In this document: positions 1 to 64,000 of the stretch, in pieces | Numbering within the stretch: position 1 is the stretch's first letter | How the letters are laid out: each line of letters starts with the position of its first letter | DNA from: Hyaloraphidium curvatum SAG 235-1 | Lineage: Eukaryota; Fungi; Monoblepharomycota | Length of the DNA stretch: 64,000 nucleotides | Assembly: GCA_025558095.1 (NCBI GenBank) | Contig: JAIVFI010000030.1 | Location: 1 to 64,000 of the forward strand | Direction of reading: 5' to 3' | Made by a program: the position numbers and the translations under genes | The notes under the pieces: model-generated | The model's input: the letters and a program-made list of their open reading frames with translations, nothing else | Databases searched by the model: none | What the model was told of the DNA's origin: nothing

Positions 1-537
1 CAGGTGCTGCCCCGCGTAGGCGTTGTAGTCCGGGTGCTGCTGAGAATAGCCGGCCCACTGGCCCGCCTGGGGATGGGGGTATCCCTGCACGGCGGTCCCC
101 GCCGACGACGACGACAGGTGGTGGTCCGACACCCCGCGTTCCTGGTACTCCCCGTCGGTGGTGGCCGAGCCCGAGCCGGCGCGGTTCGCGGAGCGGGAGG
201 CCCCGGCCGACCGGAAGCCCTTCTCGCCCTTTGCCGGGAACACGCAGGGGAGCTCCTTGGCGCGGCAGCGGGCACAGGCGCCCCCTCCGGCTGCCTCCTC
301 GCCCTCGCACGTCTTTCGGGCGCTGCGGCAGCTATTGCACGCGACCTTGCGGCGAGGGGGAAGGGGCGCGTCGGCGTCGCCGTCGCCGTCGCCGGTCGGG
401 TAGGCGCAGCCGTGGCCCGCGGCCGCGCACCGCGAGCACGCCGGCAGCTTCCGGTCGCAGCTGCGCTTCCGGGCGCGGCACGCGAGGCAGTTGAGCGCCG
501 CCCCGCCCTCGCGCGGCCGCTTCTTGCCGTCGCCCAT
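1..537 (-). CDS. Zn(II)2Cys6 transcription factor with two zinc clusters (5' part; runs off window start)
   Basis: Manual translation from ATG 537: MGDGKKRPREGGAALNCLACRARKRSCDRKLPACSRCAAAGHGCAYP...KVACNSCRSARKTCEGEEAAGGGACARCRAKELPCVFPAKGEKGFR. Open to position 1; not in ORF track. Confidence 0.9.
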   Translation of the reverse strand, partial: MGDGKKRPREGGAALNCLACRARKRSCDRKLPACSRCAAAGHGCAYPTGDGDGDADAPLPPRRKVACNSCRSARKTCEGEEAAGGGACARCRAKELPCVFPAKGEKGFRSAGASRSANRAGSGSATTDGEYQERGVSDHHLSSSSAGTAVQGYPHPQAGQWAGYSQQHPDYNAYAGQHL

Positions 538-1813
538 GTAAACGGCGGGCCCCGGGAACCGGTTTGGGCGGCAAACAAACAATCGCGGCGAGCGGGCGAC
601 GCCTCCCACGCGGCCGCACGCCGGCAAGGACGCCGCGCCGAGCAGAAGCGGGTTCCGAGCGGGCCGGGCCCGCACGAGCAGCCAGGGGAGCAGGGGGCGG
701 GAACCAGCCTCCGCTCCATGACGCATCGTCGGAGCCAAAATCCCCGTGCGACCGCCGGCAGTTGGATCCGGGATCGTGCAGTCCTATACGGCTGCCATCG
801 TACGAGAGCAGCGAAGCGGATCGGTTTCCGGTTCGCCCGCCCCCGCGCAAGTTCGAGCGTGGCCGAACGAAAAAAAGGAGCAGGGACCGCGGCCGCCTTT
901 CGGACGGCGGGCCAGAGGCACGCATCCGCCAGCTGCGTAAGCAGGGGCCACCCGGCAGACGCCGCACCGCTCGGCGCCTCGGCGTGCGCCGGGTGGCGAT
1001 GTGTGAAGGGTGCCCCGGTGCTAGACGGCCACGAAAACCCGCCCGAGCCCGTTGATGGCAACTTGAAACTGGGCGGTCGATTCCGCCGGAAAAGTCGTCG
1101 GTAACATACGCTCATGCTGTCGGAGATTTTCCAGTCGATGGCGTGGGCGGGGAACCCGAGGGAGGAAAGGCGACCGGTTCGTTCCGCGGTCTTGGGCCGA
1201 GAAGCACAGGTTCCCGGCAGCCTGGCAATGCTTCAGCGGCCCGCGGTTGAGAAGGTGCGGAGGCGTGTCTTTTTGATGACTTCCTGCCGTTTTTTCTGGG
1301 GGGCGTCCATGGCACGATATGGTCCTTTGCTCGTCAGAAGAGTCCGGGGTCCCTGCAGGCACGCTCACCTGTCCAGAGGCCGGTGCATCCCGTGGTCCGG
1401 AACACAGAAAGATGCTGTCCGAGCCGATTCCGCGGCGACACTTCCCGCGTGAGGCGATCGCGAAACCGGAACAGGAACGTCTACGAGACAATACGGGCGA
1501 GGCGATTGGCATTGCTGCAAACGAAAGTTCCAAGTCCCTGTATTTTTCTTTCATCTTCCCTCGTTTCGCTTCCCTGGGAGCGTGTTGCGGAGCAGATCCT
1601 GTGTTGGCACGGGCGGCCACCTCCGCTCGCCGCAGCGCCGCGCTGGTACGTACGGTCCCGTCGCCTTGCCACCCTCTCCCTGTGGGATTCACCCCACGGA
1701 GAGAGGACACACGGGACGAACGACCAGCGAGCTCTCTCCCGACGGGAACCCGTCGTAACCGTGGGCTCGACTTGTGAGCGGCACGGGGAAGCGCGACGCG
1801 TTCCCGGCGCGGC

Positions 1814-4135
1814 ATGTCCGCGCCGAGCCGCCCGCGGGTGCCGCCGTCGAGCTGCCTCGCCTGCCGCGTCCGCCGAAGGAAGTGCGACCTGGCGAGGCCC
1901 GCGTGTTCGCGGTGCGCGTCGACGGGGAACGATTGCCGCTACCCCGAGGGCGGGACGTGGGAGGGCAGGGACAGGGAGGCCGGCCCACCCCGCCGGAAAA
2001 AGGCGTGCAAGGCCTGCCGCCTGATCCGAAAGTCTTGCGAGGCCGCCGTTGGAGATCAGGACGGGGAACCGAAGCCGGGGGACGGGCCGTGCGCGAGGTG
2101 CCTCGAGAGGGGAATCGAGTGCGTTTTCCCGGCGCCGGGGGAGAAGGGCTTCCGCACGAGGAGGGAATCCGCACGTCGTTCCGATGATGGAGATGAGGAT
2201 GTGGTGGAGGAGGAGGGGTTTGTCGACCCGGAGGACGGGGTGGACGCGGCTCCCTGCTCGCTCTCCCCTTATTGGACCTCGGCCTCGTGGGCGTCGTCTT
2301 CGGAGGTTCCGACACCTTCGTTGGCCCCCGCTTTCGGACCCCAGGAGGCTACCTCCCCCGCGGAACCCAAGCCCGCCGCCGCACCCACGCTCACGATGCA
2401 GTTCCTTCTTTCGCTCCTCCCCGACTTTTTTGACGTCGCGGACGCGCTCTATCCGGTGTTCGATCCCCCGACCTTCCTCGCCGGCGCCATCAACGGCACC
2501 CTCCCCGACCTCCCCCTCAAATCCGTCCTCCTGGCCGCCCTGCGCCAGGGCTACGACAACGGCGACCCGCGGCTGCGGGACGGCGACGCGGTCCGTGCCA
2601 CGGAGCTGTCGCTGTTCGCCGACGTGAAGCGGGACGTGTCCCACCTCGCCGGCCGCGGCATCCGGAGCCTGCCCTTCAGGGAGCAGCCCGCTGCCGTCGG
2701 CGCCCTCGTGTGCCTGATCGCCTGGTGCCACAATGCCGCGATGCTGGAGGCCGCGAGGGAGATGGCCGCGCTGGCTGCCCAGTGGGCCCGCGAGGCATTG
2801 CTGGCCGAGCGCGGCAAGATGCCCTGGGAGGATCGGTTCGCGGAGCTGCTGGGCGCGCCGGACGAGTGGACCGCCCGCGCGATGCCGCTCTCGCCGCCGC
2901 AGCTCCGCGCGCTGCGGGCGGAATGGGCGGAGCACATCCTCCCTACCCGGCTGTGCGTGCTACTGGCCAACATGGCGGGCCAGCGGCGCGATTGGACCCG
3001 CCGGGAAGAGCCGGTGCTGCACGAGCTTCTGAACGTGAGGGCGACCCCGTGCTACGCGGTCATCAAGGCCAGCGAGCAGGAAGACTGGGACGCGCGCACC
3101 GCGCCGCCGGTGCCGCCCATGTCGTCCATGGTCTCGTGGATGTCGCTGGAGCCGGGATCGCCGGCCCGCAGGGACGCGCTCCCGCCGCTTTCGGGGTACA
3201 TCCTCGGGGTGCGCAACGCTCTGCCCGTCATCTACAACGCCCTGCGCGCCCGGGCCGATGCCTTCCTCGCCGAGTGCCTGGCCGCGGGGGTGCGCACGCC
3301 GTTCCTCCTCGGCTCCGGCGCCGCCGGTCCCCACGAATCGAGCCTCTTGGCGCTGCGCGCACGGACCGACGCCGCCTTCCTCGACGCCATCTCGGCATGC
3401 CCCGCCGCCGCGCGGGGCGACGCCGCGGGGATGGTCCGCGCCCTCGAGCCCGCGCACGGTTTCTACCACGCGTGGGGGCAGGTGCACTACTTTTCCGCCT
3501 TGAAGGTGATGCGGCTGGAGATGTACTCGTCGTTCGGAGTGTTTCTGCTGGAGAGCGAGGTGGAGAGCTCGGAGGGGTCGGCGGATGCGGGAGGGGTGGT
3601 CGGCCTGGGCGAGGCTGTGGCGGACGAAATGGGGGCCGGTGGCGTCCTCACTGGTCTTCTCGCCGACGTAAGTGTTTTTATGCTTGGCCAGCGTGCTCGC
3701 TGCTAAGCCTCGTTGCTGACCGCCGGATGCCAGGTCATCCACGCTACCCAGGTCCTCAGGCAGCTCCTGGACCTGAACCCCGCCCTCGTCCGCGCGCTCC
3801 CGATCGCCGGTCCCCTCGTACTCCGCGTCGCCCTGCTTTCGACATTCATGTACCGCCGCGTCGAGCCCCTCCTCTCGGGCTCGCCGCACCTCACCGAGCT
3901 CGCCGACGACGTGCGCTCCGCCTTCTCGGTGCTCGAGGCAATGGCGGCACGCTGGCCCCGCAGCCTGCTCCCGGCGCAGCTGGCGTTCGCGCGAAAGGTC
4001 GCGGCCGGGCGGGATGTGACCGGGGCGGAGGTGGCAAGGGCGCACGGGAGGGGTTGGGTAGGCGAGGCGAACAACATCGAGGCGGCGGCGGCGCTGGCGG
4101 GGGTGCTGCGGGCCGCGTATGGCGGACAAGGGTGA
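1814..4135 (+). CDS. Zn(II)2Cys6 transcription factor with two zinc clusters and a fungal TF middle region
   Basis: CLACRVRRRKCDLARPACSRCASTGNDC and CKACRLIRKSC...CARCLERGIEC. Intron 3668-3733 (gtaagt...ctgac...cag) joins ORF 1814 in frame to the 3734-4135 exon. Confidence 0.9.
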
Positions 4136-4272
4136 TTTGCGATCGTTTGTGGGGACGGGCGGTGATGTGAATGACAGCGGAGGTGGCTGATCGCCTGTTG
4201 GTGCGACCGTCGGGGTTCCGGGCCGCGACCCTCGTCACACGAAACTGACAGCGCGCGAACACCAAACAAACC

Positions 4273-7106
4273 ATGTTCGCTCCGTGGGCCTCCGCAGACG
4301 CAGGCGGCGTCGCCTTTGCCCTCCTTTCTTCGCTCGCCTTTGCCCTCGGTTCCCTCGGCGTCTCGGCCTGGCCCGCCTCCCGCGCCGCGGAGCTCGTCTT
4401 TCTCCGCTCCCTGGCGACCACCGCGCTGCTCCTCTTATGCTCTCCACGGTCCGCGGACGGCCGAATCTTGCCGAAAGGCTCGCTTGGCATCCTCATCCTG
4501 CGGGCTGCGGCTTCTGCGGTTGCCCTGGTCTGCGTGGTGGCCGCGGTCGGGGCGATCGGGCCCACGAGGGCCGCGGTGGTGGCGCAAAGTAGAGTGGTGA
4601 TCACGGTTCTGGCGGGTGCAATGTGGTTGGGAGAGGGCATCGGGGTGAGTTTTCGTTCACGAGCGGGAGAAGTCGCATAAGCTGACCGCCGGGCGTCGCC
4701 CAGGTCGTCGACTTGATCGCTGCAGTGCTCTGCGTTGCCGGCGTCGGCCTCGGCTCTCTGTCTCACCACGGCCCGGATGTTGGCCACGGCAACCTGGTCG
4801 GCATCCTCGCCGGCCTGGCCTCGGCGTGCGCCTCGGCCGCCCTGTCGATCAATACGCGGCACCTCGCTCGCCGCCCGATCCGCGGGCTCTCCGCGTCGCA
4901 CCTGCTCCTCGCCAACACCGCGGGCCCCGGCATTCTCCTGTTTCCCGTCGTGGCATGGGAACTTCTGACTCCTCGGATCGGCCCCCCGGGCCTCTGGGGC
5001 TTGGACTTGCCTCTCCTGGCCGCGATCGCGAGCCTCACCGCAGCGGGACAGTTCGCCTCCATCCGCGCGTCGCAGATGCTCCCCGCGGGTAGGGCAGCCC
5101 TGTGCTCGGCGTCGCAGGTGTGCTTCGCCATGCTGCTTGACCTTGCACTGGGGAAGCCGGTCGGGGTATGGGAGCTGGCCGGCGCGGGGTTGGTGCTGTC
5201 TTCGGTGGTCTGCGCGGCGGGACATGGTTCCGAGCAGGACGCCATGACCGGACGTGGCGAGATCCGACTGGAAGACGGGCGGGGCAAGAAAGACGCGGCT
5301 GACAGGCCGTCCGACGGTGAGCGCAGGTGTCGCTCCAGCCTGCGGGCTTTTGGCCTCCCGGGGCTGCTCCTGGTGGCGGCGGTGATCTGCATGATGCATG
5401 CGCAGAAGACTGGGCAAGCCACGGACGAGGACTTGGCCGAGATGCCGTTCCCGCCACCAGAGCCCGATCCAGCGCTGCCGATCGTGGAGAGACTGGTACA
5501 ACGCAATCACCCGGAGCCGGAATCCCAGATTCCGGACGACCCTCCGACCACGCCATTCGCGTTCCAGCAGTTCACCACCCGCGTCGTTGCTCTCTCCGCA
5601 TCCGTCGCCTCCCATCCTGACGCCACCCTGGTCGAGCTCACCGGCGACGTACGCGACCTCCTTCCCCTCGCCCCCCTCTCTTCCCCACACGAACTCCCCG
5701 CACGCTCGATCGACATCCCCCTCGCTCCAAAGATCACCTCCCTCTCGGGCGCACCCGTCACATACATGCTTCCCGGACCTGCCGGCGCCCAGCCCCGCGG
5801 CGCTGTCCTGCTCGTGCAGGCGTGCCACCGCTACGCCTCGTTCGCCGACTTTTTCCTGCTCCCGCAGCAGCGCCGCCTCGTCGCGCACCTGCTCTCGCTG
5901 GGATTCGCGGTGTTTTCGCCCGGGTACGTGCGGATGGGCCGCACGCTGGGGGATTCGTGCGTTGACATGTTCGATTACCCGTGGAACCCGGACCTCGTGC
6001 GGATGAAGGCCGCGGCGGAGGAAATGCTGGACCTGATGGAGGCACAGTTCGGCAAGGGGGTGCCGCTGTTCGCCTATAGCATCTCCGGCGTCGGCACCTT
6101 CCTCGCCGCCCTCGCGCGGATCGTCAGGTTCGATGCGGTCGCCATCGCCGCGAGCCCTTGGGACCCGAGCGACGGCCAGGCCGCCGCGACGCCCGTGCTC
6201 CTCCATGCCTTTGCTCGCGACTACCTCCTCCGCCCCGAGGCGGCGCTCGAGATCGCCGCGAAGCAAGGGCCGCGGAGGGTGCTCCTCGACCGGCGAGTGT
6301 TCACATCGCCGGACGGCAAAGCGCTGTGGAGCCTGCTCCCCGAGGCGTTCGGCTCGGAGCGGGACGCAGAGGGGCTGGTGGAGGCGCTGTGCGCGCAGGG
6401 GCACTGCGGGCGGTACACGGAGGCCGCGACCGGCGGGATCAACCGCACAGCCGATAGGGATGAGCTGGTGGAGCGGATCCCGGCGTACGGTGCGGCGTTG
6501 CAGAGCACTCGGAACGCGACCGCGCCGCCGGGGAGGGAACCGAGGCGGGTCGTGGACATGGAGCTGGGGATGTACCAGCCCGGTGGGGAGGTTGTTGTGC
6601 TCGCCGGATACCTCGGCTGACGTCTCGTTGTTGCGACAGGGTACTTCGAAAACGTCACGGACTTCCACGAGGTGTTCGAAGCGCCCCGGCTCGAGATGTA
6701 CCGCAAGGCCATGCCCCTGGACGCGCTTACCTACGCCGTGCGCAGCGAGAGGGAGAAGAGGGAGGGCAGGGCTGGTGCACGCGGCCGAAAGCTCTTCCGG
6801 CGCCTCCTCGGCGCGGCGGAGGACGAAGGCGGGCCGTACTACGCGTGTCCCTGGCGCGAGGACGAGTTCGATGCCGCCGACGCCGGCTGCGACGTCCTCC
6901 GGCACGAGGTGCCAGAGGCTTTCTACGCCGCGCTCTTGGAAGACCCCGACTTCGGGCCTCTGGTTCGCAGGAAGGCGAGGCTGTACCACAACCTGGCGCT
7001 CAGGCTGGCGGTGCAGGCGCTGGGGTACTACCACAGCAGCTTCGCGGACTTTGGGATCAAGGAGGAGGTCGGGGCGTGGTTCTGGAGGCACCTCGGATCG
7101 GGGTGA
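4273..7106 (+). CDS. EamA/DMT-type transporter read in frame into a membrane-anchored alpha/beta-hydrolase-like domain
   Basis: Introns 4645-4703 and 6583-6639 keep frame. About 10 hydrophobic segments with EamA-like LAGAMWLGEGIG and LLDLALGKPVG. Then a TM helix, AVLLVQACH...GFAVFSP...PLFAYSISGVG and a C-terminal YHSS. Confidence 0.7.
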
Positions 7107-7644
7107 GGGAGGATCGGAGCGGATGCAGGATCAGGCGGGAACGAGACGAGGGGCGGTCGGAACTGTTTTCCGCGCCGTGTCTACATTGCACTTCATCTAT
7201 CTCCTTTGCATCGATCAGAAACGGTGGTTTTGTGTGCATTGGTCGGTCCTCGGGGCGACGGTCGAGGCCGTTCGGGCCTGAACGGCGGCTGGTTAAGCTC
7301 CGACGGAGGACGCTGCCTTTTCCGTTCCCTTCGGACCCCGACGGAACGCTTCTGCAGAAGTTAAGGGCGGGATAGGCACGGCTGGACCATGGCAAGAGCG
7401 CGCTGGGGTTGCGGTTCCCCCCGGGTCCACTTTTCTGGCCGGTGAGTCGACGGCGTGGGGCCCCAGAGCCCTGGCCGATGACGTCGCGGGGCGGTGCCTG
7501 ATCCCCACAACAAAGGACCCCTCTCACACGGCCCCTCTCCGCTGCCCTGCAACGACCTAACCCGAACGTAGGCCCGCTCCCCGCGTGCTTTGCCCCTCGC
7601 CCGCGGCTGAGCTCAACCTCCGCCCAAGGCCCGCCGTCCGAGCC

Positions 7645-8252
7645 ATGGCGCGCATCTCCGCAACCATCCTGATCGCCCTCGCGGCCGTTGCCTGCCTCTT
7701 CGTCGGTGCGTCCGCCCTGTAAGTTGTCTTCGTGGGGCACCGCAACGCGGCAGGCCACTGAACGGAGCCCGCCCCCGCCCCAGGCCTGCCGACGAAGCCC
7801 GCGCCCTGAGCGTAAGGAGCTGCTCCGAGTGCCCCGAAGAGACACACTACTGGTGCGTTCCTCGTCCGCTTGCGGTCGCCATGGGCCCCTGCTGATCGAC
7901 CATCGCCCCGCCCCCGGCCAGCGAATACTCCGAAGCCGGCACAATTTGCCTCGCCTACGCCAACGCCCGCTCGCTCTACCGCCGCTACGCCCCGCAGTGC
8001 GGCGCCGTCGGCCAGGACTGCTGCCCCGGCTACTCGTGCACCGCCCCCGCCGTCTGCAAGTTCGGCCCGCCCACGGCCTGCGTCACCTGCGGGCTGCTGT
8101 ACAACCCGTGCTGCGGCGGGATGGGCGGCACCTGCACTGCCGGGGCGTGCGACAGCTTCGGGACCTGCGTGCCGTGCGGCGGGTCGGGGCAGCCGTGCTG
8201 CGCCGGGAACCAGTGCAACAGCGGGCCCTGCTTCACCAGCACCTGCTTGTGA
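7645..8252 (+). CDS. Small secreted cysteine-rich precursor (3 exons)
   Basis: Exons 7645-7718, 7784-7852, 7922-8252 give MARISATILIALAAVACLFVGASALPADEARALSVR-SCSECPEETHYCEYSEAGTICLAYANARSLYRR-YAPQCGAVGQDCC...CGLLYNPCC...CGGSGQPCC...STCL*. Canonical splice sites; not in ORF track. Confidence 0.85.
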
Positions 8253-8416
8253 GGAGGGCAGAAGGAAGGTTTCCAGGCAGCCAAGCATCGCTTCTATCAG
8301 TCTCGCCAAGTAGCCGCCGCAGTGTGGATCGTCGGAAGTATCGGATATCAAACAGGCGTCACGTTGCTTCGCACCCGCTGGCGGCCACCGTCCCGGCGAT
8401 CCAGCCGAGCCCACCA

Positions 8417-8660
8417 GTCCGTGGCGCGATGACGAGTTCGATCCCGCCGATGCCGGGTGCGACGTCCTGCGGCACAAGTCCCCGGGGCTTTCTACGCCGC
8501 ACCGCTTGACGACCCCGACTCCGGCCCGCTGGTCCGCAGGGAGGGGCCGCTGTTCCACGATGTCGTCCTCCGGCACGCTGTGCAGGAGCTGCGGTGTTAC
8601 CACATCAGCTCCTCGGACTTTGTCTATCGAGGAGGAGGTCGGGGGGTGGTTTTTTGAGGT
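8417..8660 (+). pseudogene. Degenerate copy of the last exon of the 4273-7106 gene
   Basis: Aligns by eye with about 6847-7088 (gacgagttcgat...tgcgacgtcct...ttctacgccgc...gaccccgact...gaggaggtcgggg) with indels that break the frame. Confidence 0.85.
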
Positions 8661-9001
8661 ACATCACGGCCCTGGGACCGCTGCAGCCGGAGCGCTGGGG
8701 CGCCCGCGAAGACGTTGTCGAGCGATTTCCGTGCCATTCCGGGGTGGACCATGCTTCTGATTCCGCGCGCCCATGTGACCATCCGTACGTGAGCGACGGA
8801 ACTACATTCGATACAAAACCCAACTCCCGCACCTCGGATGTCGCCTCGCGCCTCCGATCCCGCGTCCCGTCGCCGGTCGCCCCACGTGCGTGCGGCGCAC
8901 CCGCCCGAAGACCCTTGGGCCGCCCAAACGCGCCGCCAATCTCCGTTCAGCACCGCCCCAACCCGGCAACAGGGCCGCCCCGTGCGGTGCCGCGAGACAG
9001 A

Positions 9002-9256
9002 ATGGGCGCGGGAAAAGCGCTCGAAGACGGGTTCCCGCCGCCCCGCCCGCCGGACGAGCCGCACGCGGGGGAAGGGGAGGGCGGGGAGCGCGGGCGCCGC
9101 GCGGCCGACCGCGCTGTCTGGGCGTCGCTGCTGGGCGCCGGCGCCGCGCTGCTTATTTTCGCCGTCGTGCTGGCGGCGTTCGAGGCCGCGTTCCCGGATT
9201 CCGCGTCGGGCGCGGCGTGGGAGGACTGGGGAGGGCCGGCGGACGGGGCGGCATGA
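9002..9256 (+). CDS. Small single-TM protein (84 aa), hypothetical
   Basis: ATG 9002; hydrophobic VWASLLGAGAALLIFAVVLAAF; GC3-rich codons. Confidence 0.45.
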   Translation: MGAGKALEDGFPPPRPPDEPHAGEGEGGERGRRAADRAVWASLLGAGAALLIFAVVLAAFEAAFPDSASGAAWEDWGGPADGAA

Positions 9257-9972
9257 GGGCTCGGCGCCGCGCGGACGGGAACACCGGGACGGCCCGCCGG
9301 GCACGTGGGACCGATCGTGGGGATCGAATGCGCCGACTCGCGGCGGGATTGGGCACGAATGGGGGTTCGGCCGGAGGGGGGGCTTCCTTGCCGCAGCGGA
9401 TCGGCGACGGCGGTGGCCGGTGGTGGCGACACCCCTCGCTCCCTCTCCAGGGCACGCGAACTCGATCGGCGGATCGGAAACTTCCGTGCCGCACTGGAAT
9501 GCATGTTCCGCCGGCTGCGGGCCGGGATGCTCGGGATGCCGCTGGCGGCGCCGTGTTTGGCGCGGCGAGCCGGCCCGCAAGGACAGTGGCCCGCCCGCGG
9601 GATCGACCGGCGCCACTGCAGGGACTCACGGACGGCACGTATTCTTCAGATGGACCGGGAGAGAACGGTTGGCTCGGATTGGCGGTCGCGCTACCCTCGA
9701 TGTCCGCATCGCGAGCGAAGGAGCGAGGCGGAGCGGATTCGCCCCGGCAGACACAGACGTAGAGACATGTAGACCAGCTTAGAACGGACATCAATTCTGC
9801 ATCCGCCGGACGGCACCGTGCTTCTTCCACCTTCATCGCGGCGACCGATCAGCCGCTCCGGGGCACGTGCCCGACCGCTTCCCGCGTCCCGCATCCCGCA
9901 TCGTCACTCCCCTCCATCCCCCCCCTCTCCCCTCCCTCCCTGCCCCCATCTACCGTCCCCCCGCCGCCCCCG

Positions 9973-10161
9973 ATGCAGCGCTTCCGCCCCCTCCTCGACG
10001 GCAGCCCGCCGCCCTCCTTCGGCGGCGCCCTCCGCCTCCGCATCACGCTGCTGCTCTCCGCCGCCGCCCTCCTGGGCGTGGGCGTATGGCACGCCGTCGT
10101 GGGGCTGCTGGCGTCGCGGGAACAAGGGGGCTGGGCGGTGCGGGGCAACGCGAGCGGGTGA
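9973..10161 (+). CDS. Small single-TM protein (62 aa), hypothetical
   Basis: Follows a C-rich 5'UTR-like tract typical of genes here; TM segment ITLLLSAAALLGVGVWHAVVGLL. Confidence 0.4.
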   Translation: MQRFRPLLDGSPPPSFGGALRLRITLLLSAAALLGVGVWHAVVGLLASREQGGWAVRGNASG

Positions 10162-10333
10162 GGGGAGCGGACGAGGGGGGCCCGCAGCGCTCGGGGGCCC
10201 GACCCGGACGGACTGCCGCCTCGGGGACACCGGCCGTCTCGATTGCGGAGCCTCTAATCGGCCCGCGGGTATCCCACAACACGACGCAGATCGGTATCCC
10301 GGTATCCCCCCCCCCCCCCCCTTCCCGCGGCGC

Positions 10334-11845
10334 TCAGTGCCCCACCAACCCCCCCTCCGCCTCCCTCGCCCTCCCCGCGCCGTCCGGCGCCCCGACGGCG
10401 TACATCACGCACCCCCCCGCGACCACCGCGCAGCCGACCACCTTGGCCGCATCCAGGCACTGGCTCCCGTCGCGGGAGCAGAACCACGCGTGGCCGCCGA
10501 CGAGCACCACCGCCGCCGAGAGGCCGTTCAAAACGTTGGTGCTGACGGCGCCCATCGAGTGCAGGAGGGTGTAGTACGACAGGTTCAGGGAGAAGTGGAG
10601 GAGGGTGAGGAGGGCGTAGAGGGCGAGGATGAAGGGGACGGCGTGCGTGCCGCGCTCCCGGACGGGCCCGGCGACCAGGCCGTCCCACCGGGGGAGGGTG
10701 TAGAAAGAGATCCATGCAAAGAGGAGCAGGCAGCTGGTGGAACCGACCCAGGTGCAGACTTCCATCGGGGTCGGCGGCGGGGGGCCCGAGTGGGGCGGGA
10801 GGTCCTCGGGGGAGGCGTCGGCAAAGATTTTTTCGGTGAGGGCGGCGACGAAGGCGTCTGTCCGACACGGGGGAGGGACACGATCAGCGACGGCGGTGAC
10901 GGAATCCGCGCCGCACGACACCCACACGCCACGGTCCCGCCGAGGTTGAGCAGCACCCCCGCCCACTGGAACTCGCCGCTCTGCCACCCGCTCATGCCCA
11001 TCCCCACCGCGACCGCCAGCACGGCGGCCCACCTCCTCCGCCCGAGCATCCGCCGCCGGCCGAGCCACCCGCTCAGCACGGCCGTGAGGGGGACCACGGC
11101 GCCGTAGACGACCTGGTGCAGCCCCGCGCCGGCGACAAAGATGCCGACGGTGACGAGGGTGTTTGCCAGAATGTCGAGGAAGGAGAGGAGGAGAACCTGC
11201 GGGAGGAGGTGCGCGGGGGGGAAGAGGGTGCGGGCGGCGGCGGGGCCGTGGTACTTTGGGGAGGTCAGCTGGGCCTTGTCGGGGGACGGGTCGCGCGGCG
11301 GGGAGCGCGGGCGGTCCGGCGGGGCGTCGGAGAGGAGGGAGGAGAGGGCGGAGACGACGTAGGCGGCGTCGAGGGTCGCGGGGAGGAAGTAGGCGGCGAC
11401 CATGCCGAGGTACTGCGTGAGCACGACCAGCATCGACCACTCGTCTAAAGGGGGCCCGGAGGACCGTCAGCAAATTCCCGTATCAGCTGAAGGTAAGTTG
11501 GCACCGACCCGCGGAACCCGAGTAGTACAGCTCCTGCGACACCAGCGAGATGCCCGCGCCCGACAGCAGGAACATTGCCTGGTTTGCTGCGGCGACCCAC
11601 CACACCGGGTCGAGCAGCGCGGCGGCCACCGCCCCCGTGGGCGCGGACCGCGTCTCGGGCAGCGGGAGCAGCGGCGCCTCGGCCCGCGGCGGCGGCGACG
11701 GCGGCGGCGACGGCGGCGCCGTCAGTGGGTGCGCGGTGTTTGCCGGCTCGCCCGCGGGCGGAGGGGCCGCCGGCGCCCCGAAGGCGCCCGCAAAGAGGCG
11801 CGCGGCGGCCGCGGAGAGCAGCGCCGCGGGGCCCGGGTCCGCCAT
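10334..11845 (-). CDS. DMT-superfamily (SLC35-like) membrane transporter, 3 exons
   Basis: Three ORFs join through introns near 11510-11446 and 10927-10858. Multiple TMs; LDILANTLVTVGIFVAGAGLHQVVYG and MGAVSTNVLNGL motifs typical of SLC35/DMT. Confidence 0.8.
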
Positions 11846-12323
11846 GGCGCGCTCGTTGGGGTTGCCGGGGACGGTTGAGTTGATTGGTGTCACCAGCCCG
11901 GGTTGCCTTGGGGGGGCGGAGCGCGGACGGTGACTCGGACACACCGAAGATGGGACCTTGGAAAGGCCGACTGCGCTCGGAAATGGAAGTAAACACGGCA
12001 TGGTTAGCGCACATGCGCAATCGGGCCCGGGATTCGCCGCTGCCGGACTGCCACCGCCCGGCAATCGGTGTCACCGAGGGATGCCGGTTCCGGTCCCCAG
12101 CGCGTCAGCTGGGTCACGGGACGATCGAGCGAACGACTGGTGTGGCACGCGTGCCACGGGCGATAGGATTGGGTGGGATGGGGCATCGGAGTGCGCGGCC
12201 GATCGACGTGTATAGTGTCTTCTTATTTCGATCGACCGCCGAAGCTTCGAAGTTGCGCCGCCGACGTCGGTCCTCCAAAGAATCCCCGGCCGGGTCCCTG
12301 CAGGACAACTGCCGGCTTCCGCG

Positions 12324-13300
12324 ATGGAGGACGTGCGCCTTCCCGCTGTTGGGCCGCCCGCAGCGGCGGCTCCCTGTGCCGACGAGGCCGCGTTCTCTGC
12401 GCTGCCGCCGACCATCGCGTCGGACGCCGACCGCCAGTCGCGGCGCCGCATCCTGCGGCTGCTGGACACGACCGACTTGGGGTAGACCCGCGGCACTTCG
12501 CGGCCGCCGACCCGCGGTATCCGCGCGCCGCCCCGCTCCCGCTGCCCGCCGCCGGCGACCGCCCGCTTTTCGGGAGGGACGCCGCGCCGCTCTCGCGCGC
12601 GCAGGCGGCCGCCGTGTTCGCAAAGGGCGGTCTGCGCCCGCTGGCCGCCGTCGCCCGCGCCATGCTCGCGCTGGCGGCCGCCGAGGCGCGCGTCGGCACC
12701 GTGGCCGCCGGCTTCGCCCTCGCGCTGCTGTCGGCCGTCCCGCTGCTGGCCGCCGTCGGCCTCGCCCGCCCCCCCGGCGAGCCCGCGGGCCCCTTCGCCG
12801 CCGCTTGCGCTGGCATCCTGCTGTGCGCCGCCGTCACCTACGCGCCGTGGATCGCCGTGCACCACCGCGTGATCGCTGCGCCCGGCTTCCCGTCGCCCGC
12901 AGACCCTGACCTCGTCGATCACCCGTTGTCGACGTTGGCGTGGTACTGGGTGCGCACCGACAACGGGCACCCGGGGCCGGCGTCGTTCTTCGAGCACAGG
13001 CCTGACGCAGGCGACCTGGCCCCGCTCGAGCCGCTCTACGGCCGGGTCGGCGACAAGCAAGGGGATGCTGCAGACCTCGAATCCGGCCCATCGGGCGGCG
13101 GCGGTGCCGCTGCGGGCTTCCGGCGCTCTGCCTCGTGCCCCTGCCCGGACTGCATCGGATTCTTTTCCGCGGGCGGCCGGCCCATCATCTGGCGCATGCT
13201 GCTACAGCACTGCGTCCTCCTCCCCGGCATCCTGACCGCCGCCGTCGTCACCTCCTTCTGGAGCCTCGTGGGTCGGAAAAGGGCTGAGCGCGGGACAGCG
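12324..13300 (+). pseudogene. Broken or truncated member of the local multi-TM 'CPCxxC' family
   Basis: ATG 12324 stops at 12483-12485 while the coding signal continues in another frame (VDPRHF...). Two TMs, SCPCPDC, one more TM, then no C-terminal TMs. Confidence 0.5.
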
Positions 13301-13720
13301 ATATGTCGCGGGGAGGGTAGGGGGGTGTTTCGAAGGCGGCGGCCAGGAAACGAGAGCCGCTCCGTGCCGTCGAGGCACCGGACGGCGGGCCGTATTAACG
13401 CGAGCTCGGTCGACGCGTGGGGTGCAGAGCAATCGGGCTGTTTCCTCTGTTGCACCGGGTCCCTAGGTACATGTCGGGGTCTTCATTGAGAATGCTGCCG
13501 AGCATCACCAACCGCCCCCGTCCTCGAGCAAAACATGGCCTCCAGCACTTGGAAGCCGCTCGTCCGACGAGGAAAAGCACGGAACCGGGGATCAATGGGT
13601 GCTGCCTACAAGCGAGCGGGCTTCCGGGTCCCGCGCACATAGTTGGAAGGGCGCTCGGAGCAGGTGCGGGTTGCCAGCGGTACCGAGCGCCCCCGCAACA
13701 ACGGACCATCCGCGGCTACG

Positions 13721-14567
13721 TCACCCCTGCGGGCGATACGCCGACCTCGGTGGCTCCCCTAGCGGGGCTGTCTCCGGCGGCCGCTGTCCTCCCGGCGCGG
13801 GCTGCCCCGCCGTCGCGCCCGGGGGCAAGTTCTGCGCCGTCCCCGGCCGCCCCTGCGCCTGCAATCCATGCCCCGGCTGCCCGGTAGCGCCGTACGGACC
13901 GCCGGATGGGTACCACGGCGGCGGCGCCATGGCCCAGGGAGGCGGCAGCGTCGGCGGCGGCCTCGGGGGGCCTTGCCACAGGGGCGGTCCGGGCGGTTGG
14001 TAGCCCTGCGGGCCCCAGGGCGCCGGGCCGCGGGGCTGCTGGGCGGCGGGAGGTTGCTGGGCGGGCGGGTACCAGGGTTGCTGCTGCCAGGGCTGCTGCT
14101 GCGGGTGTGGCGGCGGCCAAGCGAGGTCCGGGAGGAAGGGGTACCGCGCCGGCGGCGGCGGGGCCTGCGGGGGCTGCCACGGGGGCCAGCCGGCGGGCCG
14201 ATCGTCCGGCGGGCCGAGGGAGGGCGGAATGGGCTGCTGCCGGGGCGGGCGGGCGGCGTGGGTGTTGGCCGTCGCCGCCTCCGTCCCCGGCGTCCCCGGT
14301 GCCGGGGCGGCCGCCGGCGCCTCGGGCTGCGGCACGCACGGTATGCCCAGCCGTTCGCAGCGCGTGCACATGTCGCCGCCGCGCTTCAGGTCACATTTCC
14401 GCTTGTTGGCTCTGCACTCAGTGCTGGGAACACGGGCGGTTATAGTCGCCCCGGGGAGGAGCAGGCAGTCCGCCTCACCACACGCGCCGGGGGAGCTGCC
14501 GCCTCCTCTGCGCCCTGGCTGGCCCGCCTCGTCCGCCGGCGCCCGGCCCGGCCTCCTCCGCCTCCAT
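13721..14567 (-). CDS. Zn(II)2Cys6 transcription factor with a Pro/Gln-rich tail
   Basis: Intron 14478-14424 reconstitutes CTECRANKRKCDLKRGGDMCTRCERLGIPC, followed by a P/Q/W-rich region. Confidence 0.85.
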
Positions 14568-15508
14568 TCGCGCCGCGACGCAACACCACCGCCGGCGGAT
14601 GTTAAAGACTGGGATGGGCTGGTGATCGGGAAACCTTAGAACCACTGGCCCCCGCCTCGCCGGCCAGGCCCCGGGATGGCATGCACGGGCGGATGTGCGA
14701 CGGACTTCGGGAATGTCGCCTGCGAGGTGCCGGTCCGGGATGGCAGCTTCCCTTCGCGCTGTCGCAACCGGGAGCCGGGGGCTCGGGACCCTGGCCCAGG
14801 CGCCACGGCTGCAGTCGCCAACGGCATCGGCCACCACCCGCGCGCCAACCCCGCATCTCCGAGCATCCACGCCGCCGACTCGCAGCGATGTAATCCCCAG
14901 GCACCTCCCGGGCCGGGCTTGACCGCTGCCGCGGGAGCCATTGCCTGGGGCGTCCCGTGCGCGGTCCCCGCAATCCTCCCTCCGTTCCGCCGCTCCCTGC
15001 CAAGGCTCCCCATCCCGTGCCCCGCTCCTGCGGACGGAGCCGGCCGCCTCGAGACGCTGAGGAGGTTCGTCTCCAGGCGGGGACGGGTCCGGAGCGCGGG
15101 GCGGAGGCGGTTCGGAGGCGGGCTCGCTGTTTCGCCGCCGACGCTCGGCCATTTTTTTCTTCGGCCCCCGAAGAGCCCGTGCGGGCGACGCGGAGCCCCC
15201 GTCCGCACCCGGAAGCGGCGGAATTGGCGACGCCTTGCCGCGATCTAGACGCGCCGCACGGCCCGGGTCCCGGGGGTGCGTGCGATCTCGGGCGGCGGGC
15301 GGGGATCCGGCACCGCCCCGACGGCTGCCGCGCGGGCTCGACGCCGGTCGTTCGGAAGCAGGGGACCGGAAATCCGGGCCGCGCAAGGGAATCGGACCCA
15401 TCTTATCATTCCGAACGCGCGGACCGCCGCTACACGGCCTAATCCAACTGCTTGCCTCCCGACGCCCGCCCCGTGCCCGAGCAACATCCGCCTCCCCCGA
15501 TGGTTCGA

Positions 15509-16952
15509 TCACGCTGCCTCGACGCCCGCAACATCCGCGACAGAGACGGCGGTGGCACCCAGCTCGGCCTGTTTCCGGAGCTTGCGCCGCTTGTAAAGCA
15601 CCATGCCCGCCCAGCCCAGCAGCACCGCGCCCCAGTAGCCAAAGTACGCCGACACCGTGGCGACCTACGTCCAGAGGCGGAGACCATCAACATTCGGTCC
15701 GGAGAGGAGCGTGGTGCGGTTGTGCCACGTACCGTCGCGGAGCATCGCCACCCCACCAGCGCGTACGAGATCTGGAAGAAGGGCTGCGTCTTGTGGCTGC
15801 AGCATCCGCACACGTTCCACAGCTCCGGGGTCTCGGAGACGCCGTACTGCGGGTTCTGTGACGGGCGGGGAGCGGGTGAGCTGATGCGACGCGGGGATCA
15901 CTTGGCGGGCGGGCATTACCTGCGCAAAGTAGTAATCCTCGAGCTCGTGCGCGGCGCCCGCCGCCAGCCCCGCCGAGATCAGGAACAGGAAGAAGGCCGA
16001 GAGCTTGAAGAAGAGGTTCAGGTTGAACCTCCCCGCGCCGTAGAAGATGACAACCCCGATGAACAGGCCGATGATGAGCCCGACGATCCCCCCGACGACG
16101 AGGCCAACGGGCTGCCCGCCGCCGACGCCAGCGACAAAGACCACGGATTCCAGGCCCTCGCGGACGATGACCGTGAGTGCTATGAGGAATAGGGCCGAGG
16201 GTTTGGCGCCGAAGCCCTCCTTGAAGTCGGGGACGTTCTCCGGCGGCGGAGGGGGGTGGGTGAAGGCGGTCCAGCCGGGGATGGGGTCGTGGTGGGCAGG
16301 GGTCTCGGTCTGCGAGGCGGGATCGAGGCCGATCTTGGCCTCGGGGTCGGACTTGGCATCCGGGTTCTCCTTGACGTCCGTGCTGTCGAACTCGGCGGTG
16401 ACGACAGGCGCGGCCGGGAGGGTGCCGGCGGTGGCCGTCTTGCCGAGCTCCTTTTCCTCGGCCTTCTTGATCCTGGGACGGGGCGGATCAGCGGCGGGCG
16501 GGGAAGGTATGTGCGCCCCGCCCACTTCTTGTGCAGCTTCTTCTCGATGTAGTCGTAGAAGTTGTCGGCGCGGAGCATAGAGAAACCCATCCAGGTGAGG
16601 AAAATGACCGCGAGGGCCTTCAGCAGCCCTTCCCACAGCGCCTGTCCCGGTGATCACCCGTCAGTTGTCTGGATCCCGGGCCGGGCCGGCGGCGGCGACC
16701 CACCGCCCAGCCGTCAAACACGTCCTGCTGCAGCGTGTAAAAGACAACGGTGATGGCCACGCCAATCACGATGGCGATGGCCAGCCCGGCGGCGGCGCCC
16801 CACCACACCGCCTTCCGCAGTTTGCGCTGCTGCGCGGGGTCGTGGTGCACCGTCTTCTTCACGTAGTTGAGGAGCACGCCCACGACCAGCGCGGCCTCGA
16901 GGGCCTCGCGGAGGAGGATGAACATCGCCCCGACGTTGAAGTACTGCGACAT
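15509..16952 (-). CDS. FTR1: High-affinity iron permease, FTR1 family (multi-exon)
   Basis: MSQYFNVGAMFILLREALEAA and VREGLESVVF (two REXXE motifs), AAHELE, LVGWRCSAT; last exon ends ...GVEAA* at 15509. Confidence 0.93.
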
Positions 16953-18006
16953 CGCGGCGGCTGCGGGGGCGGGCGGGGTGAGCGGTGCGGAGACGCAGGG
17001 GAACACGGAGGGCGACGTGCCTGTCGCTGCTTCGCGTCGGATTCGCGGGCGGGACGGCTCGACGTGGAGCGCGCTCGATGTGTTTTGTTCGCGGTCGGAA
17101 GCCAGCGGCGGGTGCGCAAAGATTCCGAGTGGCAAAAGTGGCTGGGGAACCTGCGAACCCAACGCAACGGCGCAGTCCAGCGTCCCGCGCAAGGCCGCCC
17201 GCCATCCGCCGTCCCGAGGATCCGAAGGGAGTTGCCGAGCGGCGCTGATTCGTGCGGGGCCGGAAGGTGCGGAGGGTTCGTGCGGGATGATGGGGGGATC
17301 TGGCTTCCGAAGGTTCCGAGCCTGACAATCCTGACGTGGGCTAACTGCCTGTGCACATCACCCCTCCAGCGGCACCCTGCGATCAAGGCAGAGTGATAGG
17401 GAGCTCCGAGTAATGCCTGATGGACGGTTTGGAGGGATTCGCTTCCCGGTCGAGTACGGGGCGGCCGTTACTGCCGTCCGTCGTCCCCAAGCTGGGGAGG
17501 CGGCTAAGCCTTGAACAGGCCTCCGATCGCGCACATTCGTCTTTATCCTAATCAATCTCCTTGCACATGTCTACTGCGCCATCCGAAGACTGTTCCCGCG
17601 GCCGATGGTGGCTCCCGAGAGCGATCACGGCTATCTTCTCACTTTCTCCAAGGCGCGGCCGAGCAGGCACGCAATGGTCGTTAGTCGGATCAGCCCGATC
17701 GACCTTCCGGCATACCCATAATGTGAATTGGACTTGCCTCCGACCTCCCGTCCGGCTCTTTGTCGTTGTTCCAAGGAAGGCGGGAAAACGTGCGTCCGCC
17801 TCACTCGCCTCCCGCCGCCGGACTGCCAACCACCCTGCCCCATCCCCCGGCCCGGACTCGGGGCCGTTGTCTGCCCGGAGCGCCTCCGTCTCGCGCGCAT
17901 TCTCCTCCGTCCCCGGGTGGCCACTTCCCCGACGCCCGTCCCCCGCGGCCGTCCCGCCCCGCCCCCCCGCCTGCACGACACCGCATCGCTCTCCCCCGCC
18001 GCCCAA

Positions 18007-19661
18007 ATGCCCCCCCCCAAGCGCGTGGACGTGCTCGTGATCGGCGCCGGCCTTTCGGGCGTCTGCATGGGCTACTACCTGAAGACCAAGCTGCCGGGCA
18101 AAACCTTCGTGATCCTCGAGGGGAGGGAGGAGATGGGCGGAACCTGGAGCCTGTTCAAGTACCCCGGGATCCGGAGCGACAGCGACATGCTGACCCTGGG
18201 GTTCTCGTTCAAGCCGTGGCGGGGCGGCAAGACGCTGGCGTGGGTGTTTAACGGCGCCGGACGGCAGCCCGGTCGCTGATCCCGCCTCCGGCTCCCAGCG
18301 ACGGCCCCTCGATCCTCTCCTACATCAAGGAGACCGCCGCCGAGTTCGGCATCGAGGAACACATCCGGTACGGCTCCAAGGTCACCTCCATGTCGTGGAA
18401 CTCCTCGGCCGCGGCGTGGACCGTACGGACGGACGGCAAGGGCACCTTCGAGACGCCCTTTGTATTTTCCGCCGCGGGGTACTACGATTACGACAAGGGC
18501 TACCTCCCCCCGGAGTGGGACCTGTCGTCCTTCAAGGGCAAAGTCATCCACCCTCAGTTCTGGCCCACGGACTTTGACCACTCGGGCAAGCGGATCACGG
18601 TCATCGGCTCGGGCGCAACGGCGGTCACCCTCGTCCCCGCGCTGGCCGAGACGGCCTCGCATGTGACGATGCTGCAGCGCTCGCCGACCTACGTCGTCTC
18701 GGCGCCGCAGAAGGACCCGTGGGCCGAGTTCCTGACCAAGTGGCTGCCTGGCTGGCTCTCGTACCGCATCGTGCGGTGGAGGCGCATCCTGTTCGGGATG
18801 TACTTCTACAACCTCGCCATGCGGTACCCGAAGCAGGTGGCCGACTTTATCCTCAACGCGGTCAGGGACGCGCTCGGCCCCAGCTACGACGTGGCCAAGC
18901 ACTTCACCCCGCGGTACAACCCGTGGCAGCAGCGCATGTGCCTGATCCCGGACGGCGACATGTTCGAGGCCATCAAGGCGGGCAAGGCGTCGGTGGTCAC
19001 GGACACGATCGAAGCGTTCGTGCCCGAGGGGATCAGGCTGGCGTCGGGCGAGACCCTGGCGTCGGACGTGATCGTCACGGCGACAGGGTTGAGGATGAAC
19101 CAGATGGGAGCGTACAAGGTCGATGTTGACGGCAGGACGGTCAGGCCGGGCGACACGCTCATATACAAGGGGTGGGTGGCGATTGGGGACCGATGGTTTC
19201 GCTAAAACTCATCTGAGCTCGTCGTCACTTCCCACAGAATGATGCTCTCCAACGTGCCCAACCTCGCCTTCGCCGTGGGCTACACCAACGCCTCCTGGAC
19301 CCTCAAGTGCGAGCTCTCGTGCGGCCACGCCGTGCGCCTCCTGCGCCACATGGACTCGAACGGCTACTCCACCGTCGTGCCCGTCCCCGGGGAGGACGTC
19401 GAGCCGCAGGACACCTTTGCAAACTTCACGTCGGGCTACGTGCAGCGCGCCATGAAGGACATGCCCAAGTCGGGGCAGCGGCCGCCCTGGTGGGTGCAGA
19501 AAGTCGTTGTTGGAGATCTTCCTCTGACCATGATCCCGTCTCGGTGCTTCAGGAGGAACTACCAGAACTACCTCTACGACATGGTGATGCTCGAGTGGAC
19601 CGGGGTGGCCAACGCCGCGCTGCGATTCTACAAGAAGGGCGAGGTCTCGGTCTCGGTCTGA
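18007..19661 (+). CDS. Flavin-dependent Baeyer-Villiger monooxygenase, EthA-like
   Basis: [25 protein letters not shown] motif [35 protein letters not shown]; three short introns. Confidence 0.92.
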
Positions 19662-19962
19662 GGCGCGGTTCCGGGATTGCTTATGGCAGCGGGGAGTTCT
19701 TCGGGAAGGGGAGGCCGCCGGGTTGAGGCAGGCGGGGATCTCTGACTGGACTTTGGCGGGGAGGAGTCGGGCCGTTTACCGGAGGGACCAGGGCAAGCCG
19801 AACATGTATCTGATTATTGCTTCATTCGATTAGTATCGTCTTCAATGTTTCCGGGTCGCCGATCGAGGACTTGTCCGCGGATCGGCAAAGGGATGTTGCG
19901 CCAGGCGTCCTTTCCATAGGTGGTTTCCCGCCCGCCTGTGCGCCTCCAACACCAACCCCGCG

Positions 19963-20784
19963 ATGTCCCGCGCCCCAGCCCCTCCCCTCCGCGAGCTCAC
20001 CATTCCGCCCCCCGAGCCTGGGTTTCTCCACGGGGAACCGCGGCCCGGCGACTTCCCGACGCTCCCCGCCGCCCCCTACCCGTCCCCACCCGCCGACGAC
20101 CCTCCCCTCCCCCCCTCCCCCACCCTCTCCGCCGCCCTCCCTACCCGCTCCCCTTCGCCTCCTCCACCCGAACCCCCGCGTGTCCTCACGATGGCGCTGC
20201 GCCCCGCGGATGCCCGTTCGGCCGTTTTCGTTTCCGCGATCGAGGCGCTCCTCCGCTCGGGGAACGCGCCGCTGTTCCCCAAACGCATAGCCGAGCTGAT
20301 CGGGGAGTACGGACTGCTGGACATGGGGTGCGGTTTGCCTTGCCGGTGCCGCCGAGGTGCTCCTTACGGTTCTCCCGATCCGGGGGCGCCAGGGGGAAGA
20401 CCCCGCAGAACACCGTCTCGTGCAGGATCACCTCGCACCTCAAGCGGTGCAAGCGAGACAAAACGCTGCCGGTCATTGGGCGGTGGGAGCCGGAGAACAG
20501 GGTGAAGGGGAGGAAGTGGGTCTCGCGCAGTCTGTCGCGGGTGATGGGCTGATCCGGTGTGCAGGAGGGGCTGGAAGTACTACGTGATCCATGGGGAGGT
20601 GCCGATCGGGACGGAGGAGGGTGAGGAGGGGTGGAGGGTTGAGATGGGTCGGGATCGCGGCGCGGAGCGAGGCGCCGACTCATCGGTCTGCCGGCCAGTT
20701 TGTGACGGAGAACTGAGCGAGCGCAAAGGATCGGCGTCGATCGCATGGGCAATTAACACTCGAATCAATGTACGATACCGCTGA
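19963..20784 (+). CDS. HARE-HTH (ASXL/HB1-type winged helix) domain protein
   Basis: Spliced AIEALLRSGNAPLFPKRIAELI...G|GKTPQNTVSCRITSHL matches the GKTP-x-T-x-S signature. Start may instead be 20191; 3' end uncertain. Confidence 0.6.
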
Positions 20785-20873
20785 CAGCACGGGGGAACGA
20801 CAAGAGCACACACGCAACGAGGGCAGTCTCGGCCACGGTCCAGCAGGATTGGACGCGCGCCGAGGAACGCAAC

Positions 20874-21650
20874 TCAAGGGGGAGGAAACCGGCCGTCTCC
20901 CGACTCTCCCTGATCCTCCGCCGGGTCCGTGGTCGGACTCATGATGATCGACGACGGAGACGACGCCCGGGAGGACGCCCCGTCGGCCGACACCCGCGGG
21001 ACCGGGATGGAAAGCTGGCTCCTGTTCCCGGCCTCCGTCCCCGCTGCAAAGCCCACGGTCAGCACCGCATCCCAGGCTCCGCATCGAGCGTCCCACCGTC
21101 GACCCGCACGGTCCGTTTCCTCGCGAACGCGGCGCCGCCCCTCCGCGTGCTGTGCCGTCTGATCGCGCCCGAGAGATCCGGCACCGCCGCCGGCACGGCG
21201 TCCCCGGCCAACCACGGGTGCTTGAGAGCCTCCTTCGCGGTGATCCGCACCCGGGAGTCCGGCAGGAGGGGGTTGCGCCGCACCTGGAGGACGAGGCACG
21301 AGGAGACAAAATCCTTGGCGGAGGACGAGACGGCTGCCCAGGGGTCCTCGGGGAACTCGAAGTCGGCGGCGCGGATCAGCGCGAAGAGCTCCGGCTGGGA
21401 CGGGGCGGAGAAGGGCATGCAGCCCGAGAGCATTGCGTCTGGCCGCCAGGGCGACGCGTCAGCGGCGTCTCTCCGGCGTGCTTCGCGACCGGAGAGCCCA
21501 CAGATTACGCACCCGGCGGACCACACGTCCACCTCGACGCCGTGCCCCTCCCTCGCGAGGATCTCGGGGGCGCAGTACGAGGGGGTGCCGCAGACGGTCT
21601 CGAGGAAGCGGGAGGTGCCGACGATGCGGGAGAAGCCAAAGGAGTCTGGG
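20874..21650 (-). pseudogene. C-lobe-only fragment of a CAMK-type Ser/Thr kinase
   Basis: (D)SFGFSR...TVCGTPSYCAPE...DVWSAGCVI...YAMLSGCMPF...WAAVSSSAKDFV...RITAKEALKHPW. No Gly-loop, VAIK or HRD upstream; another gene ends at 21823. Confidence 0.7.
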
Positions 21651-21822
21651 CCGCGGTGTACGCGAAGATGGACTCCGCGCGTGCGATCCATGAGTCGCCA
21701 CATCACCCACTCTAGCACCTGGATACCATATGTCCCTCGATGGCGTATAACTCCCAAATAGAAAAGTGCTAGTCCGTGACTCCTCCCGCTCCAAGTCCGA
21801 TCCGCCCCGGAAGAGATCCGAC

Positions 21823-22804
21823 CTAGGCCGCCGCCTTGATGAACTCCAGCAGATGCTTCAGATGCTCCTCCCCCACCGACTCCGAAAAATCGTGCGACAT
21901 CCCCGGCACCACCACGAGCTTGGCCCCCGGCACCGCGGCCGCCGTGTCTTTCCCCCCCTCGACCCTCACCAGCGGGTCGTCCGCCCCGTGCAGCACCAAG
22001 AACGGCATCCCGACCCCGGCCAGCGCGGCGTTGCGCGGCGGGGAGGCCATGATGGCGGCCATCTGCCTGCTGTCCGCCTCGACGTCCTTGCCCGCGTGGT
22101 CGAGCACCCTCTCCGCGCGCGCGCGCATCTCGCCGTCGGTTTCGGGGAACCCGGGGGACTTTAGGGCGCGCCAGGTGGCCAGCATCGCCGCGAGCACGTC
22201 CGCCCGCGAGTCGGACGCGGGCGGGGCCATGAGCACGCCCATGACGGCGGGGTCGGCGGGGGGGAGCGAGGGGTTGCCGGTGGTGCTCATGATGGAGGTG
22301 GTCGAGAGGCACTTTTCGGGGTGGTTGATGGCGACGAGCTGGGCGATCATGCCTCCTGCCAGTGCGGTGGGAGACAGCCCGACAAAGGGGGGGCCAGAAA
22401 TGAGCGAACATGCGGACATCGGATGCCGCGGGGCGCGACGCACCCATGCTGGCGCCCACGATGTGCGCCTTTTCGATGCCGAGCGCCGCCAGCAGCTCCG
22501 CCGCGTCCTTCGCCATCTCGTCCAGCGGGTACGCGACCTCGGGCACCTTCCCCCCGGCCAGCGCCGCGCCCACCGCCGCCAGATCCGCCGGCCCCTTGTC
22601 TTTCAGCACGGTCGACCTGCCCGAGTCGCGGTTGTCGTACCGCACCACGCGGAACCCGGCGTCGGCCAGCCCGCGGACCGTCGACGCGGGCCACATCGGC
22701 ACGCCGGGGACGGCGAACCCCATGATGAGCAGCACGGGGGGGCCGTCCGCGGGGCCGTCGACGGCGTACTCGAGCTCGATGCCGTTGGCTTTGGCGCGGG
22801 GCAT
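21823..22804 (-). CDS. Alpha/beta hydrolase, bacterial RdmC/proline-iminopeptidase-like esterase
   Basis: ANGIELEY, LLIMG, RYDNRDSGRS, GASMG|GMIAQ nucleophile split by an intron, LHGADDPLV, GMSHD. Confidence 0.9.
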
Positions 22805-22998
22805 TAGGAGGGCACGGAGGGGAATCGGCCGATGGGGCAAGCCCTTGGATGTCACGCCGAACGTGGCCCAAGGTGCAAGTGCGAGGGAATAGAGGAGCGG
22901 ATTGGATTGGGTGCGAGATTCTGGTCGATTCGGAAGCGGATTCCACTTTCTTTTACGCGGTCGCCGCGCTCCGAAAACGCTGACTCACCACCGCCGGC

Positions 22999-23836
22999 AT
23001 GGCCCGCCCCGAGGACGCGCTCGCCCGCGGGGTGCCGCTGGACGGCGAGGATCCCGGCATGCGTTGGTGGACGCTCGAGGATGCGAGGAGGGGAGCTGAC
23101 GGAATCGGCAGGCGCCGCGGGCGTCCGGGCGCCGGTGCCCGCGGGCGCCTCGGGGACGCCCCCCAGCGCGTCGTCGCCCGGTTCGAAGAACGCGGAACTG
23201 CTCGACAAGATATGGGCAAAGGCATGTGCGCCGTAGGTCGCCCAACGAGCGCCTGCCTCACGCGCGTTTCCAGCTCTCGTTTCCGCGCCTCCCCGACTCG
23301 CCGTCCCTCTTCGGCGTCGAAACCGCCCGCCTCCCGGGCCTGGGAGGCGCCATGGACGCCGCGGACGCCGCGGACTGGTACCACCGGATCTACGGGGCCG
23401 CGGAGGCGGGGGAGGTGGCGGACATCGGGGTCGTGGGCTTCCTCCGCCGACTCGCTGCAGGTCGGTCGACGGCTGACGGATCGATTGATGGCAGGGCGCG
23501 ATCCCGCTCGACGGGCTGGCGGGGGCCGCGGGGATGAGGGCGGTCAAGGAGGCCCCGGCGGGGGAGACGGAGGCGGGGTCGACGGAGGCGCTGCGGGGGG
23601 CGGTGGCGCGGGCCGTGGACGAGGCGTGCGCGCTCATGGACGGGTTGGATCTGGCGGTATGGGCACTGATGCCGTTGACTGCGGGAGAAGCTCATGAGCC
23701 GCGACAGGTCAACGTGCAGGGCATTGACGGCGACGTGAGGGAGAGGGCGGCCGAGGCGGCGGCGTGGACGGCCGTGGGACTGCTGAGGGGCAGGCGCGGA
23801 TGGGAGGTGGGAAGCAAGAGCATCCAAGAGACCTAG
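22999..23836 (+). CDS. Hypothetical spliced gene or relic
   Basis: GC3-rich coding-like segments with intron-like interruptions; no recognisable domain, exon structure unresolved. Confidence 0.3.
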
Positions 23837-24250
23837 ATTTGCCCTCGCATTGCCGACACATCTAACATGGCACGGCGCCCAGGGAACACGGCATCGTCGC
23901 ACGTCACTACATTCGGGTCCGCGACGGCCGACAATCGTGCACATGTCCTTCGGGGGATCGTCCAGGACAAGCTCATTTTCGCGATCCTGGCAACCCGTCA
24001 GGCAGAACAGCTCCTGGGTCGCGACCGGATGGCTGCGATGACGTCGCGGCCGCGCAGTTCGCCAGCGAGCCTTCGTTCTTGCGCGCAGAATTGCGCAGCC
24101 CCGGTGAACAGCAGGCGAGCCGCCGAGGTAGAGGACGCCCTCCTCGGTGGAGCTGAACGCGTCGAACGGTGTTGCCCAGTCCCTTGCCTCCCTTTGCTTG
24201 TTGACCCCGACGCGTGTCTCCCGCCCCGCTCTCGCAGCACTGCCTCGAAT

Positions 24251-25478
24251 ATGGCGCTGGCAAACAGCGTGAGGCCGACGGCGGACCTCACCCCGATCCC
24301 CGTCGCCGCATCGCGCACCGTCCACACGCACCTGATCCGCCCCGACGAATGCGACCACCGCTCCGTCGCCTTCGGCGGCACCATCCTCGCCTTCGTCGAC
24401 ATCATCGCGGGCGTCAGCGCGGCCAAGGTCGCCCGCGGCGCCGTGGTCACGCAGAGCCTGGACAGCGTGTCGTTCCTGGAGCCGGCTCGGCAGGGGGACA
24501 TGCTGATCGTCTCGGCGAGCGTGAACCGCTGCTGGAAGAGCTCGCTCGAGGCGGGGGTGAGGGTCGAGGCGGAGAACTGCGTGTCGGGGGCGCGGAGGTT
24601 CGTGTGCCAGGTGAGCTGCGCGACGGGTCGCACTTTGCCGCGTCCAATGACCTCGGCCCGTCCCCGTTCACGCTTCTCAACCCCCCATTCGACCCGTTCC
24701 AGGCCTACCTCACCTTCGTCGCCCTCGACCCCACCACCGGCAAATCCGTCTCCGTCCCCCCCGTCGTCCCCGAGACCGACGCCGAGAAGCAGCGGCACGC
24801 GCTCGCCGAAACCCGCCGCCAGGCCCGCACCGCCTCCCGCACCCCACCTCCCCCCACGGTACCCGGCGTCCCCCTCGCCCGCGCCGTCCCCCGCGCGGGC
24901 CCGCCCCGCGCCGGGCCCGACGGCAGCCTCGCGAGGCCCTCGGGCGATTCCTACGTCGAGAGCGTGCACAGCGTGTTCCCGCACATGGCCAACCACACGG
25001 GCAACACCTTCGGCGGCAGCATCATGCGGCTCATGGAGCAGGCCGCCGTGCTCTCGGGCTACCGGCACGCGCGCTCGCCGGTGGTCACCGCCTCCTTCGA
25101 CCGCATCGCGTTCATGGGCCCGTCCCGCACGGGGGACCTCCTGGTCGTGCGGAGCTGGGTGACCGCCGCGTGGGGAGCGAGCTGCGAGGTGTACGCGCAG
25201 GTGGCAGTGCAGAGCCCCAGGGAGAGGAGGGCGATCGTGGACGGGTACGTGACCATGGTCGCGCTGGATTCGTCGGGGAGCAGGGTGGGCGTGCCGGCGG
25301 CGGTGCCCGAGACGGAGGAGGAGAAGCAGAAGGCGTGGGTGATACCGGCGGCTGGGGGATCCGCGGTCGCGACTGACGAAATCCATGTCGGGACAGCGTC
25401 GGGGCCACGGATCGGCGCAAGGCCAGGCTGGAGCAGAAGAGGCTGCTCGAATCCAGACCCGAGACGCCCAAGCTGTGA
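24251..25478 (+). CDS. Double hot-dog acyl-CoA thioesterase
   Basis: Two hot-dog motifs (AFGGTILAFVD; NHTGNTFGGSIMRLME); introns near 24611-24703 and 25335-25397. Ends ...ETPKL*, a possible PTS1 variant. Confidence 0.88.
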
Positions 25479-25649
25479 GCTTCGGAGAGAGGGGGTGGAC
25501 TCGCAAGGTGTCCAGGCTATGGAACGGGGTCGTCGGTCACGAGGCGAAGCCAACGTCCGGGAGCCGCGAGCAGCAATAGAGCATCTATCTGCCGCCCTGA
25601 TCCCGACACTTTTCCGGTCGCTCCACCACCGCCGAGACCGATGGGCCCC

Positions 25650-26421
25650 TCAGAGCTCCTCCTTGTTGTCGCCGATGATCTCGAGCAGCTCCACGTCGAA
25701 CACGAGCGCGGCGTTGGCTTTTCCCGGGAATCAGCAAGGCCTGCGGAGATGGAACGGCGGGAAGACCCACGAGGGATGACGCCGCCGGCACCACGCGAGC
25801 CGTAGCCGAGGTCCGAGGGGATGGTGAGCTTGCGGATCTCGCCGACGCACATGCTGCGAGGGGGGGAGGGGGTGTGAGGATGGGTCGCGGGCTCGCTAAT
25901 CCAGGCGGCGGTAGGAGGCCCGAGGACCAGGGTAGGCCACCGGGCGGTCCGGAAAAGGCCCGGGAACGGCCTGCCGGTAGAATCGAGACGGCCGAATGGC
26001 GTGAAGGACGCGTCCGCCCTTCCTGGCCCGTCCGCACCTCCCCGCCCCGCCGCCGCTGCTTCCCCCGACGCTCACCCAGTCAGGCCCTGGTCCCAGCCAC
26101 GAATAACCTGCCCAGCGCCGAGCTTGAACTCAAATGGGCTATTGCGGTCCCTGGACGAGTCAAACTTCTTCCCGTCCTCGAAGAGCGTCCCGGTGTAGTG
26201 CATCTTGAGCCGGTCGCTGTCCCGTGTGTCAGGCCGCCATTTTCCCCGCGAATGCGGCCGCCGGGGCCGTCCGCCCACCCGTTCTTGGACTTGCGCTCGC
26301 ACGACTCGGGCTTGTGCTTCACGCCAATCTGCAGCTTGGTCGGGGCCTCCTTGGCGAGCGCCGGCAGGGCAAAAGCGAGCGCCGCAAAGAGCGCGAGGAG
26401 GAGGAGGGAGAGGCGGCGCAT
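25650..26421 (-). CDS. FPR2: ER-resident FKBP-type peptidyl-prolyl isomerase (FKBP13/FKBP2 type)
   Basis: Signal peptide; [62 protein letters not shown]; C-terminal KEEL. Confidence 0.93.
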
Positions 26422-26816
26422 GGCGGGAATGGGTGGAGGGCGGAGGAAACAGGTGTTCGACGTGGCGTGGCGGGCGGCGAGGGACTCGGCCGCGCTGACA
26501 CCGAGCCCCCAAAGGGACGTCGGCCCGGCCGCAGCCGCAGGGGCGTGAAAGATGCCGAGGCAGCTGGATTCAGATTGATTCTGTTTGGGATTCGCGGCTC
26601 TCGCCCGGATCCCGACGATTCGGCCCTCCGAGTATGGCGCCGGCTCCGACGCCTGCCGGCCAATCAGGAGCCTCGGACGTTCAGCAGCCCGGGGTGAAGA
26701 CCACTGCTTGATTTCATCGAAATAAAATCCATTGACTTTATTGGGGAAGGACGTGCCCCTCCGATGTCCAGGGAGCGACGGCCAGTCAAGACGTCACTCG
26801 GCGACGACCCACCGCG

Positions 26817-27290
26817 ATGGATGAACCAAAGAAGGCCGCCGACGACGAAGCCTTCCTCGCCGAGCTGCTCTTCTCCTCGTTCCCGGTCTCGCTCCCCACG
26901 TTGCCCGCGCGAACCGCCCTCGCCACGCGTACCGACACCGCGGAGGACTCGGACCGACTCGTGCCCTCCCGCACGGCGCTCCTGTCCCGCCTGGCCGAGG
27001 CATCGGCCGCACGCGGTGCCGCCCGGGTCGGCATCGTCGCGTGCGTCGTGGATCCCGCACCGGCGGTCTGCGTGCGGGGCGAGGGACCCCTGCCGGGGTC
27101 TCGCGTACGCGTCTTCGTTGCCGCCGAGGGCCCGGACGCGGGAATCGCGGCTCTGCTTGCCAAGCGGTACGGCGGAACTGACAAGACGGGGACTGTCGAG
27201 TTCAACCTGATCATCGATGAGCTGGAGCGTTGGGCCAAGGCGGCGGGCGGACGCGTTTCTTCGGCGGCCGAGGGGGGATACTGCTCGTGA
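26817..27290 (+). CDS. Hypothetical protein (157 aa)
   Basis: Uninterrupted ATG ORF with ordinary composition and GC3 bias; no motif recognised. Confidence 0.5.
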   Translation: MDEPKKAADDEAFLAELLFSSFPVSLPTLPARTALATRTDTAEDSDRLVPSRTALLSRLAEASAARGAARVGIVACVVDPAPAVCVRGEGPLPGSRVRVFVAAEGPDAGIAALLAKRYGGTDKTGTVEFNLIIDELERWAKAAGGRVSSAAEGGYCS

Positions 27291-27385
27291 CCGTGACTGC
27301 ACGTCTTGGGACTCGGAACGCGCCGTGCCCTCTTTTCTCTTCCCTGCCGCACGCGTAAATCGGTCTCCGCACCCGGATCCGGCCC

Positions 27386-28979
27386 TTACACGGTCCCCAC
27401 CGCGTTGGCCGGCGACCCGACGGCTTTCGGCAGGTTCAGCGGCGGCGCCGTGAGGAAGAACCGCGAGCGGCCCTTGCTCCGGAGGTGCTTGGCCAGCGCA
27501 GTGAGGTACCAGAACTCGCCTGGCGGACGGAAGGGTCAGTGCCAGACTGGCAGGGGGAGCAGGTCGGATGGACCCACCGAGGTTCACGCCGAGCTTGAAG
27601 AGCGCGTGCTCGTGCAGCGGGAGGGGGTGGTGCGGCTTGGTCGGGTCGGGGGGAGGGCGGGAGGGCAGGCCTTCGACGGCGAACTGCGGTTGCGGCGGCG
27701 CGCGAACGTCACGGCGCGGCAGGCCAACACGAAATCGCCGGAATCAGCTCCCCAGTCCTCGCAGAGGTCGAGTGCGACCCACATTGTCGGCGATCAGCGA
27801 CACCGCCCCGCTGTCCGTGACCCACTGCCTCAGCGCCGGGTCGCGACCGTCCAGCACCGCGCACGAGTTCTCCATCTCCTCCTTGGTCGGCGCCCCGTCG
27901 CGGTCCAGGATCATCTGCGCGAAGCCGGTGTGGAAGCACACTGTGGGTTCCACGTTGGATGCTGTCAGTACCCTGGGAAGGGCGCGGACGAGGCGGCGCT
28001 GCGGACCCACCCATGTCGCCGGGCTCCACCACGACCTTGTCCTTGTCCATGATTTCCTTGAGCTCCTTGTACCCGATCCACTTCCGCTCGTTGCCGTAGT
28101 GCGCGTGGATGTCGATCATCACCGCGCGCCCCTGGATCGGCTGCCGTGGGAGGGAGGGCGTGAGCCCATCCGGCGGAGACAGCCTGTGGGAGCCCACCTT
28201 GGACGCCATGTTCTCCACGCCCAGCTTGAGCGCACCGACGTGCTCACGCTCCGTGCCCTTGACGGGCTCCCCGGTCGCGAGGTCGTAGTCGATTGTGCCG
28301 ATGATGTCCTTGCCGGCGGCGAAGCCGTTGTAGAACCTGCGAGACGCCTTCAGCCGGCCGCGAGAGCGGCAACGAGGAGCAAACGTACATGGGGACGAGG
28401 TTGCCGTCGCCAAAGGGGTCGTGCAGCGCGCCGACGTGGGCGAGCGAGTCCCATTGCTGGCGGGGCCGGGGTCAGCACAGGCCAGCGATCGGGCCAATCG
28501 ACGCGTGCACACAGTCGAGTACTGGAGGACGATGTCAACGCGGTCGTCGCATCCCACGCTCGTCAGGAGAGGGTCGATGCGGCGTGATAGGCCGCAGAAG
28601 GCCGGGGAGCCGTCGACGCTGTGCACATATGGGAGCTCCGTTAGGACCAAATGTGAACGACACGCCCAGCGAGCCCACCGGACCGTGGGAGACAGCTTGG
28701 GAGCGTAGCGCTGAGGATGTACAAGCCAATTCGTCTTCGGGATGTCGAGAGGCAGACTGAGGCAGAAGCTGATGCCCTCCTTGACCTCCGCCGCGCCCTC
28801 GAGCACCTTGGCCGGGGTAAGAAGGTTCAAACGGCCGATCTGGTCGTCTTCGCCCCAGTCTCCCCACTACGGCGCCGAAGTGATGAGCGGGATGGTCGAC
28901 GCGTCTCCCACGCGCTGCGCACCGTGGAGCCCTCGGGGCGGTGCGTCCAGCGAGACGTTTTGGCTACGGCGGGTGCCAT
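27386..28979 (-). CDS. Putative cyclase / kynurenine-formamidase-like metal-dependent hydrolase (many introns)
   Basis: MAPAVAKTSRWTHRPEGST|WGDWGEDDQIGRLNLLTP, FCLSLPLDIP, LQYST|QWDSLAH, FYNGF, IQGRAVMID, C-terminal FFLTAPPLNLPKAVGSPANAVGTV*. Confidence 0.85.
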
Positions 28980-29527
28980 CGCAGTATGGCGTGTTGGAGT
29001 CGCGGTTAAGAAGCGCGGTTTGGCGGACGTGTCTCCCTTTCGGCACGGCGCGTGGCAAGGGACTCTGGCGTGATTCCCGCGGCGGGAGGAAACCCAGGAG
29101 GCGCTTCGCGACACGCTCGAGATCGCGGAAAGACGGGTTGCTAGGGTGGAGAACAAAGGCGAGGCAAGGGTGGTGATCACCGCATCCGCGGACGAGGGAG
29201 CTCGCGAGTGTCTCGAAGCTCTTTCCGGGGGTAACCGTTGTCGAGAATTGAGGTTGGATCGGGGACCGCGGCTAGTCCGAAGATGCCTGACCGTGGCAGA
29301 TCAAGAACGCTGGCGACGTAACCACATGAATTAAGAACTTCGCGTGGATGTGGTCTGCCGTTGCGGGGCCGGGCGGACTGACTTTGCCACCAAGTGCGCC
29401 CCACCAAGTGCGCCCCGGTGAATCCCAACGACCCGCTCCGCTTCCCCTCCCCCGGACGCGTTCCTCCGTTCCGCCTTCGCCTCCCGATCCACTCCCCCGA
29501 ACCTCCCCTCCCCGCCCCGCGCCCGAA

Positions 29528-30761
29528 ATGTCCGCCCCCGAGCTCCCGGAACCCACGACGCGGCTGGTCAACAAATCGACCGGCAAGGGCCGCACGGCCT
29601 TCATCACCGGCTCCGCGCAGGGTTCGTTCGTCCCCCCCTCGCGCCGAGAGTTGAGACACGCGCTGATCGACGCGCGGGGAAGGATTCGGCAGGGAGACGG
29701 CGCTGCTCTTTGCGGTGCACGGCGCGTCGGCGGTCGCCATCTCGTCGGTCCCCTTCCCCTTCCCGTCGCCCGCATCTCACGCGTCGTTCCGCGGCAGAGA
29801 CATACCCTCCAAGGAGGCCGCGGGGCGCAAGGTGTGCGAGGAGGTGGTCGCGGCCGGCGGGGGGAAGTGCAAGGCCGAGTGGTGGGCGGCACCCCGTCCT
29901 TTGCCAGATGCGGGGGGAGGCTGACAATGTTGGAGGTTCCCCCTGGACGTGACCAACGAGTCGGAGTGGGAGGCGCAGATGGCGCGGTTCGAGGAACTCT
30001 ACGGCCCGCTGGACATCATGTGGGTCGTCCATTCCCGCCGCTCCGACGGGACGGGGGCCGACGGAAACGACGCGGGACAGGGTCGCCAACGCGGGCATCT
30101 TCTTCCACGAGGGCCCGCTGGAGGACATCTCCCTCTCCGAGTTCAGGCGCGTGCAGGCCGTCAACGTCGACGGCGTCTTCCTCGCCTCCAAGTACGCCAT
30201 CCGCTCCTTCAAGAAGCGGCTCGGGGACGGGCCGGACAAGCCCAAGGAGGCCGCGAGCATCGTCAACCTGTCGTCGATCGCGGGGCTGATCGGATCGGCG
30301 AACCATCCTGCGTGTGGGTCGCCTGCGGGCGCGGCGGCAACGGGGTCGGCTGACGCGGAGCGTGGCAGACGGTGCGTCCAAGGGCGCCGTGAGGATCTTC
30401 ACCAAGGCCACGGCCATGTACCTCGCCCGCGCGGGCTACAACGCGCGCTGCAACAGCGTCCACCCCGTGGGTCCCCGCCTCGCACCCCACGCACCCCCCG
30501 TGCTTCTGACTCCCCCGGCGCAGGGCCTGATGGTCACGCAGATGTGGACGGACGTGTTCCCGCAGGAGGCCGCGGCGCAGAACACCCCCATCGGGCGCGG
30601 GGGCACGGCCAGGGACGTGGCGAATTTGATCGTCTACCTTTCGAGCTCCGAGTCGGACTTTTCCACCGGTGGGTTGTCGGCTTGCCGTGGCAGGGCGGGG
30701 GCTGATTGGAGCGGGGACAGGGGCCGAGTTCGTCGTGGACGGCGGCGTGACCGCAGTATGA
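29528..30761 (+). CDS. Short-chain dehydrogenase/reductase (multi-exon)
   Basis: TGSAQG, LDVT, NAGI, NLSSIAG, Y-x3-K (ASKGAV), NSVHP, FVVDGG. Confidence 0.9.
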
Positions 30762-30787
30762 AGCACGCCCTGTACCGGCCGTCTGAA

Positions 30788-31777
30788 TTACATCCTCCAA
30801 TCACCCCGCGCCCACGGGCCCCTGTCCGGCAACGCCTGGGCGGGGCTCATATCCTCCTGCACCTGCGACTCCGGAAAACAGGGCTTCCCGGGCGGGAACG
30901 CCATCCACTTTGGGCAGTACCCGACGAACTGGTGCAGATCGGGCTCGGGCGCCCCGCCGTCCAGCGTGCCCAGGTAGATGAGCACGATGTTCTGGGAAGC
31001 CATCCGCTCCGCGCGCGCGAACAGGCGGACGCCGCACGTGGGGCAGTGCGACATGGTCACCGTCCTCCCGTGGGGCGGGATGACCGCCGTGTACTCCGCC
31101 GTCGTCCCCGTGACGGAGATGTCGGAGGGCAGGTAGAACCCGAGGAGGTTCATGGCGGTGCCGCAGTACCGCGCGCAGAAGCGGCAGTGGCACGCGGCGA
31201 CCTTGCCCCTGGGGGCGCACCGGGCGGTGTAGCGCACGGCGCCGCAGAGGCAGCCGCCCTCCCACTTTTCGCGGGTGTTCATGGGGCCGGGGGAGGAGGG
31301 GTGGTCCAGGACAAAGGCAGCGTCCGGGTGCGGGAGGGGGGCGTTGACCTTGCCGGTGGCGGGGTCGGCCCGCCCGTCGAGGTAGACCTCCGCGGAGCCC
31401 GGGAACGCGCGCCACACCGCGTGCCTCACAAACTGATGGATCTTCACGTCGATGAAGTCGGGGTCGTCGAAGGTGCCGACGGGGATCATCCTCAGCGTCG
31501 GCGCGGCGTCGACCAGCAGGCCGACGCGGGTGCCGCACCGCCCGCAGAACTCCAGCGCCATGCCGCGGCCGTGCGCGCCTTTGGTGTCGAACCGCACCGG
31601 CGGGTGGCCGCTGGTCCGCACGTCCCTTTTCCGGTAGAACGCGAGCGCGCTGAACGCCGACGAAGTGGTCCTCTGGCACCACGTGCAGTGGCACGCGAGC
31701 GCCCTCACGGGAGCTCCCGACGCGGCGAAGCGCACGGCGCCGCAGAGGCACCCTCCGGAGTGGGATTCGGCAGCCAT
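30788..31777 (-). CDS. Tandem GFA (CENP-V/Mss4-like) domain protein
   Basis: Two copies of GGCLCGAVR(F/Y)...CHCxxC...(F/H)CxxCG; intronless. Confidence 0.9.
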   Translation of the reverse strand: MAAESHSGGCLCGAVRFAASGAPVRALACHCTWCQRTTSSAFSALAFYRKRDVRTSGHPPVRFDTKGAHGRGMALEFCGRCGTRVGLLVDAAPTLRMIPVGTFDDPDFIDVKIHQFVRHAVWRAFPGSAEVYLDGRADPATGKVNAPLPHPDAAFVLDHPSSPGPMNTREKWEGGCLCGAVRYTARCAPRGKVAACHCRFCARYCGTAMNLLGFYLPSDISVTGTTAEYTAVIPPHGRTVTMSHCPTCGVRLFARAERMASQNIVLIYLGTLDGGAPEPDLHQFVGYCPKWMAFPPGKPCFPESQVQEDMSPAQALPDRGPWARGDWRM

Positions 31778-32166
31778 GGGTTGGGGTAAGCGGGCCGCGT
31801 GGGAGGCAGAAGATGCCGGGCGACTTGCCACCGATCCACTGCTCACTGCTCACTCCAAAGCGTCGTCTGGTGAAAGGTGCGGTGCTAATCCACTCGATTC
31901 CTACGTCCTTGCTCCGGAAAGGCAATCTGGTGGCAGTTTGGTCCAATCCGTTTTGCAATGCGCCGGAAATCGCCCGCGCGGCCCTGCGAGCCCCGGTACT
32001 TGTCCATTTCCATTGGAAACGGAGTTATTGGAGGGTGGATTTTGGGGTACAGCGGTCCTGGGACAACGTTATTGGCAGACCAGTTCACTACAGGGTATCG
32101 AAACCGGCTGACTCTGCTCTCCGCGCTCATGTGCGAGAACCGATCCTTGCCGTGCCGGAAGGGCCA

Positions 32167-33268
32167 TTACGACCTCCTTCGCTTCCGCTGTTCCTCGTCC
32201 GCATTGCTGCCCGCAGTACCAGCAGGAAGCAGCATGTTGGGTAGGCTGGGTATCCCTGCGGTCCGCCCGAACCCGTCCAGCGTCACCCAAGCGAACAGCG
32301 CCGGGATGCTCTTCCCTGAGGTGACGTAGTAGTGCACCGCGGGGTCCAGCGCGGCCAGGAAGTCCGGGGCTGCCCGTGCCTAGGAATCTGAGGTGCTCCG
32401 GGGGTTTGACGGCGAGGTCTGAAGTGGAGAAGCGGTGCGAGTCCTGCTGCGACTTGGAGGATCGCAGCGTAAAGCGCTGGTCAAAAGGTCACTCCTGGCC
32501 AAGGCAGCCACGAGCCTACAGCCGCGACCACCGACGAAAGTGGCCCGGACCGTCCGAGTATCCCGTCCGAGGGGGATGTGCTCCCAATCTCCGGTACAGG
32601 TATTCCGCGTTTGCGATAGAACCTGCTGGTCCGTCCGAGAATGTAGCAGCCGTGCACGAGCCCCTCTCCCTGTCCGGCACGGGGTCATCGTCTCGGATGA
32701 CCGGTAGCGCGTCCCAAACGTTCGGTTGCAGGGCCTTTTTCAGGCCCTCGTGCGGCCACAAAGGCCCCGCAAGGCGGAGCTCCAGCGTCCCGCGCCGCTC
32801 GGCGGAGAGGTGGAGCGTTTTGGCCGTGGCGTTCTTGAGGCCGGCGCCGTCCGTGGCGTGTCCGAGCAGAACGCCCGCAAAGTGGCGGCCATCCTCGGGC
32901 AGGAGCACGTACACGTGCGGCTTGTCGAGCGGGTCGTACGTCCGGTGGACGGTTTGCGGGGACGGTGCCGGGGCCGCGGGGCCGCGGAACTCGTGCGTCC
33001 GCCCGACCACGAACGCGGGCTCGGGCACGTCCCCGTCGCCGATGGGCGTCGCGGCAGCCCAGAGCACGTCCGAGCCGCCGTGCGTCGGGCGGAGCGGACC
33101 GGCGCTCCGGAGCTCCAGCGTGAAGCGGCGCGAGGGTGACAGCGAGAACGCGTCCCCCACCGCCGCGGCGAGCTGTGCGCCCGTCACGGCCCCGTGGACG
33201 GCGACGGCGGCAAAATCCGGGCCGAGCTCAGGCAGGCACACGGAAAACACCGCGTCGCAGGTCGCCAT
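32167..33268 (-). CDS. Protein with two tandem ubiquitin-like (Crinkler-N-like) repeats; 3' part uncertain or possibly broken
   Basis: Internal repeat FAAVAV..GAQL...LSPSRRFTLELRSAGPL.PTHGG versus FAGVLL..GAGL...LSAERRGTLELRLAGPL.PHEG. A downstream coding-like stretch ends RKRRRS* at 32167. Confidence 0.45.
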
Positions 33269-33932
33269 TGTCAAGGAGGAGGGAGGACCGGCATCGTGAG
33301 TGAAACATCGAGAAGTCGGGCAGTCTGGACTCGGGCAAAGTTGCTCGCTCCATGCACCAGGCGCCACCTGGAAGAAAGGCACAACCCGCCTGAATATACT
33401 TGGTCCAGACTTTCTCGATGCCTTTCTCGATGACGATGAGAAGGATCCCGGTGCCAAGGCTGAGTACAATCGTCCGTCCCCAAAGCTCCCACAGTCTCTT
33501 GGCCTCCGTCCACGCTCGAGGCGACCAAGGCACTTGCACACCTGCAATCGAGTCAGACAAAGTAGTCATTTTTCATGGTTTGCCATTGTTTCACTTACCC
33601 GTAGGGACTTCGTCCTCGTCCGGCTCTTCCGTGGCCAGCACCATGAACCCGGGCTCGATCAGTTCAGTCAGAGGACGGAAATCCGGTTCCGTCCACTCCG
33701 AACGACCAGAATCTGCGAGCTCAAGAATGTGCTCCTGGTGCTCTTGGTCGAATTGAAGAGATCCGTTGGCCGTGGGTGGCAGCGGCACCTTGTGGAGCAT
33801 GACGCGCTCCAGCGGAACACCCAGTTCGATTGCGCACCGCGTCCTAAGGTCGCCAATCGAAATGAACCGGTCCTGATTTAGTTCCTGGTGGCGGAACGGG
33901 GCCGTCGCCAGCGCAATCGGGAACGATGCCAT
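33228..33932 (-). CDS. Two-exon protein with an N-terminal Ubl-like segment and one TM helix
   Basis: ATG 33932; intron 33598-33542 (gtaagt...ctgac...cag) joins DLRTRCAIELGVPLERVML... in frame to GVQVPW...IVLSLGTGILLIVI. 3' end uncertain. Confidence 0.55.
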
Positions 33933-33965
33933 TTTTGTTGACGTGGCGGTCGCTGAATCGCGGAT

Positions 33966-33980
33966 CGCCGATTCTGGGCG
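33966..33980. repeat. Left target-site duplication (15 bp)
   Basis: cgccgattctgggcg, identical to 36100-36114. Confidence 0.9.
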
Positions 33981-36099
33981 CTCGGCGGAGCTCCTTTTCC
34001 GGATCACCATGTACGAGGGCAACATCCAGGGCGACCCGCTGTCGTCTGCCATCTTCTCCTGCGCCATGAGCCGCATGCTGCGGCCCCTCCGCTCTGGGCA
34101 CCCCGACTGCCTCATCCTTGGCTACCTCGACGACCTCACCGTGGTCGGGCCGCTCAACTCGGTCATGGCCGTCCTGGGAGAGGTGCGTGACGGCCTTGCT
34201 TCCCTCGGCATGACCCACCGCCCGGACAAGAGCTACCTGCTTTCGCTCTCGACGGACCCGGCCGAGCTGGAGCGGGTGCGCGCGGCCGGTGCGGCCCACA
34301 ACATCCGCGTCGCTGGCTTCCCGCCTCACGAGGCCGACCCCGAGGTGCATGCCACGGCGTCGGCCCCGGGCTCGCCTGACTTCGCTCGCTCGTGCGGCCT
34401 CAAGGTGGTCGGTGCCCCGGTCGGCACCCCTGCCTATGTGGAGTCGTTCCTCGCGGCCAAGATCGACTCCATTGCCGCTCTTCTCGATGAAATCGAGCGC
34501 GCTGCGCTCGGCTACGCCATGCCGGCCGACATCCCCTCCCTCCAGGGCCTGTACTCCCTCCTCCGTCTCTGTGTGACCCAGCTCTTCTCGTTTTGGCTCC
34601 GCATTCTCCCCCCCTCGGTTACCCAACCCTTTGCTCGACGTCTTGACAACGCGCTTTTCACCACCTTCTTGCGCTTGCTGGGAGATCGGGCCGAGGATCT
34701 GGATCCGCTGTCGGTGGAGGGTCGGACTGTGCGGGAGCAGGTATTCTTGGGTCTGCACTACTCGGGGATGGGGCTTCTGTCATCGGAGAAGGTGGCCTCG
34801 GCGGCTTACCTGTCTTCACTCAACCTCACGGCGGGCCCCTTGGACGCCATGCTTGGTCTTCGAACCTCGGCCCGGGGTGTGGGCGTGGAGCACGTGCGGG
34901 AACTGGTTCCCATCATCGAGGCCCTCCGCCCTGCCTTTGAGCGTGTCGAGGATGACACGGCCGCAGCGTACGCCGAGGCTGCGCGTGCTGGGCAACCGGT
35001 GGGCGCCGCGCCCGCCCGCCGTACGCTCCCTGCGGACGCCAGTTTCTTCGCTCAGCCGGTCTGGCACGGCCTGCAGAGCGACCTTACGCGTCTCGAGGAC
35101 CAGCGCCGCCTCGCGGCTCTGATTGCCTTGCAACCCGACACTTCCGCTGGTCTGGAGTGCCGCAAGCGGCTCGTCCAGGCGCAGGACGGCCTGTCGGCTT
35201 TCCTGACTGCCTCTCCCGCGCTGCTTGCCAACCACATTCGCAACTACTTTTTCCGCTTACTTGTACGCTTCCGGCTTTGCCTCCCGCTCCTGCACGAGGC
35301 CGACTACCCTGGTCTTTCCTTGCCCTGCCGGCGGGGATGCAAGCGATCGGCCATGTCGCTGACGGGGGAGCACGCGTTCTCGGGCTGCTATGGCCGGGAT
35401 CTCTTCAGTCCTGGTCACGACGACATTTGCGCGGCCATCCGCGCGGCGCTTCGCTCCATCCCGCTCCTCCGCGTGCACCCCATGCCGCCAAACCTCCTTG
35501 CACATGGCTACGAGACTGTCACCCCGCCCACGCCTGCGGATGCTGGCCGCCTTGGAGACGTTCTCATCACGCACCGCGAAACCCGGAAACGGTGGTTGCT
35601 CGAGATCAAGACCCTCACCTCTATGGCCCATTTGCACACGGGCCTGGTCTTCTCGGTCCCGGGCCACGCAGTCGAACGGCGGGTCGAGGCCGCCAGGAAG
35701 GACTACTCCCGTTTCGTCTTCAACGCCAACTTCTACCCTCTGATCGTGATTGCTTTTGATTCGTACAGCGCTGTCTCTGACACTTTCTCGCGCTTCTCCT
35801 CGGAGATGGGGCGCATCCAGTATCCCGGGATCGTCGGCCGCGATGGGCAGCCCGTGGACCTCGATGGCCTTTACTCTCGTTTTGTGCGGCGCTTCCGCGA
35901 ACGGATCGCGGTGGCCTGGGCTCTTGGCGTCGCGGCCCAACTCCAACACTGGCTTCAGCTGTGCACCGAAGCCGCCGCTGTCAACGCTCCGGCCCCCGCG
36001 CCGGTCGCTTTTGGTTTGAATGTAGATGAGGAGCTGATTCTTGGGGCGTAGGGGGATTTCTAAGTGTACGGTGGGATTGCTAGCTCCTCATTACACCAA
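33981..36099 (+). mobile_element. 5'-truncated non-LTR retrotransposon with RT and a C-terminal restriction-like endonuclease (CRE-like clade)
   Basis: QGDPLS, YLDD, LKVVGAPVG, GMGL, CRRGC...EHAFSGC, HDDI, GDVLI...LEIKT, AFDSYS. Flanked by the identical 15-mer cgccgattctgggcg. Confidence 0.92.
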
Positions 36100-36114
36100 C
36101 GCCGATTCTGGGCG
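36100..36114. repeat. Right target-site duplication (15 bp)
   Basis: cgccgattctgggcg, identical to 33966-33980. Confidence 0.9.
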
Positions 36115-37259
36115 TCACCTCCGCCAAACCGAACTCCGGATCGCAGCTAGCTCATAAACCACAATCATTCATACTGTTCTCCAAAAGAGAAAGCGTCCGG
36201 CTGCTGGCCTTGGGCCTACCAAGTCACGCTTACCAGCTCCGATTTCAGCTCGGCCAAGCGCCCCTTGTAGCCTTCCGCAACCTCCTCGCACCGTTTGCCG
36301 TCCTCCACCCCGGACGGCGCGGTAGCGCGGGCTCCGGTCCATGCCGCACGCGACTCGAGCCTCGCGGCCGAGGCCTCAAGCTCCCCAACCCTGCGGAGCG
36401 GTGATTCCGGCTTTGGAAGAACATCCGACGGGGCGCCCACACTCCCCGCCCTCCAATGCTGCCATACGCCGGGGCCCAGCGGCATCGGACGAACGCTCGG
36501 GGCGGCGACCCCGCCCGCAAGCGCGGGGCTCGGGAATGGCCGGACCTCGGGACCGATGCCGGCCCCTTTCGACGGAATCGGGGTCGTGGGACGCGGCGGA
36601 GTGACCGGACGGTGCTTTCCCGGCCCTTTGGTGCGCGGTTCGTGGCGGTGTAGGCCCCGGTGTTGCCGGTCGCGACGAATCGGGCTCCTAGACAGCGGGC
36701 GCTGAAATACACTTCGCGGCTGTTGCGGCTCCGGAAGACGGTCGGATGGGGCGGTCCGCACTCTTAGTATTGGGATCCAGCGATATGCGGGTTTCCCGTG
36801 GCAGCGGAGGGACGCTCGGCGTCCCACGGAAAAAAACCGCCGCGTTGGACGGGCGTCTGGGCCGGCCGCAGCACCGCGGCGGATGCCGGTCGCACCGGAC
36901 GGACGCGACGCCTCCGGACGGCCATGTCGTCCCAGCACGGTGCGCTACCTGCTGCTCTGCTCGTCGCGGCTTCGTGATTTTGGAGACTTGGCGGTGCAGT
37001 TCTTTAATGGGGAACGATCGGGGGCCGCCCGACCCTGAAACTGGCTGGACCGCGGTCCGACGACGTCGCCAAGTTTTGCTCGCCCCGGCGCCCCCCGCGT
37101 GCCCGACGGCGCCGCCGAGCCCTCCCGCGATCTCCCCTACCGCGCCGGCGCCCGTGCAGCGCGGCCGGGGCGGCAGCAGACGGCGGCACTGTTTGTTTGG
37201 CTCCCCCTCGGAGTGGCTTAGCACCCTGCGCACCCGCCGCGCGGCACGCAGGCGGAGCG

Positions 37260-40200
37260 ATGCGGCGTGCGCTGTCCCTCGCGGGCGTCGCGCTGGCGCT
37301 GCTGCTGCTCGTGGGCTGCGGCGCCGCGCAGCTGAGCCCCAACCACGCCGGGGAGGTCGTGTGCCCGAATAACAACAGGGCCGCGCGTGCGCCGTGCTCG
37401 CCGCGCTCGACGGTCACGCGGTGCGTGAGCACGAAGAAGGCAACAAAGACGGTCAAGAAGACCGTGACGAAGGTGGTCAAGAGCACGGTTTCGCGGACGT
37501 CAACGCAGAGCACCACGACAACGCGCACGACAACCACATGGGTGCGTTCCCGACCGGGCGGCGCCGCTCCTGTTCCGCGTTCGGCCCGGCTGAAGTGCTC
37601 CGCTTGTGCCCACAGGCCTTCGTCATCTCGTCGACGACCATAGTCGTCCCCGGCGACCAGCTGCCCAGCCTTCCTCCCACCATCACCGTCCCGACCGTAA
37701 CTACTACGACCGTGACTGCCCCGGACGAGACGATCACGGTGACGGGTCTGTACCGGGCCCCGGGCCCATGCGCGCGGCCCTGACGCACCTTTCCAGGCGA
37801 CTCAACCCTCATTGTCACCGAAAGCTTCACGCCCACCGTCTCGCTGACCTCCAGCATCACCTCCGAGGTCACCGTCTCGTGCTCCAACTCCATCCAGCCA
37901 CTGCGCTTGCTCGCGCGGTGGGATGAGGAGAGGTACGGGTGGACCGGCGTCGAGGCGGGGAGCTACCGCCTCGACGAGCGGGACTACGCAGCCTACGACA
38001 CGGATGAGGAGCCCGACTACGACGCGGACGACGTCTCGCCCGTCAGCCCACTCGTCTCCCCCGCCGGCCTCCCTGTGCGCCGGCAGCCCCGTGCCCCCTG
38101 CCCGCCCTGCACGTCCTTTGTCGGCTGCACGCGGACGAGCACCAAGGTCGTCGCCACGACGAAGACCAAGTCCGTCAAGGTGACCAAGACCGTCAGCGTG
38201 ACGAGGACCAGTACGTCGAGGACGACGGTTACGGTGGGCGTTGCTCGGGGGTGCGCATCCGCTTGGTCCCGCTTGACAGCTCCCCAACCTGCAGAGCACG
38301 GGCTCGGCCACGGCTTCGACGAGCACAATCACCCTGTATGTCACGCGCACGGCACCTCCGTGGAGAGCTTTCTCACCGGGTTCTTCCCCTGCCAGGTACC
38401 CGGACCAGCCTACGCCGCCCGTCGAAATCACCGTCACGCAGACCACCTCGACTGTCACCAGCCTCGTGCCGGGCACGGTGACGACCGTTACGGAATCCAA
38501 CTCCGGGACGACGCTCACGGACACGATCACGTTCCCGCCGGTCACCACGACGTGGGTGGATCCGTCAGCGCCCTCGGCTTGGCTGACCGCGCCGCCCGCA
38601 GCACCACGACCACCGTGTTCGTGCACGCCAACTGCGCCTTGAGCCCCAGGACGACGACGACCTTCTTCTTCCCGCCGGCGCCGCCGCCTCCGCCGGGGAG
38701 CTCTTCGACGTCCCGGACGGTGGGATCCGTTGCGCCCGCGCCTCGTACTTGCTGACCGCTGGCCCACCAGCAATCCACCCTGACCATCTCCAAGACCCGC
38801 ACGACATCGCGCACTCGGACCAAGTCCCGCACGCAGACCAAGTCTCACACCCCTACGACGTCCTTCACCCGCACGCAGACCTGCTCCATCGTGCCGGACC
38901 CGAACGCTCCCTCCCCCGGGGGCGGCGGCACCCTCTTCCAGAACAACACGGACCCCGTCACCCCCCCGGGCGTGGACTTCCAGGCCAAGACGGGCGGCGA
39001 CGGCTGGGACGTCGGCTTCACGGCCGAGGAGCAGCGCATCATCAACATCTACCACCACCAGGCCCCGCTCAAGGTCGACTGCCACAACCGGGACTCGACG
39101 CGGTGCGCGGGGGGCTACCCGACGGCATTCGCCAACATTTACGCCCCCCTGATGCCGTACGTGCTCTTCGACCCCGCCGTGCCGAACCGGATGTGGGCCT
39201 GGACGCAGACCAAGGACGGAAACACGGGCAACGGGTACAACTCCATCACATGCGTCGACATCGGCCCAGTGGGGGCGACACCAGTTCTGTGCGGGAACTA
39301 CCGCCTGTCGCGCACGGGGTTCGGTTCCCGACCCACCGGCTTCGGCGGCGGGGACTGGGGCCCGATCGGCAACGCCATCATCAAGGGCAAGTTCTACGCG
39401 GTGGGTGCCGGCCGGGGAGCCCATCGTCCGGGGGCGAATGACGGTCCGCTGCCGCAGATCAACAACGTCAACACGTTCGGCCTCGAGGACGAGCGGAACG
39501 CGCTGCACTGCTTCGACACTGTCGCCATGGCGCCGTGCCCGATCACCAACGGGGCGTCGCCGCCGGGCAACATCCCCGTCAAGTACCCCGCGGGCTGGGT
39601 CTCGAGGAACACGCTCACCTCTTGGTGGGCGGTGCCGTCGATCGGGATCTCGGCAGTAGGAACTGACGGCGCTCGACCCCGACAGGACCCGGGCAATCGA
39701 CGGCAAGGTATTCATCGTCCAGCAGGGCAAGCTCGCCAACGGCACCGAGTGGGACGTGATGACCTGCGTCGACCCCGAGGCCGCGGGAAGGAACTATGAG
39801 TGCGCGGGCAACTGGCCGCAGAAGATCCCAACGACGGCGCGGTCCAACGGCAAGTCCTACTCGGACATCTTCCCGTACCGCACGAGCGGGAGCACCGATG
39901 CCGGCGTTTGCATCGGCGGCGGCGTGATCACGAGCAACAACCCCGTGCGGGCCTACTGCTGGGACCTCCTCGGCGCCCCCGTGGGCTCGCTCAACACCGT
40001 CTTCACCCCGGGGATGCGGTGGTGGTCCGGTTCGGGCGACCTGCTGGGGACCTGGATCCTGTTCCCGTGCGGATCGGGGGTGTGCTGCCTCGATATGAAG
40101 ACCAACGCGTCGTGCCCCAACTACCCGACCACGGGGTTCGCGCCGGCGGACGAGCTCAACGGGGGTGAGACCTGGTACCGGACCTACACGCTGCGCAAGG

Positions 40201-40811
40201 AGAAGCCGGACTGCTGGTGGGCCAACGGAGACGCGGGCAATATTTGTGGGTTGCTTTGTGGCGTCCCAGTCTCCTGCTTGTGCTGATCGTCGGGAAACAC
40301 AGGGACCTTCAACCCGCAGACGGGGACCAAGGGTTGCGGCACCCTTCCGAGCGGCGACTCGACCTTCAACGCGATCGACCTCGTCAACCCGGACAAGTGC
40401 ACGCAGAACCTCACCTCCTGGGACCGCTGGGAGCTCCGCAGCCTCGGCCCGGCCGGCACGACCTGTGAGTCCGCTTCTCGCGCTTCGCAACGTCCCCTGA
40501 CCGATGCCTTCCAGACACGTCGTTCAACGTCACTTTCTACGACGGCAACGACACGCCGATCCCGGGCTTCACCAACCTAGTCCAGACGGGGCAGCCCGTC
40601 GTGACGGTGGACCTCAAGTCGCTCAGCGTTGCGCAGACCGGGAACAGCATCAAGGTCCAGGTTACCTTCACGGGTTTGACGTGCACCAAGGACTGTACCT
40701 TTACCAACCGAATTTACTGTGAGTCGCGCCGGTTGGTGGCGGTCCGCGCGCGCCGCTCACGGCGCCGTGTACACCGCAGACAAAGCAACGGACCAGATCT
40801 GTTGCCCGTGA
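37260..40811 (+). CDS. Large secreted protein: Thr/Lys-rich modules plus a Cys-repeat propeller-like domain (about 12 exons)
   Basis: Signal peptide MRRALSLAGVALALLLLVGCGAA; repeated Thr-rich exons; GGDGWDV...NIYHH...DCH; repeated C-x-D...C-x2-3-(Y/W)P units. Last exon YKATDQICCP* at 40811. Confidence 0.75.
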
Positions 40812-40844
40812 TCAAGCAACGGACCAGATCCCTTGCCCGTGATC
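40783..40844. repeat. 31-bp tandem duplication spanning the stop codon
   Basis: aagcaacggaccagatctgttgcccgtgatc followed by aagcaacggaccagatcccttgcccgtgatc. Confidence 0.9.
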
Positions 40845-40986
40845 CCGCCGCACCTAGGATCATTAGTCGATTGGAATATGTACTGACTGACTGCCTCGAG
40901 TAGAATCTTGTTCCTCCCGCACGACGCACCATCCGCTTGGGCAAGCCGGGCACGTTCGGCCCCCGGCCCGAGCCCCGGCGCCGATG

Positions 40987-42189
40987 CTAAGGCGCATGAC
41001 CCTCCTTCTGCCTCGCCCGCATCCGCACCAGCTGCATCTCGGCTCTCGGATCCGCCTCTCTAGCGAATCTCGCCATCTCCGGGTCCCCCGCCGCGCCGGG
41101 GAACCATCTGTCCAGCACCGCCGCCACGAACCCGTCCACGTCCTCCCGCTGCTTCGCCAGGCTCTCCCGAGCCTCGTCGATCACCCCGCCCATGGTCTCC
41201 ATCGAGCGGCCACCCTCCTCGAGGCCGTAACCGACCCCGCGGCCAATAAACCGGCCAAAGTCTCGCACGTACGTCGCGCGGTCGAGGCCGGGGAAGGGCA
41301 CCACGACCGACGGGCACCCCGCGAGCGCGGCCTCGACGCTCCGGTACGTGGCCGGGTCGTAGGAGACGAAGAGCGCCGCCGTAGCAAACCGCTCGAGGCG
41401 CGCGCGCTTCGTGACGGAGTAGTCGAGGACGTCCTTACCCGAGAGGTCCGGCTCGGGCCGCTCCAGCCGCTTGCCGCCGACGGTGTAGGAAAGCTTCTTG
41501 GAGTACCAGAGGGTGCCGTTGCGCCGCCCTCCAGGGGGGCGGGGCAGGTCCCGGTAGTAATCCAGGTAAAGGTCCACGACGGCCAGGGGCACCGTCGGGC
41601 GCCAGGAAAACTCGCGGCAGTATGCGGCGGTGTAGCACGCGATCAGGTCGTCGGCGGAGTACTCTGACGCGGCGGGCGCGCCGGAGATGCCGCCGGGGAA
41701 GAAGAGCACCCAGCGCACGACGCGTTTGGCGCGCAGGGGGTTGCCCCGGACAACGTCGGTGTAGACGGCGATGCCGTCGGCGGGGTCCAGCCATTTCGGC
41801 AGAAGCGGCGTGGCGTAGCCGGGGTTGGTCGTCAGCGGCACTGACTTCCAGATGTCGTCCTCCGTCATGGGCACGATGTAGGCCACGGGCGCCTGCACCG
41901 AACCGTAGCGGCGGTTCAGCGTGTCGACCAGCAGGTGGATCACCGTGCAGCCGCCGCAGGTCTCCAAATAGGGCGGCGCGTAGAAAACAAAAAACACGTC
42001 CGGTGGAAGGAGGCGTCGCGCGGACGGCGGGCCCGCTGCGGTCTGCGGCGCCGATGCTGCTGACGCCGGGGGATTCGGGCCGTTCGCGTCCGCGCCCGGG
42101 GCCAGCACCGCGCCCCGGACGATCCATCCTGCCAGCGTGCACGCGATGCAGAGCAGCAGCTGTAGGACGGGGCCCGGCAGCCGCGCCAT
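40987..42189 (-). CDS. Type II membrane glycosyltransferase-like protein resembling the bacterial WavQ family
   Basis: N-terminal TM; GGCTVIHLL, IAVYTDVVRGNPLRAKRVVRWVL, FVSYDPATYRSVEAALAGCPSVVVP; intronless. Confidence 0.7.
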   Translation of the reverse strand: MARLPGPVLQLLLCIACTLAGWIVRGAVLAPGADANGPNPPASAASAPQTAAGPPSARRLLPPDVFFVFYAPPYLETCGGCTVIHLLVDTLNRRYGSVQAPVAYIVPMTEDDIWKSVPLTTNPGYATPLLPKWLDPADGIAVYTDVVRGNPLRAKRVVRWVLFFPGGISGAPAASEYSADDLIACYTAAYCREFSWRPTVPLAVVDLYLDYYRDLPRPPGGRRNGTLWYSKKLSYTVGGKRLERPEPDLSGKDVLDYSVTKRARLERFATAALFVSYDPATYRSVEAALAGCPSVVVPFPGLDRATYVRDFGRFIGRGVGYGLEEGGRSMETMGGVIDEARESLAKQREDVDGFVAAVLDRWFPGAAGDPEMARFAREADPRAEMQLVRMRARQKEGHAP

Positions 42190-42773
42190 GCCACCGGAAG
42201 CGGGGAGGATCAATCGAGGGATAGTGTTTTGTTGTCCCAAAGGTTTGTCCTTGCCGCCGCCAGCCGTCCTTCCGCGGCGGCTGGATAGAGGACGCTGGCG
42301 CTAAAACGGCCATCTCTCTGCGGACATGGTCAGATGCAAATCATCGGAATGCTCTCGAGGGATGGCCATGTCCTTTGTGGATTGCCTGCTTTTGTTGTTT
42401 TGCTGACCTCCACAACCTCCGCCTTAAAAGCCAGATTGGCGAAACGGACGATGGATAACGAGTTGTCCGTGATCTCGGCAAACGTTTCATGCAGACGTGT
42501 GTAGTAGATATGGCTGTCGAATGAAGCCGGCTCGAACTGCAGGAGCATCACATCGCAGCCGAAAGCAGTGAGAGAGATCCCACGTCCGAGACGGTAGAAA
42601 TGCATGGAAACAGTTTCATCGTCGAAGGTTGAATGCTGAGGCTACCTCTCCGCCGGTTGTCGGCCACCTATCCCTGAGGGATGGGGGTCCACCACTCCCT
42701 CGCCAGACTCGCCACGGGTCCACGTCCCCCGCCTCCGCACCTTTCCCGCCCGCCCTCCCTCGCCTGCCCCACG

Positions 42774-44817
42774 ATGAGCGCCCCCAAACTCCTGCGTCGC
42801 AGCACCACAGCCTCCTCGTCGTGCTGCTCACCGCTCCCGCTGCAGGCGCATGAGCACGACCACGGTGCCGCTCACGGCGGACACGCGTCGGAGGAGGTCC
42901 TGGACGGCCCGCCGGACGCCATCCCGGAGGGCACCGTCCGCGTTTTTGTTGCGAAGAAGATCGTCACCGTCGCGCCCGGGCCCGGGGTCGCCGAGGCGGT
43001 GGCGGTCGGCTCGAACGGGCGGATCCTGGCGGTCGGGTCGCGCGAGGACGTGCTGGCGTTCGCCGAGGCCAAAGCCGCCAAGGGAGCCGTGGAGGTGGAC
43101 GAGACGTTCAAGGACAAGGTGCTGCTGCCGGGATTCGTCGAGGGTGGGTCCCCCGGCGGAGCCGTCGTCAACCGATGGGCACTCACTGGTTCTCTCCCGC
43201 TCCCACCCTCCTTCTCCTCCAACATTTAGCCCACGGGCATTGCAACGAGGCCATCAACGCTACCCTCGTCAACGTCGGCTACTTCCCATCCCCCAAGGTC
43301 AACGGCGACATGTCCGAGCCCGTCAAGAGCTACGACGACATGGTCCGCGTTCTGCGGGCCGAGGACGCGGCGATGAAGGCCCGCGGGGCACCCGACGACG
43401 AGGTCATGATCGCCGTCAACTTCGACCCGATCTACTTTGTCGGGCAGCTGCGGCTCTCGAAGGAGCACCTTGACCGCGTGTCGACGACGAGGCCGATCGC
43501 CGTCCGCCACGCGTCGGGGCACGTGCTCACCGCCAACTCGCTCCTGCTCAAGCTGTCCGGGATCACCCGCGACAGCGACACCGAGGGCATCGACAAGCTC
43601 CCCGACGGCGAGCCCTCGGGGGAGCTACAGGAGGGCGCCCAACTGCTGGTCAAGGTCGCCATCACCAAGGTGCTCCAGCTGAGCGTCGGCACCGCCGCGC
43701 TGGAGAACCAGGCCCGCCTTGCGCGCAACGCCGGCGTGACCACGACGACGGAGCTGGGTGGCCTGCTCCTTTTTAAGCCCGAGATGGCCAAAGCGTGGGC
43801 CGAGACCGCCGCCAAGCCGGCGTTTCCGGCGCGGTTCGCCGTGTACAACATTGCGTTCTTCCCCGGGCTCGGGGACGGCGCGCCGGACTACGCGGGCAAG
43901 GCCGAGACCCTCAAAGGGCTGCAGGCCCTTTGCCACGACAAGCTCCGGATGCCGGGCGCCAAGCTCCTCATTGACGGCTCGATCCAGGGGTTCACCGCCG
44001 TGCTGCGGCCGCCGGGGTACTTCAAGCCGCCGTCGGGGGATCCGGATCACCAGGGGATCAGCAACTACGAGTCCCTCGAAGACTTTGTCGCGGCGCTGGA
44101 GCCCTTCCACGAAGCCGGTTTCAACGTGCACGTGCACTGCAACGGGGACGGCGCGGTGGACGTGCTCCTGGATGCCGTGGAGATCGTCAACACCAAACAT
44201 CCGCGGAGCGACCACCGGCACGTGTGCACCCACAGCCAGGTATCCAACGGCCACCGCACGACGCGTTCCTCCCCTCTCTGACCCCGCCTCCCTCTACTTT
44301 CCAGCTCACGCGGCAGGACCAGTACCTCCGCATGGCCTCGCTCGGCGTCTCGGCCAACATCTTCGCCAACCACATCTACTACTGGGGCGACCAGCACCGC
44401 GACATCACCGTCGGCCCCGAGCGCGCCGCGCGCATGAACGCCTGCCGCACCGCCCTCGCCAGCGGCGTGCGGTGTCCCAGCATCCACTCCGACTCGGGCG
44501 TCACGCCCATCGGCCACCTGCACACGATGTGGTGCGCGGTGAACCGCCTCACGGCGTCGGGCGAGGTGCTCGGGGAGGGCGAGCGGATCACAGCCGAGGA
44601 GGCGCTGAGGATGGCGACGGTCAACGCGGCGTGGCAATTGAAGATGGACAGGGACGTGGGCAGCATCGAGTGCGGGAAGATGGGGGACTTTGCGGTCTTG
44701 GAGGAGTCGCCGCTGGACGTGGACCCGGCCAAAATCAAGGACATCAAGGTCTGGGGGACGGTGGTGGGCGGGCTGAAGCACCCGTCGTCGCTGACGCTGC
44801 GGGCCGGGACGATCTGA
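42774..44817 (+). CDS. Amidohydrolase family 3 (YtcJ/NfdA-like)
   Basis: AVAV..GRILAVG, LLPGFVE|AHGH, HASGH...NS, KLLIDGSIQG, HCNGD, HSDS, GSIECGKMGDFAVL; at least two introns. Confidence 0.92.
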
Positions 44818-44945
44818 AGCTGTGCAATTGGAAGCCGAGCCTGTGACACTCACTGCTTCGGGTGAAGCTTCCACCCCGCCAATTACCCGCATATTGCTCC
44901 CCCACCGCAGCTACTCCAGAGATTCAGGACGCGGAGGCAATCGAC

Positions 44946-46457
44946 ATGCCCCTCCCGGTGTTCCACCTCGGCGAGGGCGAGTGGCTCGCGGTCCTCCCCG
45001 CGGCGCCGGAGTGGACGCCCGACCTGCCCTCCTCCGCCCCGCCGCCCGACCCCGCGGCAGCCGTCCGCGGCGCGCATCCCCTCGCGCTGGACGCGTTTCT
45101 GGCTGCGCTGCGGCCCGGCGCGGGCGCGCTGGCCTTCTCGGTGCGGCTGCAGATCGCCCTCGAGCCGCTGTCGAAGAGGCCGCTCGCGCGGGCCGCGGTG
45201 CCGTGGCTGGGCTGCGTCGGCATGGCCGCCGCGTTCGGCGTGTATGCCGGCGGATACTACGGGACGGCACAGCTCGCGACCGGGATGGCGACGTTCCTCG
45301 CGTTCGCCACCTGCTCGACCGTTCTGGTCTCGGCATTTAGCGCGTACCGGGTCACCTTCAACACCGTGAGCTCCGGCAACGATTCGAAAGCAGCCGCAGA
45401 ACCGAAGCCTGCCCGCGATTTTTCGTCCTACGGTGCCGCGGGGCTCGCCCGGTGGATGCAGCTGGTTTCCGGGGCGCTGCCTGGAGGGGCCGGGGGCCTG
45501 CTGCTGCTTCACGACCCGAAGGATCCCCTCTGCCCTTGCGGCGTCACGTCGTGCGCCGGGAGGATCCCGCTCCTGGCCGGGGTGACCCGGATCGCCGAAT
45601 CGGCATTCAAGTTCTGCATCTTCTCCGCCTACATCTTCGTGCTGTTCGCCAGCATAGCCCTCTTCCCCCCCATGGCGCCGGAAATGTGGGCCGTCCCCTG
45701 GGCCGTCTTCCTCTTTGTCATCTTCCTCGCCGGCGCGCTCGGCTTCCTGATCCCCGTCGTGTTCTCCCGCCTGACCACGAACCTCCCGCTCCTCCAGCTC
45801 GCGCGCAGGATCAACCGTCGCGCAATGAGGCTCGCCCTCGACCCCGTGGTCGAGAGCTACCGTTCCGCCGCCGCGGCTTCCGGCCCGTGGACGGGCCCCG
45901 ACAAGCCGCAGCGCGCGGCGTACATGGACCTGCACCGCATCTTCGCCAGCTCCTGGGGCAGCCGGATAAGGACGTACAACGTCTCGTCGCCGATCCTGAT
46001 CCCCATCGCCGCGGCCATTGTGGCCGGCTGCGCCAACATGGCCGCCGGATCGTGCCTCCCCGCCGTGTACCCCGTCTACCTCGCGTACCAGCTCTGCGCG
46101 CTTTTCCTGTTCGACCTCATCAACGTCGCCGCGGCCAACGCCCAGATCAGCGACATCCGCTCGCTGTACCTCGACGCGGCGCAGGAACTGGCCGACGTCC
46201 GGCGGGAGCTCCTCTCGTGCCCCTCGCGGCCCCCGGACCCGGCGCTCGCCGCCGCCATCGAGAGCGACGTGCAGGTGCTGGCGGGCTACATGGACATGGA
46301 CAGGTACCGCGCCAGGTTCCTGGGGTTCGTGGTCACGTTCGGCGCGCTGCGGACGCTGCTGGCGACCGCCCTGACCCTGGTGGTGGGGCTGTGGAGCGTG
46401 CTCAGGGGGCTGGGGGTGGAGCTCACGGGGCAGCTCGCGTGCCCTCCGAGGCTGTGA
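44946..46457 (+). CDS. Seven-TM membrane protein, gustatory-receptor-like (7TMIC-like), copy A
   Basis: Seven hydrophobic segments, long loop after TM4, HDPKDPLCPCGVTSC loop, C-terminal RARFLGFVVTFGALRTLLATALTLVVGLWSVL. Confidence 0.7.
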   Translation: MPLPVFHLGEGEWLAVLPAAPEWTPDLPSSAPPPDPAAAVRGAHPLALDAFLAALRPGAGALAFSVRLQIALEPLSKRPLARAAVPWLGCVGMAAAFGVYAGGYYGTAQLATGMATFLAFATCSTVLVSAFSAYRVTFNTVSSGNDSKAAAEPKPARDFSSYGAAGLARWMQLVSGALPGGAGGLLLLHDPKDPLCPCGVTSCAGRIPLLAGVTRIAESAFKFCIFSAYIFVLFASIALFPPMAPEMWAVPWAVFLFVIFLAGALGFLIPVVFSRLTTNLPLLQLARRINRRAMRLALDPVVESYRSAAAASGPWTGPDKPQRAAYMDLHRIFASSWGSRIRTYNVSSPILIPIAAAIVAGCANMAAGSCLPAVYPVYLAYQLCALFLFDLINVAAANAQISDIRSLYLDAAQELADVRRELLSCPSRPPDPALAAAIESDVQVLAGYMDMDRYRARFLGFVVTFGALRTLLATALTLVVGLWSVLRGLGVELTGQLACPPRL

Positions 46458-46592
46458 GCTCGTCGAGGGTTTGGACGCCGAGTGCCACCCCATGAGACGG
46501 GAGATGTCGCATGCTGATGAAGGCATTGTTGAACCCACTAGCAACTTTTTTCTGCTTAAACTCCTAAACTTTCACCGCTGCAACTTCTCCGC

Positions 46593-48118
46593 TCAAGCCG
46601 TTGCAGGACAGAAGCTCTCCAGGGTCGCCGTCACCCCGAAAGCCCGCAGCACGCTCCCAAGTGCCACGGTGACCGTCAGGCCCGTCACCAGCATCGTCCT
46701 CACCGTCCCGAACGACACCACGAACCCGAACAGCCTCGCCCTGTACCTGGCGACGTCCTGGAACGACGCTATGGCCCGATCGTGCAGCGCGATCTCGTCC
46801 GCCAGGGGTCCCGGCCCGGTGCGGAGGGCGAGCGCGCGGAGCTCCCGCTGCGCGTCGCGGTAGACGGCCGCGACGGCGTCGATGAGCGAGTGGCGCGCGG
46901 CGAGGTTGACGGCGTTGACGGTAAAGTACACTGCGGCGTGAGCGAAGAAGGCGAGCTGCCATGCGGAGATGCAGCGGCCGACCGCCTGCGGAAGGTGCCC
47001 GGGGAGCCGTCAGGGTGCGCGTCCGGCTGTACCGGGACGGCGCAATGCTCACCGCATAGAGCGCGGTAAGCAGGGCTAAGCCTGGAATCAGAGCGAGCCC
47101 GAACAGCCGCGATAACACGAGCGAGTCCTGGTGCCGCCGGAACCGGCACAGGGCCGCAAAGTGGTAGTGCAACCTGACATAGAGCCACGAACGTGAGCGG
47201 GGAGGGACGTCGCCGGCCGCAGCTGCGCGGCGGAACCGTCCTAGGAGGTCTCCCATGGCGTTGTCGACGGCGCGGCAGTGCAGCCGCCGCTCCAGGGCCA
47301 GGTGAGCCATGTTGTCCACCGCAAGGAGCCGGGAAATAGACAACAAGAGTTGCGCCGGGAAAAAGAAGGTCCATATTGCGCCGAGGAGGATGCCGTACCA
47401 AGTCGACCAAATACCTGCGCCGAAGGTTACCACCGGAGTATACGCGAGAAGGAAGAAGGTTGCCCAGGGAATGGAAACGTTGCCGAGAATATCAAGGAAG
47501 TCAAGCATACCAGAAGCGCTCTCGACCCAACTGCAGCACGAGACACACGGGCATGAAAGGTCACCGGGCACATGGCGTACGAGGGACGAGGCGGCAATGC
47601 CGGCCTCTGGCGACTTGACCCGGCCAACGAGGCGTAGCCATCTGCAGAGCGCTCCCACGTGCGAATACTCCGCCCCACCGTTGAGGAGGAAGTTCTTGCC
47701 CAGGCCCTTGGTAGCCAACCCGTTCATGACCGCGTTCCCGGCGAGGAACAAGGCCACGCCGGCGATTCCGAACGCAGCATCCTTGGCGGCGAACGTGTCT
47801 CCCGAAAACAGCAGGGTAACCCCGAGCAGAGCCACGGTAGCTGCGCTCGAAGGAGTGAGAAGAACCAGCCCGGCACCGCCCCGGGACACGCAGCCCGAGC
47901 CACGCCGCAGCCTTGGCCACCCCGCCGAGGTCGCGCAGCATTCCGTCTGCGGTCAGCGGGTCGGCCGCACGCGCCGCGTCGTTGGGGTTCGCGCCCTGCT
48001 CCTCGTCGCAGAACGTCGGCACCGGGGGAGACGGGGCGGGGAACAGGGCCAGCCACTCCTCGGGGAGGAAGTCCGCGTCCTTCTGAGGGAGAACGTCGTC
48101 GGTGTCCGAGGCGGCCAT
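46593..48118 (-). pseudogene. Frameshifted 7TM-family copy B (inverted paralogue of 60655-62191)
   Basis: Same N-terminus, intron position and C-terminus as copy C. Small deletions near 47890-47850 split the N-terminus across three frames. Confidence 0.75.
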
Positions 48119-48945
48119 CGTTAGCGGCGTTGCGGGGGGAATGTGTCTGGGGTGCTTCTGTGGAAGGGCTGGGACCAGTACGTTGTCTCCCGCGGCCGAC
48201 GAGTAACTACCTGCATCGCCGGCGTCCGAAGCTATTTCGCATGGTCGCGAGCATTGGAGCGATTGCGTCCTTCAATGATCCGGGCGCCGTTTCCCGTAGA
48301 CTCCTCGCACCGGCCCTAACGGCCTCGAAACGGCATGGCCTGCGCAGGCTTTCTCTCTACTCGTGACCGCCGGTGCTCTTCGTCATCGCCCAAGCGGCCG
48401 ATCCGAAGCCTACAGCTGTGACGTGCTTCTTCTCTGCGGTCGCCGCTGCAAGCCTTCGGCAATGCAGTTTTCGCGACGCGGCGGAGCCGCTATTGTTGCG
48501 GGTCCCCGATCTGCGGAGCTGTCTACTGCGGCACTAGAGGTCACTTGCCCGAGATGCTTTTGCACCGTCTGCCAACGTGCAACCTTTAATGTGAGGTAGG
48601 GTTGGCGCTTGAGTGGTGAGGACTCACAGGATCAATGGCCGGACCCGCAGGGTCCGAGGCGGCGGCACGGCTTCTGGAACCAACAAGGTCCGCCGGCCCG
48701 GGCGCGAACGGTGATGCATTGGATTGTTTCGGACCACGGAATCCGTGAGTGTGCTTACTTGGTTCAATGTCCGATGTGTCACGTCTCTCGGCCTGACGAT
48801 GGAATCGGCGCGGCGAATGCGAACGGACGGACACCCCAGCCACGCCAGAGCGGCGGCAGGGGAGGTCTTTGCGGCAAAATCAACCGCAGCAACGGCTCGC
48901 AACTCCGCCGCGTGAGCTTCTTCGAGTCGCTTCGCGCTTGCCGTT

Positions 48946-49161
48946 ATGAGGCCGCCGGCCTTCGCGCTCCTTGCCGCGCTGCTCTTCCTAGCGTTCCTCT
49001 GGGCGCCGCGCGCGTCCGGCCTCGCCGTTCCCTCCCAAGCCGGCGAAAATGAGGAGCATGCGTTGGCTGCGCGAGTGGCCTCCCCCGGGGGCCAGGCTTC
49101 CGGTCCGTTGCGGTCAGGCGAGATCTGGTCGGTCCTACGCGAATCCGCTAGGGCGCGCTAG
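48946..49161 (+). CDS. Small secreted peptide precursor candidate (71 aa)
   Basis: Signal-like MRPPAFALLAALLFLAFLWAPRASG, acidic pro-like segment ending ALAAR. Its stop overlaps the opposite gene's stop in CTAG at 49158-49161. Confidence 0.35.
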   Translation: MRPPAFALLAALLFLAFLWAPRASGLAVPSQAGENEEHALAARVASPGGQASGPLRSGEIWSVLRESARAR

Positions 49162-50498
49162 CACATGGCAGCCAACGCAGCCGCGGCGGCAAGTGCGGGC
49201 ACCAACCCGGCCATCGCCCTGTTCCCGCCGGCGATCCGGCTGCTCGTGACGGTGCTGGTTGCGCCGGTGGTGGATGCGATGCTGCTGGACGCGATGGTGC
49301 TGGAAACCACAGTGCTGGACGCGAGGGTGCTGGTCGCGGTGGAGCTGGCGTCGGTGCTCGGGGCTATCGTGCTCGGGGCCGCAGTTTCCGTGGTGCTCGG
49401 AGCGGCGGTGCTGGGAGCGGCGCTGCTGGTCGCAAGAGTGCTGGGGACCGCGGTGCTGGAGACAACGGTGCTGGATTCCACCGCGCTGGATTCGACCGTG
49501 CTGCTGGCCACCGTGCCTGTGGAGGCCACGGTTGAAACCGGGGTGCCGGTCCCCGCGGCACTGGATGCGATCGTGCCCGTCGCGACGGTGCTGACGGTGG
49601 CGGTGGTCGAGCCGGAGATGGCGGCAAAGGGGATGGCAGGGGAGCCGTCGACGACGGAGGCGCACCTGGCCGTCATGGCGACTGCGGCGGGGAAGTTATC
49701 GGCGTGCAGTAAGGGGGGAGAGAGAGGGGGCCATACAGGTGATGGGGCCGAGCGAGACGGTGCCGCAGTTGCCGGCGGTGACGTCGAAGGTGCCGACGCC
49801 GGTGAAGGGGATCTGGGGTGGCAGGAAAACGCGTCATGGGAGGCGGCCAGCAGGCGACGGGGAGAAACCCACGGTGCAGGCGTCGTTACCGAAGAAGGCC
49901 ATGGTGCCCGAAGCGGCGCCAGGGGCGCAGGCAGGGCGGCCGAAGGCGGGGATGCCGATGAAGCCGAGGGGCACGCACTGGTTGGCGATCACGGCGGCGG
50001 CGGTGAGGTAGGTGCCGGAGCAGGTGGCGCCGGACCACTGGGTGACGACGAAGTAGTCGCCCTGCGGATCGGAGCGGAGCGTCAGTGCTGGGCCGCGCGC
50101 GGAAATGGCGCGCGGCAACCCACCGAGCCCTGGAGGGTGAAGGACTGGGGTGCATTGGCGTTGCAGGTCTGGGTCACGTCGTAGGGCACGTTGGCGCTGC
50201 TGGACATGCATGCGACGCTCCCCTGGCAGGTGGTCGGCAAGTTTGCCTGGACTGCTTGGGGGGGAAGGGGGTGAACGGGGGACACTGATCAGTGAGGGGG
50301 GAAGGCGCCGCGGCAGCACGCACAGAGCTGCGGCGCCGTGGCGTTGGCCGTGCAGCCGCTGTCGGGCAGGAAGCCGTCGATGATGGTGGCGCCCCGGGCG
50401 GGAACGGCGGCCGCGGCGAGCAGGGCGGCGATGATCCCGAGCGCTCTGACGCGCAGCGGGAGTCCTGACTGCGAGCAGCTATTCTGCCGCCGAGTCAT
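49158..50498 (-). CDS. GPI-anchor-type cell-surface protein: receptor-kinase ectodomain plus Ser/Thr stalk, no kinase
   Basis: Signal peptide; four introns at the same positions as in the receptor kinases; Cys-rich ectodomain; 5-residue S/T repeats; C-terminal AGGNRAMAGLVPALAAAAALAAMC*. Confidence 0.85.
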
Positions 50499-50986
50499 GT
50501 CGGGATGGGCATCGGAGACGTGAACCGAGAAGTTCCCGAGCGGTCCGAGGACGCGTCGCCGGTCCATCGGCCGTGCTCGGTCGCAATGCAGTACTGACAC
50601 TCAGACGACCCGACGGCGTCGTCGCGGCCGCGAGATCCCCTCTCCACCGGAATTCCGCTCTCCGCCCACGCGCCGCACAGTGCCGGCTCCTGCGGGTTCG
50701 GTCGAGGCAGCGACGGAACTTGGCCGCTGGCTCCCTGGACGGGGCGAATTGCGACGCGGCGGGCGCCCGTCCCCGCGCCTTCGGCGGAAGAAACACTGAT
50801 GATGCGTTGCCGCAGGAGGCCCGCTGCGCAGGTCTTGAGGACTCGGCGTCGGGAAGGAGGGTGGGGACGCGCGGGCTGGTGATCTGACTCGACAGGATCC
50901 CCGCTCCCCGCTCCTCGAATCACAGCGCAGACAGACTTGTAAACACGATTGCTTAACAAAAATCGGGCGAGCTTCTACCGTCGTCC

Positions 50987-53384
50987 CTATCCGACGATCT
51001 CGTCCAGCTCCTTGGCCACCTGCACGAACGTCGGCCTCTTCTTCGGGTCCTGGTCCCAGCACCGCTCCATAAGGCTCCACACTGCGTCCGGAACCCCCTC
51101 GGGCCGCTCCGGGCGGACGCCCTTGACGGCAACGTTGTACAGGACCTGGATGGGAGGTGGTTGTCAGCGTTTGTCGCGATGGCGGCGCTCGCACCCACCA
51201 ATGCCGGGTTCAGCAGCTCCTCGAGCGGGTACTTGCCCTTGCTCACGACCTCGTAGCACAACATCGAGAACGCGTACACGTCCGCCGGCTTCTGCAGCGC
51301 CGCGCCGTCCACCAGCTCCGGCGCCAGGAACCCCGGCGTGCCCGAGAGCCCGCCGCCGACGGTGCCCGCGGCGGTCGACTTGCCGACCTCCTGGCGCACC
51401 CGCGAGAGGCCAAAGTCGGTGATCATGGCTTTGCTGCCGTCAATGAGCACGTTGAGGGACTTGATGTCGCCGTGCAGGATGCCGAGGCCGTGCAGGTAGA
51501 CCATGCCGTTGGCGACGTCTTCGAGGAAGCGCAGGCCGAGGTCTAGGGGCCAGCCGCGGGCCGACAGGTACTTGCGGAGGTTGCCGTCGCGGACGAGGTC
51601 GGTGACCATCATCGGGGGAGAAGGGCAGTAGGCCATCAGCGGGAGGACTGCGTAAAAGCGTGGAGATCAGCACCTCCACAGACTCCGAGCCGTTGGCGAG
51701 CCGCTCACCGTTACGCTGGACGAGGCCCTCCCAGTTGGTCACCTCCTTCGCAAAAGCCTTCAGGGTGTGCTCGTCGAGGTCTCCTTTCAGAGTCTTGACT
51801 GCGACTCTAGTCCCGCGCAGAGTGCCGACATAGACAACCCCAAAGCTGCCTTCTCCCAGCTTTTGCGAGCTGTCGATGACGATGTCCGTAGCCGAAACAA
51901 GGAGCTTGGAGCTCGGCTGCGGGACAGGGGGGGGGGCGATCGGGCTTCCGCCCGGAAAAAGGGGAGTGCCGGAGGCGACCGACCCAGCGGCGAGCGTGGA
52001 TCCTGCTGTGTCCGCAGAAGCTCCGTCCCCAGAGGCTGCCAGAGGAAACGCAAGAGCAACGGCGGCAGCGGGTGTCACGGGTAAAGCTTGCTCCTGGTGT
52101 GGGTCGTTGCTCGGCACTGAGGCGACGTCCTCCGCGAGCGCAGGGTTGCTGGCTTCGGAAGGTGAAGCCGCCACTCGCGGCACGCTGTCAGCGTTGCCCC
52201 TGGCGGTGGATGAAAACCCGCGAACTGTCCCAGGTTCCATATGCGGCGAGCCTGCAGGCATCTGCTTCTCTGCTTTCTCCGCAGGAATGCTCTCCGCAGG
52301 CCTCCTCCTCCGCCTCATCCAGAACAGCAGCACTACAAGCAGAGCAAGCGCCGCGAGTCCCCCAAGTACACCGCCTACGATTGCTCCGACGGGCGGCGAT
52401 GAGGAGGTCGGCGGAGAAGGGAGAGGCGTTGATTGCGTTGGCGTCGTGGTGGTGACGGATTGGGTACTTGTCGTGGCAACCGATCCCCCTGTAGCCTCTG
52501 CAAATGGAATCGGGAAACCCTGAAGCGGGTAATCGCACTTGGCCGTTAGAGCGACTGTGGCGAAACTGGTCACCAGAACTTCACGAAGAACGGAGCCGGA
52601 GGGCATACACGTAGCAGAACCGAGATTCAGAATGTCGCAGTGGCCGCGAATGGCTTTGAACGTGCCAAAGCTGGGGAAGGGCCTCTGCATGGATGCCGTG
52701 CGCATGAATAGGGTAACGCAGAGCGCGCATGAGCGGTAGGGGAAAACGTACCGAACAGGCCCCGTCAACAAAGAAGGACAAGCTCCCTTCCGCGTCGGTG
52801 ACGCCGGAGCATGTGGAGAGGCCATAGGCCGGGATGCCGAGGAAACCAAGCGGGACGCACTCATTGGTGAGCACCGCGGCGGCGGTAGAATATGTGCCGG
52901 AGCAGGAAGTGCCGGACCATTGGGTGAGGACGAAGTAATTGCCCTGCGCGGAAAATGCAAGAATCAATGGAGAGAGTGGGCGCGGCAGAAGGCGAGTGAA
53001 GAACCACCGTGCCCGAGAGCGTGAATGACTGAGGGGCGCTTGCGTCGCAAATCTGCCGAGCGTCGTAGCCAACGCTGGAAGTAGATTCACAGGCTAAATT
53101 TGCCTGACATGTCCCGGGTAGCTGGGCTTGGATTGATGGCGGTTTCGATGCCGGCCGAGTAGTGGCCGGTGTGAGCACGCACGAAAGAAATCAATGCTGC
53201 GCGGCAGCTCACAGAGCTGCTTGAAAGTGCCTGCAACAACGCATCGGCTCCCAAGAGTGAAGCCGTCGATGATTGTCGCGCCCCGTGCAGGAACCGCCCT
53301 CGTGATGATGGCGGCGATGATCGCGACCACGATGACGCGAGGCGCCGCTAGCGGCCCTGAATTATTGCTCCGATGCGCAGTCAT
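50987..53384 (-). CDS. Single-pass receptor-like TKL kinase, copy L (7 exons)
   Basis: Signal, Cys ectodomain, Thr stalk, TM VGAIVGGVLGGLAALALLVVLLFWMRRRRR, GEGSFG, VAVK, HGDIKSLN, DFG, GTPGFLAPE, CWDQDPKKRP. Confidence 0.88.
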
Positions 53385-54086
53385 GCTCGAGATCAACGTC
53401 GTAGCCACGCGTGTGCGGTGGCGGCACTTCGTCCCCCCGCGTCGGACTGCGCCCCGGCACAGCCGATCCGATGGCAAAGTCCGCGGGCGCGAACTCCGCT
53501 TGCGGCAAAGTGGTGGCCGGAACCCGCTCGGTGGCGCCGTGCGCTTGAAGCTCGGGGCGAGGGAGCAACGGAACGTTGCCACGGGTTTGGGGTCGCGTGC
53601 GACGCCGCGGCAGGCCGCTTGAGGACCGCGTCCCGAACTCCGACGAGGTAAACCCAACTGCAGCGCCAGCCCAGGCAACGGGCCTAACGTCCGGGAACTG
53701 AAGGCCTGTTTGAAGGCCCACGGCAGCGACTATGACCGCACGCGAAGCGGTGGTGTTCCTTGGAGCGGAGCGAGGGACCTCAACGAAGTCGAGCGCACGT
53801 CCTCGGGGCACGTGGGCGGCGCGGGGAGGGTTTCCGCGTCGGCACTCGTCCCGTCCAGGTCGAAAACCCAGCGTAGTTTTCGAGCAGGGGAGAGAGCGGC
53901 TGGTGGCGGCTGGAGGTCCGACGGTTCCAAGGACGCACTCGTCCGAGAGAGCCTGTACGTCTACATCCCTCACGCCCGCTTGGAGGCAGCTCGAATGGAG
54001 CAGCAAAGGAATCAAGAGCCGCCTTTTCGCGATTGTACAGGCCTGCAATTAGCATCTCGGCGTCAAACAGCTTCATGCTCCTGTGG

Positions 54087-55406
54087 TCATCTTCGATCAA
54101 CGGCCTCTGCCCGCCCGCCAATCATCTCCACTTCCGCCTCCCCATCCAAGTCCCCCAGCGGCTCGTCCAAAACCCCCTCCTGCACCCCTTCCCCGCCCCC
54201 GTCCTCCTTGGGCGCCTCCCCGCACCCCTCCCAATCCACCGTCCACCTCGCCGCGATCCCCATCTCGGCCTTCCACCCCTCCCCCGTCCTCAGGCAGTCG
54301 TTGAGCCCCGCGTGCTCGCACCCCTTCGATCCCGAATAGACGCAGTCCGAGCGCGCGCGGAGCAAGGGGGCCGAGTACAGCGCGGCCCCGCCGAACGCGC
54401 CCCGCACGGGTACGAACGGTTCCTTCCCCTCGCCGTCCCCCTGCTCCTTCACATTCTTCATCCCCTCGGGCCCGACATACTCGCAATACCACCCCCCTTT
54501 CTTCGCCCCCGCGCAGCTGCGGTGGTCCAGCGCTCCCCCGGGAAACGCGCCCCCGCCGTCGAGCGCGAACCGGTCGCAGTAGTATCCTTGCGCCCCCTCC
54601 GCGTGCGGCGCGGCGGGGACGGATGCGACGGTGCCGTTGGGGAGAGAACGGGGGAGGTACCACCCACAGATGCCGTTGGGGAAGAGGGCGGACCAGCCCT
54701 TGCCCCCGAAGGGCGGCCGGAGGTGCGAGGTGGAGGGGTCGAGGCGGTCGTACCGCCGCTCCGCGGCCAGGAGGTTGGTCCACACACCCTCCCATCCCTC
54801 CACGCCCCGCTGCCGCTCCACGCGCCACGGCACGCACATGTCCGTGTCCACCGGGAACAGGTAGTCGACGTTCGAGTACCAGGAGTGGGTCCGCAGCGCG
54901 TGGAGGTACCCGTCCCGCGCGCGGGCGAGCGTGCGGAGGTCCTTCTTCCCGCCCGGGTGGCGGAACGCGACGGCGCGGGCAGAGAGGATCTTCGGGTGTC
55001 GCGAGGGGCGGAGCGGCGGGGCCGGCGGGGCCGGCGGGTACGGAGGCGTCCAGTCTTTATGGTCGTCCTCGGATTCCAGGAACGGCACGCCGCGTTCGTC
55101 CGCCCAGGCGCGCAGCGCGCGGCCGCCGTCCCGCGAGCCGTTCTCGACGAGGAGGACGTGCAGCGCGCCAACCATCGACGCGAGGCGCTCCAAATTTGCG
55201 AGGAGGAAGGGGAGCTCGTGCGCCGCGGAGCGGGCGATGGTGGCGGCGAGGAGGACGAGGTCCGACGGGCAGCGCGCGCGGGACGCGTTGGAGGCTGTCC
55301 GTGGCGCGGGCTCCGGCTCGTCATCGAGGGCGGCCGGCGGCGACCGGAGCAGGAAAAACGACGAAATGAGCAGGACGAGCAGAACGAGTAGGTTCGGATG
55401 GGGCAT
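54087..55406 (-). CDS. CAP59/CMT1-like (GT69) mannosyltransferase-family glycosyltransferase
   Basis: N-terminal TM; VENGSRD, LARARDGYL, VDTD (DxD), DRFAL, VRGAFGGAALY, CEH; intronless. Confidence 0.8.
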   Translation of the reverse strand: MPHPNLLVLLVLLISSFFLLRSPPAALDDEPEPAPRTASNASRARCPSDLVLLAATIARSAAHELPFLLANLERLASMVGALHVLLVENGSRDGGRALRAWADERGVPFLESEDDHKDWTPPYPPAPPAPPLRPSRHPKILSARAVAFRHPGGKKDLRTLARARDGYLHALRTHSWYSNVDYLFPVDTDMCVPWRVERQRGVEGWEGVWTNLLAAERRYDRLDPSTSHLRPPFGGKGWSALFPNGICGWYLPRSLPNGTVASVPAAPHAEGAQGYYCDRFALDGGGAFPGGALDHRSCAGAKKGGWYCEYVGPEGMKNVKEQGDGEGKEPFVPVRGAFGGAALYSAPLLRARSDCVYSGSKGCEHAGLNDCLRTGEGWKAEMGIAARWTVDWEGCGEAPKEDGGGEGVQEGVLDEPLGDLDGEAEVEMIGGRAEAVDRR

Positions 55407-55824
55407 TCGAGGCCATGGGCGACACCGTTGACGGCTCTGACGGATCCGTCGATCCCCCTCCCTCGATCTCCGAGCAATTCAAGAAACCAACGACGTGAGC
55501 CACGAAATGCACAGATATACATGTGATCTATCGAGTTCGGCCTACTGGAAGTGTGGATGCTCGCGATTCGGACAGGAATCGTCCCGACCGTCCGCCGCGC
55601 CCATTCGCCGCCTGGAAGCCAACTGAGCCTGATCCGCCAATGCATGACACCGCGGAGGACACGGAAGAGCCTCTCACCAGTAAATTGCGCCCGTCTTTGC
55701 CAGTTTCGGTCGCTTGCCTCCGTTTGGGGGCCTACCAACGGTCACATGACGTGGCCCATGCAGGGCATCTGGTTCCGCACGGCCGGCGGTCCCTTATCTG
55801 ACGGCGTCATCCCGGCCCACCGGA

Positions 55825-57366
55825 ATGGCGCTCGTGTGCAGCTGCGCGACGACGCAGCTCGTGCTCCGCGGCACGGGCTCGCTGTCGCTGGTCGGCGGGG
55901 CCGGGCGGCCGCCTGGGGAGCGCGCCGCGGAGATGCCGGTGGCGACAACCGCGCCCGCGGGAGTCCAGGGTCCCGGACGCCCCGGGTTGCCCGGAGAACT
56001 CGTATCGCGCATTTTGAGCAAAGTGGACCCGCTGGACTCGGCGACGCTGGCGGCCGCCGCGGCGGTGTGCCGCGCGTGGCGGCCGTGGGCGACCGAGCGG
56101 CTGTACGCGTACTGCCGGCCGCCGCTCTCAAAGCTCGACTCGCTGGCCGCATTCTGGGAATCTCAGTACCCTTCGGGCGACGACGCGCCCTCGGCCAGCC
56201 TGCTGCTCGACGCCCCGCGGCTGCAGCACGCCGTGCGACTGGACGGGCTGTTCCCGCTGCCCCCCGCGCCCTCGTCGCTTCCCGACCACCCGCTGAAAAC
56301 CCTCGACCTCTCGCTGCTCTCGCACGCTTCGGCAGCCGCCTTGCACCGCTTGGCCCTGCACTCCCCGCCGGCCTCGGCCCTGGTCACCGCGAAAGACTAC
56401 CGCCACATGGCCGGCGGCTCCCTGGCCGCCCTGCTCACCCGCTCGCCGCGTCTGCTCCGCCTCGTCCTACCGGAAAGCTACGGCGAGGACCGCCTCTCCA
56501 TCGACGACTTTTTCCTCTCCCTGCTCCCCACCACCGTCCCCCTCCTCGCCCATCTGGCCGTGTACGACAACGGCCACGTGACGGACCGCGGCCTCCCGCC
56601 CTTCTCGCAGCTCCCCCTGCGCTCGCTCCACCTCGCAGTCGTGCCGTGGCGCGTGATTCTCGCAAAATTGCTGTCGCACCTGCCGCCCACCCTGGAATCG
56701 CTGGGCATGGGCAAGCTCAAGGCGCGCGACGCGGACCAGCTCGTCTGGTTCCTCCGCGACCACCCTTCCATGAACGAACTGGACCTCCCCCACGCCGAGC
56801 CCGGGTTCTTCGCGGGCGGCACCGTCGCCCGCCTCCTCGACGCCGCCCCGGCGCTGGAGAGGCTGGGGATCGAGGTCGAGCCCGGGCAGACCATCCCGCC
56901 CCCGCCGCCTGCGGAACCGGAACCACAACCTGCGGAAGGCGAGCAGCCCGATGCCGATCCCGGCGGCGCCGAACAGCTGCAGCCGCCCCCCGTCGCCGCA
57001 CCGGCGCCGCAGGAGCCGGAACCGCACTACCTCTCGGGCCTGCTGTCCCCTCCCCCGTCCTTGACCCACCTCCGCGTGGCGGGGCACGCGCTGCCTCCCG
57101 ATCTGCTCCCCCGCGTGCTGCCGCAGCTCGTCGCGCTGGACGCCAGGGGGTGCGGGGCGGAGGTGGCCGCGGCGTTCGCGGCGGGGGCAAGGTACCCGAA
57201 GCTGAGGATGGTGGACGTGCGAGGATGCGAGGGCGTGGAGAGGGAGGTGGTGGTGGCCGCGTGCCCGGCGCTGGAGAGGGTGTTCGTTGGGGAGATCAGG
57301 CAGGGGGACGGGCTGCGGGAGTGGGGCGCTTTCGGGAGCGAGGGGGGGAGGTGGAACCTCTCTTGA
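55825..57366 (+). CDS. F-box / RNI-like leucine-rich-repeat protein
   Basis: LPGELVSRIL...AVCRAW F-box followed by LxxLxL repeats. Start may be the ATG at 55932. Confidence 0.8.
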   Translation: MALVCSCATTQLVLRGTGSLSLVGGAGRPPGERAAEMPVATTAPAGVQGPGRPGLPGELVSRILSKVDPLDSATLAAAAAVCRAWRPWATERLYAYCRPPLSKLDSLAAFWESQYPSGDDAPSASLLLDAPRLQHAVRLDGLFPLPPAPSSLPDHPLKTLDLSLLSHASAAALHRLALHSPPASALVTAKDYRHMAGGSLAALLTRSPRLLRLVLPESYGEDRLSIDDFFLSLLPTTVPLLAHLAVYDNGHVTDRGLPPFSQLPLRSLHLAVVPWRVILAKLLSHLPPTLESLGMGKLKARDADQLVWFLRDHPSMNELDLPHAEPGFFAGGTVARLLDAAPALERLGIEVEPGQTIPPPPPAEPEPQPAEGEQPDADPGGAEQLQPPPVAAPAPQEPEPHYLSGLLSPPPSLTHLRVAGHALPPDLLPRVLPQLVALDARGCGAEVAAAFAAGARYPKLRMVDVRGCEGVEREVVVAACPALERVFVGEIRQGDGLREWGAFGSEGGRWNLS

Positions 57367-58060
57367 TCGGATCCTCGGGGAGGCGGATGGGGACGGTGCC
57401 GATGGGAACGGGAAGGAAGGGAACAGTGTCTTGCCGGATGGGAAGGGCGCTTGCTAGATGTACAGGTAGACGGCGGCGAAGAAAGGCCGATAGACAGATG
57501 CAGTAGTGGAACCTATGGGTTGGGAACGACCCGCTCTCCATCTTCTTCCTAACTGGAGCAAGAGCAGCCGTGCCCCGTTGTCCTTGCGACTCGTGGCGCG
57601 TGCTCTCCAGTTTTCTTCGCGTGCGGACGTCGGCAGTCGGCATGCACCTGCTTCGATTGCTTCGAGTATCGAGTATCAGCCTCACCAGCCCACCTCTACT
57701 TCGACCCACGTCTCCACGTCTCGCTACCGGATACCTGTTCACCGACCGGGCCGCCCGCTTTCGTCGACCAATCTTCTGCTTACGGGGCAGGCAGTGTTGG
57801 CTGCCACCGCAACGCACGGCGCACCCGCAGCGAGGAAACCGGCACTGCGCGCGGGTTCTTTCATTGCCTCGCTCCGCGCTCGAAGGAGCAGCACCCGCGG
57901 TGCCGTCCGCACCGTGCGGCGCTTAGACGGAGAGTGAAGCCCTCGGGCGCTCCCACATCGGGCCGGGTGGTGCCGCATCCCGGCGGGCGCGAGGTCCACC
58001 GCGCCCTCGCTTCGTTGTCGGTCTTTTCGCGGCCCCCCTCGACTGCGCCGCACAGCCAGG

Positions 58061-60498
58061 ATGCCTCCGCGACGACTTCGCTTACAGCCGCGACGAATGA
58101 CGCGCGTCTGCGCTGTCGGGATCGTCGCCGCGTTGATCGCCACGCGCGCGGTTCCGATCTGGGGCGCGACCATCGTCGACGGCTTCATCCCCGGCTCGGG
58201 CTGCAGGGTCAACGCCACCGCGCCGCAGCTCTGTGCGTCGACGCCCGGCCCCCACCCGCTCCTCACTGATCATGTCCCCCCTTTCCCTCTCCTGCCGAGC
58301 AGTCCAGGCGAACCTGCCGACCACCTGCCAGGGCAACGTCGCCTGCATTCCCAGTAACGCCACAGTCAACTACGACGTGACCCAGACCTGCAACGCCAAC
58401 GCCCCCCCGTCCTTCACCCTCCAGGGCTCGGTCGGTTTCCGCGCCCCATTTCCGCGCCCGGCACACTCTGACGCCCCCCTCCCCCTCCCATCCGCAGGGA
58501 GACTACTTTGTCGTCACCCAGTGGTCCGGCGCCACCTGCACCGGCACCTACCTCACCGCCGCCGCCGTGATCGCCAACCAGTGCGTGCCCCTCGGCTTCA
58601 TCGGGATCCCCGCCTTCGGCCGCCCTGCCTGCGCCCCTGGCGCCGCTTCGGGCACCATGGCCTTCTTCGGTAACGACGCCTGCACCGTGGGTTTGGCCTC
58701 GTGGCCCAGCGCCCGCCCTCCCATGACGCGTTTGTCCTGCCGCCCCAGATCCCCTTCACTGGCCTCGGCACCTTCAGCGTCACCGCCGGCAACTGCGGCA
58801 CCCTCTCGCTCGGCCCCTCCACCTGTAAGTCCCCCACTTCCCCGCCCTTTACCCCGCGCTGACAACTTCCCACCCACAGTCGCCCTGACCGCCAAGTGCG
58901 CCTCGATCGTCAATGGCTCCCCGGTCATTCCTTTTGCTGCTATTGCGGCGGTTACAACTACGACAACAACCACGACAACGCAAACGTTCACCACCGCGAC
59001 ACCAACAGAGGCGACACCGGTTCCTCCAACGCCAGCATCCTCATCTCCACCTGTTGGGGCGATCGTCGGTGGCGTGATCGGAGGAATCGCGGCGGTCGCG
59101 GCCATCGCCGGGCTGTTGTTCTGGCTGCGGCGAAGAGGTAGGCCTGCGGAAAGTGTTCCTGCGGATCCAGCAGAGAAGCAGCAGCCTAGAGGCTCGCCGA
59201 ACCTGGAAACCGCTGCGACAGCTCAGCACTACAAGGGAGCGGGCCCACCACCAGCGCCAAATGGCTTCGTTGCTTCTGCTCCAGTTCCCGCAACCATTGC
59301 CGTTGACAGTGTCCCGCGAGTGGTGGCTTCAGCTCCCGAACCTAGCAAAACCGCACTCCTCGTGGACCTCGCCTTGGTGCCAAACAATGACGCGGAACAA
59401 GCTTTGCCCGTGCAGCACGCTGCGGCCGTTGCTCTTGCTTCTCCTCCGTTGGGTATAGGGGGTGGAGCTGAGGACACGGGATCGACCTTCGCCGCGGCCT
59501 CACTTGCCTCCGGTGCTCCCCTTCCCCCCGGCGGCGGAACCCCGATCGCCCCCCTCCCTGTCCCGCAGCCGAGCTCCAAGCTCCTTGTTTCGGCTACGGA
59601 CATCGTCATCGACAGCTCGCAAAAGCTGGGAGAGGGCAGCTTTGGGGTTGTCTATGTCGGCACTCTGCGCGGGACTAGAGTCGCAGTCAAGACTCTGAAA
59701 GGAGACCTCGACGAGCACACTCTGAAGGCTTTTGCGAAGGAGGTGACCAACTGGGAGGGCCTCGTCCAGCGTAACGGTGAGCGGCTCGCCAACGGCTCGG
59801 AGTCTGTGGAGGTGCTGATCTCCACGCTTTTACGCAGTCCTCCCGCTGATGGCCTACTGCCCTTCTCCCCCGATGATGGTCACCGACCTCGTCCGCGACG
59901 GCAACCTCCGCAAGTACCTGTCGGCCCGCGGCTGGCCCCTAGACCTCGGCCTGCGCTTCCTCGAAGACGTCGCCAACGGCATGGTCTACCTGCACGGCCT
60001 CGGCATCCTGCACGGCGACATCAAGTCCCTCAACGTGCTCATTGACGGCAGCAAAGCCATGATCACCGACTTTGGCCTCTCGCGGGTGCGCCAGGAGGTC
60101 GGCAAGTCGACCGCCGCGGGTACCGTCGGCGGCGGGCTCTCTGGCACGCCGGGGTTCCTGGCGCCGGAGCTGGTGGACGGCGCGGCGCTGCAGAAGCCGG
60201 CGGACGTGTACGCGTTCGCGATGCTGTGCTACGAGGTCGTGAGCAAGGGCAAGTACCCGCTCGAGGAGCTGCTGAACCCGGCATTGGTGGGTGCGAGCGC
60301 CGCCATCGCGAGCTTCGCTGACAATCACCTCCCACCCAGGTCCTGTACAACGTCGCCGTCAAGGGCGTCCGCCCGGAGCGGCCCGAGGGGGTCCCGGACG
60401 CGGTGTGGAGCCTGATGGAGCGGTGCTGGGACCAGGACCCGAAGAAGAGGCCGACGTTCGTGCAGGTGGCCAAGGAGCTGGACGAAATCGTCAGATAG
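58061..60498 (+). CDS. Single-pass receptor-like TKL kinase, copy R (7 exons)
   Basis: Introns 58233-58302, 58431-58497, 58687-58748, 58825-58879, 59777-59837 and 60287-60339 give an open signal-ectodomain-stalk-TM-kinase frame ending LDEIVR*. Confidence 0.92.
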
Positions 60499-60654
60499 GC
60501 CCTACGGTAGATGTCCCCACTACTTTTGCAATTCAATCGTGTTTGCAGATCTGGCGGCGCTGTGATTCGAGGAGCGGGCTGGCCACGGCGCGACTTCCTC
60601 TCCCCCGCGAATCTCCCGCAGATTGTCTCCCGAGCAGACAGCCTCCCAACGACG

Positions 60655-62191
60655 ATGGCCGCCTCGGGCGCCGACGACGTTATCCTTCAGAAGGACGCGG
60701 ACTTCCTGCCCGAAGAGTGGCTGGCCCTATTCCCCGCCCCGTCTCCCCCGGTCCCGACGTTCGGCGACGAGGAGCAGGGCGCGAACCCCGAGGACGCCGC
60801 CCGCGCAGCTGACCCTCTGACGGCGGACGGAATATTGCGCGACCTGGGCGGCGCGGCAAAGGTGGCGGCGTGGCCCGTCCTGCGCGTCCACGCGGCGCTG
60901 CCGGGCTGGTTCACGGCACTCGCGATTTCCCCTTCCAGTGCCGCCACCATCGCCCTCCTCGGGCTCACCGTGCCCTTGGCAGGGGACATGTTTACCGCCA
61001 AGGACGTGGCGCTCGGAATTGCGGGGACGACGCTGTTTCTCACAGGGCTCTCTGTCAGTTACGGCCTCGTCAGCCCGTTCCTCGGCGCCAACATTTTTCG
61101 GAACGGCTTGGTGGAGTTCTCGCACGTGGCAGCTCTTTGCCGATGGCTGCGGCTCGTTGGCCGAGGGAAAACGCCTCAGGGCGTCGAGGCCGCCTCCTCG
61201 CCCCTCGTGCGCCACGTCCCCGGCGACCTCTCTTGCCCGTGTACGTCGTGCTGCAGTTGGGTCGAAAGCACATCTGGAATCCTCGACTTCCTCGATCTTT
61301 TCGGCAACGTTTCCCTTGGTTGGATGGTCTTGTTCTTTTTCGCCTACACACCGGTTGTAACCTTCGGTGCGGCCCTGTGGTCGACTTGGTACGGCGCTCT
61401 CCTTGGGGCCATATGGGCATCCATGTTTCCGGCTTACATCTTCACTGCGTTGTCACGCCTCCTGGGGAACGACAATATGGCTCACACGGCCCTCCAACGG
61501 CGGCTGCACTGCCGAGCTGTCGATATGGCCATGGCTGACCTCCTGAGCCGGTTTCGCAGCGCCGCTGCTGCCGGCGATGCGCCTCCCCGCGCGGATTCGT
61601 GGCTCTACGTCAGGCTGCACTATCGCTTCGCGGCGCTCTGCCGGTTCAGACGCCAGCAGGACGGGATCGTGATCTCGCGGCTGTACGGGCTCGCTCTCGT
61701 GCCGGGTGCGGTCCTGCTTACCGCGCTGTATGCGGTGAGTGTCGCAGCGTCACGGTGCCGCCGGACACGCAACCTGACGGCTCCCCGGGCACCTTCCGCA
61801 GGCCGTCGGCCGCTGTATCTCCGCCTGGCAGCTTGCCGTGTTCGCCCACGCCGCGGTGTACTTTACCGTCAACGCCGTCAACCTCGCCTCCCGCAACTCG
61901 CTCATCGACGCCGTCGCGGCCGTCTACCGCGACGCGCAGAGGGAGCTCCGTGCGCTCGCGCTCCGCACCGGGCCGGGACCCCTTGCGGACGAGATCGCGC
62001 TCCACGACCGCGCGATAGCGTCGTTTCAGGACGTCGCCAGGTACAGGGCGAAGCTGTTCGGGTTCGTGGTGTCGTTCGGGACGGTGAGGACGATGCTGGT
62101 GACGGGGCTGACGGTCGCCGTCGCGCTGTGGAGCGTGCTGCGGGCTTTCGGGGTGACGGCGACCCTTGAGAGCTTCTGTCCCGTATCATAG
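60655..62191 (+). CDS. Seven-TM membrane protein, gustatory-receptor-like (7TMIC-like), copy C
   Basis: Intron 61735-61801; HVPGDLSCPCTSCC loop; C-terminal RAKLFGFVVSFGTVRTMLVTGLTVAVALWSVL. Confidence 0.75.
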
Positions 62192-62404
62192 AGGCCAGCG
62201 GATGCAGGAAGATCGGTTACTCCCGGAAGTGCTCGGGTTCCGAAGGTGGCGACGTCGTTCCAGTTGTGGCGGCCAAGGAAGTAAGGAACTGGATGGGCTC
62301 ATGGGATATTTGGACTAGAAAGCTGGAGTATCTAGTAATTTCCAGGCTTTCTTCCGCCTCTTCCCACTTCTCTCGAAATCGCCGCTGGGCGGCCTCGGCA
62401 CCGC

Positions 62405-62798
62405 TCAACTGTCCTCCGCGCACAGGCCCGAGACGCAGACGTCCGAGCCGCAGCAGTCCCCATCCCGGCTGCAGCCCTCGCCCGTGTCGGCACATGCCGG
62501 GGCGTACCGCTTGTACAGCGCCCGCCGGTCCCTTGCGGGCGCGACGCAGGCAACCATGCCCGCGGGGGCGCCGGGGTGCGCGTACTCGCAGAACTGGTGG
62601 GCGGCGCAATCAGCGCACGAACGGCGGAAGACGGCCGCGGTGGTGGATGGGGGACTGCGCGGAACAGGGGAGTCGTGAGCATCGGGCGGCGAAGGGAAGT
62701 CGGCGAACCCACGCCGCGGCGGCCGAGGCGACTGAGGCAACGATTAGGAGGGCGACGATTAGGAGGGCGACGATTTTGACGGCGGTCGTGAACTTCAT
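62405..62798 (-). CDS. Secreted precursor ending in an inhibitor-cystine-knot-like peptide (2 exons)
   Basis: Intron 62712-62655 gives signal-APPSTTAAVFRR-SCADCAAHQFCEY...CVAPARDRRALYKR-YAPACADTGEGCSRDGDCCGSDVCVSGLCAEDS*. Confidence 0.88.
62740..62775. repeat. 15-bp tandem repeat within the signal peptide (IVALL x2)
   Basis: cgattaggagggcga occurs twice, followed by cgatt. Confidence 0.85.
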
Positions 62799-63760
62799 CG
62801 TTGCTCACTCCTGTGTTCGTCGGTGCTTGGGGGGACGTCCCCTTTGACCCTTTATGGGGGATGATTTGATGGGGGATGAGGATCCCGAGTCGGGGGATGC
62901 GGGCGGCATCCGGCTGTCCTCCCCGCCGTCATCGACCAGCGATGGGTTGGGCGGATCGACCGGAGACCCAGCGATTCGACTTATGAGCTTGCCTCGACGA
63001 CTAGGTGTCATTTTTGTACGACGGAAAACGCTGTCAAGCGATCCAAGGGGACCGAGGTATAGGCATCCCTTGCGGCGTGCGCTCCCTTTGCCACGAACAC
63101 CGATCCAGCCGATAGTTCATCACGGATCTCGTGCTCGGATACTAAAGTCAGGCGGACATTTTTTTGCATCCGTCGACGCTCCTGTTTCGGCGCTACGGCT
63201 GCCTCCGCTGCAGGTCGGCACTACATCGCCCTTCTGTGGTCCTCCACGCACTCGCCCGACTCGCACAGGCCGGATCCGCGGCACTGGGAGCATATCGATT
63301 GAAGGACTGTCTTAAGGAACTAACGGCACATCGAGTCGCGCTGTTGCGGCCGTAAAATGCGAGTTCGAAACGGACCGAAGGACAGTGAAAGGTTGCTGCG
63401 ATGCGCTCCCATAGCACCGCCCCGATTCGGGATCTCGTGCTCGCAGTAGCTCCCTTCGAAGCTCGAACATCTTTCATATCCATCGCGCGCCAGCATCTCC
63501 TCGGCCGAGGGGCAACAGCTGCTGTTTCGACGAACTCCTTCCCAGCGCGACGGCCAGCAGAAAAAGATGGCAAGAAACCCCAGGAAATGCAAAAGAAGAG
63601 ACCAAGCCGCAGTTCATCTCGTTGGAAACTTTTGCCCAGAACGCGATTCGTCCCGTCGTTCCAATCTTCGGTGGCCGGGCGGCTTCACTCCGGCTCGGAC
63701 CCGCTCGACCTCCCGACATTGAGCCCACCAGCACCCCCTCGGCAGCCCCGTCTCCCCACG

Positions 63761-64000
63761 ATGCTCCGCGCCACCTCTCTCTTCCGCGCCGTGCGCCAGG
63801 CCGCGCCCCGCCGCACCATGTCGGGCGCTCCGGTGCGCTTCCGCCCGCGACGCGTCGGAACCAGGAACTGACGCGAATTGCTCCCCCTGGACACCTCGGC
63901 CCCGATGTTGCCCCTCATGATACCGATGTGCTTCCGCCGATGTGGTTGCGACGCGTCGCGCGGGACCATAGCTCTACACGGCCGAGGCCACCGCCGTCGG
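63761..64000 (+). CDS. Probable Ohr/OsmC-family peroxidase with mitochondrial presequence (5' part only)
   Basis: MLRATSLFRAVRQAAPRRTMSGAP, intron 63833-63971, then LYTAEATAVG, resembling the Ohr N-terminus LYTAxATAxGG. Confidence 0.6.

Follow-up and report, generated by a model that had tools for sequence, protein, structure and literature searches.

A four-cysteine module and a putative kexin junction precede unrelated C-terminal tails in at least 150 genes of Hyaloraphidium curvatum

The window (the whole 64,000-nucleotide stretch of DNA from the water fungus Hyaloraphidium curvatum SAG 235-1 that was analysed) carries two genes, on opposite strands, which lie where a preliminary description had placed them and which share the same organization: a putative signal peptide, an intron in phase 2, a module with four cysteines, an L-Y-R/K-R-Y-A-P junction and a cysteine-rich tail (Table 1). 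The C-termini differ as had been claimed, three knottin-like repeats occurring in gene 1 and one in gene 2. The signal peptides of both genes, and of the listed family proteins, were judged by eye from their hydrophobic N-termini and Ala-x-Ala-type ends, and not with a predictor.

Table 1. Coordinates (counted from the first nucleotide of the window) of the two genes and their predicted parts
Feature	Position	Strand	Description
Gene 1	7645-8252	+	putative signal peptide, module, L-Y-R-R-Y-A-P junction, Cys-rich tail
Gene 1 exon 1, putative signal peptide	7645..7718	+	24 codons + 2 bases; ATG, hydrophobic core, ASA-type end
Gene 1 intron 1	7719..7783	+	65 nt, phase 2, GTAAGT..CAG (GTAAGT donor at 7719); separates signal peptide and module
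Gene 1 exon 2	7784..7852	+	linker and first half of module: ..VRSCSECPEETHY + TG of Cys3; profile positions 5-16 matched
Gene 1 intron 2	7853..7921	+	69 nt, phase 2, GTGCGT..CAG; within the third Cys codon of the module
Gene 1 exon 3	7922-8252	+	C-EY..C..SLYRRYAPQC, then three 6-Cys repeats
Gene 1 module, second half	7922..7985	+	C-EYSEAGTICLAYANARSLYRR; dibasic site at its end
Gene 1 junction L-Y-R-R|Y	7974..7988	+	predicted kexin cut between 7985 and 7986
Gene 1 payload	7986..8249	+	three tandem 6-Cys units, ~7998-8081, 8088-8168 and 8175-8246; stop codon 8250-8252
Gene 2	62405-62798	-	putative signal peptide, phase-2 intron, module, L-Y-K-R-Y-A-P junction, one-unit Cys tail
Gene 2 exon 1, putative signal peptide	62713..62798	-	residues 1-29 of annotated protein P0015
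Gene 2 intron	62655..62712	-	58 nt, phase 2, GTGGGT..CAG; boundary of signal peptide and module
Gene 2 exon 2	62654-62405	-	..VFRRSCADC..FCEY..VACV..ALYKRYAPAC, then one C-C-CC-C-C unit
Gene 2 module	62504..62632	-	VFRRSCADC..FCEY..PGAPAG.VACV..ALYKRY; Cys3 without intron; 76.8 bits against family profile
Gene 2 junction L-Y-K-R|Y	62504..62518	-	predicted cut between 62507 and 62506
Gene 2 payload	62408..62506	-	one 33-residue C-x6-C-x5-CC-x4-C-x4-C unit, knottin-type spacing; stop codon 62405-62407

In gene 1, the CEY motif is created by the removal of the second intron, which is in phase 2 in the codon of the third cysteine (Cys3) and was absent from the preliminary description. The module belongs to a divergent subtype devoid of the PGAPxG loop, as in the family members L032-L039, and the SLYRRY segment has pLDDT <50 in the predicted model. 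The payload, modelled at pLDDT about 80, is made of units with the spacing C-x6-CC-x4/6-C-x4/5-C-x4-7-C, an order unlike the C-C-CC-C-C of gene 2; no KR or RR stands between the three repeats, there is a single junction only, and the paralogues of gene 1 have 1 to 5 such units each. All top rows of a Foldseek search with this tail were knottin toxins (target TM 0.6-0.7 over ~30 residues), but with E >1, and the best VIA-align score was Z 2.3. The payload matched no Pfam family, and a word search of the protein collection with exon 3 returned no match, the exons of gene 1 having been searched individually. Gene 1 seems to have been overlooked by public annotation. A read-through of its exon 2, and only that, gave a score of 16.6 bits with Opy2 (PF09463; cut-off, 22.1 bits), which was rejected.

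The product of the spliced gene 2 model agrees in full with the annotated protein P0015. Its putative signal peptide contains a 15-nt tandem duplication (IVALL-IVALL), and its tail has the six cysteines, the C-C-CC-C-C order and the short loops of a knottin. With this payload, Pfam gave 20-22 bits for Dickkopf_N (PF04706), rejected against its gathering cut-off of 25, and a sub-threshold 18.5 bits for Toxin_23; the tails of both genes were below the cut-offs of Toxin_12, Toxin_23 and Conotoxin.

Aligned directly, the last exons of the two genes match with 27.7 bits (E 4e-6 for this single comparison), the alignment being centred on RSLYRRYAPxC, and at the genome-wide scale the match scores no better than E 0.16. 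Such a weak match, together with the sub-threshold scores of Dickkopf_N and Opy2, would be compatible with a chance cysteine pattern or with an already described family, but we attach almost no credence to this reading, which is refuted by the profile matches, the database proteins, the Pfam result and the conservation of intron positions across members. A profile of the module (48 positions) matched at least 150-160 places in the 31.9 Mb genome of Hyaloraphidium curvatum (160 being a lower bound, as 150 of the 264 candidates were scored), with scores of up to 94 bits and about 150 matches under E 1e-4; the gene 2 exon used as a genome query matched 139 places. The many paralogues with a conserved carrier that the preliminary description had called for are therefore present. 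The similarity between gene 1 and gene 2 was accepted as real because the family profile matches about 160 places in the genome. Gene 1 itself obtained 13.5 and 10.9 bits with this profile for its two exons; it is a divergent member of the family, tied in through the intermediates L032-L039 and the common intron positions.

Among 1.84 billion representative proteins, 89 match the module. The source was checked for 60 of them: 59 are Hyaloraphidium curvatum proteins and the other stems from a metagenome contig of lake type (L084), its product being 39% identical, with both phase-2 introns and the same exon structure. Every named match is labelled 'hypothetical protein'. As far as these searches reach, the family is restricted to this lineage. 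No Pfam family matched the module in the 89 proteins; the profile found nothing below E 0.76 among PDB sequences; and Foldseek with the module model found nothing below E 7 in the PDB. The best VIA-align score of the model among 48,161 chains was Z 2.5, the weak neighbours (Z 2.0-2.5) being beta-defensin-like mini-proteins. These results assign no fold to the module. In the ESM Atlas, a search by shape stayed at TM <0.45 and one by features produced nothing usable; a degenerate DNA pattern for EF.YPG.P.G.VAC had one match in JGI metagenome contigs, bacterial and by chance; and no paper on the module was found in the literature. The family is undescribed, in agreement with the preliminary description, which knew of no fungal family with this module.

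The module comprises about 35 residues, is acidic, and has four invariant cysteines (x-F-x-R-S-C-x-x-C ... F-C-E-F/Y ... P-G-A-P-x-G-x-V-A-C-V) as well as invariant E, P, G, A and V positions. In the 89 database proteins it lies at about residues 26-140, immediately after the putative signal peptide, the columns of which show no consensus. About 75 family members were inspected at the DNA level. Of 35 mapped members, 27 have a phase-2 intron ahead of the module and 23-25 have a phase-2 intron within the Cys3 codon; across the genome, the Cys3 intron position is kept in about 130 of the 160 matches (those starting at profile position 17). These conserved positions point to a common origin of the family. 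A phylogenetic tree of the module (47 columns) had no supported branch, and tail swaps are for this reason uncountable.

AlphaFold, provided with an alignment of 74 sequences, modelled the core of the gene 2 module as a small beta fold of three strands (pLDDT >90), and the following linker and LYKRY at pLDDT 53-59. The number of cysteines is even in 70 of 84 tails and zero in 5 of them, and we therefore expect the four cysteines of the module to pair among themselves. From the model, the module would be a folded domain with predicted disulfides and not a floppy propeptide. A charge-masking role, as in the propieces of defensins, was rejected because the module (mean charge -4.1) and the tails are both acidic. 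A dibasic R/K-R directly precedes the first cysteine in 37 of 74 modules (A-R, V-R or E-R in the others); this F-R-R was rejected as a second universal cleavage site, and it is probably structural since it falls within the first strand of the confident fold.

The tails range from 30 to more than 500 residues (one has 486), and 84 of them form 26 BLAST clusters, with 17 singletons. Pfam recognized EGF, Stig1, NHL, PAN and ALK_LTK_GRD in the tails, which include PAN-like, EGF, NHL and Stig1-like types, Cys-free beta domains and small Cys units; the PAN-like type has 19 further occurrences away from any listed module. The arrangement that had been proposed from the two genes, a constant N-terminal module and an invariant junction with swappable C-termini, hence extends to no fewer than 150 places, with 26 or more classes of tail. 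The payloads are indeed swappable, but they are not hypervariable versions of one peptide. The matches are concentrated near contig ends, 27% lying within 25 kb (expected, 7%) and 58% within 100 kb (expected, 27%; KS p about 1e-13); no telomere repeat was seen at the start of the window.

The junction is the other constant element. In 74 modules, the residue counts are L 72, Y 67, R/K 73, R 69 and Y 72; L-Y-R/K-R is present in 65-73 of the 74 modules, in line with the site pattern of Kex2-processed pro-domain (K2PP) proteins, in which KR, RR or LxxR follows the pro-region within the first half of the protein (PMC8528282), and conservation collapses one residue past LYRRY. According to published data, Kex2 favours L in P4, K/R in P2 and R in P1 (PMC8528282). 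The tyrosines at P3 and P1' are more than 90% conserved, which goes beyond the specificity of Kex2 and hints at a different recognition partner or a structural role. In a few members the site reads LYER, LYRQ, LYRS or LFGR, which kexin should cut poorly, and a few have an intron 2-6 codons past the junction. In 63 copies, the junction codons vary synonymously, near background (Leu CTG 29 and CTC 27; Arg CGC 41, AGG 14 and CGG 6), so the constraint bears on the protein and not on the DNA, and a CRJE-like DNA element at the junction was rejected on the same grounds. Three genomic loci encode a Peptidase_S8 domain together with a P-domain, i.e., kexin-type convertases.

We propose, with a probability of about 0.55, that the module is a shared pro-domain that is cut off by kexin. 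We infer this cleavage from the L-x-R/K-R motif, which lies in a linker of low model confidence and beyond which conservation stops, and from the presence of the kexin genes. The precursor would consist, in that order, of a signal peptide, a short linker, the module, a floppy linker of variable length ending with L-Y-R/K-R-Y, and a gene-specific tail. After removal of the signal peptide and formation of the module disulfides in the ER, a kexin-type convertase of the late secretory pathway would cut past Arg-Arg or Lys-Arg, thereby freeing the tail with tyrosine as its N-terminus. The module may serve a step of biogenesis common to all cargoes, for example folding help, sorting or latency, and its recurrence across at least 150 genes suggests that much of the secretome shares a single tag for processing or sorting. 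A counterpoint is the confident disulfide fold predicted for the module, whereas the known fungal pro-domains removed by Kex2 have been reported to be without secondary structure.

This predicted fold, with invariant Cys, E, P, G, A and V positions that exceed the needs of a cleavage tag, would also suit a module that stays on the mature protein as a functional N-terminal domain (for example to anchor it to the wall or surface, to mediate binding or pairing, or to offer a handle to a receptor), LYRRY then being part of a hinge or a regulated site. The tyrosines conserved beyond the needs of kexin, the adhesion-type extracellular domains in many tails (PAN, EGF, NHL) and the contig-end enrichment, which resembles that of surface-protein families of other fungi, are in keeping with such a retained module. 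It is nevertheless the less probable outcome, since a strict L-x-R/K-R in a low-confidence linker of variable length, right where conservation ends, looks like a processing site, and kexins of the secretory route are expected to cut an exposed site.

With the dibasic residues ahead of the first cysteine in 37 of 74 members, the module could be flanked by two sites and might itself be the product, a defensin-sized acidic peptide of ~40 residues with four cysteines (a signal, a metal binder or an antimicrobial), the tail being a second, variable product of what would be a two-product polyprotein; the best fold neighbours of the module, though weak, are beta-defensin-like, and a pro-domain can have a bioactivity of its own (PMC8528282). 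We regard this possibility as improbable: A-R, V-R or E-R stands at the upstream position in the remaining members, this position falls in a modelled strand, the fold matches are not significant, the acidity is unlike that of most antimicrobial peptides, and more than 150 genes for a single type of peptide would be unusual. We consider it very unlikely that the 5' cassette and the junction form a recombination element shuffling subtelomeric tails, as in the major surface glycoprotein (MSG) system of Pneumocystis, or that hypervariable tails are under diversifying selection, as in toxins. The strong contig-end enrichment and the few introns located 2-6 codons beyond the junction are compatible with such a variation system, but each gene has its own cassette and there is no single expression site; variation in the junction codons is synonymous; the domains in the tails are unrelated to one another, while recent paralogues such as L006 and L007 have near-identical tails; swaps cannot be counted on the module tree; and the start of the window shows no telomere repeat.

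Should the module act as a pro-domain or sorting tag common to the family, as we favour, one recognizable sequence would mark a class of about 150 secreted proteins in the little-studied Monoblepharidomycetes. The module and the junction would make the proteins of the family findable, and their mature N-termini predictable, from sequence. They would also offer a natural case of a single pro-domain serving many unrelated folds, which bears on how pro-domains help in folding and sorting, and a portable secretion and processing tag could be conceived from them.

A close processing scheme is that of the fungal K2PP effectors (SnTox3, ToxA, SIX1/4/6), which similarly have a signal peptide, a pro-region ending with KR, RR or LxxR, and often a cysteine-rich mature protein, with cleavage expected from Golgi kexin; however, K2PP pro-domains come from plant pathogens, share no sequence and are recognized by their disorder, being without secondary structure (PMC8528282). 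Unlike them, the Hyaloraphidium family reuses one homologous module in more than 150 genes with at least 26 tail types, and this four-cysteine module is predicted to be folded, only its linker being of low confidence. Furthermore, Hyaloraphidium curvatum, which is not known as a pathogen, has three kexin-type genes where the usual number is one. The Kex2-processed repeat proteins (KEPs; Rep1 of Ustilago, the alpha-factor precursor of yeast) are likewise secreted precursors with dibasic sites, in which KR bounds each of an array of short repeats (PMC8528282), unlike the one conserved junction found here and the three repeats of gene 1, which have no dibasic separators. Pneumocystis MSG (UCS leader and CRJE) also combines a constant N-terminal part with variable genes near chromosome ends, and it relies on one leader at one expression site and on a 24-bp DNA element whose nucleotide sequence is conserved (PMC2743713, PMC10622565). 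The Hyaloraphidium family has a kexin-type site at its junction and an enrichment at contig ends, which may not be chromosome ends, but it differs by its about 160 separate cassettes, synonymous junction codons and tails of unrelated folds.

The likeness to animal toxin precursors put forward in the preliminary description holds in part. The precursors of conotoxins and spider toxins combine a conserved N-terminal region with a basic cleavage site and with small mature peptides rich in disulfides, some in tandem 'double-knot' forms, which the repeats of gene 1 resemble, and some other tails are small cysteine-rich payloads too. The analogy stops there: in toxin precursors conservation is highest in the signal peptide, and the mature peptides, although homologous, are hypervariable, whereas in Hyaloraphidium the signal peptides differ, the module is modelled as folded, and the 26 tail clusters are unrelated, many tails being large or Cys-free.

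Export tags (PEXEL in Plasmodium, RXLR in oomycetes, LFLAK of the Crinklers) offer a comparison at the scale of the secretome, since they also mark a large secreted family by an N-terminal tag followed by diverse C-termini. These tags follow the signal peptide in hundreds of secreted proteins and are cut en route; the genes are often subtelomeric, with an intron after the signal-peptide exon. No homology of the module to them was detected. PEXEL and RXLR are short linear motifs and the Crinkler tag is a ubiquitin-like header, aspartic proteases make the cut, and the organisms are parasites, while the Hyaloraphidium tag would be a disulfide mini-domain with a dibasic site. Its occurrence indicates that large families of predicted secreted proteins with a modular tag at the N-terminus, clustered towards contig ends, exist outside pathogens as well. 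Tentatively, we envisage that an early-diverging, apparently free-living fungus might pass the products of more than 1% of its genes through one secretion tag (the four-cysteine domain and L-Y-R-R|Y) read by a lineage-specific partner, such as one of the three convertases or a sorting receptor, as a counterpart of the PEXEL and RXLR systems that is not tied to parasitism.

The four-cysteine module following the signal peptide was read in both gene 1 and gene 2, which confirms the shared motif of the preliminary description, together with its phase-2 intron behind the signal peptide and its contrast between C-termini, three 6-Cys repeats versus a single unit. Directly aligned, the last exons of the two genes score 27.7 bits (E 4e-6, for a single comparison), a match that is weak at genome scale (E 0.16). 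With the gene 2 exon as the query (the gene 1 exons were used as separate queries), 139 places were matched in the H. curvatum genome (31.9 Mb, 55 contigs), and a 48-position profile built from 15 intron-less modules matched at least 160 places (a lower bound, 150 of 264 candidates being scored), genes 1 and 2 being the sole matches inside the window. The module similarity is more than chance, and the family is far larger than two genes. These counts are too high by a few, owing to small contigs that look like assembly duplicates or haplotigs: the 3,246 bp around gene 2 (C30:60908-64153) recur with 100% identity at C48:16457-19702, and contig C47 (locus L019) matches a portion of C17 (locus L020) at 99.96% identity.

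Exon-intron organization of the two module-containing genes of the window
Feature	Positions	Strand
Gene 1 exon 1, typical signal peptide	7645-7718	+
Gene 1 intron 1, GTAAGT..CAG, phase 2	7719-7783	+
Gene 1 exon 2, reads ..ALSVRSCSECPEETHY, last bases TG	7784-7852	+
Gene 1 intron 2, GTGCGT..CAG, phase 2, interrupts the third Cys codon	7853-7921	+
Gene 1 exon 3: C, then EY..C..SLYRRYAPQC, then three 6-Cys repeats	7922-8252	+
Gene 2 exon 1	62798-62713	-
Gene 2 intron, phase 2	62712-62655	-
Gene 2 exon 2: ..VFRRSCADC..FCEY..PGAPAG.VACV..ALYKRYAPAC, then one C-C-CC-C-C unit	62654-62405	-

About 20 matches covered the whole profile, and about 130 others began at position 17, the Glu right after the third Cys, which is the signature of an intron in the third Cys codon as in gene 1. 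When annotated proteins were mapped onto genomic DNA (35 members), an intron between signal peptide and module was found in 27, every time in phase 2 and mostly 14-16 codons upstream of the first Cys, and the third-Cys-codon intron in 25 (phase 2 in 23), so that a small middle exon is flanked by phase-2 introns on both sides. Across 74 aligned modules, the cysteines are effectively invariant (three in 74/74, the third in 73/74); the first Cys comes after F (69/74), R (66/74) and S (58/74), the third is followed by Glu in 72/74, and P-G-A-P-x-G-x-V-A-C-V is strongly conserved. This core is separated by some 6 to 17 spacer residues from the junction (L in 72 modules, Y in 67, R/K in 73, R in 69 and Y in 72). 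No residue holds a majority in the column after the junction, so that conservation ends exactly one residue beyond the dibasic pair. In four annotated models (P0041, P0055, P0034 and P0089), the module is preceded by hundreds of residues of unrelated N-terminal sequence, for instance a VIT-family or thioredoxin part, and the models resemble wrongly merged neighbouring genes more than real fusions.

Gene 1 represents a divergent module subtype without the P-G-A-P-x-G loop and is grouped with the loci L032-L039, the tails of which comprise one to five copies of its 6-Cys unit. As a search of the public protein collection did not find it, gene 1 appears to be unannotated in the deposited annotation. 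Its splice sites (within 7645-8252) are canonical and occupy the family's conserved intron positions. The gene 2 model corresponds to the annotated protein P0015 (111 residues). In its signal peptide (62740-62785, - strand), IVALL in the hydrophobic core is doubled by a 15-nt tandem duplication, perfect over two copies and followed by a diverged third start.

Searching 1.84 billion representative proteins with the module profile yielded 89 matches at E 0.001 (67 at 1e-10), of which 60 were checked for origin, thirty by name look-up and the rest by matching to H. curvatum DNA. All but one of these 60 are from Hyaloraphidium curvatum (NCBI KAI90..., locus tag DFJ74DRAFT) and are named 'hypothetical protein', the merged models carrying the name of the neighbouring gene. 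The remaining one, P0087, comes from an ENA metagenome scaffold (ERZ28614139, MUNK22-1 scaffold_242474; 954 bp), whose G+C content is visibly below the 68% of the window. Read as DNA, it begins with an exon for the signal peptide, then a phase-2 intron and VLFRRSCSDC..LF; an intron splitting the Cys codon into TG and T comes next, and E.EYPGTPQGSVACV..LYRRY is followed by a tail that falls in one of the H. curvatum classes. The cassette is complete, both introns being in phase 2. This relative, with the same exon structure and 39% identity to its best H. curvatum match, shows that the family and its exon structure are older than strain SAG 235-1. Pfam recognised nothing on the module of the family proteins, and the literature gave no paper on the module family, in keeping with the initial remark that no described fungal family with this module was known.

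The family is enriched near contig ends: among 98 matches on contigs of known extent, 27% lie within 25 kb of an end (7% expected), 58% within 100 kb (27% expected) and 94% within 200 kb (54% expected; KS p ~1e-13), and gene 1 lies 7.6 kb from the start of its contig, C30. As no telomere repeat is visible at that start, we infer, rather than observe, a subtelomeric location. The window also contains ordinary fungal genes (1814-3706, 23867-25162, 43175-44281 and 55825-57366, all +), among which are those for a Zn2Cys6 transcription factor, a 4HBT thioesterase, an amidohydrolase and an F-box protein, with no link to the family.

The swappable C-termini of the preliminary description were also found across the family: 84 tails fell into 26 BLAST clusters (17 singletons). 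Single linkage brings 29 members into the largest cluster, built around some 19 PAN/apple-like domains (8-10 Cys, ~85 residues) and joined by some EGF- and Stig1-like tails. Further classes are a 12-Cys domain of ~125 residues with 12 members, a 6-Cys domain with 7 and a Cys-free beta-rich class with 6, and the longest tails of the remaining classes reach 486 residues. Some tails gave Pfam matches, to EGF, Stig1, NHL, PAN and ALK_LTK_GRD. With a PAN-like tail profile, 61 genomic places were found, 42 adjoining a module and 19 without one, several of the latter within long open frames, so that tail domains exist without the cassette too, with the proviso that the list of modules is a lower bound. 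In the Cys-free tails of L006/L007 (C14:155-157 kb), L046 and L062, which are internally repeated, each repeat keeps L-x-R-R (e.g. QLARR, ALRRR, LLRR), which may represent additional dibasic processing sites or simply belong to the fold.

As the number of Cys is even in 70 of the 84 tails and zero in five, the four module Cys are probably self-contained. In the AlphaFold model of mature gene 2 (74-sequence alignment), residues 8-40 reach block means of 90-94 and form three short strands with a turn at C-x-x-C. Scores are 53-59 in the spacer and LYKRY, and 62-66 in the tail; fold searches with the module model yielded no significant match. For the last exon of gene 1, the model drops below 50 in a single stretch, SLYRRY, and scores ~80 over the three repeats. 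Since the Foldseek list for this tail, full of knottin and double-knot toxins, has E above 1, 'knottin-like' describes the tail and implies no membership.

Kex2 prefers an aliphatic P4, Lys/Arg at P2 and Arg at P1 (PMC8528282). The family junction, which fits this preference, is placed in a linker that looks exposed, and conservation ends there. Three loci combine a subtilase with a proprotein-convertase P-domain (L040, C21:105266-108526; L041, C33:284659-287937; L042, C17:594945-598112), besides several weaker P-domain matches in the genome; a single Kex2 is reported in most fungi (PMC8528282). From the junction, its linker site, the end of conservation, the three convertase loci and the self-contained Cys, we propose, with a probability of roughly 55%, that the module is a shared pro-domain: a kexin-type enzyme would cut at the junction and detach the module from the tail, and the module would serve a role in biogenesis common to all tails.

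This proposal leaves unexplained the Tyr conserved at more than 90% at P3 and P1', the pro-region predicted to be folded rather than floppy, and the altered site of a few members. Alternatively, the module might be retained as a working N-terminal domain, which we regard as rather unlikely, or be itself the released peptide, which seems improbable. Still harder to credit is a recombination or variation system, a reading weakened by the synonymous variation of the junction codons. A charge-masking role of the module is excluded, module and tails both being acidic.

The looser likenesses of the family are to toxin precursor superfamilies and to PEXEL/RXLR-type tags, each of which has defining features that it lacks. 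The nearest known kinds are the Kex2-processed pro-domain proteins (K2PP) among fungal effectors and the leader/junction system of the Pneumocystis major surface glycoproteins (MSG), although the family lacks some defining features of both. We class it as a probable case of Kex2-type pro-protein processing, distinguished by one homologous folded module reused on unrelated cargoes.

Follow-up and report, generated by a model that had tools for sequence, protein, structure and literature searches.

In the analysed window, a stretch of 64,000 nucleotides from contig JAIVFI010000030.1 of the fungus Hyaloraphidium curvatum SAG 235-1, the profile scan of the six-frame translation located exactly three members of one protein family, designated genes A, B and C (Table 1). 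The three paralogues described in the initial annotation are therefore present, but gene B is broken by two deletions. To the products of gene C exons 1 and 2, protein A shows 28% (E 7e-14) and 37% (E 5e-23) identity, respectively; the DNA identity between genes B and C is 90%, and that between their introns 85%. Genes B and C lie within an inverted segmental duplication in which a receptor-kinase-like gene adjoins each copy, and no repeats flanking the genes were found beyond this local inverted duplication. The exact look-up of the gene A protein gave no record, and none of the 151 fetched family representatives mapped to the window at ≥95%.

Table 1. Positions of the family genes and their main features in the window.
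Feature	Start	End	Strand	Description
Gene A, CDS	44946	46457	+	Intronless, one open frame, 503 aa + stop; predicted 7TMIC-fold protein
Signature H-x3-D-x2-C-P-C-x4-C	45510	45554	+	Gene A codons H189-C203, intracellular loop 1
Cytosolic helices after TM4/before TM5	45765	45986	+	Gene A residues 274-347, anchor bundle first half
TM6 cytosolic extension and TM7a	46137	46286	+	Gene A residues 398-447, anchor bundle second half
TM7b, candidate pore helix	46338	46409	+	Gene A residues 465-488
Intron of RNA antisense to gene A	46320	46375	-	56 nt, GT..AG on minus strand; covers TM7b codons
Gene B, overall	46593	48118	-	
Gene B exon 1, frame-broken	47053	48118	-	DNA alignment with gene C
Gene B intron	46986	47052	-	67 nt, GT..AG; sequence and RNA contig
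Gene B exon 2	46593	46985	-	130 codons + stop, TM6 to C-terminus; profile match E 3e-39
Gene C, overall	60655	62191	+	Single 67-nt intron, 489 aa
Gene C exon 1	60655	61734	+	360 codons, N-terminus to TM5; profile match E 5e-55
Gene C intron	61735	61801	+	67 nt, GT..AG; same position as gene B intron
Gene C exon 2	61802	62191	+	129 codons + stop, TM6 to C-terminus

When aligned with gene C at the DNA level, gene B lacks 1 nt between positions 47884 and 47883 and a further 10 nt between 47854 and 47853; owing to these deletions, the frame opened by the ATG at 48118 stops after 185 codons. The RNA contigs are identical to the genome sequence across the deletion region, and they skip the 67 nt of the intron, indicating that gene B is transcribed and spliced. 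A 49-nt intron that would restore the frame was also considered, and was rejected because the RNA contigs run through the region without such a joint, with the reservation that rare forms are dropped from contigs. As both deletions break the frame, gene B is probably a young pseudogene. The dN/dS ratio between B and C amounts to 0.12-0.35 outside a 25-codon segment in TM5, and to 0.72 in the segment itself, indicating that the divergence of the two copies was under purifying selection before gene B was broken.

Over gene A, an RNA-derived contig contains, with 0 mismatches, a joint that skips 56 nt. Its interpretation as a sense intron of gene A was rejected, since canonical ends exist on the minus strand only, and since its removal would delete the candidate pore helix and shift the frame. 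The sole strand-informative RNA evidence over gene A is antisense, an observation which counts against the explanation that we favour below.

The seven membrane helices of gene A (79-99, 107-128, 219-241, 251-273, 348-368, 374-397 and 465-488) are delimited in agreement by hydropathy and by the AF2 model, and a 499-aa paralogue has the same seven-helix layout. Most of the features listed in the initial annotation were recovered: seven transmembrane segments, a hydrophilic N-terminus devoid of any signal-peptide-like segment, a long loop after TM4 (74 residues between TM4 and TM5), and the (F/L)(L/F)GFVVxF stretch leading into a split last helix, which reads FLGFVVTF in A and LFGFVVSF in B and C. 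In the gene A model, this last helix is divided into TM7a (432-447) and TM7b (465-488), with an extended linker between them. The AxxNxxI motif reported after TM6 occurs in A and C (A395-x2-N398-x2-I401 in gene A numbering), but B has His in place of Asn398, a position that is 97% conserved. Across 109 sequences, the flanks of the inner loops hold 0.129 K+R per residue versus 0.044 in the outer loops, and median loop lengths are 85, 75 and 64 residues on the inner side versus 7, 8 and 5 on the outer side, where the C-terminal tail adds 14 (an overall range of 64-85 versus 5-14). According to the positive-inside rule, the N-terminus would thus lie inside and the C-terminus outside, and not in the reverse orientation that the initial annotation had named as contrary to its reading.

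Two sets of conserved residues stand out on opposite sides of the membrane. The cysteines C370 in EL3 and C499 in the tail, 95-98% conserved, belong to strands that pair at the outer face of the model, in keeping with the predicted topology, and likely form a disulfide bond between EL3 and the C-terminal tail. In intracellular loop 1, the signature residues H189, C196 and C203 are conserved in 100% of the 109 sequences, C198 in 99% and D193 in 94%, within a region modelled by AF2 in gene A at a confidence of 86-95; this His/Asp/Cys3 cluster is a candidate cytosolic metal (zinc) site.

The anchor bundle comprises in its first half the gene A helices 280-310 and 320-343, with R288, R292, A293 and W337 each at least 88% conserved, and in its second half the cytosolic part of TM6, a helix of 51 residues in all (374-424), and the helix 432-447, where L445 is 91% conserved. 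TM7b is the most conserved helix of the family, with an entropy of 1.69 versus 2.8-3.1 for TM1-6; together with EL3 it forms the most conserved part of the proteins, and TM1-6 the most variable. Its consensus, R-T-x3-T-x2-T-x3-G-L-W-S-x-L-R-G, includes a stripe of small and hydroxyl residues, T470-T474-T477-G481-S484-G488 (conservation moment p = 0.025). Such a combination of constant TM7b and anchor with variable TM1-6 appears receptor-like, as would be expected of receptors diversified for their ligands.

Sequence comparison did not connect the family with any described one. Pfam gave nothing at E ≤ 10 for gene A or for the reading frames of B and C, including 7tm_7 (PF08395), Trehalose_recp (PF06151), 7tm_6 (PF02949) and DUF3537 (PF12056), and the family profile run against PDB sequences retrieved no OR or GR at E ≤ 10, just two short matches at chance level. 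TM7 of GR and GRL proteins carries the motif TYhhhhhQF; by visual inspection, this motif is absent here, as Tyr, Gln and Phe are missing from the places where it has them and a Thr is the sole residue that plausibly aligns. The word-indexed protein search returned the same eight H. curvatum proteins with gene A and with a 41-sequence profile, and no other organism, while two metagenome scans with conserved TM6 and TM7b peptides matched 57 and 49 stretches, with 0 confirmed relatives. Literature searches uncovered no publication dealing with this family or with the nuclear genome of H. curvatum.

In regard to the fold, the AF2 model of gene A reached a pLDDT of 91.5 and a pTM of 0.90, and that of a paralogue 25% identical to it a pLDDT of 88.8. 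In exhaustive structure searches with both models, insect OR, GR and Orco chains were aligned in order across all seven helices, and every OR/GR/Orco representative outranked all other membrane proteins; no GPCR, PAQR or rhodopsin was among the best 50, and an adenosine A2A receptor chain appeared in the Foldseek list of the second model only (E 0.7, probability 0.08). Foldseek placed GR/OR chains in each of the first 11 ranks for the gene A model, the probability reaching 0.97 and E being no better than 4.5e-3; for both models E-values never reached 1e-3, and TM-scores were 0.25-0.41. Apart from the plant DUF3537 found in the ESM Atlas (TM 0.56/0.63 over 367 residues by shape), insect smell and taste receptor channels were the only whole-chain matches to the predicted shape, and four-helix-bundle proteins matched residues 273-458 alone. 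Language-model features provided the weak leads DUF3537 (0.90) and 7tm_7 (0.85). The cytosolic projections of TM4-TM6 and the split TM7 are present in the model, with the TM4 and TM5 extensions forming distinct helices bounded by short breaks. The GR/OR-type 7TMIC layout suggested from the sequence, for which structure prediction and Foldseek had been proposed as a check, is thereby supported by two independent high-confidence models that match OR/GR/Orco, have seven TM segments and combine a split TM7 with a cytosolic anchor bundle.

Association of subunits was explored with four copies of residues 254-503, which scored 0.45 (median of three runs), whereas the highest-scoring of three controls reached 0.00, for a truncated chain with a partner pLDDT of 52-57 and with the score calibrated on two copies, not four. 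The runs agreed in at least 33% of contacts. Predicted inter-subunit contacts fall in the anchor helices, at 281-300, 318-338, 401-408 and 441-447, regions that include the conserved R288, R292, A293, W337 and L445, and no confident inter-subunit contacts were reported for TM7b. The prediction would support self-association via the anchor helices; the score could also stem from the memory of the model for solved OR/GR tetramers.

The expansion of the family foreseen in the initial annotation proved to be understated. The signature DNA pattern had 312 matches in the genome versus 2 for a control, 427 representative proteins at E ≤ 1e-3 correspond to 427 clusters at 50% identity, all 87 scored matches out of 824 first-look candidates were significant, and the named family matches all belong to H. 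curvatum. We put the copy number in the genome at no fewer than about 310, and probably at 350-450; with 300-450 copies, the 32-Mb genome would have a family gene roughly every 70-100 kb. Paralogues have a mean column identity of 36%, most pairs being 25-35% identical, and the copies are grouped in local clusters. Exact duplicates on small contigs were also found, one of them (C48) identical to gene C, and another pair identical to each other (C47 and C17).

The explanation that we favour, as a somewhat better than even prospect, is that A, C and the broken B belong to a massively expanded, lineage-specific family that has the fold of seven-transmembrane ion channels (7TMIC), as known from the odorant and gustatory receptors of insects, and that would form ligand-gated channels, probably as tetramers. 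We infer the tetramer, the pore, ligand gating and the sensory role. Each subunit would have its N-terminus in the cytosol, and four subunits would join via the cytosolic anchor bundle made of the TM4, TM5 and TM6 extensions and TM7a, so that the conserved TM7b helices, with their Thr/Ser/Gly stripe, could line a central cation pore. The TM1-TM6 bundle, variable from paralogue to paralogue, would provide the ligand pocket, and because the proposed pocket differs between paralogues, the repertoire as a whole would respond to numerous distinct chemicals from outside.

It is also conceivable, at roughly one chance in a few, that the proteins have the 7TMIC fold yet do not receive external chemicals, being channels or membrane regulators controlled from inside (through metal or redox state at the His/Asp/Cys3 loop), or organellar or structural proteins, with the copy number driven by other selection, for instance a need to recognise cells, viruses or toxins. 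H. curvatum is a unicellular water fungus described as non-flagellate and non-motile, so that a chemotactic role is not obvious. The best conserved feature outside the pore is the cytosolic cluster of H189, D193, C196, C198 and C203, the inverted duplication places a receptor-kinase-like gene next to both B and C, and for most non-insect 7TMICs ligand or channel activity is not known (PMC9998090). On the other hand, the contrast between TM1-6 and the constant TM7b and anchor fits ligand-diversified receptors, and hundreds of paralogues 25-35% identical are hard to reconcile with a housekeeping channel.

We regard it as improbable that convergence, or an artefact of modelling, accounts for the likeness to insect receptors, with an unrelated seven-helix protein (a transporter or scaffold) resembling them through generic packing of long helices. 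The lack of sequence similarity in Pfam and among PDB sequences and the low Foldseek TM-scores would agree with such an origin, but two models from sequences 25% identical concur, OR/GR/Orco rank first with all helices in order, the exhaustive searches place no GPCR, PAQR or rhodopsin in the best 50, and DUF3537 was recovered independently by Atlas shape and by language-model features (0.90). A mobile element or assembly redundancy, in place of a selected host family, as the source of the copy number is very unlikely: the exact duplicates on small contigs and the inverted duplication of B and C point in that direction, but the paralogues are ancient and divergent, fall into 427 clusters at 50% identity, show dN/dS well below 1, and lack flanking repeats except for the local inverted duplication.

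Compared with the insect OR/GR/Orco structures (PDB 7LIC, 8V00, 8V3C, 8JM9, 8VC1, 6C70), the family shares seven helices with the N-terminus predicted inside, loops that are short on the outer and long on the inner side, an anchor bundle of TM4-6 extensions and TM7a, a split TM7 with TM7b most conserved, and a large, divergent, clustered repertoire with pseudogenes. It differs in lacking detectable sequence similarity and TYhhhhhQF, in about 75 extra N-terminal residues, in the length of intracellular loop 1 (about 85 residues), which holds the conserved His/Asp/Cys3 cluster, in the conserved EL3/C-tail cysteine pair, and in its host, a unicellular non-flagellate fungus. The chytrid GRL1 proteins of Spizellomyces punctatus and S. 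palustris, which keep only one of the four TM7 motif positions, are by description also fungal members of the superfamily assigned by topology and predicted structure, with a poor TM7 motif (Benton et al. 2020, PMC7746228). Unlike the hundreds of genes in H. curvatum, they occur as one gene per species, and unicellular GRLs comprise 17 proteins from 7 species; outside animals and plants, the literature gives handfuls of 7TMIC genes (PMC7746228), and neither a ligand nor a current is reported for any of these (PMC9998090). The plant DUF3537 proteins (PF12056) have the same predicted fold and a function that is likewise not known, but H. curvatum proteins have no PF12056 match at E ≤ 10, and the plant families are small, with 4-12 members (PMC7746228). 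The PHTF-like eukaryotic 7TMICs of Class B (Himmel et al. 2023 preprint, 10.1101/2023.08.30.555482) have the core 7TMIC fold as well, and their first intracellular loop is likewise enlarged, although in H. curvatum this loop is no longer than about 85-90 residues and includes a Cys/His motif.

The His/Asp/Cys3 cluster on the cytosolic side and the cysteine pair on the outer side represent new structural features, and a culturable fungus with hundreds of such genes would offer a deep natural alignment for a twilight-zone fold. Tentatively, and at slightly less than even chances, we suggest that H. curvatum independently built an insect-scale repertoire of 300-450 divergent 7TMIC-fold channels through local duplication and loss of genes, perhaps with antisense regulation as well. 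If true, this would be, to our knowledge, the largest 7TMIC repertoire outside animals, and would represent a chemical sense founded on a repertoire in a cell that has neither nervous system nor flagellum, meaning that large repertoires of 7TMIC type can evolve without neurons. The family bears on the question of where the fold of the insect smell and taste receptors came from and what its ancestral role was, and could serve as an experimental system for what non-animal 7TMICs sense.

Genes A, B and C, the three paralogues of one divergent seven-helix membrane protein family in the window, resemble in predicted structure the seven-transmembrane ion channel (7TMIC) fold of insect odorant and gustatory receptors (OR/GR/Orco). 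In the gene A protein, whose residue numbers are used throughout, hydropathy and the AF2 model concordantly place membrane helices at 79-99, 107-128, 219-241, 251-273, 348-368, 374-397 and 465-488. Across 109 family sequences, the TM1/2, TM3/4 and TM5/6 loops and the tail are short (median 7, 8, 5 and 14 residues) and carry 0.044 K+R per residue, while the remaining loops (85, 75 and 64 residues) carry 0.129 in their membrane-flanking parts, which places the N-terminus inside and the C-terminus outside. The C370/C499 pair, 95-98% conserved and located in the model on paired strands of extracellular loop 3 and the tail, is consistent with an outer, oxidising location.

The gene A model, built from a 41-sequence alignment of paralogues from the same genome, reached pLDDT 91.5 and pTM 0.90. 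Its structural matches include BmGr9 (9.9) and an Orco-complex chain (9.6), and in a second comparison with more chains the top 16 rows were OR/GR, with AgamOR28 at 12.3 and AaegOR10 at 12.1, and Orco 6C70 scored 9.7. In Foldseek, the first 11 rows were exclusively GR/OR, with probability of at most 0.97 and a best E of only 4.5e-3. In the ESM Atlas, plant DUF3537 matched at TM 0.56/0.63 over 367 residues, and a cnidarian cluster at 0.56/0.69. The GR/OR-type fold and topology proposed in the initial annotation are supported by the matches and the charge-based orientation.

In regard to assembly, four copies of gene A residues 254-503 gave 0.45 (median of three runs), with three controls scoring 0.00 at best; the score was calibrated on pairs rather than tetramers, and memory of solved OR/GR tetramers is a possible source. 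These runs had contact agreement of at least 33% and partner pLDDT of at least 52. Confident inter-copy contacts at 281-300, 318-338, 401-408 and 441-447 correspond to the anchor helices, the cytosolic bundle of TM4-TM6 extensions and TM7a, and conserved R288, R292, A293, W337 and L445 are located on these contacting helices. The last helix, TM7b, has the lowest entropy (1.69 vs 2.8-3.1 for TM1-6) and a conservation moment of 0.134 vs 0.067 in shuffles (p = 0.025). Its one-sided stripe of small and hydroxyl residues (T470, T474, T477, G481, S484, G488), flanked by R469 and R487, would fit a face that either lines a pore or packs tightly. Among family-specific features, intracellular loop 1 contains a candidate cytosolic zinc site made up of H189, D193, C196, C198 and C203 (94-100% conserved, model confidence 86-95), and the N-terminal 75 residues hold a conserved EWL..P motif (P18, 96%).

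The window (C30:1-64000 of the 31.9 Mb, 55-contig assembly; G+C ~68%) contains exactly three members according to the family profile over its six-frame translation, in agreement with the number previously claimed. Gene A shares 28% identity with gene C exon 1 (E 7e-14) and 37% with exon 2 (E 5e-23). Genes B and C share 90% DNA identity.

Gene models and neighbouring features in the window
Feature	Position	Strand	Description
Gene A	44946-46457	+	single open frame, 503 codons
Gene C exon 1	60655-61734	+
Gene C intron	61735-61801	+	67 nt, GT..AG
Gene C exon 2	61802-62188, stop 62189-62191	+
Gene B	ATG 48118, intron 47052-46986, stop 46595-46593	-	structure as in gene C
Inverted duplication, 7TM arms	46606-48121 vs 60652-62181		83-87% complementary
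Inverted duplication, arm pair	50907-51952 vs 59533-60578		inverted
Inverted duplication, arm pair	49618-50454 vs 58102-58943		inverted
Amidohydrolase-family gene	43175-44281	+	PF07969, E 3.5e-27; immediately upstream of gene A
Receptor-kinase-like gene	58567-60415	+	single-pass
Receptor-kinase-like gene	50953-52960	-	single-pass
Open frame between arms	55825-57366	+	513 aa, F-box-like (PF12937, E 2.7e-5)

The suggested expansion of the family is supported genome-wide: a DNA signature for H-x3-D-x2-C-P-C occurred 312 times vs 2 for the reversed control, and an exhaustive protein search gave 427 representatives (50%-identity clusters) at E <= 1e-3 and 364 at 1e-10. Each of the 10 representatives sampled, and each of the 8 named matches, was an H. 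curvatum singleton. In the profile search of the genome, where 85 of 824 first-look candidates were scored, all 87 resulting matches were significant (weakest E 4e-34). Copies frequently lie in local clusters. Gene C exon 1 has a 100% identical copy at G000:C48:16204-17283, and a member on contig C17 has an identical-scoring twin at G000:C47:83211-84107; such small contigs exactly repeating larger ones may be haplotigs, possibly inflating the counts slightly. The C/B subfamily has ~10 members, apparently with a common intron position, since exon-1 matches stop near the same query residue. Two metagenome scans gave no confirmed relatives, and literature searches found no published description of this family.

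Genes B and C lie in an inverted segmental duplication, of which they are the outer parts; each arm holds one 7TM gene and one receptor-kinase-like gene, and the kinase arms are 96% complementary. The kinase-like genes encode an ectodomain rich in Thr and Pro, followed by a single TM segment and a kinase domain of the Tyr/Ser-Thr type (PF07714, E 2.8e-24); the kinase part is in a different frame, implying an intron. Gene B is broken: compared with gene C it has two deletions, one of 1 nt (between 47884 and 47883) and one of 10 nt (between 47854 and 47853), so that the frame from its ATG ends after 185 codons. It also has His at the position of Asn398 (97% of the family). Judging by dN/dS of 0.12-0.35 by segment, with the exception of a 25-codon TM5 segment (0.72), B and C nevertheless diverged under purifying selection, which makes the break recent. 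Their uneven dS (0.27 in exon 2 vs ~0.8-1.1 in the middle) suggests gene conversion at the ends.

One public run, which holds RNA because its contigs contain spliced joints, includes 83% of sampled words of 44900-48200. One contig skips 67 nt (GT..AG on the minus strand), excising the gene B intron exactly as modelled, and contigs cross the frameshift region with zero differences from the genome. The sole joint over gene A, a 56-nt skip at 46320-46375 between pieces 45238-46318 and 46375-46504, has canonical GT..AG ends only on the minus strand and therefore marks spliced RNA antisense to gene A, with the intron overlapping the TM7b codons; read on the sense strand, the skip would shift the frame. 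Contigs end in adapter letters at 46504 and 46584, and the spacer between the convergent genes A and B is uncovered. A contig from the amidohydrolase-family gene extends to 45050, covering the first 100 nt of gene A coding sequence.

The initial observation is confirmed, and the 7TMIC reading of this H. curvatum family is supported as regards its fold, its topology and its expansion; we infer that its members may act as channels, bind ligands and serve in sensing.

Follow-up and report, generated by a model that had tools for sequence, protein, structure and literature searches.

An inverted gene duplication in Hyaloraphidium curvatum as the probable home locus of a private receptor-kinase family and its kinase-less twins

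Results

Layout of the cluster

The window analysed here comprises 64,000 nucleotides of contig C30 of Hyaloraphidium curvatum SAG 235-1 (GCA_025558095.1, JAIVFI010000030.1:1-64000). Nearly all genes of a first-pass annotation, made from the sequence alone, were found at positions 44946-62798 (Table 1). They comprise two single-pass non-RD receptor kinases (L and R) and a kinase-less copy of the ectodomain with a GPI-like tail (E1). Alongside these lie three 7TM genes and genes for a borderline F-box protein, a probable CAP59-like glycosyltransferase and, from a spliced gene, a small Cys-rich secreted protein. Both kinases and the ectodomain-only paralogue are present as annotated. The 7TM genes reported downstream of the kinase in each arm are also there, together with the third at the left end, although the left-arm copy is frameshifted. 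Kinase R, 7TM-R and the Cys-rich gene are transcribed and spliced, as determined from RNA-derived contigs, which match the right arm exactly.

Table 1. Genes of the cluster, with positions counted from the first letter of the window
Feature	Position	Strand	Description
7TM-A	44949..46457	+	Intact, distant member with the predicted 7TMIC fold; profile A1 covers 11-499 in one open frame, E 3e-142
7TM-L	46596..48118	-	Left-arm copy of 7TM-R; intron ~46986-47052; frameshifted near 47.87-47.90 kb
Ecto-only 1 (E1)	49158..50498	-	Signal peptide, ectodomain, long Ser/Thr stalk, hydrophobic C-terminal tail (GPI-type)
Receptor kinase L	50987..53384	-	Signal peptide, ectodomain, stalk, TM, juxtamembrane region, non-RD TKL-type kinase; PF07714, 4.5e-24
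Glycosyltransferase, probable	54087..55406	-	Type II membrane, CAP59/CMT1-like (GT-A), by language-model similarity
F-box-like gene	55825..57366	+	PF12937 at residues 55-86, 24.3 bits, exactly the cut-off
Receptor kinase R	58097..60498	+	Transcribed; GT..AG joints in RNA-derived contigs; PF07714
7TM-R	60511..62191	+	Database model P0001, 537 aa, 99% identical; intron 61734-61800; transcribed, with RNA joint
Small secreted Cys-rich gene	62405..62798	-	Spliced RNA contig, CT..AC joint; 58-nt intron 62655-62712

The two arms form a diverged inverted segmental duplication, with identities by segment of 96%, 83% and 71-94%. Their content is unequal: E1 occurs in the left arm only, and the ectodomain types differ between arms. 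Contig C48 was considered as a second haplotype and rejected. In it, 1-6077 and 6086-12190 are reverse complements of each other, and the remainder is a copy of C30:50530-74000 at 99.95% identity, with 1 mismatch and ~10 single-base indels, typical of consensus errors. As C48 is a fold-back artefact copy of C30, the locus is represented by a single haplotype. No telomere was seen at the contig start, and we therefore make no subtelomeric claim.

Receptor kinases and their kinase-less twins

Kinases L and R are built alike: a signal peptide leads into a Cys-containing ectodomain, a Thr/Ser/Pro stalk and a single TM helix, behind which lies the PF07714 kinase domain. The translations of both carry VAVK, HGD (non-RD), DFG and APE. 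Signal peptide, ectodomain and TM were read directly off the translations, and the exon structure is backed by RNA joints. The introns of kinase R lie at 58233-58302, 58430-58496, 58687-58748, 58825-58879 and 59776-59836, with one more before the last exon. The non-RD form is frequently associated with receptors of innate immunity, an association that is also the listed subject of PMC8463890. A literature search for chytrid receptor kinases found nothing specific.

Searches with the kinase and Cys-rich genes were made exon by exon. The only out-paralogue of the receptor-kinase family was found at C25:125406-127113, with no 7TM gene, GPI twin or Cys-family gene within ±5 kb. When the C25 locus was compared with C30 by tblastx, the kinase and an ectodomain exon alone were credibly common to both, the remainder being GC-rich noise.

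The E1 gene is represented in the database by P0006, an N-terminally truncated model whose exons map by tblastn to 50207-50124, 50064-49870 and 49691-49161. A second twin, E2, lies just outside the window at ~C30:67.5-68.6 kb. Both lack the TM and kinase of the receptors and end in hydrophobic C-terminal tails of GPI type, as judged by reading of the translation. N-x-S/T sites and extended stalks rich in Ser/Thr are features of receptors and twins alike. Of five genomic copies of the ectodomain core exon, four are at this locus and one is on C25, where it adjoins a kinase; the receptor-kinase/GPI-twin family is essentially confined to this locus.

The ectodomain itself contained no LysM, LRR, lectin or other Pfam domain, and a language-model feature search gave scores of 0.81 at most, which is chance level. 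AF2 run on P0006:1-140 with paralogue exon rows gave no usable fold (pLDDT 33). A word-based search for relatives outside the species, with the 492-aa exon and targets of 0.55-1.75 times the query length, returned P0006 only.

Divergence between the paralogues is strongly patchwise. Kinases L and R are ~58-60% identical in amino acids across the core exons of the ectodomain and 96% identical in nucleotides across the kinase part. Between them dS is 0.03 in the kinase domain, 1.39 in the stalk/TM and 0.52 in the juxtamembrane region, and the kinase-domain intron shows 0/61 mismatches. Within the ectodomain, dS is 0 for exon 2 (R versus E2), 0.04-0.06 for exon 3 and ~0.9 for exon 5, and ectodomain exons of R match those of E1 and E2 exactly or almost exactly. 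These data suggest that the arms were patched by gene conversion after the inverted segmental duplication. Overall dN/dS for the ectodomain is ~0.5, falling to 0.11-0.17 in the core exon, and no positive selection was found on the ectodomain as a whole. The pattern is one of concerted evolution, and not of clear diversifying selection. The cluster has grown by local duplication, with a receptor kinase private to the species and kinase-less, probably GPI-anchored twins of it at its core.

7TM genes

The AF2 model of 7TM-R (pLDDT 87) was compared with known structures. With VIA-align, the top 18 entries were all insect OR/GR (Z 10.1-15.5, ~316-347 aligned residues) and the next row was unrelated (Z 8.2); with Foldseek, the top matches were again all GR/OR, at E values of only ~0.1. 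As modelled, 7TM-R has the 7TMIC (insect OR/GR) fold over the whole chain. No Pfam family at all, 7tm_6 and 7tm_7 included, was matched among 66 members of the 7TM family, and P0001 gave no sign of the TM7 motif.

The left-arm copy is 83-87% identical in nucleotides to the right arm. Deletions of 1 nt and 10 nt relative to 7TM-R produce its frameshift. Its exons map in two different frames, and the database model of this gene (P0002) reads through the intron. The third gene, 7TM-A, is more distant, with ~29% identity to 7TM-R (tblastn with P0001).

The family is large, at roughly 300-450 copies. Clustering at 50% identity gives 308 groups, and of 10 sampled, 8 were H. curvatum proteins; a profile search of the genome scored at least 85 7TM loci, all with E < 1e-93. 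Local density, at four 7TM genes in ~26 kb, is above the genome average.

Central genes and the Cys-rich gene

The central pair of genes had been described as an F-box/LRR protein and a glycosyltransferase. For the former, an F-box-like match does exist, at the cut-off for PF12937 and just below that for PF00646 (20.4 bits, cut-off 20.5), but no LRR family was detected in a Pfam search at E up to 1. A PDB sequence search returned no solved relative of this ORF, and the gene is a genomic singleton, with no paralogue beyond contig C48. The glycosyltransferase ORF has an N-terminal anchor and a D-x-D. Its nearest language-model neighbours were PF11735 clusters (CAP59/CMT1 mannosyltransferases; score 0.96, 206/256 features shared), although no Pfam match was found at E up to 1, and a PDB sequence search was empty. 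One genomic paralogue only was identified, at C25:147692-149005.

The secreted Cys-knot peptide of the first-pass annotation is a real, spliced and transcribed gene. Exon 1 encodes the signal peptide. In exon 2, a leader module with four conserved Cys is followed by a KR and by a knottin-like tail of six Cys, spaced C-x6-C-x5-CC-x4-C-x4-C within the last 33 residues. This spacing, with its CC doublet, is that of a knottin. No knottin family was matched above cut-off: the Pfam matches to Toxin_23 (18.5 bits, cut-off 22.2) and Dickkopf_N (22, cut-off 25) were both sub-threshold. The gene belongs to a dispersed family of secreted proteins with more than 100 loci, whose members combine a conserved signal and leader with a C-terminal cargo that varies; in most paralogues the cargo consists of large, unrelated domains.

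Linkage of the neighbouring genes

Genome-wide, 6 kinase-7TM pairs within 3 kb (5 independent events) were found against 3.9 expected (P ~0.2), counted, as were all linkage statistics here, from incomplete gene lists holding the best-scoring candidates only. Kinase-7TM adjacency is at chance level. For 12 7TM genes found in 20 other genomic windows, no kinase was present within the same window. Because the 7TMIC-fold and small Cys-rich families both run to hundreds of copies, adjacency to either is little informative here.

The glycosyltransferase behaved differently. On C25, 21 kb separate its paralogue from the kinase, an arrangement with a chance of ~0.0014, or ~0.01 allowing for the six families tested, and neither the neighbouring amidohydrolase nor the Cys/Thr-rich secreted gene had a C25 paralogue. 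It was the only neighbour with non-random linkage to the kinase family, with which it appears to share a duplication history. Receptor kinase and glycosyltransferase might thus form a functional pair, kept together after an old segmental duplication, in which the Golgi enzyme would glycosylate the Ser/Thr stalk or ectodomain of the receptor, or else make the glycan that is sensed. The Ser/Thr-rich stalks and N-x-S/T sites of receptors and twins are consistent with such a role. However, 21 kb is not adjacency in so compact a genome, the recurrence is a single one and was noticed post hoc, common history does not show common function, and the enzyme family is assigned by language-model similarity only. 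We consider a functional pair unlikely.

The first-pass annotation had gone further, joining kinases, GPI twin, 7TM channels, F-box protein and Cys-knot peptide into one self/non-self or microbe-recognition module resembling the S locus or plant RLK/RLP clusters. All components do lie within 18 kb, three are transcribed, the kinases are non-RD, and the ectodomain family is private and fast-evolving by its overall dN/dS. The low core-exon ratio and the lack of overall positive selection, however, argue against a recognition role of this kind, as do paralogues that are gene-converted rather than kept apart. One of the 7TM genes is frameshifted, and the F-box singleton has no recurrent link. The annotation had proposed recurrence of the gene set at other loci as a check, and the C25 kinase stands without all of the other components within ±5 kb. 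For the wider module, the picture is that of very large 7TM and Cys families and of kinase-7TM adjacency at chance, which the annotation itself had named as counter-evidence. A single module embracing all these genes is therefore very unlikely. Its kinase/GPI-twin unit is credible; membership of the 7TM, F-box and Cys-rich genes is for the most part unsupported, the F-box gene being a singleton and the others belonging to huge families.

Alternatively, the 7TMIC-fold channels could have their true partners in the secreted Cys proteins with the leader module, acting for example as ligands or modulators, with the kinases as bystanders. Among ±5 kb windows at the 20 best Cys-family matches, 8 held at least one 7TM gene, compared with 11-14% expected for 320-420 genes, a ~3-fold enrichment (P 0.0007-0.004, expectation computed analytically). 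From the lists alone, 7 such loci were seen against 2.1-2.9 expected. The enrichment is sensitive to family size, P rising to 0.16 if the family were as large as 890, and the pairs show no consistent orientation (3 tandem, 3 divergent, 2 convergent). Both families may simply occupy the same fast-evolving genome compartments. Moreover, known 7TMICs bind small molecules. Such a pairing is, in our view, decidedly improbable.

A more elaborate scheme would make the kinases, the GPI twins and the knottin-tailed protein a ligand/receptor/co-receptor recognition system, evolved in an early-diverging fungus without common origin with those of plants and animals and tuned by the glycosyltransferase, with leader-family proteins that could also act on neighbouring 7TMIC-fold channels; this we regard as speculative and highly doubtful. 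Finally, the assembly does contain a fold-back contig, but that the two-arm structure of C30 is itself a fold-back or collapsed haplotig is scarcely credible, as its arms differ by 4-29% and in gene content, and RNA contigs match one of them exactly.

Discussion

The region is probably the home locus of a small receptor-kinase/GPI-twin family private to H. curvatum, with most other neighbours present through duplication and large family size and not as demonstrated partners. Each kinase displays a ~190-aa Cys-containing ectodomain behind a signal peptide, joined through the Thr/Ser/Pro stalk and TM helix to a non-RD kinase of TKL type, and the same ectodomain is also encoded without TM and kinase, ending in the GPI-type tail of E1 and E2. 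An inverted segmental duplication would have given rise to both arms, with a 7TM gene after the kinase in each, and repeated gene conversion or unequal exchange would then have left the homogenised patches. Most likely, binding of an extracellular ligand would lead the kinases to signal through phosphorylation, while the GPI twins may act as co-receptors or decoys, by analogy with the CERK1/CEBiP-LYM, RLK/RLP and RET/GFRalpha pairs. Receptor kinase and GPI-type ectodomain twins together make a credible sensing unit.

On this explanation, 7TM, Cys-rich and F-box genes adjoin the kinases because of carriage by the duplication, the abundance of their families and the compactness of the genome. 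Against a pure bystander role, the four 7TM genes in ~26 kb and the enrichment of Cys-family genes near 7TM genes may reflect some functional neighbourhood.

Plant immunity and the signalling of animal growth factors both depend centrally on receptor kinases paired with kinase-less ectodomain twins, an arrangement hardly described in fungi. A private family in a monoblepharid, recently duplicating and converting, would be evidence for repeated evolution of the receptor/co-receptor (or decoy) arrangement. The recruitment of new ectodomains could, in addition, be studied here in a compact system.

Comparison with known systems

The closest likeness is to CERK1 with CEBiP/LYM and to plant RLK/RLP clusters, which likewise combine a single-pass TKL-type kinase with linked kinase-less ectodomain copies bearing a GPI-type tail; here as there, the genes multiply by local duplication and are subject to gene conversion. 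The H. curvatum ectodomain differs in that it lacks LysM, LRR, lectin and every other Pfam domain, and the word-based and feature searches gave no relative beyond the species. Nor is the kinase clearly more similar to CERK1 than to RIPK3, LIMK or Eph kinases. Its nearest solved sequences include CERK1 and Pto, CERK1 being best at 3.8e-15, with scores of 1e-14 to 1e-13 for the other three in the same similarity search, so a place within RLK/Pelle would be conjectural.

With the Brassica S locus (SRK, SLG, SCR/SP11) the cluster shares the linkage of a receptor kinase, a kinase-less ectodomain copy and a small secreted Cys-rich gene. The receptors of H. curvatum, however, have no S-domain, and the Cys-rich gene comes from a dispersed family and is no dedicated partner, the C25 receptor paralogue having no such neighbour within ±5 kb. 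The S locus is defined by haplotype polymorphism, whereas the present locus is known from one haplotype and its paralogues are homogenised by conversion.

The Cys-rich gene resembles knottin and conotoxin-like precursors in its six-Cys spacing after a dibasic site and in its conserved signal and leader with variable C-terminal cargo. It differs in its sub-threshold family matches, in the four conserved Cys of the leader and in the mostly large, unrelated cargo of its paralogues; the knot itself is predicted from spacing.

7TM-R, for its part, resembles the insect OR/GR (7TMIC) superfamily in predicted whole-chain fold (Z up to 15.5), in length (~500 aa), in its seven helices and in its 3′ intron. 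It departs from that superfamily in the missing 7tm_6/7tm_7 match and in a TM7 motif that is not evident, and its role as a channel is putative. In fungi, GRLs have been reported from Spizellomyces, at one gene per chytrid (Benton et al. 2020, PMC7746228), whereas the H. curvatum 7TM family runs to hundreds of copies in one fungus.

Organization and transcription of the locus

The map of the locus combines translation in all six frames with Pfam matches, database models and contigs derived from RNA (window G000:C30:1-64000; genome assembly of 31.9 Mb, 55 contigs and ~68% GC). Genes of the window have identical or near-identical counterparts among database proteins, and these carry the name Hyaloraphidium curvatum, a monoblepharid fungus. 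Sequence searches and structure prediction worked from individual exons and from the database models P0001 and P0006. No telomere repeat was found at the start of contig C30.

Genes of the locus, in window coordinates unless C30 is named
Feature	Position	Strand	Remarks
Amidohydrolase gene (PF07969)	43175-44817	+	interrupted by an intron or a change of frame
7TM-A, 7TM gene	44949-46457	+	
7TM-L, left-arm 7TM gene	48118..46596	-	
E1, ectodomain-only gene	50498..49158	-	database model P0006
Receptor kinase L, left arm	53384..50987	-	
CAP59/CMT1-like ORF without Pfam match	55406..54087	-	
F-box-like ORF	55825-57366	+	
Receptor kinase R, right arm	58097-60498	+	
7TM-R, right-arm 7TM gene	60511-62191	+	database model P0001
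Small Cys-rich secreted gene	62798..62405	-	
Cys/Thr-rich secreted gene	C30:65393-66232 (L004:1393-2232)	+	just beyond window
E2, second ectodomain-only gene	C30 ~67.5-68.6 kb	-	just beyond window; tail similar to E1
Fourth 7TM gene	C30:69277-70559		just beyond window

In the right arm, spliced RNA contigs from one public run lack GT..AG introns of kinase R (58233-58302, 58430-58496, 58825-58879 and 59776-59836), 7TM-R (61734-61800) and the small Cys-rich gene (62655-62712, minus strand), which establishes transcription of all three and confirms their exon structures. At the left edge of the cluster, the amidohydrolase is an ordinary housekeeping-type neighbour. The secreted, Cys-rich product of the Cys/Thr-rich gene has a Thr/Lys/Arg-rich linker and, at the C-terminus, a Cys-rich domain; its Carb_bind (PF10645) match was sub-threshold, and its single paralogue, a partial one, is at C18:624426.

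Contig C48 (G000:C48:1-30582, 30.6 kb) copied C30:50530-74000 at 99.95%, and so produced duplicate matches in every whole-genome search. Its first 6,077 bases reappeared in reverse complement over the ~6 kb that follow, and it differed from C30 by only one mismatch and ~ten single-base indels. Because of this fold-back and near-identity, C48 was rejected as a second locus or allele and treated as a long-read artefact. The same explanation was rejected for the two arms of C30, which are too diverged.

Receptor kinases and their ectodomain twins

The first-pass annotation had described two receptor kinases and an ectodomain-only paralogue, and both descriptions were borne out. Kinases L and R are built alike. 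A signal peptide precedes an ectodomain of ~190 aa, encoded by five short exons; a Thr/Ser/Pro stalk and a single TM helix come next, and a long juxtamembrane segment leads to a PF07714 kinase with VAVK, HGD (non-RD), DFG and APE motifs. The best solved match of the kinase was CERK1, from which RIPK3, LIMK and Eph kinases were not separated; on sequence, the kinase is classed as generically TKL. In E1, a Ser/Thr-rich stretch of ~150 residues links the kinase-type ectodomain to a hydrophobic C-terminal tail, an architecture predicted to be of GPI type. The ectodomain family has five members, four at the C30 locus and a fifth, at C25:126925, that is joined to the kinase at C25:125406.

A repeat search of the window identified the arms as a diverged inverted duplication. 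The kinase parts of L and R were 96% identical over 1,046 nt, and the 7TM genes of the two arms 83-87% identical, while the stalk/TM directly downstream of the ectodomain core (52235-52474 versus 58969-59208) reached only ~71%. The R ectodomain was 77-94% identical to E1 and 93% identical to E2 (761 nt). Codon-level comparison showed synonymous divergence among the paralogues to be highly patchy. Between L and R, dS was 0.03 in the kinase domain, 1.39 in the stalk/TM and 0.52 in the juxtamembrane segment, and a 61-nt intron was identical; between R and E2, exons 2, 3 and 5 gave 0, 0.04 and 0.9, respectively. Such uneven dS is, as read from sequence, characteristic of gene conversion or unequal exchange that has recurred among the four paralogues, and kinase R has the makeup of a mosaic, its ectodomain being of E type and its kinase of L type. 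The core of the locus is a private family of receptor kinases and GPI-type twins, amplifying and converting in place.

Whole-ectodomain dN/dS was 0.54 for R-E1 and 0.49 for R-E2, with 0.11-0.17 in the core exon. Values of at least 1 occurred only in the signal-peptide exon (~1.1) and in exon 4 (25 codons), the latter giving 2.5 for R-E1 (6 non-synonymous versus 1 synonymous, not significant) and 0.78 for R-E2. These ratios indicate relaxed selection on the ectodomain; positive selection was not demonstrated by exon-wise dN/dS for either pair.

The 7TM genes

A 7TM gene had been noted downstream of the kinase in both arms. Both genes are present, but the left-arm copy is frameshifted. Relative to 7TM-R, 7TM-L carries 1-nt and 10-nt deletions (47865-47935, minus strand) ~70 codons past the shared ATG, so that its N-terminal part and the rest lie in different frames; the copy has either decayed recently into a pseudogene or been misassembled. 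The database model of 7TM-L (P0002) starts downstream and reads through the 3′ intron. In P0001, the first 48 residues (60511-60654) had pLDDT < 50 and were missing from the closest paralogue, P0003. The true start of 7TM-R may be the Met at 60655, ~160 nt past the kinase R stop codon.

Relatives of P0001 numbered 308 among 50%-identity representatives, and eight of ten sampled were H. curvatum proteins. A genome profile search gave 892 first-look candidates, and all 85 scored ones had E < 1e-93. Family size was estimated at ~320 genes, with wide error, as five of 12 genes from unrelated windows were already among ~134 listed loci. Members occur genome-wide (e.g. C43:321232 and C16:607885), and none of 66 had a Pfam match. 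The AF2 model of 7TM-R (pLDDT 87) aligned over 316-347 residues with 18 entries for insect OR/GR proteins (Z 10.1-15.5), against Z 8.2 for the next, unrelated row. The same entries were the best Foldseek rows, at an E of only ~0.1. The model supports a reading as 7TM channels (insect OR/GR, 7TMIC fold) at the level of fold only.

Central genes and the secreted peptide

For the central F-box/LRR assignment, the F-box-like match was borderline, exactly at the gathering score, and no LRR was detected in the ORF, which had no paralogue in the genome. The proposed glycosyltransferase had no Pfam match, although its nearest atlas neighbours were CAP59/CMT1 mannosyltransferase clusters (0.96; 206 of 256 features). 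It has an N-terminal anchor and exactly one genome paralogue, at C25:147692-149005.

The small secreted peptide of the right arm was upheld as a transcribed, spliced gene with a six-Cys tail, but its Toxin_23 and Dickkopf_N Pfam matches fell below their cut-offs. At 62408-62653 (minus strand), exon 2 opens with a ~50-aa module that contains four Cys and closes on a conserved Tyr-dibasic-Tyr motif. This module follows the signal peptide at more than 100 loci (e.g. L011:4159-4317, L020:3858-4022 and L025:5564-5668), and the C-terminal parts after it vary, being PAN/apple-like, beta-rich or other Cys-rich domains, or short tails. The cargo in the window is a knottin-like peptide of 33 residues, C-x6-C-x5-CC-x4-C-x4-C. 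By sequence, the layout of the family resembles that of variable cargoes carried behind a conserved leader or pro-region, and the conserved dibasic site ahead of the cargo fits a putative processed precursor.

Linkage of the gene families

The wider gene set had been proposed as a candidate recognition module. Within ±5 kb of the C25 kinase/ectodomain gene, no 7TM gene, twin or leader-family gene was found. Kinase-7TM linkage was not significantly enriched: six pairs were observed at gaps of ≤3 kb against ~3.9 expected (P ~0.2), using lists that are lower bounds (~134 7TM and ~115 kinase loci). Those in the two arms of this locus count as one event; the others lay at C43:411 kb, C30:453 kb, C40:333 kb and C37:207-210 kb. 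Neither the C43 kinase nor that at C30:453 kb has the ectodomain of this locus, and the paralogues closest to 7TM-R and to the kinase had no 7TM or kinase neighbour among the loci listed.

At least one 7TM gene occurred in 8 of 20 windows (±5 kb) around the best leader-family matches (L009, L011, L015, L017, L020, L022, L023 and L025), against 11-14% expected analytically (P 0.0007-0.004, or 0.16 if the 7TM family were 890 strong). Among listed loci, seven co-localizations were seen against 2-3 expected, and orientation was mixed and inconsistent. These data are suggestive of ~three-fold co-localization of two expanding families, not of a pairing.

The extended module was unsupported by these tests, apart from an unexpected kinase-glycosyltransferase linkage. 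The receptor kinase has a single out-paralogue, the C25 kinase (C25:125406-127113), and the paralogue of the glycosyltransferase is located 21 kb from it; the chance probability is ~0.0014, or ~0.01 after six families tested. From this proximity, kinase and glycosyltransferase seem to share an old duplication, and the C25 region may be a paralogous segment of old origin. Neither the amidohydrolase nor the Cys/Thr-rich secreted gene had a paralogue on C25. Further kinase matches occurred at C25:128835 and C25:155190-157921.

Comparison with known systems

Receptors are paired with co-receptors or decoys in CERK1/CEBiP-LYM, RLK/RLP and RET/GFRalpha. By analogy, the GPI-type twins E1 and E2 would most probably serve as co-receptors or decoys for a putative extracellular ligand. 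For the 7TM genes, the published fungal counterparts are GRLs, of which two Spizellomyces species are described as having one gene each (PMC7746228). A later structural screen did not mention H. curvatum. In contrast to these single Spizellomyces genes, the 7TMIC-fold family of H. curvatum has hundreds of copies.

Follow-up and report, generated by a model that had tools for sequence, protein, structure and literature searches.

Introduction

In plants and animals, a mainstay of signalling is the pairing of a surface receptor kinase with an anchored copy of its ectodomain that lacks the kinase. The ectodomains of SLG and SRK in Brassica are highly alike and are kept so by gene conversion, TRAIL-R3/DcR1 is a GPI-anchored decoy within the TRAIL receptor cluster, and the CEBiP/LYM proteins of plants act together with the LysM kinase CERK1 as ligand-binding co-receptors. 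To our knowledge, no family of fungal GPI wall proteins has an N-terminal domain in common with receptor kinases. A search of the literature retrieved no account of a fungal receptor kinase whose ectodomain has a GPI-anchored paralogue, and LRR receptor-like kinases have been reported in chytrids (PMC13618815).

Here, a stretch of 64,000 nucleotides from Hyaloraphidium curvatum SAG 235-1 (Monoblepharomycota; positions 1 to 64,000 of contig JAIVFI010000030.1, referred to below as C30) was analyzed. This whole stretch is called the window, and it has the character of G+C-rich eukaryotic DNA with short introns. One of its genes (gene A) had been described in an earlier reading of the sequence, hereafter the original prediction, as an ectodomain-only, GPI-type twin of the receptor kinase lying to its right (kinase R), and had been proposed to act as a decoy, a co-receptor or an ectodomain donor. 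In order to evaluate this interpretation, which was partly supported overall, spliced gene models were compared exon by exon with Pfam and with searches.

Results

Architecture of gene A

Gene A runs from 50498 to 49158 on the minus strand and encodes 363 amino acids in five exons (Table 1), separated by four introns of 72, 62, 60 and 55 nt, all with GT..AG ends. It corresponds to KAI9010042.1 at NCBI (P0002, 290 aa), a hypothetical protein of Hyaloraphidium curvatum that begins at a Met inside exon 2; exon 1 is omitted from that model, which hence has no signal peptide, while its exon 2-5 joins are identical to those of the five-exon model. The longer model is preferable because exon 1 has an open frame and a good donor site, and because the mature N-terminus is conserved in kinase R and in two further paralogues described below, gene C and kinase L. 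The omission of 50324-50498 from the public model is therefore probably an annotation error. Given exon 1, the protein is predicted to carry an N-terminal secretory signal peptide, with a hydrophobic window at residues 17-34 and a small-x-small site before the mature N-terminus.

The mature ectodomain comprises 174 residues with ten cysteines. It is followed by a stalk of 128 residues, 52% of which are Ser or Thr; Tandem Repeats Finder returned a period of 15 nt in the corresponding DNA, and the autocorrelation of residues peaks at lags 5 and 10 (0.4-0.46). The stalk is probably O-glycosylated. Gene A does not have the layout of a receptor-like kinase, in which a protein kinase domain comes after a membrane span: Pfam returned no kinase match on any of its exons, and the frame stops at 49158, directly past the hydrophobic tail.

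Table 1. Coordinates of gene A, its parts and its paralogues on contig C30.
Feature	Position	Strand	Remarks
Gene A, exon 1	50324..50498	-	ATG at 50498
Gene A, predicted signal peptide	50498-50391	-	residues 1-36; mature N-terminus from 50390
Gene A, exon 2	50124..50251	-	ectodomain, N-terminal and more variable portion
Gene A, exon 3	49873..50061	-	conserved core of the ectodomain, 63 codons
Gene A, exon 4	49737..49812	-	gene model
Gene A, intron 4	49682..49736	-	55 nt; spliced in RNA
Gene A, exon 5	49158..49681	-	end of ectodomain, stalk and tail
Gene A, ectodomain end in exon 5	49614..49681	-	holds the tenth Cys
Gene A, Ser/Thr-rich stalk	49230..49613	-	residues 213-340; 15-nt (5-residue) period
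Gene A, probable GPI attachment signal	49158..49232	-	three-part plan; stop TAG at 49158-49160
Kinase L	50987..53390	-	older paralogue; introns confirmed by RNA joints
Kinase R	58097..60498	+	seven exons, 677 residues; ectodomain 58102-58949 paralogous to gene A
Gene C	67531-68473	-	just outside the window, ~9 kb beyond kinase R; NCBI protein P0003, 231 residues

Relationship of gene A to kinases R and L

The first four introns of kinase R lie at the same codon positions and in the same phases as those of gene A, as had been claimed from the letters. Exon 3 of gene A, said to differ at only a few bases from 58498-58686 in kinase R, matches it at 185/189 bases, the four differences being three synonymous ones and one Ser/Thr change. 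The pairwise identity per exon that had been proposed as a check gave 79%, 87% and 91% for exons 1, 2 and 4, and the introns are 76-88% identical. Past the shared domain, kinase R continues with a Thr/Pro stretch, a membrane span of ~25 residues, a basic cluster and a kinase domain (PK_Tyr_Ser-Thr in Pfam), whereas gene A has its Ser/Thr stalk of 5-residue period and a 15-residue hydrophobic end. That the membrane span and the kinase are replaced in gene A is a fair description, and one that is silent on which form came first. All that the original prediction reported as seen in the letters is thereby confirmed. No similarity was found when the 5' flanks of the two genes were compared, suggesting that A and R are probably regulated separately.

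Kinase L stands further from gene A: its exon-3 part (52752-52943), the sole ectodomain part compared as protein, has ~60% identity to A. In their kinase domains, R and L have 99-100% identity (59591-60286 vs 51199-51900), with intron 5 matching at 61/61 positions, and the stalk, membrane span and juxtamembrane parts of the same two genes are 62-77% identical. The alignment indicates a recent gene-conversion tract confined to the catalytic domain. At intron 1 of kinase L (53126/53213), the acceptor in the RNA joint lies 9 nt downstream of the site expected from A, R and C; this would shorten exon 2 of kinase L by three codons, unless the site is an alternative acceptor.

A second GPI-type gene

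Besides A itself, R and L, a search of the assembly with exon 3 of gene A picked up a kinase gene on contig C25, at 48% identity, and a copy at C30:67894-68082 that belongs to gene C. Gene C has the same four intron positions, a stalk of only ~10 residues and a hydrophobic tail at its end, and the exon joins of its NCBI protein, P0003, agree with this structure. In a word-based protein search, P0003 (the product of gene C) retrieved A and C only, and the open frame of R restricted to exon 3 retrieved no match. Over the mature domain, R and C are identical at 165/174 residues (95%), while the A-R and A-C pairs are each identical at 152/174 (87%). Judged by these identities, the closest twin of kinase R is gene C rather than gene A; the original prediction was thus right that A and R are paralogous, and its wording of a twin applies better to C. 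At the nucleotide level, exon 3 is identical between A and C at 186/189 bases.

The coding tails of A and C align in nucleotides through the stop codon, with a score of 38 vs 19.6 ± 2.5 for shuffles. The two tails are therefore homologous, and the GPI-type form predates the split between A and C and is not a one-off truncation.

Gene conversion among A, R and C

In the three-way alignment of A, R and C, identity is a mosaic. An unbroken identical run of 216 bp between R and C extends across intron 1 and exon 2 (128/128) and reaches into intron 2, while an unbroken identical run of 179 bp between A and C extends from inside exon 3 into intron 3, where R and C are only 75-85% identical. Across exons 4-5, C once more lies closer to R. 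Both runs extend over borders between exon and intron, and the background divergence is 13-25%; selection at the protein level cannot explain them, and they are therefore conversion tracts. The alignment thus points firmly to an exchange of sequence among A, C and R by gene conversion, in which A takes part with C and, via C, with R. The tracts come from one genome, which gives them no direction; the suggestion that gene A is an ectodomain donor is accordingly supported only as exchange, through the tracts that link A with C and R with C. Among the three roles originally proposed, it is nonetheless the one for which the sequence gives direct support. The locus is thus a network of paralogues that exchange sequence. 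All three genes lie within 19.3 kb (49158 to 68473).

The C-terminus of gene A

The C-terminus of gene A follows the plan of a GPI attachment signal, with small residues at 340-343, a spacer at 344-348 and a hydrophobic run at 349-363 (49205-49161) followed by the stop, the 15-residue run ending the protein with nothing after it. As a guess, the omega site might be residue 340 or 341. Related ends were found in gene C, in G40 (a GPI-type gene on contig C40), in P0004, in P0012 and in the environmental protein P0008, all of which show T-S/T-R-P-x-x-A/G-G, a few residues, 14-18 hydrophobic residues and the stop. When the tail of G40 was used as a query, similar ends were found on many contigs, and in 7 of the 10 unlinked loci that were read the stop lay 0-7 codons past the matched stretch. 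This recurrent plan looks like a species-typical GPI signal, and the tail consensus could serve to list the GPI proteome. The tail of gene A keeps S-R, two Gly and the hydrophobic tail, with a poorer fit to the consensus than that of gene C. In addition, the transamidase subunit Gpi16 (PF04113) is encoded at C5:408981-410661, with a score above the cut-off.

Many unlinked genes end alike (loci L032, L034, L035 and L038-L041, on contigs C6, C7, C12, C18, C35 and C46), the shared ending consisting of an Ala/Thr/Ser/Pro stalk, T-S/T-R/K-P-x-x-A/G-G, a short spacer, 14-18 hydrophobic residues and the stop. The shared pre-tail motif was also considered as a sign of ancestral GPI forms, and this was rejected because many unrelated genes end in the same motif.

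The Ala-rich and moderately hydrophobic character of the tail, together with the departure of gene A from the species consensus before it, would also fit a C-terminus that is not a GPI signal, the protein being either secreted or held by a short C-terminal membrane span. This alternative is distinctly unlikely, given that the hydrophobic run comes after small residues and a short spacer and leaves no cytosolic residues, whereas the true span of kinase R has ~25 residues and a basic stop-transfer cluster; moreover, the plan recurs at many loci and Gpi16 is present. We infer that the protein of gene A is GPI-anchored at the cell surface or wall. The ectodomain-only, GPI-type architecture originally proposed is thus supported in silico.

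Transcription and constraint

Contigs of run X1, which is listed as 'RNA?', skip introns at the locus with minus-strand GT..AG ends, which indicates that this run holds RNA. In the RNA-derived contigs, intron 4 of gene A is spliced (joint 49681/49737, with CT..AC ends). Exon 5 and the tail are covered by contigs at 49440-49681 and 48628-49374, without differences, and exon 1 by a contig at 50362-50498, so that the gene is not an untranscribed one, which the original prediction had named as a finding that would refute it. Intron 4 is the only RNA joint for gene A; the contigs break off in stretches of identity between the paralogues. The same contigs include a loose end that fits the spliced exon 4/5 junction of gene C at 30/30 positions and differs from both A and R, indicating that gene C is expressed too. 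Over the 174 codons of the mature domain, dN/dS was 0.39 for A-R, 0.51 for A-C and 0.31 for R-C. Gene A is therefore expressed and constrained by purifying selection.

These results bear on whether gene A could be a decaying, functionless partial duplicate of kinase R, as the missing kinase half and a public annotation that lacks a signal peptide might suggest. With five open exons, all splice sites intact, dN/dS values of 0.4-0.5, a transcript that is spliced and a tail homologous to that of a second intact gene, decay is very improbable.

Two further observations concern the downstream side of gene A. One RNA-derived contig runs from the coding tail of gene A to 48628 and across a minus-strand intron (48569-48627) toward a downstream 7TM gene. 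In addition, a small plus-strand ORF (48946-49161) sits within this minus-strand transcribed stretch, and may therefore be untranslated region rather than a gene.

Ectodomain family and predicted fold

Pfam returned no match to the ectodomain, whether with every exon of A, with P0003, with P0001 (the product of G40) or with the whole family alignment, and when PDB sequences were searched with a profile, nothing matched even at E up to 10. A family profile was built from the core (exons 3-4), leaving out the exon 1 and exon 2 peptides. Searched against 1.84 billion representatives, it retrieved only 13 proteins with E no greater than 0.001. Of these, six belong to H. curvatum or to environmental eukaryote-like contigs, and the long bacterial matches cover just a short beta-strand motif of Ig-like repeats. 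Gene A (P0002) matched the profile with E 1.7e-32, and four Cys columns are nearly invariant; by profile match and Cys pattern, gene A thus belongs to this Cys-rich ectodomain family. In the kinase gene on C25 (L014:4839-5363), the ectodomain lacks introns 1-3 and keeps the position and phase of intron 4, suggesting that introns were gained or lost within the family.

The AlphaFold2 model of the mature domain of gene C, computed from 13 alignment rows, was confident for residues 60-172 only, which were all beta (pLDDT ~80-90), and the ectodomain is accordingly predicted to be beta-rich. Against the PDB, Foldseek found no structure similar to this model at E below 0.001 (and nothing below E 0.27), and the best hit of a wide VIA-align search had Z 5.0 (secretin and FHA-like beta sheets), below the noise level of the tool. 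The nearest ESM Atlas clusters by shape and features were unnamed oomycete proteins and the CfaA_B_C family (PF11912) of counting-factor-associated proteins from Dictyostelium; the likeness to these (TM 0.42-0.47, feature scores 0.78-0.82) was all within the range expected by chance. The PF11912 model did not match the exons of A, P0003 or P0001, and its best match, to the environmental P0008, had E 0.086 and 13.3 bits vs a cut-off of 28.6, so that by gathering score the family would not be placed in PF11912. The ectodomain is an undescribed Cys-rich domain, beta-rich according to the model.

Related loci in the genome

Family loci number at least 11, on contigs C30, C25, C40, C38, C19, C13, C32 and C2. 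The domain is found with GPI-like tails (A, C, G40 and P0004), with a membrane span and a kinase (R, L, the C25 gene and K40) and, in P0012 (KAI9019955.1, C19:700745-701689), with a trypsin-like peptidase (Trypsin_2, E 2.8e-11) and a GPI-like tail. The environmental relative P0011 has no kinase neighbour in its context. On contig C40, the GPI-type gene G40 (P0001, KAI9003501.1) lies 5 kb from the kinase gene K40; the two have a common block of 432 bp that is 92% identical, with nothing alignable beyond it. In the C40 kinase (L030:3700-4320 vs L029:8600-9200), a gap of 5 nt relative to G40, close to the beginning of the shared exon, puts the conserved domain of the assembled sequence in a different frame from the exon before it.

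A different relationship was found for contig C48 (30.6 kb; L011-L013), a fold-back, redundant contig whose bases 1-6077 repeat C30:50536-56635 in reverse complement and whose bases 6086-29548 correspond to C30:50530-74000 at 99.95%, the fold point lying ~35 bp upstream of the ATG of gene A. This contig doubles every family count in genome searches. It was considered as a second haplotype without gene A, and this was rejected since a fold-back contig says nothing on presence or absence.

The distribution of the domain has to be weighed against a further account of the locus, according to which gene A encodes a self-sufficient GPI glycoprotein of the wall or surface (structural, adhesive or wall-binding), the kinases are derived wall-sensor versions, and the likeness to R results from linkage and conversion. 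The domain occurs on GPI-type proteins that have no close twin among the kinases (P0004), as well as on the protease P0012 with its GPI-like tail, and may be a general wall-binding module; fungal wall proteins usually combine a long Ser/Thr stalk with a GPI signal, and the dissimilar 5' flanks of A and R agree with separate regulation. On the other hand, two loci keep GPI-type and kinase genes with near-identical ectodomains within 5-10 kb of each other, and purifying selection acts on the ectodomain of either form. This account is possible, yet we would not call it probable.

Discussion

The interpretation that we favour, and which we place just on the probable side, is that gene A is an intact GPI-type gene carrying the ectodomain of kinase R, kept alike by conversion, with a ligand-capturing or competing role at the wall. 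Its protein would be secreted and GPI-anchored, and perhaps passed on to the wall. With a stalk ~3x the length of that of R, the domain would be held well above the level of R, far from the membrane, where it would bind the ligand of R without signalling. This long stalk is our reason for preferring, in the case of gene A, a decoy or sink at the wall, which would capture or compete for ligand, to a co-receptor working side by side with R. Gene C has hardly any stalk and would be better suited to act as a co-receptor of R at the level of the membrane.

A more specific possibility, which we regard as quite unlikely, is that the region of C30 between 49 and 69 kb is an SLG/SRK-like fungal recognition locus, in which the R, C and A forms are kept matched by conversion for one specificity (cell-cell, mating or self/non-self). 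If that reading were true, C would be the membrane-near and A the wall-distal GPI form, and a module of receptor and anchored ectodomain would have been invented independently in an early-diverging fungus.

The locus is compact, carries clear traces of concerted evolution and an undescribed ectodomain, and comes from a lineage that branches near the base of the fungal tree. As a small case that is open to testing, it may show how genes for decoys or co-receptors originate from receptor genes or contribute to them. The analysis also corrects the truncated public gene model KAI9010042.1.

Among known systems, fungal GPI wall proteins of the adhesin-like kind have the same plan as gene A, with a signal peptide, a globular N-terminal domain, a Ser/Thr stalk and a GPI signal. 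The likeness to SLG/SRK of Brassica lies in an ectodomain-only gene that is linked to a receptor kinase gene at a distance of kilobases and whose domain is homogenised with that of the kinase gene by conversion, and the alignments of A, C and R are consistent with an arrangement of this type. In other respects the two differ: SLG is secreted, whereas gene A is fungal and of GPI type; Pfam returned no S-domain match (B-lectin, SLG or PAN) in gene A, which would thus fall outside that family; and the role in self-recognition is a feature of the Brassica pair. TRAIL-R3/DcR1 (TNFRSF10C) resembles gene A as a clustered paralogue that keeps the ectodomain and has a short-period repeat stalk and a GPI end in place of the membrane span and signalling domain. 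Its fold and signalling domain are unrelated to those of gene A, and its role as a decoy has been shown, whereas for gene A we infer one. Finally, plant CEBiP/LYM and CERK1 offer the likeness of GPI-anchored proteins with the ectodomain of a receptor kinase; these are old, diverged paralogues with LysM, whereas A and R are near-identical, linked copies under conversion, built on a domain other than LysM.

Follow-up and report, generated by a model that had tools for sequence, protein, structure and literature searches.

Receptor kinases of the cell surface are, to our knowledge, usually said to be lacking in the fungal kingdom, and the locus described here raises the question of whether two kinase genes of Hyaloraphidium curvatum SAG 235-1 encode such proteins. 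The window analyzed was a stretch of 64,000 nucleotides. A preliminary description of its positions 50987-60498 proposed plant-style single-pass receptor kinases and set them against the general lack of such receptors in Dikarya. The latter frame did not apply, the host being an aquatic early-branching fungus (a chytrid) of the Monoblepharidomycetes, with KAI9010042.1 and KAI9010051.1 located on the same contig. Our analysis indicates that the two genes, designated A and B, are likely to encode intact paralogous type-I receptor-like kinases with an orphan 10-Cys ectodomain, within a cassette family that numbers at least 18 genes and is accompanied by GPI-type twins and gene conversion.

Genes A and B consist of seven exons each (Table 1). 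The described span reaches from the stop codon of A to the stop codon of B and thus also takes in a spacer of 4.7 kb. Two unrelated genes were located in this spacer, one at 54087-55406 on the minus strand and one, of the F-box type, at 55825-57366 on the plus strand. The spliced frames of A and B were uninterrupted, as checked by translation across the exon joins. The six introns of each gene were 53-86 nt in length and all of the GT-AG type; a single acceptor, that of intron 1 of A, was AAG, which makes this the least certain join of the gene. Exon joins were based on sequence logic, collinearity of paralogs, and NCBI models of sibling genes, of which P0006 and P0007 (genes C and D, respectively) had the same splice joins as our models. 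Exon 1 of B ended in the donor GTGCGT; the resulting join, APQL-F-QANLP, was gapless relative to the intron-less paralog E and identical to that in P0007. The intron between exons 4 and 5 had a position and phase common to A, B, C, and E, and the same join was present in P0007. Exon 4 of B was conserved in A, C, D, and the metagenome locus L012. For exon 3, identity was 98-100% with C and D, 59% with A, and 46% with E.

Table 1. Coordinates of genes A and B and of associated features in the window
Feature	Position	Strand	Content
Gene B	58061-60498	+	689 aa; stop codon 60496-60498
B exon 1	58061-58232	+	Start codon, signal peptide, 22 first mature residues (ATIVDGF...APQL); phase-1 end
B exon 2	58303-58430	+	Ectodomain, 3 Cys; 100% identical to GPI-type twin D
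B exon 3	58498-58686	+	Ectodomain core (GDYFVVTQWSG...NDACT), 4 Cys
B exon 4	58749-58824	+	Ectodomain (IPFTGLGTF...), 1 Cys; phase-1 end
B exon 5	58880-59776	+	Last ectodomain Cys, Thr stalk, TM helix, RRRGR, juxtamembrane region of about 165 aa, G-loop, VAVK, alpha-C Glu
B exon 6	59838-60286	+	Kinase C-lobe core: HGDIKSLN, DFG, APE
B exon 7	60340-60498	+	Kinase subdomains X-XI (CWDQDPKKRP), stop codon
Gene A	50987-53384	-	670 aa; stop codon 50987-50989
A exon 1	53213-53384	-	Start codon, signal peptide, first mature residues
A exon 2	53008-53126	-	Ectodomain; AAG acceptor
A exon 3	52752-52943	-	Ectodomain core
A exon 4	52609-52684	-	Ectodomain
A exon 5	51709-52554	-	Ectodomain tail, stalk, TM helix, RRRRR, juxtamembrane region, kinase N-lobe
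A exon 6	51199-51647	-	Kinase C-lobe core
A exon 7	50987-51145	-	Final exon and stop codon
Gene C	49158-50498	-	Ectodomain-only twin, 363 aa, outside the described span; NCBI model P0006 = KAI9010042.1
Gene-conversion tract, B side	59520-60470		97-100% identical to A at about 51015-51965, both introns included

Exon 5 of B is a single open exon, so that the kinase N-lobe is physically joined, via the TM helix, to the extracellular tail. One frame extends from the final Cys of the ectodomain across the TM helix into the kinase N-lobe, and the exon contains neither an in-frame start nor a separate leader; the phase-1 end of exon 4 needs exon 5. This makes it very improbable that a secreted or GPI-type gene lies upstream of a separately transcribed cytosolic kinase gene and that the receptor is an artefact of joining, even though ectodomain-only genes (C, D, and G) exist and searches of NCBI proteins recovered no model of A or B themselves. 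The ectodomain-only genes finish differently, with a stalk, a hydrophobic tail, and a stop codon. Moreover, the paralogs E, F, and H, with ectodomain identities of 40-46%, retain the linkage of ectodomain, TM helix, and kinase, and the NCBI model of H (P0015 = KAI9015399.1, contig C24) joins part of the ectodomain with the TM helix and the kinase.

On the spliced gene models, A and B have a type-I single-pass receptor-like kinase architecture: a signal peptide, an ectodomain of about 175 aa with 10 Cys, a Thr/Ser stalk of about 30-35 aa, one TM helix, a basic stop-transfer sequence, a juxtamembrane region of about 165 aa, and a complete kinase. The single-pass layout proposed earlier was borne out by the intact frames and by the TM-kinase linkage in exon 5; the features listed for it (about 10 Cys in an ectodomain of about 170 aa, a Thr stalk, a TM segment with a basic stop-transfer, a long juxtamembrane region, and HGDIKSLN) were accurate for the spliced translations of both genes. 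Hydropathy was assessed with a simple Kyte-Doolittle window. Only two hydrophobic segments were found in B, the N-terminal leader (residues 16-34) and the TM helix (residues 250-268), the latter preceded by the Thr-rich stalk and followed by RRRGR. The mature ectodomain of B contained its 10 Cys at positions 48-195 and three NxS/T sites. Apparent Cys codons in QLC and STC straddle splice donors and are therefore absent from the mature protein. The kinase of B included GEGSFGVV (439), VAVK (456), HGDIKSLN (546), and DFG (565) as well as APE (in GTPGFLAPE), DVYAF, and CWDQDPKKRP; all of these motifs, together with AFAKEV, were kept in both proteins. With its motifs intact, the kinase appears catalytically complete and is predicted to be active, and the juxtamembrane region is probably disordered.

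A and B are predicted to be located at the cell surface. IRE1 and PERK, likewise type-I proteins with the kinase in the cytosol, offer a model for lumenal sensors of the ER, Golgi, or vacuole, but we give very little credence to such a location for A and B. Neither a KEN/RNase nor an eIF2-alpha-kinase signature was identified in them, PK_Tyr_Ser-Thr and Pkinase being the only Pfam matches; a place at the secretory surface is favored by the N-glycosylation sites and the Thr/Ser stalk as well as by the twins of the GPI type; and diversification of ectodomains over many gene copies is atypical of organelle stress sensors.

We failed to find a match for the ectodomain in Pfam at E-values up to 1-10 with exon pieces, P0007, and the ectodomains of E and G as queries. 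Apart from one metagenome fragment of 80 aa, all ectodomain relatives returned by an exhaustive phmmer search of 1.84 billion representatives were Hyaloraphidium proteins, and atlas feature scores for the ectodomain were at most 0.77. A beta-rich AlphaFold model was obtained at low confidence (pLDDT 32 and 41), which gives no pointer to a ligand; with this low-confidence model, Foldseek returned PDB hits at E 0.5 or worse and atlas TM scores of at most 0.36, i.e., no structural match. The ectodomain had been called unrecognised, and in Pfam and the other libraries searched it indeed was. LysM, LRR, lectin, and all Pfam families were unrelated to it by profile search. As judged from these searches, it is a lineage-restricted module of about 175 aa with 10 conserved Cys; the module is probably beta-rich according to the model, and its Cys probably form five disulfides. 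Between A and B, the ectodomains had a dN/dS of 0.32 at a dS of about 1.0, showing that they diverged under purifying selection.

In the kinase, exon 6 of A and B matched the Pfam family PK_Tyr_Ser-Thr (PF07714) far beyond chance, with 85.6 and 86.2 bits, respectively (cut-off 23.1; E-values of 3e-24 to 5e-24); the N-lobe in exon 5 scored 24-24.8 bits and exon 7 scored 36.1 bits. Compared with the PDB, exon 6 alone was closest to CERK1 (60.9 bits), followed by Pto (56.5), LIMK1 (55.2), and RIPK3 (55). The full sibling kinase P0003, compared by pairwise scores, had 100.9 bits with CTR1, 99.6 with EphA2, 95 with Lyn, and 94 with RIPK4, all above CERK1 (90), so that no specific tie to RLK/Pelle kinases is indicated. 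By these scores, the kinase of A and B, a member of a large HGD family, appears to lie where TK and TKL border on each other, with no preference for the plant RLK/Pelle type; the epithet "plant-style" is supported for the layout only.

The catalytic loop was confirmed as non-RD, with HGD in HGDIKSLN. Its proposed value as a sign of immune receptors was lost, however, since HGD occurs in nearly all relatives, including the Agaricomycete ones and those ankyrin-repeat and dual-kinase proteins that showed no TM segment. Being family-wide and shared with cytosolic members, it is inherited rather than a hallmark of receptors or immunity, as a caveat about cytosolic fungal TKLs had rightly anticipated. 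The motifs HGDIKSLN and GTPGFLAPE are of the Ser/Thr type. Animal receptor tyrosine kinases share the type-I single-pass layout, and Eph, EGFR, and Mer were among the best PDB matches to the sibling kinase; assignment of A and B to them was ruled out by HGDIKSLN in place of HRDLAARN and by GTPGFLAPE in place of PxxWxAPE.

The nearest named kinase relatives outside Hyaloraphidium were found in Agaricomycetes (Tulasnella, Thelephora, Mycena, Marasmius, and Pleurotus). FslK, a lineage of kinases that is specific to fungi and stands close to the tyrosine kinases, was reported only from Chytridiomycota (6 members) and Agaricomycetes, in a paper in which the word "transmembrane" does not occur and which thus describes no such architecture (Zhao et al. 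2014, PMC3937382). Both FslK and the kinase of A and B are devoid of the tyrosine-kinase AAR motif, and the distribution of relatives fits; on this comparison of motif and distribution, FslK is a candidate lineage for the kinase. Proteins with LRR and kinase domains have been reported from chytrids, and a role as receptors at the surface has been raised as a possibility for kinase proteins of early-diverging fungi (Soanes and Talbot 2010, PMC2939053; Lobulomycetales genome paper 2026, PMC13618815); in the fungal LRR-kinases of the 2010 study, no TM segment was found (PMC2939053). A and B differ from them in that their ectodomain is not LRR and their TM helix and kinase are encoded in one exon.

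Both genes of the preliminary description are real, but its treatment of them in isolation has to be revised. The same TM-kinase cassette was found behind different ectodomains at no fewer than 18 of the 44 kinase loci examined. A TM helix and basic stop-transfer sequence in the open frame of the G-loop, with a shared GAIVGG motif, were present at 14 of 40 further kinase loci; the TM motif of the cassette is P-[IV]GAIVGGVxGG, followed by basic residues. The ectodomains placed on it include the 10-Cys module, RCC1 propellers, Stig1-like repeats, and other Cys-rich regions. Beyond A and B, the 10-Cys module was encoded in kinase genes E, F, and H. Gene E (contig C25) was 46% identical in the ectodomain, which lies in one intron-free exon, and 54% in the kinase. 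Gene F (contig C40), with the same arrangement of ectodomain, TM helix, and kinase, was seemingly frameshifted near its 5' end as assembled. An eight-member clade of receptor-type genes only, including A, B, and H, had an SH-aLRT support of 89. A relative in another organism (57% GC) was encoded by an uninterrupted ORF of 826 codons with the order ectodomain-TM-SH3-kinase.

The 10-Cys module is also encoded, beside the kinase genes, in the ectodomain-only twins C, D, and G. Protein C contained a signal peptide, the same module, a Ser/Thr stalk of about 140 aa, and a hydrophobic C-terminal tail. The tails of C (...AGGNRAMAGLVPALAAAAALAAMC*), D (...GAGSMVRATLMPVLGAAAAAAAAAMY*), and G (...SAGRVSAGVIGAVAAVGAVFVAL*) are GPI-like by inspection, and the three proteins are putatively GPI-anchored. 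The ectodomain exons of B were 98-100% identical to C and D. Outside the conversion tract (Table 1), A and B were 55-75% identical, and their dS was only 0.03 in exon 6 vs. about 1.0 in the ectodomain. These patterns of identity show gene conversion, which keeps the ectodomain exons of B close to C and D and the kinase of A close to that of B.

Similar pairs occur in plants. Plant RLKs have kinase-less partners; CERK1, for instance, the closest PDB entry to exon 6, pairs with CEBiP or LYM proteins, which are GPI-anchored. The RLKs share with A and B a signal peptide and ectodomain, one TM helix, and a juxtamembrane region leading to a kinase of the Ser/Thr type. In both systems, varied ectodomains are placed on one kinase cassette, and the same ectodomain also exists as kinase-less GPI-type proteins. 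The differences are the fungal host and an ectodomain other than LysM, LRR, or lectin; the Hyaloraphidium proteins are known here from their genes. In A and B, the 10-Cys module would stand outside the membrane on a short Thr/Ser stalk of the O-glycosylation type, with the kinase inside. The ectodomain may bind an extracellular or cell-wall ligand, in which a GPI-anchored twin could act as a co-receptor or competitor. Ligand-driven clustering would then cause the receptors to trans-phosphorylate one another in the juxtamembrane and kinase regions, giving rise to a cytoplasmic phospho-signal.

The layout of A and B also matches that of Wsc1-3 and Mid2, the yeast wall integrity sensors, which consist of a signal peptide, a Cys-rich head, a Thr/Ser stalk, and a single TM helix; in place of a full kinase, the yeast sensors have a short tail that recruits Rom2. 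If A and B were wall stress sensors with a kinase output, mechanical strain on a wall-anchored head with an O-glycosylated stalk, instead of a soluble ligand, would cluster the receptor and activate the kinase, and the twins would be wall-linked structural proteins with the same wall-binding head; the long stalk and GPI-type tail of C, a combination typical of fungal wall proteins, agree with this. We consider such a role rather unlikely, however. The ectodomain has neither a WSC domain (PF01822) nor any other Pfam match, and the stalk of A and B is far shorter than the rods of the Wsc type. RCC1 propellers and Stig1-like repeats in sibling proteins are more easily reconciled with recognition of varied ligands than with a single mechanical role. 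Returning to receptors for ligands, we suggest only tentatively, as a speculation, that surface recognition in Hyaloraphidium is convergent with plant RLK/RLP pairs, a receptor being matched by conversion to a GPI co-receptor or decoy and the cassette reading microbes, prey or host algae, mates, or wall fragments. If true, pattern recognition by receptor kinases, generally held to be absent from the kingdom, would have a counterpart in this fungus.

The inverted segmental duplication that contains A and B is young and undergoes active gene conversion, a setting in which one or both could be decaying, non-functional copies. The apparent frameshift in F and the stops in a redundant copy of A on contig C48 would agree with decay, which is nevertheless highly unlikely for A and B themselves: their frames are intact over seven exons with all catalytic residues kept, and the dN/dS of their ectodomains is low. 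Contig C48 itself is a fold-back, 99.6-99.7% identical and with many small indels, and is most simply explained as an unpolished redundant piece of the assembly.

Exon models of A and B, the two receptor-like kinase genes of the window, were obtained by six-frame translation and splice-site inspection of eukaryotic DNA with a base composition of 63–73% G+C. After splicing in silico, the joined frames were open throughout (689 aa in B and 670 aa in A). The introns were 53–86 nt in length with GT donors and CAG acceptors, except for intron 1 of gene A, which had an AAG acceptor. The small exon 4 (IPFTGLGTF...) was kept in all paralogs and is necessary in the model because the reading frame is otherwise lost. 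The similarity searches and folding were performed with single exons or database proteins as queries (P0006 of gene C, P0007 of gene D, P0015 of gene H, and the sibling kinase P0003). A protein homolog search with the open frame of B yielded sibling kinases only, and the protein models of A and B were not among the matches; restricted to exon 3, this search gave no match, probably owing to its length window. Public annotation likely covers the receptor family incompletely.

Coordinates of the receptor-like kinase genes, their kinase-free relatives, and the RCC1-type loci of Hyaloraphidium curvatum
Feature	Contig	Strand	Position	Characteristics
Gene A, 7 exons	C30	-	53384-53213, 53126-53008, 52943-52752, 52684-52609, 52554-51709, 51647-51199, 51145-50987	
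Gene B, 7 exons	C30	+	58061-58232, 58303-58430, 58498-58686, 58749-58824, 58880-59776, 59838-60286, 60340-60498	
Gene C	C30	-	49158-50498	10-Cys module, Ser/Thr stalk, short hydrophobic tail
Gene D	C30		~67.6-68.4 kb, just past the window	10-Cys module, short hydrophobic tail, without Ser/Thr stalk
L019, L021, L022, L028, L034, L047	C7, C21, C37, C40, C2, C36			RCC1 + TM + kinase

Searches with proteins of the window matched Hyaloraphidium curvatum, and NCBI proteins KAI9010042.1 (gene C) and KAI9010051.1 were both encoded on the window's contig, C30. Another protein of this contig, P0017 (682 aa), was considered as a model of B and rejected, as it proved to be an unrelated dual-kinase protein, and no TM segment was found in it. 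The published models for sibling receptors contained errors: P0005 (KAI9014072.1, L010) matches gene E over its first 95 residues and then runs out of frame, and P0015 (KAI9015399.1, L015) begins within the ectodomain of H.

Both proteins had a charged N-terminus and then a hydrophobic leader. The mature ectodomain comprised ~175 aa and contained 10 Cys (in B also three NxS/T sites); it was followed by a Thr/Ser/Pro stalk of ~30–35 aa, a single TM helix (PPVGAIVGGVIGGIAAVAAIAGLLFW) with basic residues behind it (RRRGR in B, RRRRR in A), and a low-complexity juxtamembrane region of ~165 aa. The kinase contained the motifs GEGSFGVV, VAVK, alpha-C Glu, HGDIKSLN, DFG, GTPGFLAPE, DVYAF, and CWDQDPKKRP; exon 6 of the two genes matched Pfam PK_Tyr_Ser-Thr with 85.6–86.2 bits. 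The preliminary description had given this anatomy accurately, from the leader and 10-Cys ectodomain through the stalk, TM helix, and juxtamembrane region to the HGDIKSLN kinase. Judged by their sequences, A and B are genuine, well-formed genes for two fungal receptor-like kinases.

Strong indirect evidence indicates that the ectodomain and the kinase would belong to one gene. One open exon, exon 5, encoded everything from the last Cys of the ectodomain through the stalk, TM helix, and juxtamembrane region to kinase subdomains I–IV, and exon 4, with its phase-1 end, requires it. The 10-Cys module was also joined to the same kind of TM-kinase in the diverged paralogs E (contig C25), F (C40), and H (C24). 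In E, the entire ectodomain was contained in one intron-free exon, the exon 4/exon 5 intron had the same position and phase, and the join of exons 1 and 2 makes B collinear with this unspliced sequence without gaps. The NCBI model P0007 splices as APQL-F-QANLP; P0006 and P0007 both show NDACT-IPFTG together with the phase-1 join into exon 5, and P0015 comprises the ectodomain tail, TM helix, and kinase in one protein. Furthermore, a locus of a related organism from the Logan assembly of SRR23967301 (L014:3001-5481, 57% G+C) encoded a Cys-containing ectodomain, TM helix, SH3 domain, and HGD kinase in a single 826-codon ORF (P0002), the TM motif of which, GAIIGGV, is the same as in the H. curvatum cassette (pattern GAI[IV]GGV). 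The rival reading, in which the ectodomain exons and the kinase exons lie on separate transcripts, is unlikely. The SH3 domain of P0002 was located within the juxtamembrane region, and a TM segment was also present ahead of the kinase in the Logan proteins P0013, P0022, P0024, P0028, and P0029.

Genes C and D carry the 10-Cys module with a tail of the GPI type in place of the TM helix and kinase, and gene G is the equivalent twin of F (both on C40). According to sliding identity, B was 98–100% identical to D over 58189–58640 and 98–99% identical to C over exon 3; the ectodomain of B has evidently been exchanged with GPI-type genes by gene conversion. A and B were 97–100% identical from ~59520 to 60470, both introns included, and 55–75% identical elsewhere. 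Codon analysis gave dS of ~1.0 and dN/dS of 0.32 for the ectodomains and dS of 0.03 for exon 6. The high ectodomain dS against the low exon 6 value indicates that A and B are old paralogs, the kinase halves of which were recently homogenised; their ectodomains (44–59% amino acid identity) have diverged under purifying selection. In the assembly, gene F (L013:8655-8800) contained a frameshift relative to its twin G, located between GQAQVITVVP and VPSCTDPIV.

Stops were found in the copies of the A kinase on contig C48 (30.6 kb; L055 covers 1–10000), which would fit A and B being pseudogenes. This contig is a redundant fold-back copy of window 50530–56635: its positions 1–6077 correspond to 56635–50536 in reverse (99.6%) and 6086–10000 to 50530–54451 in the forward direction (99.7%), with the pivot point between genes C and A. 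The stops come from small indels, and C48 probably represents either an unpolished haplotig or an error of the assembly; we therefore rejected them as a sign of pseudogenes, and the pseudogene reading is unlikely. A and B emerge as intact, selected genes whose predicted products start with a secretory leader and combine a disulfide-rich extracellular module and one TM helix with a kinase that is catalytically complete. The comparisons further point clearly to receptors that diversify by divergence and replacement of the ectodomain, with gene conversion homogenising the kinase and part of the ectodomain exons.

No Pfam family was found for the ectodomain at E up to 1–10. An exhaustive phmmer search with the 174-aa ectodomain of E against 1.84 billion representatives matched P0005 (the mis-spliced model of E), P0006 (gene C), P0007 (gene D), and an 80-aa metagenome fragment (P0011); the bacterial repeat proteins P0008–P0010 in the list were set aside, as they matched on low-complexity stretches only. 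A locus of JGI metagenome 3300043314 (L012:262-1405, 58% G+C) encoded a homolog of the GPI type that shares the exon layout and has IPFTGLGT in identical form. Among the representatives searched, it was the sole relative of the module outside Hyaloraphidium, and it shows that at least one further organism has the module. H. curvatum itself carried copies in genes A, B, C, and D (C30), E (C25), F and G (C40), and H (C24), and the ten Cys were kept across the members compared. AlphaFold predictions for the ectodomain of E reached pLDDT 32 without an alignment and, with a 10-row alignment, pLDDT 40.6 and pTM 0.43 with seven beta strands; Foldseek searches of PDB and the atlas with the latter model gave nothing usable. 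A weak Atlas feature match (0.76) to the Dictyostelium CfaA_B_C cluster (PF11912) and an oomycete cluster was rejected, since hmmscan at E up to 1 did not support it. The module is classed here as an orphan by sequence, and we make no claim of a new fold.

A search of the genome with exon 6 gave about 160 kinase matches. In 14 of 40 further loci fetched, a hydrophobic helix (P-[IV]GAIVGGVxGG) with basic residues was encoded upstream of the G-loop in the same open frame. Adding A, B, E, and F brings the receptor-type genes to at least 18 of the 44 loci examined; the number is a minimum, since TM helices encoded by an exon of their own escape the count. The ectodomains of the family varied: the 10-Cys module, RCC1 propellers, Stig1-like Cys-rich repeats (108.7 bits in P0012), Cys-rich regions with a QxW-like motif, and others. 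In the NCBI model P0016, RCC1_2 (146.8 bits) preceded the TM helix. In six loci, RCC1-repeat sequence lay directly upstream of the GAIVGG helix, in frame with the kinase G-loop; such loci would encode receptor kinases that carry an RCC1 propeller outside the cell.

In a quick tree from exon 6 sequences (145 columns, limited resolution), A, B, and H fell into an eight-member clade, all receptor-type (SH-aLRT 89), and E and F were placed elsewhere. The TM label was clustered on this tree (8 changes vs. 14.1 in shuffles). This pattern fits one conserved TM-kinase cassette with replacement of ectodomains and is compatible with multiple origins or with module shuffling between sub-clades.

Exon 6 alone matched CERK1 best (60.9 bits), with Pto, LIMK, RIPK3, and Eph within a few bits. 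The complete sibling domain of P0003 matched CTR1 (100.9 bits), EphA2 (99.6), Lyn (95), Mer (94.5), RIPK4 (94), and CERK1 (90). These scores place the kinase at the TK/TKL border with no specific tie to plant RLK/Pelle; its catalytic and P+1 loops were of the Ser/Thr type. Nearly all members of the kinase family had HGD, among them proteins that gave no sign of a TM segment, so the non-RD loop has no receptor-specific meaning here. With scores showing no RLK/Pelle preference and HGD family-wide, the earlier proposal of plant-style, non-RD immune kinases was not borne out, and its taxonomic frame, Dikarya, was not supported, the host being Hyaloraphidium curvatum, an early-diverging non-flagellate freshwater fungus of the Monoblepharidomycetes. 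The closest named relatives outside Hyaloraphidium were Agaricomycete proteins, which agrees, by distribution only, with the FslK lineage of Chytridiomycota plus Agaricomycetes (PMC3937382).

In textbook accounts, fungal signalling relies on GPCRs, histidine kinases, and Wsc/Mid sensors. To our knowledge, receptor kinases are considered a feature of plants, animals, amoebozoans, and oomycetes. Soanes and Talbot reported that a chytrid has LRR+kinase proteins, but found a TM segment in none of them (PMC2939053), and a 2026 chytrid genome paper mentions in passing expanded 'LRR-RLK' orthogroups common to chytrids, with sensing speculated (PMC13618815). Given these chytrid 'LRR-RLK' reports, it is not a new idea in general that early fungi have receptor-like kinases. 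A 2023 review of fungal immunity does not contain the terms 'receptor kinase', 'receptor-like kinase', or 'RLK' (PMC10197012). In the searchable literature, we found no paper connecting Hyaloraphidium or monoblepharids to receptor kinases and no description of these genes; as far as this literature extends, there is no earlier account of this receptor family, its orphan module, its TM cassette, or the GPI-type twins. An intact, selected, multi-member family of an early-diverging fungus, whose ectodomains can be swapped and which includes an orphan Cys-rich module and GPI-type twins that gene conversion keeps alike, would bear on the loss or replacement of opisthokont surface signalling toward Dikarya, on whether fungi possess surface pattern recognition, and on how receptor repertoires diversify. 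Its value lies in a concrete, testable gene set, for which the claims are sequence-based.

We propose that the A and B proteins would reside in the plasma membrane with the 10-Cys module outside. A ligand or wall-derived input would cluster the receptors, with the GPI-type twin perhaps acting as a co-receptor or competitor; the signal would then start when the long juxtamembrane region is trans-phosphorylated. The main functional rival is a mechanosensing role like that of the Wsc sensors; a role as organelle sensors is unlikely.

The spacer between genes A and B contained two further open frames. One, of 439 aa (54087–55406, minus strand), had an N-terminal hydrophobic anchor (MPHPNLLVLLVLLISSFFLL...) and no Pfam match; the other, of 513 aa (55825–57366, plus strand), matched F-box PF12937 at the cut-off (24.3 bits). 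The receptor genes were flanked by multi-TM genes at 46606–48121 and 60511–62181, both of which lay within the same inverted duplication with arms 83–87% complementary.
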